NCBI RefSeq assembly: GCF_964204865.1
Contig: NC_135262.1
Span: 10,230,001 to 10,294,000 of the forward strand
Direction of reading: 5' to 3'
Length of the DNA: 64,000 nucleotides
Source: Styela clava
Taxonomy: Eukaryota
In this document: positions 1-64,000 of the stretch, one piece after another
Layout: each line of letters begins with the position of its first letter
How positions within the stretch are numbered: the first letter of the stretch is position 1
Made by a program: the position numbers and the translations under genes
The notes under the pieces: generated by a model
Database searches by the model: none
The model's input: only the letters and a program-made list of their open reading frames with translations
What the model was told of the DNA's origin: nothing

Positions 1-18
1 AATGGTGGTTACTTAAAC

Positions 19-1206
19 CATTGGTTCCCAACCGCCGGTCCGCGGACCGGTGCCGGTACGCGAAGCTTTTTTGCCCGTCCGTGAGAAAATTTTCGTATTT
101 TGTTGTTTTATGCCGTCTAAATCGCTTTACCGAGGACGAGGTCGCGTTGGTTTATTACGCAATTTCTCTTCCGCCGTCATATTGCGACATCTTGGCGCCG
201 AGTAATCATACTTTTCGCTTTTTAAACTGGCACGCGTGCTTTTTCTGTTCTGCGTGCTTTTCCTGATTAATATGACCATCCAAATAAAACGTTATGAATA
301 TTTCTTTGTTCAAACCAAAAAACAGTCAAGAAAAGTATAATACTTCAGTAAAATAATATGGCAGGTGGTCACGAAGAGCGCAAAAAAGCATGGGCCGCTG
401 AGATCTTTTCCAGTAACTTGAGCAGACAAAGTAGGATTGTGAGCCTGGTGCCAAATTACCGACGACTTTGTCATTGTAATGTAAATTCATTCGAAGCATC
501 GATCAACTGCAGAGGGATTAATATGATAAACCCAATGAAAAAGCTTGATTTAAATTGCGATTCTACTTTACAGTCCAGATTTAAAATAGAATCACTATCA
601 CAATTTTGGATATCTCTTGATAACGAATACCGATCGCTAAGTAATCGAGCAATCAAACTGTTGTCCGTATTTTCAACGAGTTACTTATATTTTTATTACT
701 TATATATAAAAATATTTATTTTCATCACTAGCTTTAATTAAAGCGAAGCAAGGAAATTGGCTGCACGCCGCTGCAGGGCTACGTGTGGCAGAAACTTCCT
801 TGGGGCATCGTTTGCAATCTTATATTGGAAACTAAACAGCAGCAAAATTTTCATTAGAGTTAATTGCGTTTGTACATGATTTGACATGTACATGCTTTTT
901 ATGTGAGATGTTTCATGTGTGCCTTTCTTACGCATAATGGGTGCCCAGCACTGCATTTCATTACGCAAATATTTTTGGCCGGCACATTATTTGATAGTTT
1001 TTCTTCGTGTAAGCTGTTTTCAAGTGTGCCTTTTTTGTCTAGACTCTAGAATCTAGATGCATATTGAGTGCCCGACATTGCATTGTATTACGCAAATATA
1101 TATATGTTATTCTTTTATGTTCCGGTCATTTCAATTTTTGCCGGTCCGCGAGTACATTTAATTTAATTTTACCGGTCCGCCAGGGTAGAAAGGTTGGGAA
1201 CCACTG
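19..1206 (+). mobile_element. Non-autonomous hAT (Charlie/Buster-like) DNA transposon retaining a fragment of the transposase C-terminal dimerization domain
   Basis: TIRs CATTGGTTCCCAACC (19-33) and GGTTGGGAACCACTG (1192-1206), 1 mismatch. Identical 8-bp TSD ACTTAAAC at 11-18 and 1207-1214. ORF 358-741 contains LNCDSTLQSRFKIESLSQFWISLDNEYRSLSNRAIKLLSVFSTSYL, resembling the hATC domain of Buster/ZBED5/SCAND3-type transposases. Confidence 0.92.
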
Positions 1207-1383
1207 ACTTAAACCACCCTACAACGGTGAGAAGTTCAACAATCCTCTCTCATCGAACCTGAGTACACTTGTAACTGTGATGACAAGAGTGTCTAACGAA
1301 TAATTTGCCAACCGCCAAGATTTTTTAAGCTTTAATGCCTTCATATTATTTACCTCACATAATTTATATTTTCTTTATTCCAG

Positions 1384-1847
1384 CTGAACATTGCGCTACC
1401 AATTTTATTCTGCATTATTTGCGCTTTTATTCTCATTTTATCCTTCGTGAGTGCATTCTGGGAATGCGTTATTGGTACTGCTATCACACTGACGGGTATT
1501 CCAGTATACCTCATTTTTGTAACATTCGAAAACAGGCATCCGGCGTGGTTTGTTAACCTAAAACGTGAGTTATTTTTATGTTTTTATTTTTTTTTTTTTA
1601 AAAACATAGTGAAAACCTCAAGTATTTTGGAGCCAAATACAAGAAAACCAAAATATAGACTGATTTTATCAAAATATTCTGCTTTCAACTTTCATAACTC
1701 TAATTAAAAATCAATTTTTCATCTTGTACAGATTTCACAAAATACTAATTAATATTTTACCTCTATTTTTCAGAAAACCTTACGAAGTTTGTGCAAAAAG
1801 CATGCATAGCTCTTCCACAAAGCGTACAACCCACCAAAGCTGACTAG
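1384..1847 (+). CDS. 3' end (last two coding exons, 1384-1564 and 1774-1847) of an SLC7 L-type/heterodimeric amino-acid transporter light chain (LAT1/LAT2/y+LAT-like)
   Basis: Spliced translation LNIALPILFCIICAFILILSFVSAFWECVIGTAITLTGIPVYLIFVTFENRHPAWFVNLKQNLTKFVQKACIALPQSVQPTKAD* matches the TM11-TM12 and C-tail pattern of SLC7A5/8. Canonical AG/GT sites, phase-1 junction, stop TAG at 1845-1847. Upstream exons lie outside the window. Confidence 0.9.
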
Positions 1848-3504
1848 AAAAAATGTGATAATCAAAAATATCAAGCAGAACTTTTCATAAATTCTCCGTA
1901 ATTTGTACTTTTCATTTTACGAGCATAGAAGAAGTTGTATACCATTTTAGAGAAATACTTGAACATGCTAAACAGGGTATAAGGTGCTTTCAATTCAATT
2001 TGAATATTTCACTGAACTTTTGCACTTTTTCTGCCATATTTCTGACTTATACCTTTATATATTTTGTATTGAATGATAAACCAAATTCAATGTCAAGTTT
2101 AGATAAGGAGATCTTCACACAATTCTCATTTAGATCCGTTTTGGATAGAAATTTCGTAGTCGGAGTCCAGTAATCATAGATAGAATACGAGTCAATCACT
2201 CAGTCTCACGAGATGTTCATTGGTAACAATTTATATGACTTGAGTCACTCTCGAGTGTTTGTGAAAAAAAAAACTCAATTCCAATCAATGACCGAGCTAC
2301 CCCGACACTTTAAAATTCAGATACAATCCTATTTAATAGATGTTGTGTTGTTAAAATCTTGTTAAAATTTCCCCCTTTTTTAAGAATAAACTGTCACTTT
2401 CACTATTTTTGGATAGTTCTCCATACTTAAACAATAGTCAACTTGTTTTTCAAAAATGCACCTTTATCACAGGTACTTGTATAGTTTACTTAAATTTAAT
2501 CCCTGTTTGAGTGTTTTATTACCCACTGTGCCATTGTATTGCTTAAATTTAGTATTGAGTCACAATTATAGCATATGTGTAGTGTGTATTTTCCATAAAT
2601 CTTTCCAACTGAACATACTAATTCATTAAGTAAATGATCATGATACCTTGGGTTGATCATGATACCTTTGGTTAAGATATCATCCATTCCACTGCTTTTC
2701 TTCATGGTTTGGTAAAGCTGGACAACAGCGTACACACTTGTTTTTTTAAACAGTTTGGTATAATCAATGCCTTTTTATTGAAGTTTTTTTCCATATAGTG
2801 ATCATTACCTGTACCAGAAATTGGTAATTGTTATTAGACATATTAGCATAAATGGGGCTGCTTGTACAGAACCTTGTTCAGAGAGGATACATGAAAACAT
2901 CTTGTAGAAAATATTTCATATATAAAGTTTTTTTCTCTGGAATGATTAGAATTTGAACAAATATGTTATCGAAAAAAGAATATGGGCATTTTAGATAATT
3001 ATAGAGTGTTCCAGTCAATTTAAATACGTTTGCCCATCTCTAAGCTTATCTAGTCGAGCGTATGCCCATTAGGGACTTATAACAGCTAATATAGGGTAGG
3101 GTGGGATTTTAAGATTTTGTTTAATGCTATCATTGTTGAAGACTTGGTTAGGCCAAGTATGATTAGGATATAATTATTTTCACTCATCTATGATTTAAGG
3201 TTGCTAGATTTAGGTTCTGGAGTTTTAAAATATCATAATCTGACAGAAAAAATAGAAGGCTGTACATCAGCTAGATAAATTGTTAATTTATTCATCTTGA
3301 TGGTGACATGTTTTTGTTTAGTCTCGCTAGACCACTGTTTTGCATTGGGGAATATCTTTACACTACAGTTTTTTATGACTTGGCCAAAACTGCCATTATT
3401 CCTATGACCTGCTTTTGCAAGAATGTATATACTTTTACTGCTATGCTATACTGTTTAGCAATGCTAGTTTCTGGCCTTGAGAAAGTCTTACATGTTTTTT
3501 CATG

Positions 3505-3801
3505 CGCTGATTATTTGGTTTCTGCGAGACTAACTACTTATCCTTCTTCTATGTTTTTGTGCCGGTGGATCCGTATGCGTATAATGCAAGGATGCTGTAG
3601 CAAGAGTAAAGATAACAATCCTAAGTGATTCAAGAGTCTTGCTGCACACTACCACAAATATATTTCTGTAACGTTTCTTCAGACATGCTTTTCGTGTTGT
3701 AGTTGAATTATGTATGTCTGAAGAAGTCTGACCTTGGTCAGACGAAACGTTACAGAAATATATTTGTGGTAGTGTGCAGCAAGACTCTTGAATCACTTAG
3801 G
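3505..3801. mobile_element. Penelope-like retroelement remnant (inverted pLTR arrangement)
   Basis: Flanked by a 13-bp direct repeat ATGTTTTTTCATG (3492-3504, 3802-3814). Perfect 60-bp inverted repeat 3618-3677/3744-3803. Contains a hammerhead core. A related fragment (GTATAATGCAAGGATGxTGTAGCAA) recurs near 20000-20030. Confidence 0.7.
3709..3760 (+). ncRNA. Minimal type I hammerhead ribozyme motif (Penelope pLTR type)
   Basis: Core CUGAAGA (3718-3724), an extra A, stem II GUCUGACC-UU-GGUCAGAC (3726-3743), GAAA (3744-3747), a minimal palindromic stem III (ACGU) with putative cleavage triplet GUU, and stem I UAUGUAUGU/ACAGAAAUA (7 of 9 paired). Confidence 0.65.
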
Positions 3802-5810
3802 ATGTTTTTTCATGATGTGATTCTTAAGATTGTTTGGCAAGACAATGAATTGTAAAATCTTGTGAGGATGATTATGTAATTTGGGCCCACAACATGGTTA
3901 GTATGGCTACTTCATACAACTACATTGAATTTTATGCATAGCTATTCCTATACCAGATCTGGACGATTTACCATTTTTGATGTGTGAGTGTGACTGGCTC
4001 ACCTCTTCAAGGATCAATATGTATAGTATCCCATCCCTTTATACAGAAATACTGTTAAAGTTGTCTTCATAAATGATGTTACCTTCACTGATGTTTCATT
4101 GCATGCCTTTCACACCAAATTTAACACTCACCAAGGAAAGCTATGATTACTGTTATAATACAACTTGCCTTATAAGTAACATATTGTTTATAGTCAATAT
4201 CACATAATAAAATTTGAAAGAATGCTGTTTAAAATGCAAACTTATACTCCTTGGGCTTGGACTAAGAATTGAATTCTGACAAAAAAAAATGTATCGAAAA
4301 ATCCGCTATTATCCGGACATTTTACACATTCCTGTATGCGGTAACAGTATATTATATTGTTTATTCGAATTTGCCATATTTTATTTCTGACTTTTTGAAA
4401 TGCTTTACCAAAAGCTGCAATAAGTTGTAAAAAAATTAGAACATCAGGGTAAGTGTTTTTCATTTTTTAGATACTTTTAGTTTTTCATCTTCAAAAGTGC
4501 ATTATATGGGTATTGTTCGTTCTTTTATGTTACTAGTAATGACCACCATACACATCTGGCTTGCTTTACGTATAGCTTACAACTACTGTGCCTTGCCTAT
4601 TGCTTGCGTAATATTTTTGTTATTATATACTAACTCGCGATTGGATTAGAAATAGAGAAAGGGTAATATTGTGAATTTCATCATCCACAGTATATTGAAT
4701 CACTCACTTTTTTGTATGACACGTCTTTCACGTCGAACTATTATTTGAGAGGAGTATTCCTAGTTGTACATTACCTACCCAATTTAATAATCTTGGGTGA
4801 GGAGGGGGCATTGACCCCGAGATATACAATCTGCGATGGGCACACAGTTAAGTATAACATGTTAAACCCCTATCTGATTCAAATAGTAGTAATGAGTAAT
4901 ATTTTTCTTAGATATCTCAACAACTATACACACAGCCTGGTATTTTTGTCTTCTGGCATAAAAGTGTTCACTTATTACTAAAGTTATCAAATAAATTCAA
5001 CAAATCATAAGATTGATTCCCATTCTATAATAATAGAAAAAAGGATTTTGAAAAACGACGTATAAGCCATTTTCTGTCCCAGGTGGCGGTGTGAAACTAG
5101 GATATTCAAAAAATTCCTCTATTACTGTATTTTGACCACTGAAATTTTGCAATATTGCAACATGCTAGTTATCTTTTTAACAATTGTATAAAGGTGCAAC
5201 GCTTCAAATTATTTGTTTTTAATGTCCTTTTTGTAGGATATACAATGGATAATTTCTAGTTTTTATATACACGATGTTGTGCTATATTTACTCATGTTTT
5301 ACCTACGATTTATCTAAGATGATCTTATTCACCACCATTTTGTTTTTTTTTCCGGCCATACCCAATCGTACTTCATTTATATAAAAACCGTACATGTTAG
5401 TTAAAGATTCGTATCATTAAAGTATGATATAATATAGTCCTTTTGTTTTTTATCACTTGAGTTTTTGATCTGGTGGAGAATCGTAGTAGAGTAATAAACT
5501 GGTATGATGGCAGCAGATTTGTGATTTTTCTTTCTGAAGGTAGTCTCTAAGTTTACTGACTAGAACAGCTAAGTTTCTGGCAGATGGCATCAAATTTTGT
5601 GAAGAACGATACGTAGATAAAAGCACTATTTTTTGACCGATGTGCCTGTACCGGTACTGCTTGGCGCAATTAGTGATTCAGTTAAGGTGGATATGACAAG
5701 TGAAAAAAATCTTCGTTTGTGTCTCCGCTCTCAAGCGAAAGTTAATTGACTCACAGTCCCAACGCCGTCTTCTTATCCAACAATCAACACTGTTGTCCAC
5801 TAGTTGTTAT

Positions 5811-5816
5811 TTTATT
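5811..5816 (-). terminator. Candidate polyadenylation signal (AATAAA) of the REJ/GAIN receptor gene
   Basis: TTTATT on +, about 600 nt downstream of the stop codon at 6419-6421. Not unique in AT-rich DNA. Confidence 0.4.
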
Positions 5817-6418
5817 ACTATAAATTATTATATACAATACACAGGGAAAAATAAAATCGACGACAACGATCTATATCTAGAATAGAAAACAAAAACATAT
5901 TAGCAATATTTAATTCCGTTGGTAAAAAGTTATAACGTGAAACTTAGCAGGAAATACCGTAAAAAAATCTTTACTAACTCTTCGTTCTTTCACACACAAT
6001 GACGAATCGACAGTGGATAGGATAGAAAACAGTGTACGTGGTAATTGTTCACGTTATCATCAATATGTTTTCATATGTTAGTGAACATTGATTATTTTCG
6101 GATGGAACTTGGATTGAATTTTTTATCTGCAGAAAATTCTGTCGCATCTAGGTGTTTTCGAGGTATTAATATTACGTCTACCCCGCGGCAGTATCGGGCT
6201 CCGTTTTCCAATACATAGATTGTTAAAATAAAAATAAAATTGATACATAAAAAGTGATTTAATAACGGGAAATAATGCTTTTCGTGCTTAAGGACGAGAG
6301 TAGAAAAAGTCTTAACGTTACAAGATAAGAATATGTAATGTTTCTGACAGAAAACGTCTTGAACGCTATAACTGTAATAATATTTGTATAGTGAAAGTTT
6401 AGGCAAACTTAAAAGTCT

Positions 6419-9400
6419 TCAATCAACTTCACTGTCCGGATCCGATACTCCGCCGGCATCCAACTCTTTCGGCTTTTCGGAATACTCCGGTGGTGGGTCG
6501 GATACTGATTCCGGTCTGAAAGTAGAATTTTTGACTCCACTGGGGCCTGCGTCTTCGTTTGTCAACAATGCTCCTCTGTCATCGTCTCCCAACTTTGTTT
6601 CGTTGTATTTGGGAGGGTTATTCATCCTATTATCTCCGCCAATTTCAACTGAACTATTTGTGGGAGTGACTTGACCCTGGTGCAGAAAGAATGGGGTTTT
6701 ACTGAAAAAATACAGTGAATCGACTTTTCGGCCACTTTTGGAAGAAATATCCATAGTTTTCTCAGAGAATAGTCGATAAAACTCAATAAAAAGTAGAAAA
6801 TTGTATGTATAGTGAAACAAAAGGGCACAAGTTACCACTAATATTATGAAGGGGGGGTTTTTCATTTTGATTTAAGTACAACTTGATACCTGTTGACGTA
6901 AAATTTAAAACATTTTAAGTCAACGGCTATGTCGATTGAAATTGACGACCTGAGGGTTGTCATGAATAATGAAATAGCTTGGCGTTAACTAGGGCTGGGC
7001 ATTTTCGATTAGCCGATGACTTCATAATCGAATATTTTTTTGAATTGAATCGAATACATGTAATTAAGTAGGACTTATTTACTGTAGTGGGTCCTGCAGA
7101 CACATTAATTACTGAAAACATGAAATCCATCATCCAGTTATTTCGCTGAGCCTTCAAACAGAATGAGAAACATGTTTCAGCAATTACTAACTAGGTAAAC
7201 GAGTCATATGTCAAAATTGCATTGTAAAAATATGGCTGCAATAAAGACAATTATAATATCCATCTCGACCTTTGGCGGACAGCAAAAACAAGACGGCGGC
7301 GATTCGGAATTTCCGTCTGAATCGATTCGAATAATTTACTATTCGATTCGAATATTCGATTTGAAATGCTTAGCACTGCTAGTAATGAATGTTAAATAGT
7401 ATAGAAATAAACGATAGATAACTTTTACAACTTATGTATAAATGAAAATTAGCCGCTAAATTATTGGAAAACTTGTTGAAAATGAAATGATATTTTTATT
7501 GTCTCCAAGCGATAGTCATTTCAAGAATTGTAGAGGTAATGAAATAATAACAAAATTTTATGTTTTCTACTCGAAACCTTACCCGTTTAGATTTCTTGTA
7601 GTACAAGTACAATAGAACCAGTAGAGCAACCGAAACAGCTATAATCGCAATAGTCAGTCCAACGATGGCTGCGGTACTCAATGAATTGTCTGAAAATGGG
7701 TAAATATGTGAATTATTACACTTCATTGGTCCTGTTATTTCTTCTCCATCATGTAATGGCAAACTTATATACCGTAGAACAAAAATCTTTTTTTTGAAAT
7801 TTCGATTTTGGCATTCATCAAAAAAGAAATGAACCATAAACTAAATATGCAAAACTATTTTAAATAAAACTGAAATAATTTTTAAAACTTTCTGGCTTAA
7901 ATTGTTGATCGGTAATCAAAAATTGCAAAAGGTTTCAAATTAGAAATTAAAATGCTTTCTCACTTCCCGGTTCTTCGTCATCGCATATTGGGTTCAACAC
8001 ACATAGGCCGCCCAATTTTTCTGCGCCTACTGGACAGATACAAGATTTCATTGGAACACATTTCTCCTTACATGTATCGCTTTCTTTATGACAGTAATCC
8101 AAACATTGTCTGATAAAAATAAGTTAACATTAATATTACCCTTTTTTCTCTTAATTTTGCCATCATTTTAACTGGAAGCACCCTAATTGAAACATAACCA
8201 TAGCCATTTTGCATTACAAAAGATGGTGGAACATTCATAAAAAATGCCGGATTGAGCGATGGGAATGTAGGCGGTCTGAAAATGACGAAAAATTAAACAA
8301 AAATCACCGACCATACATGACGATAGGAATAAACCTAGAAGAGAAGCACACCATATATCCGGGGTGCCTGGGGGGTTCGGCACCTTCAACTGCATCCATG
8401 GGACGGTCCACACTCGACTGCGTTATAACAATGCGTAGTGACTTCGGGTTGTCCAAAACGAATCGATATTCGAATGTAAGTGAATATATATCAAAGTATT
8501 TGAACACCTTTTCGGCTGATTTTCGAATAATTCCGAAGGATAGCCACTTTTTGCCATAAACGCGGTGTTGGTAAACTGCACGATATTATTAATTTTTTAT
8601 TCCTATTTTTGTATTTACAAAAAATAAAAGTATTAATACTGTGAAATACTGCGGGAATTTGTGGACACAAAATGTGTGGTAAACTGCCCGATTTACCAAC
8701 ATTTGAGTTACATTAATTGAATCAAATTAATACGACAGAGCATTTTAAATAGTGAATTTGAATATTTTGCGCAACACAAAATCATCCTAATAAGAAGTCC
8801 ATACTTTATATACCAAAATTATTTGCCAAAAAGCGGGATAAAGTATAAATTATTTTTCAAATTGTGACAATTTTTTCGTGAGTACGAAAATACGAATCAA
8901 AATTTAATTATAATCGGTCACAATACCAGTGGACATCAATTGTGTGGTAAACTGCACGATTATTATTAATTTTGATTCCTATTTTCGTATTTAGCAAAAT
9001 ATTAAAAGTGTTATTACCCAGCCTAAATTACAACGACAATCTGCGGACTTAAAATATGTGGTAAAGTGCAGGAATATAATTAATTTTTGATTCGTATTTT
9101 CGTGCTCACGAAGAAATTGTCAGAAGTCGGAAAAATAATTTATACTTTATCCCGCTTTTCGGCAAATGTTAAATATTCAAATCCATGACCGATGCCACTA
9201 TTTAAAATGTCCTGCCGTATTAATTTAGTTCTGTTAACGTATCCCATGCGGTTGCGTCAACTTAGGAAAAAATAAAAGGATTACTATTCTAAAGTATATA
9301 TCGCAGTAATTTGCAAACATGAAATGCCTGGTAATATAGCCAGGTTGTAGATAACAGTTATTGTTTATTGTATGCAAATTCCTTCATACACTATATATAA

Positions 9401-12400
9401 CATTTTTCACTTGTTTTTTTGCAATGTATTCGCACTCGAATTTTCATACTCGAAAATAATAATTTTCAAATGTATTCGGAATAGTGAACTATTCGGTATT
9501 GGTCATCTCTGAATATATTTGTTATATATGAATGCAATACCTAATGCAGTAGTGAAATACAGTTGCATATATTTGAATATATCACGAATGATTATGTCAC
9601 GAAGCAGTCCGTATTTTTTTTAATTTTTATTAAATTTTAACTAATTGCTCGGTATTTCAATTAAACTTCAATATTGTTTCTAAAAAATAAATTCCAATTT
9701 CAAAATATGTTTCTAATATTACCTTGGGCACGTTACCGCTAATTTAGCTGGTGCATTACAAGTCACAGCAGAGTTTGTTGTATCTGTGTTTGTAGTATAT
9801 GTCACATTGCTTACTGGAGTTGTGATAAGAGTTGAAGTAGACGAATCTGTAGTGGTGGACTCGACAGTGTCATTCGAATAAACAAATACCCTGAAGTATG
9901 ATATGATTGTTTTTAATAATACTGCTTTAATTATAAAATATGACAAAGAATGATTATCACAGACAAATTTCATAGCTGGAAATAAGTTTAAAGAAAGAAA
10001 GAGAAAATAGTTCAAACATATTTTGCTGGTTTTTATATAATTAACGAAATAGCCGATTCCCAGCGTTTTTTTTAGGCTTATAGAAATAGAACTTTTTTGG
10101 ACCTCCTGAAGTATGCGCACCCAGAAGGCGCACAACCTGAACTCAGGTTGTGTACCAGGTTAGGAATCAGGTTATGCGGCATCTTGGTGCTCATACTTCA
10201 GGAGCACTTTCTCCAAGAAATCATCAGATACTCTACTTCCATATTATGCCTAATAAAGTTGGAAACACAATGAAAAGTATAGAAAATTTATGAAATTTTC
10301 ATCGAATTACAAAGTACCAGTATAATAGAAATTGTTTGTAAATCTTCGCAAATTATTGACTTATACCGACATCTTGAAGTTTATTTACGGAACTGTACTC
10401 GTGAATCCATGAATAATCATTTACAAGATAGTTTTTCTAATTTTTTTCGTTATTTTATCAAAAGCTGTTATTGAAATCATAGCTCGTTTAAAAAAAAAGA
10501 CACGCTAGGTCAAACGGCATTTCAATCAATCGATCGGCCAGATATGTTTTCGATGGAGACTAGTCAAAATGATGTCGAACGTTTCATACAGAATTTGGTG
10601 GGTGCCGGTAAAGTGTTAAGCCCAACTGTGTTGGTATCTTCGGTTACTCATCTCAAGTCCAAATCGGATCCCCGTCACGTCATTCAGGGTGTAATAAATT
10701 TGTTAGACGCTGCCGAACATAGAGATTCTGGCCTGTCCAAAAATAGTGTCTCCTTACATTGTATACTGAGTCTTGTTCTGAGCGGAATACCTTAGTGACG
10801 TTCATATACAAAAATCAAAACAAACTTACGAGAAATATCCGAAATGTACATTGCACTGGCAAAATACTTCCGTTGCAGAGACCCAGGTGACCATACATCT
10901 TCCAGTTGACCATACAGAGACATCAAGATGGCGGCACTAAAATTATATCAGTTTTAAATACTTCGAACAAATTATTTTCAAGTTTAACATAGATAAAAAA
11001 GAGAGCGATGCTCGAATATATAGACACGAATCTGTCACAGTAGACTACCGTTGCCGCACTCTTCACAACTTCCCCTGACCACCAAATCTAAAACTAAGTA
11101 TTAATTTTATTGACATCCTCGCACACGAAATAAAAATACAATAAACATAAGGGAATTTTTGAAATAAATAAAAGTAATAAATTTCTAGCAAAGAATACAA
11201 TCTTTAACCACTGAAAATTTCAAAGAAATTGGTCCTGTAATTAAATAAAAAAATTTACAATAATAAGAAGAAAAACACCAGGGAGAATAACAAAACGACC
11301 CATAGGTTCACTTCGTTCCCAATAATGTTAGCACGATCGAATTTCCAAAGAGCGATTATCACTAACTGAACAACTGGTTCTATTGCAAAGTATAAGTTTG
11401 TAGCGTTTACCTGTACGATCGTATTGCCGTCTGTCGAAATAGTGAGATTTTTAAAAGTTATTGAAATCGTCTTGGTAAGACCAGTTGTATTTGCCAAATT
11501 ACTCGCATCTTCGCCGTCAGTTGGATTTCGTATGAAGAACTGTAAAAACAATTAATAACATTTTATTTTATTTTCACTAAAGTTTTATTTTGCCCAGCAG
11601 TCATGATATCTTACCGCAGCTATGGGACTGATTCTTGTGGCTTTTGCGTCATCAGACGTGGCGTCAGATTGTATGACGTCATTCATGTATCTTCCGTACG
11701 AAACACAAGCTCCCGGACAGGTATTCTATAAATAAATTAAATAATTATTATCAAGTTTAATCGATTTATTAACACATCGTGACTCCAAGAATGGGAATTC
11801 ATAAATTTCTTAATTACGTTTACGAAAATGAAGAAAATTATCTAACACAAAGGTTTCAGTGATCTAGGAAGCTTTGCACAAAAGTTATGTTGTTTCTAGA
11901 ATACGTTCCAAATGACCTGGTTTCTGTTTTCATGGGTCATTCTGTATTGTATTCAATACGAACTTGGAAAATGTCATTTTCATAAAAAAGAGACACCTAG
12001 AAGGCAGACAAATAACAGTAAAAATTATTTTCATTTTTTCTTTAAAAACTAATATTAAATACATACATTTGTAGAAGGATCGCAACGCCAGTTAGAATAT
12101 TGTGCTTCGATGTCCTCGCTGAACGAAAACTGTAGAAAAACACACAAGAAAAAATTTCAATCATGATGTTCTAGAAATGTAGTATATCCCTAAGTATACA
12201 CTACTACAGCTTCCTAGGTTTTGTTCAAAACGAAATTCTATAGAACCAAACATCCACCATCACGCGCATGGCATGGCACGCGCTAGGTAGATTTAGAAAT
12301 ATTTCTACCCTTTTGAGTCTAGTAGTAGCTAACTATGCATAAACCTAAGTAATCGAGAACTTTTTTAGGAGTAAACATTAAAATTTCCCAAACATTATAA

Positions 12401-15400
12401 ATCCATTCAAGTTTATTGAATATTAATTAATGAAATCTACTAGATTTTTCGAAAATCAAAAATAATGACGTATAACCTCAAACCTTGAAAATAAAAGCGT
12501 ATTTTGACATAAAATCTCACCAAAAGTGGGCCTGTAACATATGAATCTCCGTACGGCATTGGTACCTTCCTGGAACCGACCAATGAATAATCAGTCTGTG
12601 CGATTTGAATTGGCTCATCGTAGGCGACAGCATTGCAGAAAGATTTCTGCAAAAAATACGGAAACATTACAATACAGAAATGAAAGAACGTTTATAGTAC
12701 CCGAGATGGAAACTACGACGAAATATCACTATCCGATTGAAGAGACGTCGTCACCTGTGAAATTTGTTTTCAAATATTGATTTTAAGTTGTGTTTATTTC
12801 ATTGATAAAAAAAAAGACGTAGCTTCAGAATAAAGACAAACTCTAATAACACGGACAAACTCCTAAAGTCCTAGAAATAAGGACAAATTTTGACTATGCA
12901 TGGTACGGCACCCTATCTATACACAATAATCACACTGTATCATTGCGAAAACTTAGTCCTATTGGATGAAGAAGTAAGAAGTTTCTCTGGTGCGAATCGA
13001 ACATTGATTGAAGCCAGTAAGCCGATTCTTAAAGGTATCATTTCGATGTAATTACCATAATAAACTCAGTATCTTCTTTGAATTTGATCTTCGTGTTAGC
13101 TACCAGAGTTGCATCATTGCCAGGCGACAGGAAAATATTATCGAATAGAGATAACATTCTTTCAGCCTGTAAACAATATATATGATAACTCGATATGATA
13201 ACAAATTAAAATCATAAAATTATATCGGTAGCAAACATACCTATAAATCAGTTATGGAAAACTACTCATGGATAGGAGGGGGATTTTTAAACATGTCGTC
13301 ATTTTTTTGCAACAATATAGAACTACTTAAGGGCAATAGATTGTATGTTTCATACTAGTTATGCTTGAAATGGGCTCGTCGTTGGTGGCAATCTATATAT
13401 CCAAGATCAGTGGGGTATTTCGAGGTTGAATTTGGACTTCTCTCTACCTTCTGTACAGTATTATCTTTTTATGCCTGTATAAAGTGCTTTTTTACTAGGC
13501 ACTGTAGAAAATGTGGAAAGCACATATTTTTTCAAACAGTATCTTTAACATTAAAAAAAAAACTAAACAACATTTTTAATGGAAAAAGATGGCACTCGTT
13601 ATTTAATTTATCCCAACCTATCAGAAGCTTACTGACCATATCAACAGGAATCGTGTTTACAGTGGATTCCGTTTCAATTGCTCTACGTCGTCTGCGTGAT
13701 GAAGAATCCGCTGTATATATATATATAATGGATAGTTTAACAGGAAAATGTATTTTTATTTATATGAGCAAAAAAATGGAAATTGTATAAGTGCATCGTC
13801 CCAGGGTGACTAAAAATCAGAACTCATAAATATCTTCATTAATTATATATAAAAATGAATAACATTTATTTAACTCGTTAACTTCTGTTTGTGTATGATT
13901 GTAAACATAAGTTTCAGGAATCTAGGAAACTTTTCATAAAGGTTGTGTTCTCTCTAGAACATGTTCTAAATGACTTTGGTCTTTTTTTTTGTTTTTGCTT
14001 TGGGGTCATCCTGTACTTGGGTGCATTCATTATCAGATTTTTATCTATTCCCAAATTGGCGCTCCAGAAGTGTATGTACCATGGAGGTAACTAATTTTGT
14101 TCGCCTACTTTACATCAAGGTGTGTAAAAGGACTGAGACCTATGGGCATGGGGTATATTCATTTGGCTAACACAGACGATCCCCGAACTCGGAATAGAAC
14201 TGAAAATAGGGAAAATCAAAATAAAATTAAGGCTTAACCCTAACCTGGTACACACACTACGGGAGTACCCTCAAATTCACTTGAGTAAAAAGTAAAAATT
14301 CAAATCTAGACACTAATCTCATTTTACCGAAATTTTTACAATTTTAAAAGTTTGAACTTTTGATAAAAAATGACATGTTGTAAAGTTCACCTTGATCGTA
14401 AAGATCTTTCAAAATTCTGCTTATCACATTCAGAGCAATTTCTTTAGATTCAGATGAAGTAGTTAAATCACCGTCACTAAATGTTGAAATCACGCTCGAT
14501 ACCGATTCCAGAGCGTCTAACGCATCGCTGAAAACAAAACATTACGTCGTAAATCTATATAAAAAGGTCTTGCCCGGAGAAGGAAATCTTATATGATTGC
14601 TTGGTCTCTTGTCCGCTTTGCTGATTTTTCTGAAAAAACCTGAACGCCCAAACCGTCAGTGACTAATTATTTACCTAGAACCTTATACCTATACTAACCC
14701 GCATAAGGTTTCGCGCAAAGTCCTCCCTCGCTCTCAGTGGGGATTGTCGACAATTTTAAATTTTCAGAGTGGGAATTTCATACTTTCAATGGTAATAATA
14801 AAAGTAAAAATTTTTGTCAGAAACTCATACGGCATCAAGTTTACTAAGCGTCCATAACAGTTTATTAGAAGAGGTTTACATACGTCAATGTCTTTGTTAT
14901 CAAAATCGATATCGGAGTCAATATTTTTCGACCCCGGATCTCACAGCTCTGGTTATGCGTGCTTACGTTTCAGATGATGGAGTAAATGAATTCATTTGCT
15001 TTATTGCTGATTCTGCCAAGTCTAGAACTTCTTTCTTTCTGACGTTATCGCCACCAACTGATTTTCCAATAAGAAGAACTTTTGAGAATGTTTCAGATCT
15101 GTCTCCTGCAAAGAAATCAAGTTGTTTGAATATATAAATCGATCGAGGTATAAAGAAGAAAGTAGAGAGACCGAAAAGCAAGAGAGAGAAATAGAAATTA
15201 GAAAAAGGTGGAAGATAAAATGGAGCAGAAAAGAAAAGAAAAAATTAGGGAAGTACGAGATTTGTATCTGGACTCTGATTTGATATCAGATGCGCATAAT
15301 GTTTACCAGTCGATTCTGCTTTTATTCTAATTTCCGACTTCGCTTTTGTAAAGCTAGATACAAACACTCTGCCGTAAAAATTGCGTGATTGCTCGCATAA

Positions 15401-18400
15401 GATCTCTGAGAAATATATAGCCCATAGTGCAGCACTGATTAAAAATAATCGCTTCTAAAAATCAAAGCGAACATCGCCTGACATCCGCGTTTGTATGGTG
15501 GCATGAAACAGAAGAGAAATGTAAAACAAGTTTCTTCACGTACGGCATCGTTTGCCAAGATAATATGACTTTTGCTTTTGATCGCCCATTGTTGCCGCCC
15601 CGACGGAAGAGATACAAAAGCGAGAGACTGTAAATTGAAGTCTCTACAATCTACATACCTGCAACAAGAGCTTGAACGGCTTCGTTTACCATATCCTGTA
15701 CTACTTCTTCATCTACTACAGGACTTCCAGTTGTGTTATCACTTGCAATGGGTAAAACTATGACTTGAGTTATGACGCTACCAATAGTGTTCTTATTTTC
15801 ACCGATTTGAACAAATGAATACAGAACCAGTTTATCACCACGATCTGGGTCACCTGAAAATTTGAGAAAAGTTAAGAACAGGTTCTGAAAAGATTGACTG
15901 GTTATAAATGTTCGGAATTGTCTTGCCGAAAGTCTTGTCATCTCAATTGAGCGTTTCGTTGAATTGCCAGAATTCATCATTGTATCTCTGATACGATTCG
16001 GAGAAAAGGCACCAACATTAATAATAAGAGTGGGGTGAATATGTAGTACCACTTAATAATAGATTACCTGGTGGTAGGTAGGACGATACAGACGAGGAAT
16101 CACTGAACTCTCCTATAGAAGTCAAACTTCTTCTTTTTCCTTCAGCGTTTTTGGTTGTATATGCAAATTTGTACATCAGGGGTTGATTTTCATTACCGCC
16201 AACCCACCCATCAGCTCGTATGTTAAATTTAGTGCTAAGGGCAGTCCCGGAGGAAGGTTCAACCTGAGAAATAAATTGATTTCAGCTGTAATAAAGAACA
16301 AAAAAATTCTAACGAAAAAGAGGAACTCAAAAAATAAAACAGCTGGTTATAGGGAAAAAAAAATCAATGATAGGAGAGTATAAGTGAACAAATGAATACA
16401 CATACCACAATATTTCCACCAGTGGGCAGAGCATCAATAACCTTGACGATTATTTCGGAATATACAGTCATATCTGATTCATCTTTCCCTTCTTCGAGTG
16501 GATGTATGGTAAAATCTGGAACAGCTTCAACTAAAAACTTATAACTCGAACCGGGCTCAAGAACACCTTTTTTCAAAACCAAATCAATTCGGCTTGGCTT
16601 CCTATTGTTTAACAACGAAATATAAATTAGATTTGAAAATTTGATAACGATTATTTAATTAAATAATTAAAATATCGATATTCAAATATTACTCGTTTAT
16701 CTCCAATTCTTTTTGAAGAGTTGTAACAGCCGCGTCAGACAATTCGATGAAGGAATAACCATCTTCTTCAACGCAACTCCAAGTTACTATCATCGTCCAG
16801 GTCTTACGTTCATTCCTGAACGCAACAGTAGAACATGGGAAGATAGAAAGAAAAGCAAAAGCAGTCTGACTTAAAGATCACTTAAAAAAGTAACTGACTT
16901 TCTATTTGATTCAGTAAATTACTGTGGAAAATGAGTTTAGAGAGAAAAAGCACCAAAATGAATTCAAAAATATGACGTTATTGAAATCAAGAGACAAAGA
17001 TCCAAATTCCACTCAAAAGAATGGAATGAGATTTTTCTTTTTCTCTATCTCTCTCTTGTAGTCTAATAACTTCAAGTGATTTCATCAGGAAATTTAGTTT
17101 TAGAATTATGATTATAAACCAGAAGACATTTTTTCTAGCTGTTTTTTAATAATAGAAAGTACGAACGGTTACCTCAGAGTGTCCCGAACCGGAAAGATAT
17201 TTTATTGTTTTGGGGAAGAAAATATTACATTGAATTGAATGTTGTTTTACAGATATTGTTTAGTTATTTAATATTATTGAGATACATAAAACAATTAGAA
17301 CTGTACAAAAGCTTGACTGCGAGTTGCCCGTATACCTAGCTGATAATCTGTTTGTGATTGAACAAATAACAAGAACAGAGCTTCATCGCATAGCGAGGAA
17401 GGAATGAAGAGTTCCATAATAGACAAAGGCAGGTTTTTATCGAAAGAGATTGGGAACTACAGTCTTACCCGGTAATCGTAGCCTTCACTCGCAAAGGTTT
17501 GCTCGGTATAAAAGCTTGGTCGTCAGCAATTGGCCGAGTTCGAATTGTTGGTAAATTATCACTCGCATCTTTGATTCTTATTTTGATGGAAGAAGTTTCT
17601 TCCCGATCACCAGATCGCACCATGAGTGTTATCTTCATACTGAAACAAGATAGAAATTATTAAATACATAGACACGACAGTCGAGTAATAGTACAATAAG
17701 ACCTTAGCAGAGTACTCTAATTCGCTGAAAATATCGGCGGACAAGCGTTGGAATAAATCGTTTCCATATTTCATAAGAAGTGTTCTCATGAATCCAAATA
17801 AAACAGTCAAATTTTTGGTTAAATGCCGGGTCCCATCGAACTCAAAGAAAATTTAAAACAAGTAAAATATCAGTAACAGCGTCCAACCAAGCATTTTAAA
17901 TAAACTTTAAGTTAGGAAAATTTGAATTCAATCAGTTCATCAGTTACACAGAAAATCAATTTTTTACATAAGACAACAACAAAAATTTAACGAAATGTTC
18001 TCTAATTCCACTTCGTGTCAAATAAATTAGATTGAAGAAGAGTGACAGGCGACAGTCTAATAACGAATTAGGTTCAAATATTATTTCATGGAGATTATCA
18101 TACTCAGAAAATTCTTTGAAAAGTTTAGCTGGTATTGTCAAAGTATCTTTGTCTGATGATAAGTAACGAACGAATGCTACTTCTGCAATTTCAACTATAT
18201 CTGTTGCTCCTTCTTTAATAACAAGGCACGGCCCTCCTCCATCCAGCATTTCACAGGACCAAGAATACGTCAAGGTACCTCCATCCGGATCCCTGCTTCT
18301 ACTGTACAATGTCTGAATAGGGGGAAGACGTTTGGTTAAAATTAGAAGTAATAGATTTGGTCAAACTGGTGATGTTCATCAAAATTGCAGTAGGAGTATG

Positions 18401-21400
18401 GTGTACCTTTATATATCTGTCTCAAAGCAAGTGAATGTCATATGTAAGTAGGCTAAGGTGAAACCCTATACAGCGCGCCACCAAAACGTAGGTACTACTA
18501 TCGAGTGACTGAACTGACTGTCCAGTACGCAAACTCGAGATCGTCAATCTGCTATGATAAATGTCTTGACGAAATTATTAGCTTTCGATGAAATGAAAAA
18601 CAAATTTAACTTGTTTTTACCAAGTCTTCGTCGGACATTATGACCGAACCAAAAAGAGATTTAACTTGAGCAATGATTGGAGAACTTGAAACTATGATTG
18701 TAGCCGTCACTGATGCCTCTCCCTGTTTTACATCAGCATCATAATAGATTGCTGAAAAACAGAGAAAAATTAGATGAAAAAGGAAAAGGATTTAGAAGAA
18801 AATTGATAAGCAAAGTAACTCATTACCAGTTGCTTTAATCGTGTAATTTCCTGGTTTTAAAAATCCTGCTGGAAGTTTCAGACTACGTTTTGTAGCCTCA
18901 ATATTTACGTCGGAATCCATTGGTATGGAAATACCATCTGTTGTTTCTGCTTCCCAAATGTAACTCAATGTCATTTCTGCCGCTCTTGATGCAGTCATTT
19001 TAACGGCTGAGGTTGCGCCAATGCAGATGGGTTTCAGAAACTTGCTTTTCAACTGTTGGCATTAAAAATATGAAAAATAAATGATGTTGTAAATTGAAAA
19101 ATATAATTATCCATATTAAATTATTTTATATTGTTTATCAATTCACCTACAATTATTTAATTATGCAAATAAATAGTTTATAATCAAATTTATAAAACAA
19201 CTGACAGCATTTTGGACATAATTTATGACGACTAGTTCTAACACATACTACTAATGACATGTTGTTTCCGTTGATTTAAGGATCATGTAGGCAACTCAAG
19301 TAATTAAGTAATTAGAAAATTATTCAATTAGTCATAAACAGATGACTTTGAGCGTTGTGGTTGAGTTTCTCACTTATTGGGTAAAAATAATGGCCTTAAT
19401 AAAGGTTAGTAGAACTTCCTAACCCTTGATTGCTACGAACTACTGACTCATATAGACTTTCCTAATCATTATTCTGCCTATTTTAATGATTAAATAAAAT
19501 AATTGGACCATTTGTAATTATTTTTCTGAATCCGGGATACATTATTAATTTTGATTAAATTATATAACATAATCACTTAGTAATTAATTAAACGAGAAAG
19601 TAGCAATTTCTAACCTTCAGTGTTATGTCCTGATCAGAAGGCACTTCCAACAATCGATCAGAAATACTCGCTCTAACACTCGAGTAATGTGATCGAATAT
19701 GGAACGATGATTCTGCCGTTTTGCTTTCTAATCCAAAGTAATTTGTTACTTTCACCAAAATGGTGTAGTTTGCACCGGGCTGCAATTTTCCCTGTAATAT
19801 AAAAGTCAAGAATTTCGTGATATCCGGGATATTGATAATGGTTAGAATATGAGGGATTCTAGTCTACAAAACCCTAAGTTTAAAATGTTCGTGAATAAAT
19901 GAAATATGATAATTAGTAGTATATTTACAATACCTATTAGTCAGGATTTGGAGAGGCGAATAACCAGCCATCCCTATTCTGTAACTTTGCGCTGATGGAT
20001 TCGTATAATGCAAGGATGATGTAGCAATAATGTACATGCGACTAATTACAATATTATGAATTTATTAAGCTAAAGAATGTTGGAATATTCAGAATACAAA
20101 ATTTCTCGTACATATAAAAAGTTTCAAAATCTTCTTTTCAGAATCAAAAATTCGTGACATGGCTAAATATTTATCAATAAATAGAGACAAACGGCCTTAC
20201 AAATTTCACCTCGAAATTTTTGAATGATATTCGCTTTCCTCTGGTTCCTTGCGTTTGCTTTGCTAAAAAATCTGTTATCGAATCAGCGGTATTGTTGACA
20301 GGATTTTCCTCAACAACAGCCGACCAGTGAAAAGTCAAAGGCCATAAACCAACATTTGGATAAGCTATAACAATCAAATTGGCTTCCTCACATGGCTCAA
20401 GAACAACTGGTCCTCTGAGGACAACATCAGGCGGTTTCTGGAATCGAAATAGAGAGTAGTGAAGCATGAGTATAAGGAATTGATAATTGATTCATCTATT
20501 TCTAAATTAATTTATTAAAATTCAAATGTGCTTAGATATATCTAAATTCAGGTATATGAAAACAACTAACAGGATGATTAAATTAGTGTCTGAACGTGTT
20601 TTAGGAAAGAACCACGTTTTCTCTATACCAGCACAGTCTATTCTATTTATTATACCAAAGTTAGGTTACCATTTTAAGAGGTTTTAATATCGGCACAGTA
20701 GTTCTTGGGAATGGTTGTGATGCCCCATCTGAAGATCTTGTGGCAATTGTTCCTTCCTTTATCACAATAGCACCAATACTTGAATCTGAAAAAATAATAA
20801 TAATATCAAATCTTTGTATAAAGCATAGGACATACACCAGTTTGGACACCAGTTTTTTCCTTAGAATAGCCAAATACGTTCTAAGAAATTACGTTTACCG
20901 AATATAAATAAACCGATTATTCGATCAATCAATATTTTTATTGGAGAAAAAAATTATAAGGCACGGGGCAGACACCAATGGGTGTTTCCCGCAGCATTGA
21001 CTTCCTTGATTACTTCTGTAGCATTTGCTAATCAGAAAGAAATCAACGGTGACTAACGACAAAAATTTTAGCAGACGCTGAGGCACAGCTAAACTGTCAA
21101 AATCTTCGACATATTTTGTGTGAGACGATTGCGAATAAAGAATTCTCTGGTCAGAAACACGAAATATTTAACCACACAAAAACAAACATATTATCGGCGA
21201 AAGGATTTTTTGTGCTCTGGGAGGGGCTAAACTGAGATCCCATTATGTTTTCCATATTTTTCTAATTTTTTCATTTTCATTGAGTTCCATAACAAAAGTT
21301 GCTAACAACGACAATCGATAATTGTAACCATTTATTCCTTTTGTTAGTATTACTATCTTACGCTTACAAAATACATTATACCACGGTGCTGGTCTTTATT

Positions 21401-24400
21401 ATTAAAAGTAATTATCTCGGTCAGCTAGGATTATTATCGTTTTATAACAATACAATTACGCCATAGCAAATGAGTTTCTATAGATTATATTCTTTAAATT
21501 ATACTTTATATAAAGCCCATAATTCAACTATGACATCACACTGCCTTTATCTTGCCAATTCATTGTGTTCAGGAAACAATTGTTCGCTCACAAATACGAG
21601 TCATATGATTTGTCAAAAAACATTGTTTGACCCTTTTTCCTTGCGGAAATAACTACAAATGTATAATTGTACTATATTTGTTTAATTGACGCAACCAATT
21701 ACGCAAATGTTTTTTTAATACCAAAGCACAAAATGGTATTTGGAGTGATTCTAAAAAAACACATTTTGAATCAGAAGCTTTGTTGTATTCATATTTTAGT
21801 GTACGTTTTCAAATTTTTAACTAGCGACCCTTTAAACCAGTTTTGAAAATTTATTCCAGTTTGTCTGACGTGCTATGAAACATTTTCAGTGGTAATTAAA
21901 CTGGTGTAAAAATAAAACCAGAAAATGTCATCACATTTTACGACATAACGTGTAATTTTACTAAAAAAAATTATTCGGTAAATGAAAAAACAATAGATTA
22001 TTGTGATTTTACCGTTTCTAAATGACATCCCCAAAACGCTGCAAAATTGTAATTTTATCGAAACATATGAATTAAAATATATCATTTTTATGATATAATT
22101 AAATTAAATATCAAATATAATAATTGATAAGCTATTTATAAGAGTGTATATCAGCAGGAAAATTATTCCCATTGTCGTACTTACAATTACAAATTCTTCT
22201 GTATCTAATTTCAATTATCATTCAATCACGATATGACAATTATATTATCATTATATGGAAATTATTTTATCAAATAATTAAATTAATTGTGAAATATAAT
22301 AATTGTAAAGTTAATTTTAACAGTATATTATACTATATATCAACAGGAAAATGATTCCCATTTTTTGTACATTAATTACAATTATCATTCAATCATTACA
22401 TGATAATTAAAATTATATAAATAGTAATTACTTACTATCGGTTGAGCTTCTTCCGCTGGCAGCAATAGCAACAGGTTTCTTTCCTGGTCGTATTATTAAT
22501 TTTGATCCTCTAATCATACACCAAGGCTTTTCTCCCAATAGATCAAGATTTTCCTAAATTAACAGAATGACAATAAACATTTTATATTAGGGTCAAGGTA
22601 ACGCACTCACTCAGAAATAAAATAGTCTGATCTCTGAGTAAAGTTTCGGACGACCACTGAAGTGCCAAGGGCTACTTGACAATTGAATCAGCGGAATTTT
22701 ATTGTGTATGCTCGTTTTTTGTCATTTTCATGGTGTAAATTCCCATACAAATAAGCATATGTAAATTTCTTCGTGCGCCCGAAAATAAAAATTAACTTCA
22801 TGAGTAAAGTAATAGAGATTTCGATTTATTGCCGCTGCAATTTACGGATCAATTGGCGTCTGGACGTGATTACATTGCAGTTGAAAACCTTGCTATTCCA
22901 AATTTCAATTGGTAAATATTACATGGACGTGGCTTTGCCCAAGATATAATCATGGCAGAAATTTTCAAAGAATGAGGGGGGGATTCTGAAACTCTAAAAA
23001 GTGTTTTAAGCTACGACAAATTGCTATGCATAATACAGAAAGATGCTTTGTTTACATTTCAAAAAGGGGGGCGACCCCCAAAACCAACCTCTGGCTACGC
23101 CTCTGGTTATAGCGTTAAATTTCGATTTATTTGTACCGTACGTTACACATTCAAAACGGGTAGAAGAAATCGGTAATAATCGGGTAGACGAAATCGTTGT
23201 ATAGTAAATTTCGACTGTAATTTTACCAACGTTAAAGTATTTGAGCATTTCTTTCTCGTTTTTACTGTGAGTAATTTTTGGTTTTCATATTTTTTTATTG
23301 GTATTTTATTTCAATATGTTTCATATGGGGTATAATATCTATAAACCAATTAAATTTAATTTACAAACCTCAAGAGCAACACATCCCGCACCAGGTCCTA
23401 CTTTTTTGATGAAGCTAATGTCGGTGTCAAAGGTCACGTCAATTTCCGATAAACTTTCACCGAGTCGCGCTTCCAAGATTCCAGGCGCTTTAGCTCTATG
23501 GAAACATATTTTATACTTAATAACGAACAACTAACTTTTATAAATATTAGTTATTTATGATTGGTACTTACCAAGTGTACCTGGCAGAGTTTTGATTTAA
23601 CACAATATTATTACCTGAATTCAAAAGCCAAACCGTCTTCTACGTTACGGGCAATTGCCCAATCAGATGATTTCTCGGCCTCGTATTTAGGAATCACGTG
23701 GATTCGAATTTTCGTTGGTGTCGTCACGTTAGGAAAAGTACATCTGACTTGAGTGTCACTCACATATCTGAAAATGATCAATTGTACAGAATATTTACTT
23801 TTTATATTTGATTACAGTGACAATTTTCGCCCTCCCACAAAAAAAACGCCACTGAGCAAAACAATTAGTAATTAGTAATCATCCAACTAGGGTTAGGCTG
23901 AGGGCTAGGAATGCAAATTGCAAATAATTACTAATTTGGTATTTTAAAACATGGCTGGGTGTTTCTCCCAAATCTCACATTTTTATTGGTAGCGGGGCTT
24001 TGTACAAAAGATCCTAATTTGCATCATCATTTAGAGAGATCAAAAATAGTTTTAGATCTTCTCGGCTGCAAAAAGCTGAGCCTTTGTTATCAAGGAAATT
24101 TGCGCTCGTGACTTTTACATGTATCAGTACTCTTTTCGCTTTTACTTGAGTGCTGAGAACCTCATCTGGTGCCAATTCAAAGATTGGCCAAATCCGGCCC
24201 GTTGGGTAATTCAATCTGGCCCGCATGATGCTGCCACAACCAAACTAAAACCCAATGTTTGATGCTTTTGCTAAAAAATAGATCGAGGAATATGTTGAGA
24301 TCGATATTAAACTTAATTCGGCTTATTGTTTGCTTTGCCACTTTTGCTTTTGTAACACTGTGAATATTGTTTTTAAATTGTAACTTTTTACGTCACACTT

Positions 24401-27400
24401 ACGTGGCCCGCCAGTCTAGGTGGGCAAAAGTTTTGGCCCCTGGTCCAAAAACCTTGACAACCCCTGATAGAATATGTTATATATGACTCACGTTGTTGGC
24501 GTTTTGATAACTTGCAACTTCTTCAGTTTCACTGCAGATTTGGACGAACCATGCGACACGTAGACGTAACGTGGTGCGACGCACATTAGTTCATCTTTAG
24601 ACGGAAAGTCTTCACCTGTGATTGTGACGTCACCGCCACCTTGACTGACTTCAAAGTACAGTGGCTCGATGGATTTCAGTGACCAAGGGTTAAGATCGCG
24701 TACCATGAAGGGAACCATATACCTAGCCGTGCTGGAATATCTAGCAAAAAATAATAAGAAAATGGTGAAATTAGAAAAATTTTGCCGTTATTGAATATAC
24801 ATATATCATATCATGTAATTCAAATACCCGTCTTCGCTTGACGAACACGAAATATTCCATTTAGTAAATTTCACTTCATCCGGAAAAAGAGAAGTTGAAT
24901 TCACCTTGATGGCAATACCGTGAACTATAACAGAAAAAGCGAAAAATGAATAAATTAATGTGAATTTGATAGTAACATACAGTTTTAAAAAATTGAACTG
25001 AGGACTGAATAGTAGGTTTTCTGAAAAAAAAGGAAATGAAGGACTATCACAAACAAGTTCTAACTAGTGAATAAGATATAAATTAGATAGTTCGAGTTCG
25101 AATCCTTGTCATTTCAACGATCCATCTATATTTAAAAAAGGAAGGGGTGAACCAACTCAAAAACAGAACAGAATTCTGTTGATTGCGAAATTGTAAACAG
25201 ACGACAAACCGAATGACATTTGAATACAAGTGAAAGTTATGAAATTTTTCTATTACCTAGGATGAAAGGTTATTTATTGTAGGTGAATGAATGACCTCAT
25301 TAAAACTATTGTGAGTCAATGCACGTACTAAATTGCATAAAATTTGAATGTTTCGACAGTTACAAAATTAGATTATCTTAGATAATCAGAAAATTTAAAT
25401 ATCAGACATACAAGATTATAATTATTTACGTCATACATTTACGTTAACGGTATACGTCTTGCGTCATTAAAACAACAGACGCATACGTTTTACGTCAGAT
25501 ATAAAAGTTGATAGTGGTAAAAAGACTTGTGTTTGTATACGTTCTCAACTTATTGACCTTTTCCGGAAGTTAGTGAAACACGGAAGTAGGGCCTAAAGCG
25601 AAAACGATTTTAGCTTTGTAATACAATATACGCATGTATTAACGCAATGCCCCTATAGAATGAATTTTTGCATTTTGTATACACTATACATCCAAACATA
25701 ATAAGCATACGAATAACGTTTTCAATTGGCCTGGGAAGTGAGCGAATTGAGTTGGAGTTTCTCGCTTTCCGGGTACTGAAGTTGGATCCAGAGTCGTGGT
25801 TTCAAATTTTCAAATAGCTAGAGTAAAAATAGTTGAATTCCCGGAGACCGGAGTATCATGTCATTGTCGGAGTCGGAATTGTTAACGAAAACTTACAAGA
25901 ACACTGAAGTTTTTAGGGTTTAAATTTTGTCATTCTGGAACTGTGAGCTGTAGTCGGAGTCAAAATTTTTGTGAATCCGTATGAAATATGGAGTCAAAAT
26001 TCATTAGTATTATGTCAGAGTCGAAATTTTAGTCATTCAAAAGTGAAAGTCAGTTACCAGATTTTTCAACAAAAACTTATATCAACACCAAAGATTTTAT
26101 AGTCCAAATTTTGTCATTTCGGAACTGTGACCTGAATTTTCTGCAAATCCGGACTAAACCATATCCGACTGATTACTACTTCAACTTACCTGTTTTACCA
26201 TCGTCCTTTTTAACACTGATGGTTCTTTGTTCTCTGGTGATCGCATATTCACCTAGTTGTACGACTTTACCGTTTTGTACTAGTTGGTGCAAAGAGCATG
26301 TAGCCTTTTCGTAAGTGTCAAAATAACCCGTTATTGCAAACTTTATGACGTCATCAATTTTGCGAACGACCAAAACTGGAGGAATTGTCCCGTCTATCAA
26401 ATAGACTTTACCACACCCTGTTACCGAAAAAGTTGATATCAGTTCAGATTTAGGATAACATTGTAAATGTAACGTTAGACTTGGATGCCAGTTCCCTAGC
26501 GTTTATCTGTGATATAGAGTTTATGATGAGTGCAGTTTCACATTTGTAAGTTCAGCAGGTACTAATATACAACCTCGAGCTTTTGCTCATATTTTCAACT
26601 CTCATATTATGACATGTTACATATACTGTAACCCCATAGCAAAATAGTGATTTTACGACATAAAAATGATCTGATAATTGTACAACAAAATGATATCACT
26701 TGCGTGATTCAAAACTGAAAATAAAAAATAAAACGAAAAAACTAATGAAAGGCATTTTTTAAATACCTTTATCAAAAGTTGTATCGTTTTCAAGTTTACA
26801 GTCTCCACATCTATCCAGTTTTTTCGGGCTGTTTAAGATTCCATCACAACCAATACATTTGGTATTATCTCCGCCACAAACACCACACTTGTCAATAATT
26901 TTGGTTTTATCAACCAAGACTTCAGCCAAACTACGGTTTTCAAATCGACAAGCGCCACATCTGAAAACAATAAAAACATGCAAAATTTGAAATCATTATT
27001 AAGGAATTTGTATATTGCCGTATAAAATATTTTTATGAATGTAAACGGGGGCTGATAAATTAATTTTTATATTTCAGTGTTTTCAATGAACTTTTTGTTT
27101 ATTTAACCTTACAGCACACATGTCGTACACATGCTTCGTTGTTGTTGTTGTTGAGAGAAATTAATTTTATCCAAGGCTATGGCCCAAACAATTTCACATT
27201 TTCAAAATTAAAGAAAACATAAGACTTAAATTTTTCTGTTTTATGCTAATTCATGGGAACGTTTTTTATTATAAATATGGGAACACTATACTACGCGCCA
27301 AGCTTGTCCGCCTACGTCACGCTGTCCCTCGATGTTTTAGAAAATTCAGTTCTCAGCTACCGGTAGCGACGCGCTACATTTATATTTCAGAGTTGTTGTC

Positions 27401-30400
27401 TTGTTTTGATTTACAATTCCTATACTGCGAATAGTAGTACAACGATATCATACTTACCGATCTATATATGCTTTTCCATGGCAAATCCCTGTGCAATCCT
27501 TAATATTTTTAGCCTCTTTACCCCTAAATTGAACAAAAAAATGTATGAATTTTAGCATGTGTGGATCCTAACGACAGGAATGAATTTTCTGTAGTGGGCA
27601 TGATTTGATGATTTCTACCTATTCCTTAGCTTAGTGAATAATAGCGCTTATCAAATAGAAATCCTACTATAGAAGAAATCCACTCGGTAGAGTTGGTGTT
27701 ATAAATATCTTTGCCAAGAAACAATTTAGTGTGTTTAAGCAAACATGATAGAATAGCAGAAACGATTAACCATGTGATGTTGTTCATCTATGAAAAAATG
27801 ACTTTATTTTTTAAACAGATTACCTCTTTTGACAGAAGTTACAATCATCGTAATAACTTGTATTGAAGCAGCTATTCGCACAGTCAAGTTTCGTTGGTTT
27901 CCTGCGTGTTCCACCACCAACACATTTTCTGCACTGATCAATATAGGCAGCTGAAAGGAGAAAAGCAACCACGTTAAATTTTTAGATATTATTATCATTT
28001 TAAAGTCAACATGATGCATTTTTATAGCATTAACTTACTTCCGTTTATATCACCATTGCAATCAACGCAACTCTTTCCGTTTCCCCCGCAAACTCCACAT
28101 CGATCTGTTAATACTTTCATCGATGATCGTTTGCCATCACAGCCCAATCTTTCTATGCTAAGCTTCACTCTTTCTTCACTCAATAGTTTCGTAAAATCAA
28201 GAACTTGGTTTTGATCATAAGGTGCCTTCACGAAAGAATAATACGTTGTGCTATTTTGTGAATGTTCAGAACTATCAGCCTAATTGAATATGGTGAGGAC
28301 TTGTGATGAGGCGATTCATATACATTGTTGCCAGCTTTCTCGGTTGTGTTTGGTGATTGAATTTGATTTGCAATAACAAATGCATTTAATTTTGCACAAA
28401 TTTGAAATAGTTCTAGGGTTCTATGTCTGAAATGCTATTTCTGTTAGCTTGCTAGCCAATGTGACTCATATTTAAGTGCATGGACACAAATTTGTTAATA
28501 TTAGTACTGGGAGGGTAGGTAACACATGTGAATTGGGGACTGGTAACAGTGCTGAGTTTTGTGAATCAGAGACATCCACCTGGAAATTCAATAGCGTAAA
28601 AGGATAATTTCGGCGCTAAATATTCCAAACAACAGCGGATTCTATTACTTTGAAATATCTTAAACTTTGAAGTACATACCGCAAAAACACAGATTAAAAT
28701 AATAAAAAAAAATAATGCAGAATGTTGGAATACTACTACGAGGCATACATATTACTCGAGTTAAAAAATTAAAAAGTTTAGTCGCACACTTACGTCTATA
28801 TCACAATTAGGGTCAAGCTTGTAGGTACCAGTAACAACTATGGCTCCAGCATTCTCCAGCACTGATTTGGCTTTCGCATAAAAAGTGTCATTGGCCATAA
28901 CATAGCCATCTGGTTTAGATATTTTGAACAATGACAAATCAATAACAGTATTTAACCAAGCTTCTGAAGACTTCCAGAAATAGTCTAATTTGTCCGGTAT
29001 AAATTTCAACCTAGTTTCAGTCGATAGGAGAATAATTTTGGCGGTGGTTCCAGCTTTATAAAAGCATTCTGTGAAAATATAAATAGCAAAGATTAAATGC
29101 CGGTTCATATCAAGCGTATAACAACAATTTAATGAAGGAAGATCAATAATTTGAAGTGAGCTCATGAAGTTTGAAAACCACAGGCATTGACAATGGACGA
29201 GATGGCGAGAGATCGATCATGATATCTTTTACTAGGACTAGAACACAACAGTTATGAAACCTATACATCAAGCAATGAATATTAGGATAGCACAAACGTT
29301 CTGCTTAAATGTGTATATATGCAAGTTAGTTAAAGGTTTTAAATATTACCTGTATTGTCAATAATTTGTCTTCTATTTCGAGTTGCAGGTTTTTCTACGC
29401 CAAATGCATTGATAAGGCTCGTCCATTTTTGACATGTTTCACAATGGAATTGCCATTGGCCTGAAAATATATAAAAATTGATGCCATCTGACAGCTGTGG
29501 ATTATGAAAAAGGGAATCTGTTTCTTCGTTTATTTGCGTATATATACCTATTTTGCTTGTTGTTGGCTTGGCCAATGCTAAACCTATAATTGCTCCGTCT
29601 TCGTCGCCTCCCGACATGATTGACGTAACGACATCCCCAACTTTGAAGCCTGCATAATCACGTAGGTTGAAGGGAACGGCGGGAAGTCGATAGTGCTTTG
29701 GTAGAGTCAACACAATTTTTTTTGCAACGCCTGAAATCTGTATATATATGAATAAAAGTAATGAATAAAAATGAAGGAATGTGTGAAATTTTCACGTATA
29801 ATCTTAATTCTTAGCTCACGCATATCTTACGCAAAATACGTGAAACTAATTTGACTTATCCAGCAAAATACGTGAATGCGTAACATCACCCCAATAGCAC
29901 AAATCAATGTATTAGGCATGTGGTTTTGAAGTTATTTCAGTTTTACATTTTTAAAATTTAATGTCAATATAAGTGCACATGACTACCAGTCATACAAGTT
30001 TATTTCCTACAGTATACAAAACAGTTTTATGACCGATACCATTGTTATGCATTGTGGATTCATACACACGACAAGCATGATTCATTGATGTATGATGATA
30101 AAGAAACGAGCACAACGATGAATCATGCTTAACAAAGAATGCTTTGGAGTAATTCGGTACAAAATGTTAATGTTAATTGAGTTTAGAAAACACAATTTTA
30201 ATTTTAGTTTCAAAGATAGCAATACCTTTATTTTTAATGTAACCATGTTCTTGTCATCAAGTTTTATCATCAAATCCTTTATTCCTGGTTGGAATCCACT
30301 TCGAACGGTGATTTTGATTTGTCCAGCAAGACTAACAGCGCCAATTCTTGGAGTATAAAGTTTCCAAGCCGATATTTTATTATCCTGCAGCGTTTTTGAT

Positions 30401-33400
30401 CAGATTAAAAGTCAAGCATTAAAATAGCAATCACTATTCATATTGTAGAAGCAAAATGGAAAAAAGGGTGTATTTTAGTGTGCAAACACTTGGAAATAGG
30501 GAATAAGATTTGAAATTGAAGAAAAAGGTCAGAATATTTCACCTGTGATTGCTATCTTACTTCTAAGTAATGCAAAAGTGGGAAGCAACAAAACTTGAAT
30601 AAATCGGTAAAATAATTGTAAAACAACAAATAGTGGATATTTCGATGAATTGGCTCTTAGTAGGCCCACCTATATTTCTTATTTTGAAAAATGTGATTTT
30701 CTGGAGCAACACAATTTGTATCATATGCTTCTCAATTATTTATAAAAGAGGGTACTTAGACGTAGTCTACCGTTCTTTTGCAAAATAGGAAAGGTCTTTT
30801 GGTCTGACGATTCTAAAATGTCGTATTTATGGCATTGACTACACAATGCTAACTATAATGTCAGTTTGTGATATGGAAAGTAATTTACCTTATACTCAAT
30901 CTTTAGGTCACTTGTAAGAATCTTCTCACTAATTAGAATTTTTATTCGAGGCAAATTCACAACACGATCAATAATCGAATTTAAGAATCGACCAAATGGA
31001 AGGTACATCGAAATACCGAATTCTTTCAACGATTCAAACACTGACCAAAACAGAAAAAATTACATAAATGACGAGTGTGATCTTGTGGTTCACAGGGTGT
31101 ATACAACAACACAGAGTATGATGTAAATAGAGCTTATTCGCAAAAGTTGAGTTTTAAATAAAAGTGGATTTTATGATGTATCTATATATGTTTATTTGCT
31201 CAAATAGTTAAACATTATAACAGAGACGGAATACATGTTCAAGACCTCACTGGCCTGAGTTGTGCTACATGTACCCTTCACAAGTATAATACCAGTTTAG
31301 GACTTATACGTTATATAATATAACTATACACATACATGTATACCAAAAGCACGATCGCAGAGAATTTAGCGAGTTTGCAAACTTTTTTACATATTCGAAT
31401 GTTACACGATTTTAAATGCAAGTTTGTTCAAAACTATCAGAAGAGGAAAGATAAAAATCAGACTGCCACGACACGAGATAAAATATAATATCGGCAGATA
31501 CTGTCATTGATTTACAGTAATATGAAATATAATGTAATAATCAAACCTTTTGAGCCAACAATTTCGTTAATTTCAATAAAGTCTCGCAAATTCATCAAAG
31601 CTCCTGTGCTTGCCTTGAAATCGTAGAAGTTCGAAACTTTTTTCAAAGTAAACGTCAATTGTTTGGCATCGATTTTTGATGGTAAAGACAGTGCAATCAA
31701 ATTTTTCACTGAAATGAAGTAAAATATGAATATTATCTTCTCCATAACTATGGCCATGTGTGTCTGAGGACCAAACCATTACGTTATTATCAAAATACAA
31801 AATGACTCTTTAGCTAAAGGCTTCTAAGCGAAACAATAAACAAATCTGTTCGTGATGCCATGGACCAATGACTGGCCTCCTTTTTAGAAAGAATGACATG
31901 AAGGCCACACTTGTATCTAGACCTCGAATATTAGCAACCTAGTTTATGAGCAATTCACATTTGATGAAAAATTTAAGAGACATGTTTCAAATATTTTATA
32001 CACATGGTCCAAAAAGTAAAATTTGTCAATAAACCAAATTAACCTTCAATTTTTTCTTAAAATATCGCACAAGGATATTGTAGAATTCATGTCTTTATAG
32101 ACAAAAGTTGTTCCACTTGCTGTACAAAAATCGGCAATTACAAATAAATTATTTCTCGAAATTGTATATTACCAAAGATTTCTGTCTAAAACAGATGACG
32201 GACAACTTTCAAAAAATTATAAAAACAGCAGTTTTTATTTTTATCTTTTTTGTGATTGATAAACTTTGTTAACATCTTCCTCACCTTTTGACAATTCTTC
32301 AAATGAATTGTTGTAGTTATTTGCCGGTGCAACGGCTAACACTCCGATACCAATAGAATTTCCTTTGGTGAGTAAACGTAACGAAGCTTCGGAGCTGAAC
32401 GTATCTGTAAATGAAACAAATTGTTTCTTATATAAATATTAATAAACTTAACTGCGTTGCCATATCAGATTACACATCTCGGGTTCAAAGTTCAAATCGC
32501 CAGAATCTGAATTTAATAAACTGGGTAGGCAATGCGGAACTTAGGATTCCGGTAGTAGTAGCTACATACACATCTTTAGATATCAGTGTGGCTGCTTGTA
32601 AACGGTCTTGTTCAGAGAGAAACCACTTGTAAACATCGTATAAACAAACGAAATAAATTAAATTTGTAGTTCAAGTTCACCTTCGTATTTCAAGCATCTC
32701 CAGTTTTCAGGAAGATTTTCAGCGCAAAAGTCTTTTGTTTCTTCTTTCTCTTCAGTGTATCTTCTTTTTCTTTCTTTTTGATCGTCTTTAACAATCCACA
32801 TCCCGGCGGTAATTCTTGAAACCCATTGAGTAACGTCAGATCCAAGATTTGATTTGACATTGATGGTACCGTTCTCATCCGATTGTACAAATTTTTCTTC
32901 AATTTTATCGTTCATATTCAGTGGAATCGAAGATGGTTTGATGGCGATTGTTACATTTTCGTTTACAGATGTTGGCATGGTCGTTACCCTTCCATATTCT
33001 GGTCTTGTTTTGTTTTCTTTGAGAGGTTTGTCGGTTTTATTGTTTTTACCGATACCATTTCCTTCCAATACACTCATCATGAAGCTGGATGTGTTGAAGT
33101 CTGGGCCAACGTTGATCCACAACATACCCCAAAACGTGTCGGACTTCATAAAATCGACATTTTTATAGCTATCCGTCCATTTTGATGCTGTTTTGAAGTA
33201 TATCGGTATATCACGGGTGTGATTTGTTTCTGTTTCAGACATTCTGGGTAATACTAGACCAGGAACCGCATTTTCCGCGCAGCTCCTTACAGAAGCGCTG
33301 GTCACAGTACTGGACGATATCGCACTTTGTGCGAAATCAAAACTTTTGTTATAATTATCATAATAGCCTGGAATATCATCGGGCTTATTACCATGCTGCA

Positions 33401-36400
33401 TTTCGGCGATGTTAGGCATATTGAATCCCCCATTCATTGTTGAAGCTCCAACCATTGAAGTTACAGATTGTTGGAATTTTGAAATTGCTTCTGCCAACGT
33501 CATGTTTAGTGACATGCTAGAGGCATTCAGGGTTCTCTTTAAAGTCGTGCAGATATCAGTTCCATCAGCTTTTATTTCTTCCGTAAAAGGTATCTCAAAC
33601 ATTTCATCAGCTTCAGGCATTTCTTTTTCCTTCTCTTCCTTCATTTCATACTTGACCGATGCTGCCAAATTTTTTTGGGACGCGTTGCAAAATATGTCTA
33701 CCAAGTTTTCTATCACATCAACAAGTTTTATAGTTCTGGTATAATTGGATAAGTTTTCTAAAATACAATCAGACAATGTTGCGTTTTGGTGCCGAGCGTG
33801 ATCTGTGGAATTTAGAAATACTTTCGCATTGATGGCATCCCAGAGTTCCGTCGCAAATTTTAATACTGCAATATTCAGGTCGAGTGAGCTTTTCAGAACA
33901 TCAGCATGCTTGTGAAATTCGGTAACAGGATCGATAAAATCACTTTGGCTACGAACAAAACTTGCAAGCTTTTCAGTCAAATCATTCTCATTCGATATAG
34001 ATGCATAACTTTTCAGATTTTTGATCAAGGTTTCAAAATTGTTGACTGCAGTAGAAACAGATCTGGGAAATGAAAGCGCATCTCCCATAATCATTTTCAA
34101 CGAGGTTAAAAAGTTATCGAATTCTTTCGAATATTTTTGTATAACCTTTGCAACCAGTCGGGGATTGTATGTTTTTGATTCTTCAGATGGGTAGCTCGCT
34201 TTAGATAGGTCGCTCGCTTCATATGAACCGCTAATAATCTTCATTAAACTAGAGAGCAATTCTTTTATACCGCCGACACCAGGTTTTAAGATTTCAGTAT
34301 GAATATCATAAAAATCCATGATGGCATCTTTGAACTTCATATCATCCCTTATAAGATCTGAAATCATTGGCCTGGAATATTTTGAACTGTTTCCTGAAAT
34401 CTGTATTAGCCTTTTAATCAGTTCCACAAAGTTTGTATAACTTAAGTAATGTTCCTTGTCTAGCCCTCTTTCGTTTTTCAGTGCTTGGAGAACAGTATCA
34501 AAAGTAACGTTACCGTTTGTATAGCGGTTTATTATATCGGCAAGCATTTGATCTTTATTTGCAATCGGTAAAGGTGTGATAGTCGGGTCACCGTTTCCTA
34601 ATGCTTCAACTAGATGTTTGAGAAATTCCATCAATGAATGCCGTACATGTTCTTTGATACAGACAAATGTGGTAACATTAAGATCGAGTTTATGAATTTC
34701 AACCAAAAGACGCCTAAACGAATCCAGTTTTTCTGCATCACTGTTCCTTAGGCTTGCGTTATGCATTTTCTGAATAAATACGCGAAATCTAAGAGTTTTG
34801 TTTCTATTGTAATCACTACAATTGCTTGAAAATAAGGTGCCGTTCATTTGTTCAAGTAGCTTTGAGAATGAATGATTTCCTTGTGAAGCAGAAAATCGAT
34901 TCAAAAATTTCAGAATCCTCTTTTCTATGTTCATTTTTGTACCGTTGCCCATAAACTCGTTCGTTTTGTTCACACAAGACATCACATTGGTAAGATTGAG
35001 ATATTTCCCGGGTGAAAGTTTTTGAATAATTTTACCAATCTGGAGGGAAACGGATGGATTTGAGAAAAGCCGTGTTAAAAGATACAACATCGTTTTATTT
35101 TGCACCAAATCCGAATCATTCATCATTAACATGCAATTTGGAAAAGCAACAGCTGGAAGAGGATGTGTCTTTGAAGCATTCACTTTAAAGGGTAAGTGAA
35201 GTACACCCTGGTGCATCTGTCTTTTGAAAGCGTCAAAACTAGATGCCACGCCACTTTTTGGTTTCAAAAATGCCACGGGAAGAACTATCGGTCGATGAGA
35301 AAAATTCGCGTCACGAAGGTTCTCTTTCACGTACATTAGGCTGTCTTCATCGGTCACATTGTTTTTCTTTATGTCATAAAGAACGTACGGATGTCCGGAA
35401 ATACCCTGTTTTAAGATTTGAGCCCCTGGAAATGCATGTTTCCACCAAGTGGAATCGTAACTACCAATGAATAGGGTGACAGGTCCAACCGCAATCTTGC
35501 GAACAAATTTTGGTTGTTGGCCACTAACACTCATGTTCATTTTTGTTCCTGTAAAGTTAAGACCAAGCGACATTCCTCCACTTCCAACCGATGGAATCCC
35601 TAGAATTGAGATGTAAATAAAGCAAGTGGTAGGTTGCACAGTAAGGGGTTTCGATACCCAAATGACTACAAATGAACATTTCTACAATATTGATAATGTC
35701 TTGCGGCACTCTTTTCTTCAAAATAGTCAAAATCCAAAAAGTCAAAATTTGAGTGATTACCGAATACGGGATGTTTCAACGTTTTTATTAGTTTCCCGGA
35801 GATTCAGTTGGCTGAAGATCTATTGCTAATAAATGCATCTCATTTACCCTCATTTCCTAAAATTATTCTTTGCCAATGCGCCTTCTTCAGTTGTCAATTA
35901 TAGGTTAGGAATTTCAATTATTGCAATAGCCATGAAATCATCAAAACAAAATTTTACAATGTCATATTGATGCATCGATCATATTTAAGTAGATAAAATA
36001 GAGTGAACTACCTTGGCAATTGCAAGTAATACACCGTCTAACACGAGATATGTTATACGGGCATCCTTTCAAACAAGCTGCGAAGTTATCCGGACATATC
36101 GAGAAAATGTGAAGTTTATCATCCTTTTGTGCAGTCGCGTTTACAGCTTGAAGAATCGGGGGCTTGCTAGAGAACGTAAACAGAAATGCATGTTAAGTTT
36201 ATAAAATACAAGAGACAAATTATCAAATTAATATGCACGAAGCCGAATAACTCACAGCCGTATAAAAGTAGTCAATGTGACCTACACAGAAATCTGATTA
36301 TTCATATCAAAGTTACAAATCAAGCTCCCAACTGTAGTAAATTACATCAGCAACAGTAAACTTTTACTAGAGCTGCGAGTTCGAATGTAGGAATGTACGA

Positions 36401-36928
36401 ATAAGGGATTGATTATAATCCAAATGGGCGAAAAAATAATGAGTATTTTATGTCAAGTACATAGAAATATTCTTTCTTACCCGGTCGCAAAATACGGTGG
36501 CTTAAAGTTATGCTCCTGCGACAGTGACGTTGAAACTAGAATACAGAAAAAAATATTGAACATTTTTTTTTGAAACGTGAAAAGTCGCAACATGGCATCA
36601 CCACTTTGCTGTGATAACATATCAAATTTGGTGATCATGGTTACCAAGAAACAACGTACACTTATGGCATGTAAAAGATTTGTTTGAGTGACATAATCGG
36701 TATTAGTCACAATTTATTCTATAAATTAATTTTGAGGCTAGTTTATTTTTATTCAAGAATATATATAACTAATTTTATCCCACTATGACCTTCCATGAAA
36801 TTCAATTATCATCTACTATTAAACTTTATACCATCGTGATCTAAATCTAAGGTGCTTAAAGACCTATAAATAAAGAAAGACTTACTCAGAACAAGTATCG
36901 TTATTGTCCCTAATAACACCAACGCCAT
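6419..36928 (-). CDS. Giant single-pass PKD1/REJ-like receptor (about 3256 aa): signal peptide, antistasin-like, orphan helical region, DxCGxCGG repeats, IPT/TIG, PKD/REJ, GAIN/GPS, Thr-rich stalk, TIL, TM, PPxY tail
   Basis: 44 GT-AG exons joined with consistent phases, total 9771 nt (divisible by 3). Exons in transcript order: 36886-36928, 36481-36535, 36012-36166, 32681-35599, 32285-32404, 31547-31708, 30889-31040, 30226-30384, 29350-29737, 28794-29068, 28039-28279, 27824-27950, 27458-27523, 26767-26960, 26190-26417, 24828-24924, 24492-24740, 23615-23767, 23369-23495, 22436-22553, 20670-20785, 20210-20437, 19615-19791, 18827-19052, 18621-18751, 18104-18312, 17469-17639, 16693-16815, 16406-16601, 16068-16263, 15659-15853, 14967-15105, 14391-14527, 13637-13710, 13056-13166, 12521-12646, 12067-12129, 11615-11725, 11312-11539, 10830-10936, 9723-9890, 7964-8109, 7583-7689, 6419-6676. 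N-terminus MALVLLGTITILVLISTSLSQE. REJ-type motifs SRDPDGGTLTYSWSC and PSSGTALSTKFNIRADGW...PLMYKF...YLPPG. IPT motif SIEP...GGGDVTITGEDF...VSDTQVRCTFP. GPS CRHLDVSVWSTGRCMV...FCQCNVHFGYFSVF. TM AIVGLTIAIIAVSVALLVLLYLYY. Confidence 0.88.
6990..7378. mobile_element. Degenerate hAT-type MITE with CGAAT/ATTCG subterminal repeats
   Basis: Begins TAGGGCTGGGCATTTTCGA and ends GAAATGCTTAGCACTG. Clusters of TTCGAAT at both ends, like the element at 58900-59644. No intact TSD. Confidence 0.55.
8565..9240. repeat. Foldback-like element: long inverted arms plus dispersed direct repeats
   Basis: Inverted repeats 8822-8858/9130-9166 (36 of 37 identical) and 8724-8754/9196-9226. A TGGTAAACTGCACGAT-like unit recurs near 8570, 8676, 8944 and 9058. 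Confidence 0.65.
10103..10204. mobile_element. Short palindromic MITE (about 100 bp)
   Basis: Ends CTCCTGAAGTATGCGCACC and GGTGCTCATACTTCAGGAG are inverted repeats. A second copy lies at 41444-41544 in the opposite orientation. Confidence 0.75.
22146..22420. repeat. AT-rich imperfect tandem duplication (period about 190 bp) in an intron
   Basis: TATATCAxCAGGAAAATxATTCCCATT...ATTATCATTCAATCA occurs near 22147 and again near 22336. Confidence 0.6.
24170..24466. mobile_element. Partial hAT/Charlie-type MITE
   Basis: GGCCCGC subterminal motifs and a right end TTGACAACCCCTG. Left TIR decayed. Confidence 0.55.
25790..26170. repeat. GGAGTC-repeat MITE-like element
   Basis: Recurring (G)GAGTC(G)...AAATTTTxGTCATT units. 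Confidence 0.45.
32681..35599 (-). CDS. 2919-nt exon 4 of the REJ/GAIN receptor gene; N-glycosylation-rich, predicted largely helical ectodomain with no family I recognise
   Basis: Covered by the 993-aa ORF 32658-35639. Acceptor ATTCTAG and donor GTGAAC, phases 1/1 consistent with the flanking exons. Confidence 0.88.
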
Positions 36929-39900
36929 GATGGAGTTGCGTCGAAGAGGACACTCTCTGGTCTAGTCTAGAGTTATTTGAATGCTGATTTAGGTGCTTTA
37001 TCTAAATAAAAGTAATAATCTAGTAAAGGAAGTAAAAAAGCTTTGTATTTCGTTTAGTATCACGGTGCAGCGTGCCGATCACAGCGTGTATGATTCATAC
37101 CGGTAGTCATTACTCCAAGCGAGTATTGTTATTTGAATGGCTGCAAATCCTGCTAGACCTCCTATCTATTTCACAGGCTAGTTAGAAATTTCTAAGCAGT
37201 AACATGATCTTTATACTTTCACTAAAATCCACCAAATCCCACAAACATATGGAACAAAGTCAGATTAGAAATTATGCGAAGTTTTTACATACATATTAAA
37301 AGCACATCCTAACGTTTTATTAACACATCAATTCATTGCGGCCTACTTTGTGGCTGTCGGGAGAACATTCACTCATATTTATATTTCAAATAACAATTCC
37401 TTGAATATAATGCCACTAATAATGTAAATTGTCTAAACAGTGCCTGTTTTTTTTTTATAGCCTAGCAGTGTAGACCTATGCTAGAGTTGATTGATATATA
37501 TAATGATTTTATCATAAAATCTTTTTCGATCAAGGTTGCCGTTTATGATATTTCAATAATTCGACCACGCTCATGGCATCATGCTCGAAAAATGCAAACA
37601 ACGCTATTTTACATCCATTATGTCCCACTCGCATAGGACTGTATTCCTTAATGCCCGACACGTTTTATAATTTAGCCTAGAAATATGAAAGCATACGTTC
37701 ATTACCTATCTTTGTTCAACCAACAATAAAACTGCTATTTCAATAACGTACAAGTTTTCTTTTGTGATGCGAAAACATATCGTAACCATGTAATTATAGA
37801 ATATTCAATTAATTTCACACAGAGTATTTCATTCATGATAGGACAGAAAACTCTTCTGTGTCACGCGAAGTAGACAATGGAAAATTGTACGAGTGACAGA
37901 AGTGCTCCAAACCAAAATTTCTTATTATTGGTAAACGTCCTTATATGTTTTACTTCTAATGATATGTCAACTGAACCGAATTTATTTCATGGTCGTTTCC
38001 ACGACTCTTGAGCTCTGAAAACTTCTCCCCATAATTTACAATTGCCAAATTTTCGACGTTTATGTTGAGAGTGTTCTGGAGAGTCGGCGATTACAAACTG
38101 GGTTGCATTTATCACATGCGGCTGATTTTATGCTTGTCTATTGCAACGTTTGTGGATCAATTCTCGATTGTTGCAACTACATATAATGACAATTGAGAGT
38201 ATTTTACTTTAGCCATTTTTCGGGAACACAACTGAAAATTGATAAATAACACGCAAAACATTGAAAACGAGACAAAGTTTAAAAACATTTCTAAATATCT
38301 GTCTGAGCGAAAGAAGTGTTTGAGCGGCTGCACAAATTGCAATTGTTATGTCATCGTTGACTTATTGACGATTGGTCATTGTTGTGGACATAAACAAGGA
38401 AATCGATGCTCGCGGAACACTCATTGCGATTGGAATAACAAAACTATGGGCGAGATAACTTCTGAACTTTTTGAAGCTAACAGAGAGGCAGTGATCCGCC
38501 GTATAATTAGGCTATATCTCTTTATCCTCCGACCATACATAGATATGAAATACCGAATTTAATAGTTCAGGAAACGGTGTCGCTTAGACTGGTTTATCGG
38601 TATTCCGAACGGTATACCTACCAATAAAAAATACCGGGCCAACGCAGTTACGCAAACGGACGGTTAGAAAATCCTGTCCCGCTCTATCTATGAAAACCGT
38701 TTTGAACCTGTTCTAACGGCTAGTCTTGCCAGAAATGTTTCTAACCACATCGCTTTCTCTTATAAAGCTGATTACTTTTTGAAATGCTGTTCAGATTATA
38801 GAACATTTCTGCGTTGGCCAACACTTTAAAATTAAAATTTTAGTCCACCATGGGCCAAACGAGTGTTAACTGCTTAGCCCAGTACAAACTAGTCGACACC
38901 AGTATATATAGTGAACTTTAAAATAGAAATGCGTTGTTTCTTCATGCACGGGGCAACCTGTACGCAGCGAGTACGTATGCCTATGCAACTTCCGTGTTAC
39001 GTGGGTAGATAATAGATACAGTATAGTAGTATACACTCGAAGCAATAAAAAATTTTATTTTACCAAATGCGTCATAATGAAAATACAGAAGTTGTTTACA
39101 GACGGATAAAACCCGGAAACGTAAACAAAGCTGGCAAAACTTAGGAATTCGGTATAATTGGGGAATATCACCTGCAAAAGTAACGAGAGTGGGGAATTTT
39201 TGTGGCCGTGCGGACGCTGAATATGGATCACTCGAGGGAGTAAATAAAAATGATAACTTAATAAAAATGTGAATGCTGCTGGAATTTTGATTGCAACCGT
39301 CGATATATCGTAACATAATATATATAACATATCCTGTTCGTCGATTGGCGGGTCGCACTTCAAGTTCGGCACACACCTGCCATCACATCGCATGAATCTG
39401 TCTAAAGATTTAAACAAGCTGTCCATATGGCAGAGTGGCGTCTAACGAGAAGTTCATTAGCAGCGATTGAAAATTTACATACATCTGTATTCCTACGCTT
39501 AACAACTTTGCTAACATGTTCAGATACAACAATGACCAATACGGTACCGCACCCACGATTACGGTAGACCTCATGACAGAAAGCAATGGCTTAGCTCAGT
39601 TCTTCTAAAGAGCTTTGTTCGCAGTTCGTGTGACCAATCGGATTCTGGTAATTCAAGCGCACTACCCCTGGTTCAAAGCCTTAAGCGGACGATTATGCGC
39701 GGCGCGAGAGTAGTACCAGTCGTCGACGATGCAGGGTGGTTAAGGTAACAACCACTTGTCGGTTGCAGCTACATTTACTAGCAAAATCCACATTAGTTAA
39801 GTGGTAATCTATTGCGGTACACGACCAGCAGCGCTGGTAACGGAACCAACGAAGAACGCCTTGTTAAAACACGATTTAAGAGGCTTTATCCACTCTCCCC

Positions 39901-39945
39901 TCTATCGAATAGCTGTGTTGAGGCCGCTAAATAACAAATGAAATA

Positions 39946-39951
39946 TTTATT
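39946..39951 (-). terminator. Candidate polyadenylation signal of MDC1
   Basis: TTTATT on +, about 300 nt downstream of the MDC1 stop codon. Confidence 0.45.
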
Positions 39952-40248
39952 GAAAAATATGTACAAAGCTATTGGCAGTGTTATTGTGTTAAGATGCAGT
40001 GCATTTGGCCCATATAAACAGAGTAATGGTGAGTTGAAAAAAAGGATTAAAAATAGTGGAAGAAATGAACAAACTAAAGCTAACTTCTGAATTCAAAAAT
40101 TTTTAAAATATTGGATGATTGCCATTTAAAGATGTGGAAATATCGTTGGAAAAATGCTTCTAAAATGGTAAATCCATTTTTGCAGAAGATGATGAAAACA
40201 TACAATAAAATTGCTAAAACGAAGTCAAAAACACAACAGCATTTGATC

Positions 40249-43200
40249 TCACGAATAAGTTTTCTTTTTTGACCTTCGAGATGATCTTTTTCCTGTGGTA
40301 GTAGATGATGATTTTTCAAGGTCATTAGATCTTGCTCCAGTATTTCTGGACGATGTCTCACCATTAGTTGGTGAAATCATAGTTTCAAAGTTAGAGTCTG
40401 ATTCAGCGTAATTAGAGATCTCGTTCTCGATAGTCGAAGTTGCAACAATCAGATTAGAGCAAGAATCGAAAAGTTCGTGTTCTACAAATTCGACGCTGTG
40501 TCGTAGAATGCCAGTCAGTACAAATTCGTTTGTGACGACGCGGCAACCTGCTTTCACTGCTTTTGCACATGCTTTTTTGTCACTGGGTGTCGCAATGATC
40601 ACTGTATTCGGAGTTATTTCTTCCCTGCCAGACGAAGGCATTCTTGGTAGGATTTTAGCCCCCGCACATAATAAAACTTGATGCATTTGATCGGGTGGTG
40701 GAGACACATTTCGCATCACAAAAACGTTGAAATTATGAAACAGTGGGAATTCACTCTCTCTTGCTTTATTTAAAGTTTCTCCTAGCTTGAATTTGTATTT
40801 TTCTTGCAAAAATTCACCATTTGGCAGTTGGAAATCTTCCTTCAATTCAAAATCTTCTTCAGGTAGAAATCTAAACGAATAAAAATTGAATATTCTAGTT
40901 AGATTCATACAAATAATTCAACACATTTAAGATACAGTACAACTAGTAACTACAGGTTACAAGACTCCGATTAGCCAAAATATTGTTGATCATATTCAAC
41001 CTTAAACATATAAAATCATGATAACATACTACACAGCAAGTTAAATTAGGCCCCATGAACAGGCTCGCTAGTAGCAAAACAAGAGTTGGTAGGCTGTTTA
41101 TTGGTCCCTGACACCCCTTCATGACTGGAAACGGGCATTATTGCGCTACATTTCCTGTTATCATGACATTTTATAACAACTTTGAGCTTCCGTTTTTTAA
41201 ATTCAAGTTATTCATTACCATTACCAAATAACTGTTGCATATCGCAACATTGTTACGATTACACTATTCACTGTCGCATTATAAATGATACATTGCTCTA
41301 GTGATGATTGTCTATTTGTGAGTCATAAAAACTTAGTATTGATGCATGATTTAACTGTAGTGATGTTAATTCAACACAGTCAATCTAGATGTCTATACCA
41401 GCAACTGAGCTTTCAAATTCCTTCTCACAATCTTTTTTGAGTACTCCTGAAGTATGCGCACCAAGATGTCGCATAACCTGAACCATAAGCTGGTACACAA
41501 CCTTAGTTCAGGTTGTGCGCCATCTTGGTGCGCATACTTCAGGGTGTCCCTTCTTTGCTCCATGAGTCAATATATTTGGCAAAATTAAAAAATATAATGG
41601 AATGGGGGTTAATTTCACTTCAAGTTTGCGAAGGAGTGAGTGAAATGTGGGAATAATAGGTTGGCACATCATGCTACGCTGTTGGGAATACGTTTGCCAT
41701 TGCACCTATGATTACCCTGCACTGATTCAAATCCTGTAGGGAATTATTATGTGCAAGAGGATTGCTGGACTCTTCACCGTCGCATGAGGTTCAAGTAAAT
41801 GCTGGTCAGTTACGGGCTTACGGCTTTCTTATTTCCATGCATCTGAAACAAATAACTATTCTATACCCAATATGGACTGGTAACCAGATGAGAGGCCGTG
41901 TTTCGCCATATGATTACGACGTTTAAACCCCTTTCCCCTCCTATGGTATTAATATGAAAATCCTGTCCTATTCTAAAAATAGAAATAGCTAAAATAAAAA
42001 AATGTCTACCTTTGTTGTTGTGAAGATGATCTCAACCATTCTAATGTTACAATATGTAATCCTTTTGTAAGAGCACATAAAAATTTGATCGTTCTTCTCA
42101 TTTTATCTGTAACAAGGTGGGTACATTCACTGATATCTGTGACAAGAATTCCTCCGAGACTGACAACAATGCCTTCTGCAACATTGTCCAAAACACCTGA
42201 CAAACGAAAGATGAGGAAAATAACATTTGGCAAAAAGGTTTTCAATTAGAGAAGACTGAAAATTAAAACCATATTTTTAACCATGTAATGTGTTTTCAGT
42301 AAAGTAAAAAGACACATTCTGGCAATCATCTGGGACTGGTTCTCGTATTCTAATATCCTTGAGTGTCAATGATAACCAACTTAGTTTCCCACGACTTCCC
42401 TTCCGCAGGAAAATTACTTATTTTATATATAATATTACCTATATTACCTTGTTTAATTACTTGTTGAAAAGATGGAATAAAACATCAGACATTTTCGTAC
42501 TTCCAACTTTAATAGTTCTAATCACTAATATGACATAATGTGATCCTGTGAGCGCAATAGCATATCAGTTGAAGCGAGACTTAACCTCGGATTCAAATTC
42601 CACGACCTCCACCTCACTCAGGGTGTAATAAACTGAGTAGGCAGTGTTGAATCAGAAAAAACTCTGGTCGTTCAATTAAACAGGTCCTCGCATATCGTTA
42701 GATATCATTGGCGTGAATAAGCGTAATACTGAAAAAATAGCTCTGATGACTAATCAAACAGAATTCAATCAAGTGAAATAACAATTCTTAAATGTAAATA
42801 AATCTAGATAAGAGACAGAAGCTAACCTGTAAACATCACTTTAGGTTTTAATTTTTTAGGTCTGAGAGCCATTGCAACAGCATGTTGAAGATCGGAATCC
42901 ACTGACGTTTCTGATTTCACCTTTTTAGCTAAAAAAGATTAAAATGTTTGAGATAGACCAAGCAAGATTAAAATGTTTGAGATAGACCAAGCATAGACCA
43001 AGTAATCAGAATAGCAATAACAACATAGGAAGAAAGAAGTATAAAGTGACCCAAAAAATAGAAACCATAAATTTCTTGATTACTTCTATGAAATGAAGAA
43101 ACTTTATTCAAAACTTGAAACTCTTTTTGTGTATGATTGTACCATAGAGTTTGAGTAATCTAGTACGCTTTGCAAAAAATATGTTCCAAATAACATGGGT

Positions 43201-46200
43201 CAAGTGGGTTACATTTCTTTATGGTCTCCCTGTTAGATGGTTGAAGTTCAGGAAGAGGATGGGTTCATGGGTTCAACCCCCTATCTCAGGTGAACTAAAC
43301 TTTGCCAGGCAAACAAACGTCAAAGAAGTTCAAATTCAAAAAGTTCAATTGTGAGCTGATCAATTGCAAAATATTTAAAACAAACCAGAACTTCTTTGTG
43401 ATCTTTTTGCTGAAGATGTTGTAGAGTTAGATGAATTAGAAGACATTGAAGCATTTCTACGTTTTCTTTTTCCAACAACAGGTTTTGCAGATGCAGCAGG
43501 TTCAGGAGGCAAATTTATTGAAGATGTGGTTGATTCAGCAGTAACATTGCTATATATAGAAATTAAATAGTATTCTGATTCTTGAGTTATAAAAACGCAT
43601 CTGGTTGCCATAGGCTTAAGGTTCATTTGCCAGGATGTTTAACTTGTGCATCAGCACAAATGCAGTTTTGCAGAGGCTGGACCCATAACTATGAAATAGA
43701 AGTTTCAAGTTTTAAAATTCAACTTTTCAATATACGAATCTTTCCTGAAACTTTCAAACTAATATTAGAAATTAAATTGAAAAAAAAAATTATAAATTAA
43801 AAAGGATTTTATTATTTGTTTGGAGTATTAAAAAAAATATATAAATGTAAAAGAAATAGATGTTTAGGAACTGAAGCCACTAACATTTCTGGTAGAGTTG
43901 GCTCCAGTTTTATGGTAAGCTTGGTTCAAGCTGCAACAAAATATCATAACTCCATGGCTCTGGCTTCCCACCAGAGGTATTACTCAATGGTACATAAATA
44001 TGGGAACTACGGTCCTTGGAATGGCTATTGTATACAACAATACTCCTTATATAGATCCTTGAAATGTTACTGATAACAAAAATTGAGACTTTTTTCTCCA
44101 TAGGATTATATATTGATTCCAAAATTCGAAGCTACAGTCGAACTATACTTCGGAAATAATCCATAACAAAAAACAAACAAATAGGTAAACCTTATGCAGA
44201 GATAAACAAAATGAATAATGCAAAACTTTGTACTTTGTCGAGTAAATACCACACAACGGTGGTATTAGTAGAATACTCCTTTAGCCGCAATGAGTTGAAT
44301 AGAAAGATTTGATCTACAAATATTAAAGCGAAAGACTTCACCATCTAGTTTAATTTGTAATGGTTTAGCAGTTAAAATAGGCATATTATATTGTAATACC
44401 TCCTGAGTTAACCCTTCTTTCACATTATTGATATAGCTTTCAACTATTTAAAGAAACTGATTTACAATGGTAAGTAAGGGTTTTGGTTAGTTATCAAGTT
44501 TCTATCAGTGATACAGTTAATGTTGTGCCTCTGAAGAATATTACTTATTATATCATAAGAATTAAAACCACTCACAGAAAACTTGAGTCTTGTTAACAAA
44601 ATGACTTAAACCAGACTCGATAGCCAAAAGAGATACCCAAAATTCAATTTTCAGAAAGTAAATCAAATAGCAAAAAATGCAATGAGATACAATATACCAC
44701 ACCAATGAACTTGAAAATTCATACAAGCTTGTTGCAGCAGTAACCCAAAATGCCTCATGTTGATGCAAATGAAAATGTTGTCAATACATGATTGAACCCT
44801 GGTTTGAGTTTTCAAAATAGCGTTGGTTTGATCATTGTCAATGAAATTCATTTGGGAAATGTACTATGAATTCGGTATTTTTATTGAATGCAGTGTCTCA
44901 AACTTCAAAATTAAGTAGGTATTGGACCTGACTAAGATGACTCTACCTGATTCACTCCCACGATTTGGGGGCTTGTACCTTACACTGTCTAAGATGCAAG
45001 GCCAAAAAAGTACACATACCGGTAGGTTGTATCAAGATGTTGTATCGATCTAGCAAGATAACATTTACCTGGTAACACACTCTTGTTTAACAGTTACATC
45101 ATCCTGTTTTTTCTTTGCTCTTGCGCTTATTCTTCTATTAGAAGAGCTAGGTACTTCATCAACTATTTGATGACTTTTTGAAGCTCTTGTATTTCTGGTT
45201 TGTTTTGTTGTTATAGCCTCAAAAGCATCTGAAATATTTAAAAATAGAATTTACCATCTGCGCACATGCACCATTTAACTATTAGATTTTGCTTTGTAAA
45301 TTGAACTGAAGGCTAAACTGTGGGTTATCATTTGTGCAAGTGCACCGCTTATTAACTATTAGATTTTAATGCCTAGTAAACTGAATTAAAGACTAAATTG
45401 TATAATCAATGTTTCAACACGATATGTTAAATTTCAACCGTAAAGGAGGCAATATTCAAAATTCTGAATTTCCCAGAGCTGGGTATTAAAATTTCAGACT
45501 CACAAAGTAATAAAAGAAGTCAAATAAGCATCAAGTTTACCAAGTGTTCTTAACAGTCTAATAAAGAAGGCTTGCATACCAATCAAATTTTTTATTAACC
45601 AGAGCCGGGAGTTAGAACCAAAAATTCTCTTTTGTTCAGGTTTGGGAGTTAAATGTAAACTTTCCTGGGCTCAGACTGGGTGATTGTTGAGATATAAATT
45701 GACTGTTAATTATGAACAAATCACTACTGGTTATAAGTTGAAATTTCCGCCGTTTATAAAATGGAATCTGTTTTTTTCCCATTTCCAATCATCCTACAAT
45801 AACTAGATATACACAATGAGTAAAACTGGGCTAAGCATTGACCCTTGGTAACCACCATGGTCATGCAGAATGGAGTGTAACTGTAAGACTTATTCCCGTT
45901 GCTATAATATAGTATTAGTTTGTATGTGATTACCTTTTTCATTGATGTTGCTACATCCTGGTGCCTCTTTCTCCTCTATAAGTATGTCGCCATTTTCATC
46001 CTCTATGTTGTTTTCTGAAACTACTCCAGCAACTTTATTTTTATTTCTTGTTGCCCGGGTTGTTTTTTCCTTAATGACTTTTGAAGATGTTGGTAAATTG
46101 GCATTAATGTTTTCTTTGATTTCATCTTCTTTATTTCTTTGTTCACTATTCCTTGTTTTTCTACTGCTTTTTGTCGAAATGTCTGCAACACTCGACTTCA

Positions 46201-49200
46201 CTTCAGCATTTTCATTTGTTAGACTATGGTTAGGTTCGTTCCCCACAGTTTCAATTTTTTCGGTTACAACCAAACAAGATTTTTTGGAAGGCCCAGTTTT
46301 ATGGTTCGCAGAACTGCTACTTTCAGTAAATTCGGTCATAACAGCATCTTCAGAAATTGAAAAGGACGAAGATGGCTTTTCTATTGAAACTAGTTCCGAG
46401 TTCTTACTGAATTTGCCACCTCCAATACTTTCCTCCAACAGCACCTCATTGCTGCGTTTGGCGTTTATTTTGGAGCATGAATTTCTGGTTGTTCTTGTCC
46501 TAGGTTCAATAAAACTGCTACTTTCAGTAAATTCAGTCGATGCAGCCTTTTCAGAAACTGGCAAAGATGTTGATGGTCGCTCATTTGAGTTGTTGTTCAA
46601 TATCACATCATTATTTTCTTTTGATTTTATTGTGTTTGAACGTGACTTTCTTGTGGTTCTTGTCATAGGTTCCACAAAACTGCTGCTTTCTGTAAATTCA
46701 GTCGATGCAGTGTTTCCAGAAACTGGCAAAGATGGAGACGGTTGCTCAATTGAGTCTGTCTTTGATTTGATCGCATCCTTACTGTATTTTCTATTTTCAG
46801 TATTTTCCGGTTCATTATTGTTCAATATCACTTCATCTTTTTCTTTTGATTCCGTTCTTTTAGACTGTGACTTTCTGGTAGTTCTTGTTTTTGGATTCAC
46901 TGAACTGCCATCTTCAACAGATGTCAACGTAGTGTTTTCGGAAACGGTCATGGATGTAGATGGTTTTTCAGTTGCCTTCATTTCAGTTTTCTTTTTCGAA
47001 TCAGATTTGAGAGATTTCTTTGTCTTTTTTTCTTCTTTCAAAGAAGACAATGTTTCAGTATTATCTTCTTTTCCTTTCGCTATACTAGCGTAATCTTTTC
47101 GTGAAGTCCTTCTCGATTTCCGTACAGGTTCTATAGGAGCATCACTTGTCAAGGCCGATGAAGCACTTCTAGAATTCTCTCTTCTGCTAATTTTGGGTTT
47201 AGTTTTATTATTAGTGGTGACAGGTTTAATTGCCGATTTTGTTTCAACATCCTCAACAGCATGTAAGACATCGTAGAGCTCAGAATGTGATTCCTCTTTG
47301 ATATCATCTGAGTAAGATGATGGTTGTAAAACATATGATTGGGTTTCCATTTGATCATTTTGTTTTACTATACGATGCAGATTTATGTTTTTTTCTTCAG
47401 TAATTTCATCTTTTTGAAATGGGTTATTTTTAATGTATGTTGGAGTCGGCTCAATTTCCTCAGAATTTTCTGAATTTTTTGATTCAAAGCTGGTAGTCTG
47501 TATTATAGCATGAGATTGTGTCGGCGTAATATCATTTTCACATTCCTCTTTATTCATTACAATGGGAACTGATGACAATTTTTCAAGTACAGAATTAGAA
47601 GGGCAAATATATGACTGCGTCGCAGCCATAGCTTCGTCGTTATCTTGTTGACTATGACAGTTAGCAGAATCCATTTTCCTTTCATGTAGAACCAGATTTT
47701 TGTCAACAACAGGTTCCTCGATCAATAAAGAAGTCAAATTTTCAACTTCTACATTCGTACTTCCGTCTTTATAATCTAGCTTAAGAAAACTTTCTTTGAC
47801 AACATTTTTATTCTCATCTATTACCACACTATCAGAAAAATCTCTTGAATTGCCCTGAATATCCTGATCACTCGTGAAAACTGTGTGATCGGTATCGCTA
47901 TTCGTATCTTTTTTTGAAGCATTTGAAGGTAAATTTACATTGGAATGAACATTTGCTGGTTCAGCTTCAGAAGATTGCAAATCTGTACTTTTAGTTCCTT
48001 GTTGGCCTATCTCAGAAGAAGTTGATGCGGCAATATTTTCAGACATATCTACATCCATTTCATAAACCTGAGTTTCGCATTCATTGTCTTCTATTTTATC
48101 TAAATATGAAGGCGAAACGTCTTTAATTTCATCGTTTTCAGTGGCATCAAGATCATCAAAATCATAAACTTGTGTTTCCTGGTCATCAATATTCTCTTCT
48201 TCCAACAATTGATCTTTATGAGAACTTGATTGTATTTCGGACTCACCGTTAGAGTCATCTTTCTTTGGTGGGAGATTAATCTGCAAAGTAGCATCAGGTA
48301 ATATGGTGCCTTCATTATTATTCTGTATTGAATTCTCCTTTGGTATAAGAAAATCATCATTCTCAGAATCAGGAACCTTAACGTTTGTTGATGGAACAAT
48401 GGTATCTCCATTATAACTGTTTTCCTTGTTTATTTTCTGATTCGCTTCATTGGTCGTTGCAGTACATGCAACGCTTTCTCTGTTAGAAGATGCATTAAGA
48501 ATGCGGTTAACCAGATTTTCATTTCCATTACTATCTGCTTGATCCACAGACGATATAGGATCAAGTGTTAGCTCTGTGTACATGGATGCATGCACAGTCG
48601 TCTCATTTGACCTAACTAAAGGTGGAGTAACATCATCGCTGTCGTTTTGCGGTTTATTTTTTTCTTTAGTAACTAGGGGTATGGTATCGAAGGGTTCTGT
48701 GTCTATTGTAACTTCCGAAAGACCACTCTGTTCATTTTTAATAACGGCCGCACTAAATCCGGAGTTTTCATCTGCACTGATAGTAGAGCTCTGTAACAAT
48801 AAAGAATCGTTAGGTTGTATAGAATCATCTAATCTATCTTTAGTTGAAATTTCCATATTTTCATCTTCCTCTAAAGGTATTGTAGATTCTCCTACATCTT
48901 GAATAATAGAATCTCCTACATCTGGCATATGCTCCTGCTTTAGAACATCTAGCTCCTTTGCAGATAATTTTGTTGCAGACTTAGGGCTTTTCATGCATCC
49001 TGGAAATGCTTGTGTAGCCATGTTGAAGATCATAGAATCTACCATTCCTTCATCTTCTGCATCCTCATCTTCCTCTGAAACAAGATTGGCACCAAAACCT
49101 TGTGTTTCCATCATGCCTAAAGTGTCTTCCATATTCCGTGATGCACCTCCTGAGAATCCTTGGGTGCATAAGTCATCAAATGCATCACGCATCACTGGAG

Positions 49201-52200
49201 AAGAAGAATCATGATTCGATTCAATATTATCCTGTTCAACATCTTTAACACCTCCAGCTTCTTCCTCCATGCCTTCGGATGCAAGAGAATCCAAGTTAAC
49301 AGATAAAATGGCTTCATCATCAGTGTCAGAGGAATGAGTAGAACCAGCTGGATTCTCTGCTTTAGAGGATGGTCCAGGAATGTCAATTTCGGGACATGGA
49401 GATGTCTTATTCTTGTTAGATGGAATCGAGAACATCTGTGTTTGAAGAGTATCCAGCTGAAAACAATAAATAAACATATAAAAAATGAATGCTTTGTGGC
49501 AGGCCTGCACAACTCAAATTACCCCGAGGGCCGCAAATCTGGAGGCACGGTGGGCCGCAAACTTTGCCACATACATATTTCACAAGATGAACCACAAATC
49601 AAAATAATATTGTGAAACAGTTAAATTTGATGAAACACTTTCATTACTGTGGAGCTTAAAAATATGGAGAATCTTATTTTCTTGAGTAAAAAACAAGGTA
49701 CAGTATTTTTGCATATGAGATGGCAAATATGTATTTAGTGGTTCATCTACCTTGAAAACCTTCCCCTAATTTTCAATATTTCTTTTTTATTAGAATTAGA
49801 TATTGCGTGTTGCAGTATAAACTGACTGCAGAAAAATATTTTACTCAGGTTCAGTTTTGTAAAATCGTCCCAAATATATGTATGACAATTTATTTAGTCG
49901 TATCTACCATAATTGGATATTTCCCTGTAGGCTGGACCGGGGCTACTCAACTGGCGGACCGCGGTCCGAACCTTTCGACTATTTAATTTGGACCGCATCT
50001 GCTTGTTTATTTCGGCAGCATAAGCATCGTTTTATAGTTTTAGATGATTTTTGATACCATTTACATACTTACACAGTGTGTCGTACTGGTACCAATTTGT
50101 GTCCATATTTGCGAGCCATTCATTACTCTTCTATTTAATTTAATATTGCATTTGAAGTTTCGTTTATTTAATGAAATAAATTTTCTATAATGTCCGACCC
50201 CGGTAATTTTGAATTTTCCCAAACGAGGTGAAAATAGTTAAGTAGCCCTGGGCTAGACAAACAATCCGTTTAGTGGCAATGAAAATTCCTTATGTTGCAC
50301 TTTTTTGACTGTTAAATTACATTTTTCTACAAAATCTGCTCCAATTTATTTGAAATTTAAATAGCAAAATCTTTTGTGCAAGAATTTTTGCACCATTCAT
50401 AAATGAAGGAATTGTTTTTTAAGTTGTAAATTTGAATCAAAAAACAAACTTCAGTTTCATAAACTGCTAGTTAAAAATAATGAGGCTATCAATAGGTTGT
50501 TAATATGCACTAATGGGTGTGAGATTGTATACAGATATTGTTTTAAGCGTGATTCAGTCTGAATACTGAGATATCTAAATCAGGGTTTCCCAATTTGGGG
50601 GGGAAGGGGTCGAGCGACGAATTTTAGGGGTCGCGAAGGGCACACCTATTTCACACAAAGATCGATATTTATTGAAACTAGTGCAAAACATTTCGATTAT
50701 GATCAGAGTAGCGGCGCGCTTGCATAACAATGCCGACTTTGATTGTTAGACCCAAGAAGTGGCGTGCTTCCAAATCAACCGCGGGCCGCACAGAAGTATC
50801 CAGCGGGCTGTGTGTTTTGCAGGCCTACTTTATGGTCATGGCATATGCGTGGCTAGTTTTCATTGTATACAATAATGCACAAGCAGGTAATGGCAAATAA
50901 CTTTGATATTGAACAACATTTTGAATGTCCGTACATACAGGCTCGATTACTGGCGCATTGCACAACTGTTAGGAAAATGCTTGGAATTGTACCTTTGATT
51001 ACCATATGTGTAAGTTCTAATTCTGTTGAAAGATATGTGCGAATAATTTGCTGGTAACCTAGCCATAATAGGACGGTTCACGTAAGCAATGGTTAGTTAC
51101 AGGCTTCAACATCCTCCATCATCAAGTCCACACAAAGAAAAATACTGTATTGCCCCAGGTGTATTTAGAATACACCTGCAATGCAGTATTAAAATTTTTC
51201 ATGTACATGATGCTGCAGAGTGCAGACTGATGAAAGGCCGACTATATGCAAAAATTAATAGCAAGAATTGATTTTGGCGACGTCTGGTACACTCCAATGC
51301 AAGCCATAATAAGGATATAATTTTCATATCTATCCCAAGGTAAAGGGAAAGCCGACAAGATGACTTAATCTTCAGGCAAATCACAGCCTCCAGACCGGTT
51401 TCATGTAGATTTCAGGGGGATACCGAAATAGCAACCTAGTCACTTGCAGAAGCATGGAATTGATTGCGAAGAAAGCTGTAACTGACTTGTGTTACATGAA
51501 CCATAACAATGAGAAGTACAGCAATTCTATCTCACATAATTATCACTGTGAGATTTGTGCCAAATAACCCACAATGGGGTACTCAAAAGTGTAATGGCAA
51601 GTGTGTTCCTAAGGCTTACAATGATGCGCTAAGCGTCATTGCATTTTCATGAAAAGAAAAACAAATTCTTACATCTTTTATCATTGACATTTCTTCATCT
51701 TCAGTGTCACTATCAGAAATATTATCGATATTAAGTTTCACAGAATCCTTGTTTTTATCATTAGTATCAGCAGAGACTTGAGAACTTTTTCCACTTGTCA
51801 ACTCGATCGTATCAGCTTCATAAACATCTTCTGATACTAAATCGCCTTTCTGATTTGTGAAAGCTGCAATGGTTGCATTGTCTTCCATGTCTGGAAATCA
51901 AATCAAAATTGAAAGAAAGAAGTGTTTATCTGATGGCATAATACATTCTCCCATACGCTCCAAACGAGGCTCTCTGCAAGCAACCATAGATATCTTAACC
52001 AATAGTCCATCGTGCTTACGAATTATTGAGAACATTTGCATGAAAAATCAGAAATCTATTACAAAAATGCCAAAAACTACCAAAATATTAATAACAAGAG
52101 AGCTATGCTCAAATATAAGGACACGTAGCCCACATAATTTTGATGCTGTCATAGCAAAAAATATAATCTTTACCCAATGGAAATTTCAAAGCAATTGGTC

Positions 52201-53166
52201 AAGTAATCAAAGAGAAAAGCGAACAACATAATATTGAAACGATCGTTATGTCCACTACGTGTCCAACAATGAAAAGCAACAACTAAAGATACCAACCTGT
52301 GTCACTATCTTCATGATAATCTGTCTCATCATCGCTAGCATCACTGGCAGGCACATGAGAAACATTTGCGGGTAAATCAGCACCACCTGAAGTTGTTATT
52401 TGTCCATCATTTGACTGTAATAATATTTTAAATTGTTAGTAAAATGTAAACTTACTTTATGAAACTATATGTTAGCTGTGAGAGTATAATGAACAAAATA
52501 TAACATTGTGCCAGTGTAAATTGATTGCAAATTTCAATTGTTTTTTTTTACAATGGCTGCTCTGAACAAGGCTCTGCGGAAGCAGTCATTGCCAGGTAAA
52601 AAGATAATATTAGTTTGAAAAGCCGGAAAACTTTTCTGTCCGGTATTGCCTGACCAATGTATTACATCCTGGCTACAGTGGTGGGGATGGGATTTGAACC
52701 CAAGATTTTAATCTGTGACGCCATCATAGCTAAGTCTAACGCTTTACATCCTGGCTACAGTGATGGGGATGGGATTTGAACCCAAGATTTTAATCTGTGA
52801 TGCCATCATAGCAAAGTCTAACGCTTTATTAATAACCACTAGTCCTCCACCACCAAATTATGACAAAGTGAGTTTGTTAATACACAATTCAAATAAAAAT
52901 GAATTTTGTGTTATATAGGAACCTCTATAGTAGTGGTTCTCAAACTTTCATTTATTTACGTTTCGTCCAGATATTTTCAACGCGTTTCTGGAATAAAGTA
53001 TACATCTGCCTTGTTAGAAATTGATCTATTATTAATCTATAATAAACATTAAATAGGTACCGGTATATGAAACAAATCTATTAAGAATTTGTACCTGAGC
53101 CTTTTCTATGGTTTCATCCAAGTTAAATATTGGAAGTGGAGATGAAGTAGAAGCTGTTGCTTTTCC
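40249..53166 (-). CDS. MDC1: Mediator of DNA damage checkpoint protein 1 (5'-partial; FHA exons not found in the window)
   Basis: Exons 53095-53166, 52297-52414, 51673-51890, 45934-49456, 45069-45228, 43386-43549, 42827-42928, 42010-42196 and 40249-40870 join in frame. Tandem BRCT KPKVMFTGVLD...CTHLVTDKMRRTIKFLCAL...EWL / VSPPPDQMHQVLLCAGAKIL...EFVLTGILR closely follows the MDC1 BRCT pair. SDT motifs and TQxF motifs lie upstream. Confidence 0.9.
41444..41544. mobile_element. Short palindromic MITE, same family as 10103-10204
   Basis: CTCCTGAAGTATGCGCACCAAGATG ... CATCTTGGTGCGCATACTTCAGG inverted termini. Confidence 0.75.
41660..41975 (+). mobile_element. SINE family A (tRNA-like head, AATCCTGTCCTATT-type tail)
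   Basis: B-box-like GATTCAAATCC, then body GAGGATTGCTGGACTC...GGTCAGTTACGG...GAGAGGCCGTG..TCGCCATATGATTA. Other copies at about 1-18/1207-1320 (-), 39620-39930 (+, decayed), 51060-51135 (+), 51310-51560 (-) and 58715-58899/59645-59680 (-). Confidence 0.7.
42935..43002. repeat. 29-bp tandem duplication next to an MDC1 splice acceptor
   Basis: AAGATTAAAATGTTTGAGATAGACCAAGC at 42935-42963 and 42964-42992, plus a partial third copy. Confidence 0.85.
49500..50827. mobile_element. Non-autonomous hAT element containing nested MITEs
   Basis: TIRs CAGGCCTGCACAAC and GTTTTGCAGGCCTA. 8-bp TSD CTTTGTGG (49492-49499) and CTTTATGG (50828-50835). GGGCCGC subterminal motifs. Confidence 0.75.
49938..50250. 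mobile_element. hAT MITE nested in the 49500-50827 element
   Basis: TIRs CGGGGCTACTCAACT and AGTTAAGTAGCCCTG. TSD GGCTGGAC (49930-49937) and GGCTAGAC (50251-50258). Confidence 0.78.
52092..52268. mobile_element. Short interspersed element with subterminal inverted repeats (Helentron/HINE-like, tentative)
   Basis: GGACACGTAG near 52119 and CTACGTGTCC near 52255 are inverted. Starts ACAAGAGAGCTATGCTCAAAT in an A-rich context. Confidence 0.4.
52555..52850 (-). mobile_element. SINE family B (tRNA-derived head) with an internal 82-bp tandem duplication
   Basis: On - strand: AAAGCGTTAGACT...GGGTTCAAATCCC (B box)...GGATGTAAT..ATTGGTCAGGCAAT...CCTTGTTCAGAGC. Unit duplicated at 52662-52743 and 52744-52825. 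Related copies at about 4770-4870, 10600-10790, 32470-32620, 42560-42660, 53560-53720, 54890-55060, 56650-56790, 57150-57270, 62420-62600 and 63640-63735. Confidence 0.72.
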
Positions 53167-55968
53167 CTGAAATACAAAATTTAGTGTTAATTTGATATTT
53201 AGCAAATATTTTTTACTAATTTACATAGTTTAATACGGCTTTAGGGTTAAGTCCTGAAAGCATTAATGAGACTTGAGTTACAGTGTTTGAACTGAGCAGA
53301 ATCTCGCTAATTCAACAAAGTGCAAACCAATTATTATTAGCCCTAGAAAAAAACAGATGATAGATATAGACAAAATAAACATTGAAATGCAAGATCTTAA
53401 ATGTGCAGTTAATTGTTTTTGAACATATTCATATGCATTTGCTATGAACATGGCTCTAACGACTCAGCCATTGCAATCATCAACTTGATATCAACGTCGG
53501 AAACAAAGTTCCGACCAGCAATATCAGACATAAGTGACAATTGAAATATTCCAAAGATTTAGGCACAAGTAAAAAACGTGGGTTCAAACCCCATGCCCAC
53601 CACCTCACCCAGAATGTAATAAATTAAGAAGGCAATGCTGACCTGGAAAAACTCCAGTCCTTTCAAACTATAGTAGCTCATCATCTAAAAGTGACAGCTT
53701 GGGCAGAGCCTTGTGAAGAGTGAATGGGTTATAAATGTGTCATATAAAAATGGCCTTCAAGTATTTCTGGCATTATAAAATCAGTGTGCTGTGCATAATT
53801 TTTGTCAACACCCCAAATTATGCCACAAAAAAGTGCTAAAATTTGCAAGATAATGGCTATATTACCCCTCGTCCATCTTGAAACAATTTTCATGATATTA
53901 AGCTGACAATTCACAGAAAAAGTAGCATCATTTACCGGGCAGTAAAAGACTAAATTGGATCATATTTTTTTTACAAAGACTAGAGTCTGTGAACCGTAAA
54001 ATGACTTGTAAGCCAATATCGTGAAGGCAGTATTTTGAAAACCACACAATCGAGGGCAAATTAATCCTATAATGGAAGATAATTGCGCAATAAATCATAG
54101 GAAAAAAAGTATTGAGAAAAAAATGTGAAAATGTCATGAGGTTGACATATTGAAATATTAATGTATGTGGCTCTATCTTAGATCTGAATTACGCACGAGA
54201 TTAAAGAAAACGACAATAAGTATAAAAAGAGCTTAAAATGATCTTGTGATGTTGATGACTAGTCATTAATATTTCATAAAAGAATTTTTCTTCCAAAAAT
54301 GCAGATTACACAACAATAATACAATGTCACGCAACCTTGTTTATAGATCTATCTCTGATCACGAGAATTGGACTAGGATTCAAATTGGAATATATTATTA
54401 TGGCGAAAATGACGTAAAAAACAAAACAAACATGATTCTGTACAGTTGAACTTTCATTTCTTACTGGTTGAATCTAACCCTTTCTCCCCATTGCATTTAG
54501 ATGAAAGTATCAAATACAGAACAAGGCAGAAAAGGGTTAAAAATTGTACGCATATATATATATATATATATTTAGGTGAAGGACAAGAGTTACAGATCAT
54601 TAAGATAAAAATTGGAATGAAAGACTATTGAGATTATCAAGTTAAATCACCTAAATAAACATGTAATTCACCAAGTCAGCATGACTGAGAGTGGGAAGAT
54701 AGTAACGACAACTTCTTTCTAGTGTAAAGCCTTGTTCAGGATTGTAAGATGTAAAAAAGATACAGTTTGAATTACATTTCTGCATTTATTATACATGAAA
54801 TAGAGATGGCCAAGTTTAAAATTGAATTTTAATAAGATTACATTGTAGAAAACCTAGCGTGCATATTAGCTTTTTTATACCATGTTTATTTCATGCCTTT
54901 CGCTCTGAACAAGGATTTGTACAAGCAGGTAAGGGGCTACTACTTTTAGAAGTACCTGTGCTAGGTGGTGTGCATGGGATTTGAACCTGTGACATGTAAC
55001 TTGCAGATGTCAACAAAGTTAAGCCCGAAATGTTTTACCCGCTAGGCCATAGCACCCACGAATTTAATAAATGCCAATATCTCAGATATGTTTAGATGGA
55101 ATTAATTTACAATTGTAATGTGATAAACCACAGGTGTGAAACTGGTACTTTAATTAAACCCTCTATTTTGAAAGATACGAACACCTGACTAGAATTTGAC
55201 GTTAGAATGAATTTCTCTTTTTAGTTTTTGCACACAATGTATAGTTTTCAGGAGAAAATATGCCACAAAAAAGTCATGGTTAATTTAGATTTTGTCAACA
55301 ACTGTCATACAAAACCAAAAACATTTCCTGTTGAAAACGTGACATGAAGAAAAGTACAATTTATGGGGTTAAATCTAGCATGAAAATAGGTCTTGACATT
55401 GTATTGTTATTTTGTGATCCAATGAAAGAGAGAAATGACATGCTAGCATGAAACATGTGATAAGGTACACACTAGTTAGTTATTAGGCCGAAGACGTATA
55501 TCCATCTAGCGATTATCTAGTAAAAGCATTTATATAGCAGAAACATTTTGAATTTAAAAATAAATTTTATTTTATATTATTCATAGGAGTAATCCATTAG
55601 CATAGAATTTTCATTTTTATTCAGAAAGGAAAGTTGATAAGTAATTACGGTGAATAAATACTTGACTGCATCATCTTATTAGAATATAAGTCCATGTTAG
55701 ATCATGTGATAATAGGATCTAGATTCACAGATATGAATTTAAACTAGCGAGACTGCATTCAAAAGTGCAGTGATATCAATCGATATATTTTAAGTGCTGA
55801 AAATGAAAACTCAAAATCATGATTTTTCACAATTTTTCCAAAATCAAAAATTTATTCATATAGTCAACCAAATTCCAGAGTATCGAAATATTTAATCCTT
55901 GTTTTTCAAACAAACTTTTCTTTAAAATAAAAACTTGCAGGCCGTTATGTAGGATATATTTGAGCATA

Positions 55969-58900
55969 ATGAATTTATTGAAAAAAAACAATAACAATAA
56001 CTTAGGAGGCAGAGTGACGTTCGTGAAAGAAAGAAATTGGGTTGATGTTCCGTTGAATGAAAGAAATGAACTAGAGTATGATAAAAAAGAAACAAACGCA
56101 GAAAGAATTAATGCGTACACCAATCTATCGTTTACTTTTTTCACAAACTCATTCATTGAAGATGTTGGAATGCAAGGCATCAGATATGTGTTCAGAAGAA
56201 ACGCTAGCTGGTATAGAAGGTTAGTTTTGTTATGAAAAAGATTTCTATAATTTTAGATTAATCAAATGTATCTCTTTTAATTATGATGAAAACATGATTT
56301 GACTTCATTTCCAAAAAACTGGAAATTTGGCATTGTTAGGATGATGTTCATTCACTCGACAATTTGATACGTTCTTGTCAGTTTTAGGTCTCGTATGCCG
56401 ATACTGATTAGCACTGTTCAGAAGATGGGTTTTAAAAGGTACCCAAACTAAAATTTGTTAATAATATTATCCAATGAAACTATGTAAAAGTCTTTTTTTT
56501 CTGTGTTTTTACATCATAAATACAGGATGGGAAAGTAAGTCCAGCATTACTAAACATAAACAGACAGAGAAGTCTTGATGTATTTGATTCTGCACTTTTC
56601 ATGATGTAATTACCAATTCAAAAGATTTTTTTTTGCATTTGACACTTATTCCATGCCTTTTGCTTGGATTGCCTGCCCAATTTATTACATCCTGGGTGAG
56701 GTGGTGGCATGGCATTTGAACCCGGGACTTTTTTAAAACCAGTGATGCCATCATATGTACCGTAAATCTAATGCTTTAACCACTTGATTTTGACAAGGTT
56801 CTGGATTTATAGCTACCATGATTAAAACGATTTATGAGTTTTAGCGAGTTAAATGAATAATTTTGTCTGACTGTGTTTTATTCATTTAATGTCTATAATT
56901 TACAATCCATGTAATCTCTTTTTAGATTGATTTGGTTGATTGTATTGTTGGCATCGGTAACGTATTCTCTTTACATCAGTATAAACAATCTACTTGATTA
57001 TCAAAAATTTCCAACTTCAACAAAACTAGAACTACATTTCGTTGACAAGATGGAATTTCCAGCTGTAACAATTTGCAATTACAATGTTTATCAGTAAGTA
57101 GGTTTCATCATAAAAAACACCCGAAGTTTTTTGTGTATGACATAGTTATATGCCTTTTCCTCACAAGGCATTACCTACACTTTGGGCGAGGTGGTGAAAA
57201 TGGGATTCGATCCCACGATTTTCAACAACAATGCCATCATACTTATGTCTAACACTTTAACCACATCACGAGGACAATGCTCAAATATATACAATATTCA
57301 CTAAAGGCACCATTAGTGGACAAGTAATACGGAAGTAATGTGCATTAAAATGTTTTTCACTTTAATCAAAAAAGATAGCAAAACTTGATAAAATATCGGA
57401 TCCGGTAGCCTTCTAGTCACTTCTTCCATCTTTTAGTCATAAATAGACTTGAAAAGGGCCTTCTGGAAGGTTTTTTACGAGAAAAATTTTAAAAGGGTCT
57501 GCAACCTAGCATGTTGTTTGAGTTAGAATAGTTTTCAGGTATTTGTGTTGTGGGTTTTTAGAAAAAATCATAAACTTGATGAAATTAAAGCACAAATTTT
57601 TTTTATCGGAGAAATGAGGGTTTTTAAAAAGTTGATTTTATCAAATTTTTCAGAAAATTTAGATATCTATTGAAAATAAATAAGTCAGTGAAAAAAAACT
57701 AAAATGTTTTATAGATATTTGAAATCAATTGATCCATTAGATACATCTTCCGAACAAAGCTCTAAACAAGCTGACAATGAATGTAAGAAGTATCGTATTT
57801 GAAAACTAGTTTAGCATTGCCTATCCACTTTAACACACCACGGTTGAAAGGGTGAGCTTGGGCTTTGTAAAACAAGACTCTACCAAAACATACGGGCAGT
57901 TTTGACGATTTTAGAAGGACTAAACTCTGTCCACATATAGCCTATTAGATTTATTACTTTGAGTGAGGTGGTGAGTATGAGGTTATACATTGTTTAGTGC
58001 AAGGGTTCACAACCTTTTTTTGTTAAGTACCCCCCCGAGTCACGAAACAATCAACGCGAACCCCCAGACACCCAACAAAGTTGTGATATATTGACTGACA
58101 ATTTGTTGCAACGACAATTTATTGACCAACTGCTGTAACTAAATTAAATATTCGTGTTGATGTTATAGTCCTTGTCCTCCACCTAACTAATGAATTCTTG
58201 GGATCTCTCTCAAGTTTCGATGCATATAACTTTCTGCAATGCTCGCATCATATTGTCTTTTGAGATTTCACAGTTTGGCTGAAAAGCTGTGCAATTCACA
58301 TTGTTGCGTCAAAATCACAACAGCGCTAGATCAGGGAAAATCTTCGCTGAGTTTCAATTGACATGCATTTTCATCTTGTAGTTGCTTAGTTTTCCTTTGT
58401 TAAAGGATATTGAAAAAAACACACAAAAACTCGACTTCCATCCAAGTACCCCTGGAAATCTTCTCGTGAACCCCTGGTAGAGTATTGAGTTGAGAGTCCC
58501 CAGAAATTTATCAAACTGTCCCCCTTTTTATTTTAGACGAAGTAAAATGACAGCAAAGGAAAATATGATGCTTTCGGACATGTATCAACCATATGTTATC
58601 TTCCGAAGAAATGAAGATAAAAAACCATCGAGATGGGATGCTTTTGACATGGATGACTTTGCAAATAGGACTTCGTTCGACTATGCAAGCCATATGGGAA
58701 TGTGAGTTGATATTATAGGATTTTTATACAAGGAAAGGAAACGTGAAAAGATGGCTTAATCATATGGCGAACCATGTCCTCTAGTCCAGTTACTAGTCTA
58801 TGTCGGGTTTGGGAGTAGTTAGCCAGGTTTAAATCTCAGATGCATGAACTTTGATGTTGAAGGAGGCTGTAACCGACCAGCGATTGTATACCCTACAACT

Positions 58901-61900
58901 AGGGCTGTCCAAAATCGAATAAGTTTTTTGATTCGAATCGAATCAAATATTTTTGCCGAATCGAACCGAATAATCGAATATTATTGCGCAATCCTAAATC
59001 TGTCTCTAATATACAAAAAACGCCTGCCCTTCGATGTTGTGGTAACGTATGTGTAGTTACATCTTACTTACTGCTGGTATTTTGCAATACAATGTTTTCA
59101 GATTTATGAAAGGAGATCACACGCTTGTATGAACTGGTCAAAACAATTGGAGGACTCCAAAATTTGGGTTTCGAAAACTGTTGAGTGTTAAAGTAATATT
59201 TGCACTATTCAAAAATTGCAACCCAATTCTAATGGATTCAGTTTTAATAGGACATGTAAAGCCTGTAGATGCTATTTTAATCCTACTCACTAGTTTTATG
59301 TTTTTTCGTGTAATTTTCAGCAAAATAATAACAACCATTAATATAGATAAAACTATTAAAAGTAAACAAGGAGAAAGGACCTGCAGTTCAATACACAATA
59401 CCCTGGTACACCCCATATAGATAAAACTGTTGCTCAAATTCAAAATTGCATTTAACAAATTCAAAGCTAATTTGATGACAATAATATTTGATGACTATAA
59501 TATTGTTAGTGTACAACCTTCATCAAAATTCAAGAGTGCAATTATTTGTCTTGGTATAATCTTAGCGATTCGAAAATTAGCCGAAAAACGATTCGAATAA
59601 TTTGCGATTCGATTTCGAATATTTGGTTCGCTTGGACAGCCCTACCTACAACACCAAGGAGTTTAGCAATCTTGTCCTAAATTGGCGATTTTGAGAAATG
59701 TAAATACCGTATATAATTTTAGGACAACAACTTTTAAAATATTTTCATTTATAGAAGCAATAGAAAATTAAGTCTCGGGTATAAAAGACATTCGATTTTA
59801 CTTTCGACACTGTCACAAATAGAAGATCAATATAAGCATTGTTTATCTACTATTAATCTAATATTATGTACTGATATCTGCAGACTGCAATTTATCTATT
59901 GAACACGTTTCTATATATATTCTATTTTGCCCACACTAGCGATCAGTAATCACGCCAGTAATCGCTCTGGTTGCTAGTTCAAACATTGCTGCAATGAAAC
60001 ACAATAAAACCTTCCATTAAATTCAGTAAATTGCACTATTTCACGAGAGTGTGGTGAATAATTGGCTAATATTTCTTATCTCGAACACAAAAACGATGAT
60101 CTTTTTCCGATAGTTCCTGCAGTCTGAAAAGTCGAATAAGCGTTTCGACATGATAAATGCTATGATCTTTGTCATCAAATCATGTTCAGGCCTTGCACGA
60201 AACCTATAACGCGAAAAGATATGTCCAGCGGTAATAATTATTTATAACAACTTGAACCTATCTAATGTTTTAGCGATAAGAATTAATTGTTGTAATGAAA
60301 TACAGTTAGTTTGCCTCTTTCATTTCTCTCGCAAGTGCCGATAACAATAACCCTCGGGTGTCCGCCCCTGATCGCAAACAAATATAAAAATGGCAAATAT
60401 GATAGAAAATTCTAAAATGTATATAGGGTATTAAAAAAGTTAAGTAGAATTAAGGTAAACATTTTCGTCATGGCAATGTTATAAAAGTAGCTGCCAAAAA
60501 GAGTCAGTCGTGAAATGTTTAAATGACATTTCACAGCAATTCAATTCTCTTAAAAGTTGTCTGTTGTTAAATGTTTTAAATAGCATTTCACCTCAACATC
60601 TGTTAATTTTGGTTATTTTTGTTAACACCCTGTATATAGGAATACTTTTTGTAACAATAGCATTAGCTTGAAACTGCAACATCAAAAATTCCGAGGGAGA
60701 AATTTAACCCTAGAACCTCAGGTCTAGGAATAGCACATAACAGCCTTTAAATTTGTTTTTTGTACACTCTTCATATATAGATGTGAATACCAAGGAAAAC
60801 GCTGCAATATGTCTCTATTCTACAAAAGGTTGACAGATATTGGATATTGCGTAACGTTCGATCCAAGCACTGACGAGAGATATAAATATCAAACCATGGA
60901 AGGTATTGAATTTACAATGAATTCGAATTAACAAATGTGAATTGAACCTATGTTGATTTAATAGAACTCAGACACTCACCAAGAATGCCAAAAGCTTCTG
61001 AAACTGTAAAAAATGTGGTAGGGCGGTACACATTGTAATTAAATGTTTGGAAAGTCGTGGACAATTGAATCCTTAATAATAATTCAACAAAGGGCCTTCC
61101 AGTACACCTTTGGACATATATGTACTTACCTAAAAAGGGGCTATCCGGAAGGCAGTTTTCAAGTCGAATCATCATTTATTGTGGCCTGAATTACAGGACT
61201 GTTTACTGTTTATTTTGGTTTTAAATCTGTGGGATGACCTCATCGTTATAGCATTGCACTTAACTATGTTAAATAAAAGTTAAATATATAAGTTTCAAAT
61301 CTGATGCCCACCACCTTATCCATGGTGTAATTATTCTCTATGCAATAAAGAACCAGAAACATAGCGTTCCTTCAGCATCTTGTAAGAGCCGTGATCAGAG
61401 TATGAAATCGTTGTAAAAAAAAGTAGCAATAAAACTTTGCAGAATGTGAATAGACAAGACATTGATTTAATCAAATTATTTTCAAAACTTTCTAATACAA
61501 CATAAAATATTTCACAGGAAACGCAGCCGGTCTCCTTATAACAATGGCACGATTTGAGAGTGAATGGACACACGGCCCATATATGAACTATGATGGTTTC
61601 GTAGCACTAGTGCATGAACCTGACATGGATCCAGTAAAAGTTGAATATTTTGGAGACAGCATTACCATTGGTCAATCTATGAATTTGATTGTCAGCAAAA
61701 AAGAAATAACTTTACTGGTACAATCTTGATACTTCATATGAGAGCTATAAATTAGCGATTCCAGAGATCGAAATAATTTGTTTTTTGTTGATTGTGTTCA
61801 TGCCTTTCTCTCTGAAGAAGGCCCCTGAGATGTTAGCACAGTTAAGCCTAACGCTTCAACTGTTTAAACAGAATTTATAAAATTTACGAGGTGCTCAGAT

Positions 61901-62939
61901 GATCAAAATCTATTCACTGTAAAATACAAGTTGAAAACAGATAAAATCAATCTAGTCGGATCCCCCAATAAAAAACGGAAGGCTGAACTATGTAAATATG
62001 GGCTATTAATAGGCGAGGTGGTTTAGTCTAATCTCTAAGCTTAAGCGGCCAAATCAAGCTTTCCAATGATTAATGAGTGAAGTTTCTCGACCATTTAAAC
62101 GAAGAAGGGTTAATAGGCACAGTGATTCAGTCTAATCTTTGAGATAGAATCTATATATTAAATTGAAAAACATAAAATAATATTTCAGCCACCACCTCAT
62201 GGACAATGTGGATCAAAGGAATTAGAATATTATAAGAAATATTCCCAGCAAGCATGTCAAACAGAATGTGCGATGAAAATGATGATGAAGACTTGCAACT
62301 GCAAATTTGATTTCATGGCAGGAAACAGTTCAATGAGGAATTGTAACAAATTAAATCTGATTGAATGTCAGGATGAATATTTCTTAAATGCAAGTAAGTT
62401 AAACTAGATTTTCTTCATAGAGTTTTCATGCTTTCATTTCGAACAAGGCATCGTATTAACAGTCTGTGATATGTAGGATGCTTCTAATATTTTTGGGAAA
62501 GGCTGGTTTCTTGCCGATTCGGCATTGCCTATCCAATTTATTATTGGGTTAAGGTGATGAGTATGGGCTTGAACCAGGAACATTTAACACAGTGAAAGAG
62601 GATCTTCTATCAGATATTTTATTCTCTACATTTAGTAACTCAAAATCCAAGATCTTATTATAGTACCAAAAGGTACCAAACTTTTACAAGTGTAAATTAA
62701 AATACTTTTATATCCAACTAATTTGACAACAGTTTGATTTGAAAAATTTACAAAAAATCTAAGACAATTTCCTATTTATTCTTACTTTACAATAAAGGTC
62801 GAGACACTGGTAGTCTCAATGCATTTTGTGACTGTCCTCCAGAATGTTTTCAAGTAAAATATACGATAAAAGCCACAACAAGGAAGATAACAGAAGGAGT
62901 ACGAAGACTGGTACAAAGCAGCTATGGTCTTGATATAGA
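55969..62939 (+). CDS. DEG/ENaC (ASIC/BASIC-like) amiloride-sensitive channel subunit, 3'-partial
   Basis: Exons 55969-56219, 56926-57093, 58537-58701, 60781-60902, 61518-61717, 62189-62393 and 62798-62939 join in frame. TM1 RRLIWLIVLLASVTYSLY, signature FPAVTICNYN, CEYQGKRC...TDIGYCVTF, thumb LPPPHGQC...YSQQACQTEC...TCNC and CDCPPEC. TM2 exons lie beyond the window. Confidence 0.92.
58000..58500. mobile_element. hAT-type MITE (degenerate)
   Basis: Starts CAAGGGTTCACAACCTTTT with AAGTACCCC/GAACCCC subterminal repeats at both ends. TSD not recognisable. Confidence 0.5.
58900..59644. mobile_element. Non-autonomous hAT element (745 bp) inserted into a SINE family A copy
   Basis: Perfect 13-bp TIRs TAGGGCTGTCCAA/TTGGACAGCCCTA. 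Identical 8-bp TSD CCTACAAC (58892-58899, 59645-59652). CGAAT/ATTCG subterminal arrays. Confidence 0.93.
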
Positions 62940-63145
62940 GTAAGTATTTAAGATTAAAAATGTTGACTTGAGAAGCAGAGTTTACTTCTAATAATATTGA
63001 TTCGTTGAAAAGGATTAGTCAAGAAAAGACTTTGATGCTCGCCATTAGCCAGTGTTATTAAAACTTCAGTGCATGCATGTCCGAACTGATTCGAATTTAA
63101 CAACATTCAATATTTCAACCTCCTTATAATTGAAATAATTTAGGA

Positions 63146-63470
63146 CAGGGGTGTGCAACAGGAGGCCAGCGGGCCACAACATGGCTTGCAAAGCCATTTA
63201 GTGTGGCCCTTGTCGACACTCAGATTTTTTCTCATAAAGCTTATGTTTGAAAGGGTGCTCACGTGAGTGAAAATACATGTTTTTTTGCTCTCGTCGCTGT
63301 GTTAAATCTTCCACCTTTTTTCCCAGTGCCTTTTTCGAGGTAAAGCTAAACAATAGCTACATTATCTTCTCTTGCTTTTCCTGTGGCGATCTGGTTGTCT
63401 TGAGTGCATTTCATATTTTTTCTGGCCCAGTTAGATGTCAGGAGTTGGTTATATGGCCCAACAATTAAAA
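63146..63470. mobile_element. Partial hAT/Charlie-type MITE
   Basis: Left end CAGGGGTGTGCAAC followed by GGCC-rich subterminal motifs. Right end not clearly found. Confidence 0.45.
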
Positions 63471-64000
63471 AAAATGTCACCTGATTCAGGATGTTCTCAC
63501 CAACAGCCTCCATTCGATTACTGATAACTACTATACAGAATAGAAAACCTATCAAATTACTGTTAAATACAACTTTTCTGCACTAGAATTACACTATTTT
63601 TTACCGAACACGACCCAATGTAGTAGAACCAGCATCTGTTCAGTTCGGCATTGCCTAACCAATTCATCAAACCCTGGGCGAGGTGGTGAGCATAGGAATT
63701 GAACCCAAGATTTTACCCGGCGATGCCATTATCGACTTTCTGTTAAAACGTAACAATTGATTGATGGATGAGTGGACAGTTTGATTGATGGACAGTGTGA
63801 AAAATTCATTGTATTAATTCAAGAATCTAATACACAATACACAGAACTAACTAGTCTTTCTCAAAACAGTTCATTAAGGACAGACAAAATTACAAAACAA
63901 TATGATCTTCAGACAATGTGAAAAACAATAGACGTACGTGAGACATAAAAGTCACATCTTGTGATAATAAATTGGTCAAACTAAGAAACAAAAGACCAAA

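What the first reader, a model, noticed from the sequence alone, without database searches (positions are those of the whole stretch)
6419..36928. A polycystin-1/REJ-type ectodomain on a single-pass receptor with a novel-looking modular architecture
Seen: 44 in-frame exons give about 3256 aa: signal peptide, antistasin-like module, about 970-aa orphan region, Cys-rich DxCGxCGG repeats, IPT/TIG, PKD/REJ, GAIN/GPS, Thr-rich stalk, TIL, one TM helix, about 90-aa tail, stop. Known: in PKD1, PKDREJ and PKD1L proteins the REJ-GAIN unit is followed directly by TM1, PLAT and a multi-pass channel-like region; sea urchin REJ1 is the main single-pass precedent and has C-lectin/EGF domains instead. Inference: this is a channel-less polycystin-like adhesion, mechanosensing or gamete-recognition receptor. 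I do not recognise this domain combination from any characterised protein, and it is the best candidate for an undescribed system in the window.
Basis: partly seen in the sequence, partly recalled or inferred. Interest (0 to 1): 0.82.

Follow-up and report, generated by a model that had tools for sequence, protein, structure and literature searches.

The report
Channel-less single-pass REJ receptor gene
This is a real, intact 45-exon sea-squirt (Styela clava) gene for a 3176-residue cell-surface glycoprotein that carries the polycystin-type REJ module but no channel part. It belongs to an unstudied family found in several invertebrate phyla, so it is worth a look but is not a new kind of system.

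Summary
On the minus strand, 36928..6419, 45 GT-AG coding exons encode exactly RefSeq XP_039256719.2, "uncharacterized protein LOC120333377" of Styela clava (3176 aa).

- **Confirmed:** signal peptide, REJ domain (Pfam E 5e-41), six CGxC Cys-rich units, a Thr-rich stalk, one TM helix, a 91-aa tail and the stop codon.
- **Weaker:** IPT/TIG, the GPS motif (four Cys and Trp kept, cleavage Thr replaced by Gly) and the TIL-like knot.
- **Not supported:** the antistasin call.

There is no PLAT or channel part. The genome's six other REJ loci all have one. This gene ends against a convergent permease gene.

It is not unique. Collinear homologues exist in Clavelina, a sea star, an acorn worm, a bivalve and crustaceans. 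All have one C-terminal TM, and all 14 carry an R-x-[KR]-R site 190-263 residues before the GPS motif. I infer convertase cleavage in place of GPS autoproteolysis.

Residues 1-1190 match nothing and differ about 3.5 times more between haplotypes than the rest.

The closest described proteins are the single-pass sea-urchin SpREJ8/9.

Function is untested, because no RNA data could be reached.

Verdict: a new variant of a known kind.

The scan's notes already held the GPS observation for this window.

The parts
6419..36928 (-). Whole coding region: 45 coding exons, 44 GT-AG introns, 9531 nt CDS. It equals RefSeq XP_039256719.2 (LOC120333377, Styela clava), 3176 aa.
36886..36928 (-). Exon 1: ATG and most of the signal peptide (MALVLLGTITILVLISTSLSQ).
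36016..36096 (-). Six-Cys knot, aa 57-83 (C-x6-C-x3-C-x9-C-x2-C-x-C). It has no Pfam hit and is absent from Clavelina.
32681..35599 (-). Exon 4, 2919 nt, aa 85-1058. Lineage-specific region with 32 N-glycosylation sequons and no detectable relative anywhere. About 4% amino-acid difference between haplotypes.
28794..30384 (-). Exons 8-11, aa 1203-1447. Start of the family-conserved core, an unnamed domain with nearly invariant G1223, G1285 and W1387.
26413..28141 (-). Six Cys-rich CGxC units, aa 1476-1640, with about 20 invariant Cys. This is the best-conserved block of the family. It resembles the end of the ADAMTS Cys-rich domain.
23695..24676 (-). IPT/TIG-like domain, aa 1769-1854 (exons 18-19).
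15723..20437 (-). PKD-like/REJ module. The Pfam REJ hit covers aa 2162-2597 (15723-18977). Similar repeats start at aa 2002.
9878..15722 (-). GAIN-like region, aa 2598-2955, between REJ and the end of the GPS motif.
   Evidence: the fold itself was not testable
13679..13696 (-). Polybasic site, aa 2716-2721 (R-R-R-R-R-A), 200 residues before GPS Cys1. It is conserved in 14 of 14 family members. Inferred proprotein-convertase cleavage site.
10830..10936 (-). Exon 41: GPS motif, aa 2916-2951. Four Cys and WSxxxC are kept. H-L-T is replaced by (V)-H-F-G, so there is no nucleophile.
9761..9877 (-). Thr/Ser-rich, mucin-like stalk, aa 2956-2994 (56% S+T).
7983..9760 (-). TIL-like 10-Cys knot, aa 2995-3049, split by intron 42. 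Its Cys spacing is shared with Clavelina.
7601..7669 (-). The single transmembrane helix, aa 3063-3085, followed by YYKKSKRG.
6419..6676 (-). Exon 45: most of the 91-aa cytoplasmic tail, with two PPxY motifs (PPKY at 6605-6616, PPEY at 6482-6493) and TGA at 6419-6421.

Best explanation
**Shown.** The locus is one intact gene of Styela clava. It encodes a type I, single-pass, heavily N-glycosylated surface protein of 3176 aa.

The order of modules is:
- signal peptide;
- a lineage-specific N-terminal region of about 1200 aa, mostly one giant exon;
- a conserved core: an unnamed domain, six CGxC Cys-rich units, IPT/TIG, PKD-like/REJ, and a GAIN-like region ending in a GPS motif;
- a mucin-like stalk;
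- a TIL-like knot;
- one TM helix;
- a 91-aa tail with two PPxY motifs.

It has no PLAT domain and no multi-pass channel-like part. It is the tunicate member of a conserved but uncharacterised invertebrate family with this core and topology.

**Inferred.**
- The GPS cannot cut itself, because the Thr nucleophile is Gly. It is also not next to a membrane bundle, so the tethered-agonist or channel-partner logic of polycystin-1 and adhesion GPCRs does not apply.
- Instead, the family-wide R-x-[KR]-R site in a Ser-rich loop about 200 residues upstream is probably cut by a furin-type convertase in the secretory pathway. This would give a two-chain ectodomain held together by the GAIN-like fold, or a shed N-terminal fragment.
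- The variable N-terminus is the likely ligand or recognition surface.
- The PPxY tail probably recruits WW-domain proteins (Nedd4-type ligases or adaptors) for turnover or signalling.
- The most likely role is a cell-surface recognition or adhesion receptor. Which tissue, and whether gametes are involved, is open.
For: - **Gene model:** identical to XP_039256719.2.
- **REJ:** E 5e-41.
- **Hydrophobic segments:** only the signal peptide and one TM.
- **No channel part:** no PLAT or PKD_channel in the protein or near the locus. All six other REJ loci of the genome show REJ>GPS>PLAT>channel in order.
- **3' boundary:** bounded by a convergent amino-acid permease gene (window ORF).
- **5' neighbour:** a BRCT gene.
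- **Family:** Clavelina E 1.6e-51 at 96% coverage, plus echinoderm, hemichordate, mollusc and crustacean proteins. BLASTP Styela 1267-3033 against Clavelina 1760-3457 gives E 7e-145. REJ is found in 13 of 13, with none carrying PLAT or channel. Each of the 12 full-length members has one C-terminal TM.
- **GPS:** four Cys and Trp kept, HLT lost. The canonical GPS in the sea-star homologue scores 23.3 bits. The family profile hits four adhesion-GPCR GAIN chains at E 0.005-0.06.
- **Polybasic site:** present in 14 of 14, at -190 to -263 from GPS Cys1, and in six of them the only such motif in the protein. Joint chance is about 1e-13.6 under independent placement.
- **PPxY in the tail:** Styela, Clavelina and Acanthaster.
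- **N-terminus:** no hit in 1.84 billion representatives or against the family. There are 58 differences in 1370 aa against 21 in 1733 between haplotypes, Fisher p 1e-7.
Against: - No transcript, protein or expression evidence could be obtained.
- Cleavage at the polybasic site is inferred from conservation only.
- The GAIN fold was not modelled. GPS and TIL are below Pfam cut-offs in Styela itself.
- The family members are related, so the joint probability overstates independence.
- The haplotype comparison uses older RefSeq models and amino acids only. It cannot separate relaxed constraint from diversifying selection.
- The family list comes from a word-index search. Absence from vertebrates, insects or cnidarians is therefore not shown.
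Confidence: 0.72

Rival explanations
1. It is an ordinary 11-TM polycystin-1-like gene whose PLAT and channel exons were missed by the reader and by RefSeq.
For: REJ followed by GPS is the hallmark of PKD1-like genes, and the genome has six such loci.
Against: - There is an in-frame TGA in exon 45, with 3' UTR-like sequence and AATAAA/ATTAAA signals after it.
- A convergent permease gene lies within about 5 kb.
- No PLAT or PKD_channel hit lies within 150 kb on this strand at E<=10.
- All 13 aligned homologues from other phyla also lack PLAT and PKD_channel. The 12 full-length ones end after one TM and a short tail.
Confidence: 0.03
2. It is a sperm-surface gamete-recognition receptor, working like sea-urchin REJ1 by binding an egg-coat ligand through its variable N-terminus.
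For: - REJ proteins with one TM act this way in sea urchin sperm (PMC1934368).
- The N-terminal 1200-1440 aa are orphan, glycosylated and about 3.5 times more polymorphic than the rest. This is the pattern expected of recognition proteins.
Against: - There are no expression data.
- It has no C-type lectin or EGF domains like REJ1.
- The sea-urchin proteins that resemble it most in size and layout, SpREJ8/9, are expressed in embryos, not gonads.
- Polymorphism could equally reflect relaxed constraint.
Confidence: 0.15
3. It is mainly a structural or protective surface glycoprotein, a membrane-mucin-like protein. Its ectodomain is shed after convertase cleavage into the extracellular matrix or tunic, with no signalling role.
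For: - It has 57 N-glycosylation sequons and a mucin-like stalk.
- It has a conserved cleavage-type site.
- Non-tunicate homologues carry a SEA-like juxtamembrane module with a G-S-[IV]-[IV] motif, as membrane mucins do (by eye; no Pfam SEA hit).
- A coral REJ protein is found in skeletal matrix after presumed cleavage (PMC4890752).
Against: - PPxY motifs in the tails of three deuterostome members suggest regulated trafficking or signalling.
- About 1800 aa of folded domains are conserved across phyla, which argues for specific binding rather than bulk coating.
Confidence: 0.2
4. Two adjacent genes were fused in silico: an N-terminal orphan gene and a REJ gene. This is how the first RefSeq release annotated them (LOC120333062, 854 aa; LOC120333377.1, 2267 aa).
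For: The older models were separate.
Against: Both old models end and begin inside the same uninterrupted 972-codon exon 4 of this window. The second old model starts with 26 unrelated residues. The split therefore looks like an artefact of the earlier assembly. There is no stop or gap in the window.
Confidence: 0.03

Closest known systems
Sea-urchin SpREJ8 and SpREJ9 (GenBank EF216328, EF203419; Gunaratne et al. 2007, PMC1934368)
   Same: [quoted passage not shown] A sea-star protein, P0036, is a collinear homologue of the Styela protein.
   Different: SpREJ8/9 are described as having partial REJ domains. CGxC repeats, TIG and a polybasic site were not reported for them. Their function is also unknown, apart from embryonic expression.
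Sea-urchin REJ1 (suREJ1/SpREJ1)
   Same: Single-pass, REJ plus GPS, a large glycosylated ectodomain and no channel part.
   Different: REJ1 is 1450 aa, with EGF and C-type lectin domains, and is sperm-specific. The Styela protein has CGxC repeats, TIG, a 1200-aa orphan region, a degenerate GPS about 105 residues from the membrane, and a TIL-like knot.
Polycystin-1 family (PKD1, PKDREJ, PKD1L1-3; six loci in this genome)
   Same: REJ module followed by a GAIN/GPS-type region.
   Different: No PLAT, no 11 TM and no PKD_channel. The GPS lacks the H-L-T triad. BLAST-level similarity to the genome's own PKD1-like loci is absent.
Adhesion GPCR GAIN domains
   Same: GPS four-Cys/Trp pattern. The family profile weakly matches the GAIN ends of ADGRB2, ADGRF1, ADGRG1 and ADGRG6.
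   Different: No 7TM. There is no cleavable HL|T. The motif is separated from the membrane by a stalk and a Cys knot, so it cannot act as a tethered agonist on its own bundle.
ADAMTS cysteine-rich domain (ADAMTS_CR_3; ADAMTS5/13 structures)
   Same: The GCDG...DxCGVCGGDNSxC motif.
   Different: Here the unit is repeated six times and stands alone, without metalloprotease, disintegrin or TSP1 modules. The same repeat is abundant in bacterial secreted adhesin-like proteins.

Membership tests
Polycystin-1 (PKD1) family | REJ domain | tested here: met
   PF02010, E 5.3e-41, aa 2162-2597. Exon-level hit of 31.6 bits in the own-genome scan.
Polycystin-1 (PKD1) family | GPS motif with H-L-T/S autoproteolytic site just before TM1 | tested here: not met
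   The motif is present (PF01825 18.3 bits against cut-off 22.5; four Cys and Trp aligned). The triad is (V)H-F-G, and the motif ends about 105 aa before the TM.
Polycystin-1 (PKD1) family | PLAT/LH2 domain after TM1 | tested here: not met
   No PF01477 hit in P0003 at E<=10. None lies within 150 kb on this strand.
Polycystin-1 (PKD1) family | 11 TM with a channel-like last six (PKD_channel) | tested here: not met
   One TM by hydropathy. No PF08016 hit near the locus.
Single-pass REJ proteins (SpREJ1/8/9 type) | REJ plus a GPS-type motif, exactly one TM and a short tail | tested here: met
   Literature definition in PMC1934368.
Single-pass REJ proteins (SpREJ1/8/9 type) | Orthology to SpREJ8/9 | not tested
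Only a sea-star homologue was compared.
Uncharacterised CGxC-TIG-REJ single-pass family (UniRef 'PKD/REJ-like domain-containing protein') | Collinear homology over the core (Styela aa ~1250-3050) | tested here: met
   Clavelina E 1.6e-51. A single BLASTP HSP of 1843 columns, E 7e-145. A 13-sequence alignment with 32 invariant columns.
Uncharacterised CGxC-TIG-REJ single-pass family (UniRef 'PKD/REJ-like domain-containing protein') | R-x-[KR]-R site 190-263 aa upstream of GPS Cys1 | tested here: met
   RRRRR at 2717-2721, position -200. Present in 14 of 14 members.
Uncharacterised CGxC-TIG-REJ single-pass family (UniRef 'PKD/REJ-like domain-containing protein') | One C-terminal TM, no PLAT or channel | tested here: met
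GAIN domain (adhesion GPCR / PKD1 type) | GAIN fold (helical subdomain A plus beta subdomain B ending in GPS) | not testable with these tools
   The region is spliced from 10 exons, and the only protein ids are over 1200 aa, so no structure job was possible. Indirect support: a 320-aa spacing between REJ and GPS, and profile hits to four aGPCR GAIN chains at E 0.005-0.06.
TIL domain (PF01826) | 10-Cys pattern recognised by the profile | tested here: inconclusive
   No hit in Styela, on exon 43 alone or on the full protein. The spacing C-9-C-3-C-3-C-6-C-3-C-5-C-1-C-10-C-5-C fits. The Clavelina orthologue scores 20 bits against a cut-off of 24.5 at the same place.
Antistasin domain (PF02822) | Profile match to the 6-Cys unit | tested here: not met
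   Exon 3 has no Pfam family at E<=10. The module is absent from Clavelina.
IPT/TIG (PF01833) | Profile match | tested here: met
   21.1 bits against a cut-off of 20.9 on P0001, 17.4 bits on exon 18 alone. Hit in 4 of 13 family members, best E 6e-9.

The most novel reading that the evidence does not exclude
The family is an old, channel-independent branch of the REJ/GAIN superfamily. In it, convertase cleavage at a fixed loop has replaced GPS autoproteolysis. In Styela, the lineage-specific, hyper-polymorphic N-terminal 1200 aa make the protein a self/non-self or gamete recognition receptor of a kind not yet described in ascidians.
Probability: 0.15. Interest if true: 0.65.

Novelty: new variant of a known kind. 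Interest (0 to 1): 0.45.

Why it matters
REJ and GAIN modules are studied almost only in polycystins and adhesion GPCRs, where they sit on a multi-pass bundle and cut themselves at the GPS. This locus shows a conserved family that keeps the REJ-GAIN ectodomain on a single helix. That family is seen so far in tunicates, an echinoderm, a hemichordate, a mollusc and crustaceans. Most members have lost the GPS triad, and all keep a convertase-type site at one position.

If the cleavage is real, it would be a natural test of what a GAIN-like domain does without autoproteolysis and without a tethered-agonist target. It may also give a function to the long-unexplained sea-urchin SpREJ8/9.

For Styela, the orphan, polymorphic N-terminus is a candidate recognition surface in an animal group known for polymorphic recognition genes.

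It does not change any established view. The gene is already annotated, and single-pass REJ proteins are known.

Tried and rejected
- **My own splice-site/codon gene model.** It gave 48 exons with several errors. I replaced it with the exact map to P0003.
- **Pfam on raw open segments.** Little signal, because domains are split by introns.
- **Full HMMER search with exon 4.** Only the gene's own protein matched.
- **AlphaFold2 of exon 4 without an alignment.** Mean pLDDT 35, unusable, so no fold search was run.
- **ESM Atlas on exon 4.** Best score 0.82, below the meaningful range.
- **Word searches on aa 2000-3176 and on the REJ-GAIN part.** They found essentially only the protein itself. Candidates were saturated, so these blanks meant nothing, as one search then showed.
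- **phmmer of P0003 against PDB.** Only weak ADAMTS motif hits.
- **The genome search with P0003.** P0001 found no paralogue.
- **Paper searches.** Searches for the locus, for Styela with polycystin, and for REJ-like-domain proteins found nothing on this family.
- **Structure of the GAIN/TIL region.** Not attempted. It exists only as a spliced sequence or inside ids over 1200 aa.
- **Joined exon model.** I built it only inside a local script, to check identity with P0003. It was not sent to any search or fold tool. Full-length searches used the database ids P0003 and P0001.


Full report
**What is there**

The window has no N runs. It is AT-rich (about 34% GC), and it is G000:C17:10230001-10294000 of a 377-Mb genome.

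A full HMMER search with the 972-codon exon at 32682-35597(-) found one real match, P0001. Its cluster holds RefSeq XP_039256719.1/.2, "uncharacterized protein LOC120333377 [Styela clava]".

The current version, P0003 (3176 aa), maps to the window with no mismatch. A junction solver gives 45 coding exons from 36928 to 6419 on the minus strand. All 44 introns are GT-AG, and the joined translation equals P0003, followed by TGA at 6421-6419.

I built the joined sequence only inside that local script, as an identity check. It was not sent to any search or fold tool. Exons were searched by reference, and full-length searches used the database ids.

Its 44 exons are explained by intron 9 (29461-29547), which is in frame and stop-free.

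**One gene, not two, and not truncated**

The first RefSeq release split the locus into an 854-aa model and a 2267-aa model. Both break inside the same uninterrupted exon 4 of this window, so the split was an assembly artefact.

Downstream of the stop there is ordinary 3' UTR-like sequence. A convergent amino-acid permease gene on the plus strand begins at C17:10223318 and runs into window 1-1700. Upstream lies a BRCT-domain gene.

Own-genome profile scans find seven REJ loci. Six of them show REJ, then GPS, then PLAT, then PKD_channel in order. This locus has neither PLAT nor PKD_channel; the nearest PLAT hit is 164 kb away, on the other strand and on the gene's 5' side.

Hydropathy shows only the signal peptide and one helix at 3064-3082, followed by YYKKSKRG.

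**Domains**

- **REJ** is unambiguous: E 5e-41, aa 2162-2597.
- **The Cys-rich block** (aa 1476-1640) holds six D-x-C-G-x-C units. These touch the ADAMTS_CR_3 cut-off and match the ADAMTS5 Cys-rich structure.
- **TIG** is at the cut-off in Styela and clear in homologues.
- **GPS:** exon 41 hits the Pfam GPS model below its cut-off (E 0.0034). I aligned it with 14 GPS exons taken from the same genome.
- **After the GPS** come 39 residues of 56% Ser/Thr, then a 10-Cys knot with TIL spacing. The knot has no Pfam hit in Styela.
- **The 'antistasin-like' 6-Cys unit** has no profile support.
- **The tail** carries PPKY and PPEY.

**The orphan N-terminus**

Exon 4 has 32 of the protein's 57 N-glycosylation sequons. 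It has no relative among 1.84 billion representatives, no useful Atlas neighbour and an unusable single-sequence model (pLDDT 35).

Against the family found later, aa 1-1190 give no hit even at E 10. Similarity starts at about aa 1250.

I compared the window with the older RefSeq models, which come from another haplotype or assembly. There are 58 differences in 1370 aa in the N-terminal part, against 21 in 1733 aa in the rest and 2 in 436 aa in REJ (Fisher p 1e-7 and 2e-5). One patch, aa 595-615, has nine changes.

**The family**

Two word-index searches on the C-terminal half found nothing. A third, on aa 1441-2160, found 34 proteins. They include:

| Organism | Protein | Length | Detail |
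|---|---|---|---|
| Clavelina lepadiformis | P0009 | 3572 aa | E 1.6e-51, 96% coverage |
| Acanthaster (sea star) | P0036 | 2153 aa | |
| Ptychodera (acorn worm) | P0029 | 1754 aa | appears C-terminally truncated: ends within REJ; no TM or polybasic site |
| Sinanodonta (bivalve) | P0011 | 2116 aa | |
| Four decapods | P0017, P0018, P0019, P0035 | 2878-4051 aa | |
| An ostracod | P0037 | 2565 aa | |
| Unnamed metagenome/assembly proteins | several | | |

- Styela 1267-3033 aligns with Clavelina 1760-3457 in one HSP (E 7e-145).
- All 13 aligned members have REJ, and none has PLAT or PKD_channel.
- The 12 full-length members have one strongly hydrophobic C-terminal helix; the remaining one (P0021) breaks off in the pre-TM hydrophobic stretch. 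The tail runs from 8 aa in a seemingly truncated model to 147 aa.
- The sea-star protein has a canonical GPS with HLT (23.3 bits). Most others have lost the triad.
- Clavelina has a sub-threshold TIL hit (20 bits) just before its TM, with the same Cys spacing as Styela, and a PPPY tail motif.
- A profile of the family matches KIAA0319L PKD domains (1.2e-6), the ADAMTS5 Cys-rich domain (4.6e-5) and, weakly but consistently, the GAIN ends of four adhesion GPCRs (0.005-0.06).

**A conserved convertase-type site**

Every one of 14 family members has an R-x-[KR]-R motif 190-263 residues before GPS Cys1, in a Ser-rich stretch. In Styela it is SSS-RRRRR-A at 2716-2721. In six proteins it is the only such motif in 2000-4000 residues. 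In 12 of 14 it falls in the same alignment column.

Random placement would give this with a joint probability near 1e-13.6. That figure overstates independence, because the proteins are related.

With the GPS triad lost in most members, I infer that convertase cleavage takes the place of GPS autoproteolysis. This is an inference from sequence only.

**Comparison with what is known**

Sea urchins have three single-pass REJ proteins. [quoted passage not shown] They are the closest described proteins. I could not test orthology.

The protein fails the PKD1-family tests for PLAT and 11 TM, and it fails the adhesion-GPCR test for 7TM and a cleavable GPS. No paper in the library mentions the locus or the family.

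**Limits**

- The GAIN fold could not be modelled under the rules for spliced sequences.
- The taxon range comes from a word-index search and is a lower bound.

**Verdict**

This is a real, intact, already annotated gene. It is a single-pass, channel-less REJ/GAIN-type receptor and the tunicate member of a conserved, unstudied invertebrate family. Its variant features are six CGxC units, TIG, a degenerate GPS, a conserved polybasic site and a TIL-like juxtamembrane knot. In Styela it also has a lineage-specific, polymorphic N-terminus.

It is a new variant of a known kind, of moderate interest.

Noticed in passing
window 29461-29547 (-): Intron 9 (87 nt) is in frame and has no stop. If retained it would add 29 residues.
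   Followed up: partly
window 34008-34070 (-), aa 595-615 of exon 4: A patch with nine amino-acid differences in 21 residues between the window and the older RefSeq model P0004 (another haplotype). It is the densest cluster of variation in the gene.
   Followed up: partly
P0007, P0008, P0010, P0020: Bacterial proteins of 2000-3500 aa carry Big_9, Cadherin-like and Por_Secre_tail domains. They match the CGxC repeat block at E down to 6e-76. The repeat therefore seems to be a widespread unit with no Pfam model of its own, apart from the end of ADAMTS_CR_3.
   Followed up: no
P0011, P0012, P0017-P0019, P0021, P0035: Non-tunicate family members have a module between stalk and TM with a G-S-[IV]-[IV]-x-x-F motif. 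It looks SEA-like, and SEA domains cut themselves at G|S. There was no Pfam SEA hit. Tunicates have a TIL-like knot in that place.
   Followed up: no
G000: C4:14.096-14.104 Mb(-), C4:0.617-0.633 Mb(+), C14:19.206-19.232 Mb(+), C10:14.850-14.866 Mb(+), C18:10.420-10.443 Mb(-), C17:14.550-14.567 Mb(+): Six canonical polycystin-1-like loci with REJ, GPS, PLAT and PKD_channel hits in order. The C10 locus showed no channel hit, and C18 no GPS hit. The C17:14.55 Mb locus is the one another reader called Themis-like (s1-809838).
   Followed up: partly
window 40252-40917 (-) and 45905-49513 (-): The upstream neighbour on the same strand has a BRCT_2 domain exon (E 3e-15). It also has a 1203-codon open frame with no Pfam hit, which is probably one large exon of the same gene.
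   Followed up: partly
window 62162-62404 (+): An exon matching the amiloride-sensitive sodium channel family (ASC, E 1.6e-10).
   Followed up: no
window 1363-1704 (+) and G000:C17:10223318-10224166 (+): An amino-acid permease (AA_permease_2) gene runs into the window and ends convergently with the REJ gene. The last-exon ORF in the window gave no Pfam hit by itself.
   Followed up: partly
P0009, P0036 and window 6482-6493, 6605-6616 (-): PPxY motifs occur in the cytoplasmic tails of the three deuterostome members checked: Styela has two, Clavelina has PPPY and Acanthaster has PPVY. None was seen in the crustacean or mollusc tails.
   Followed up: partly
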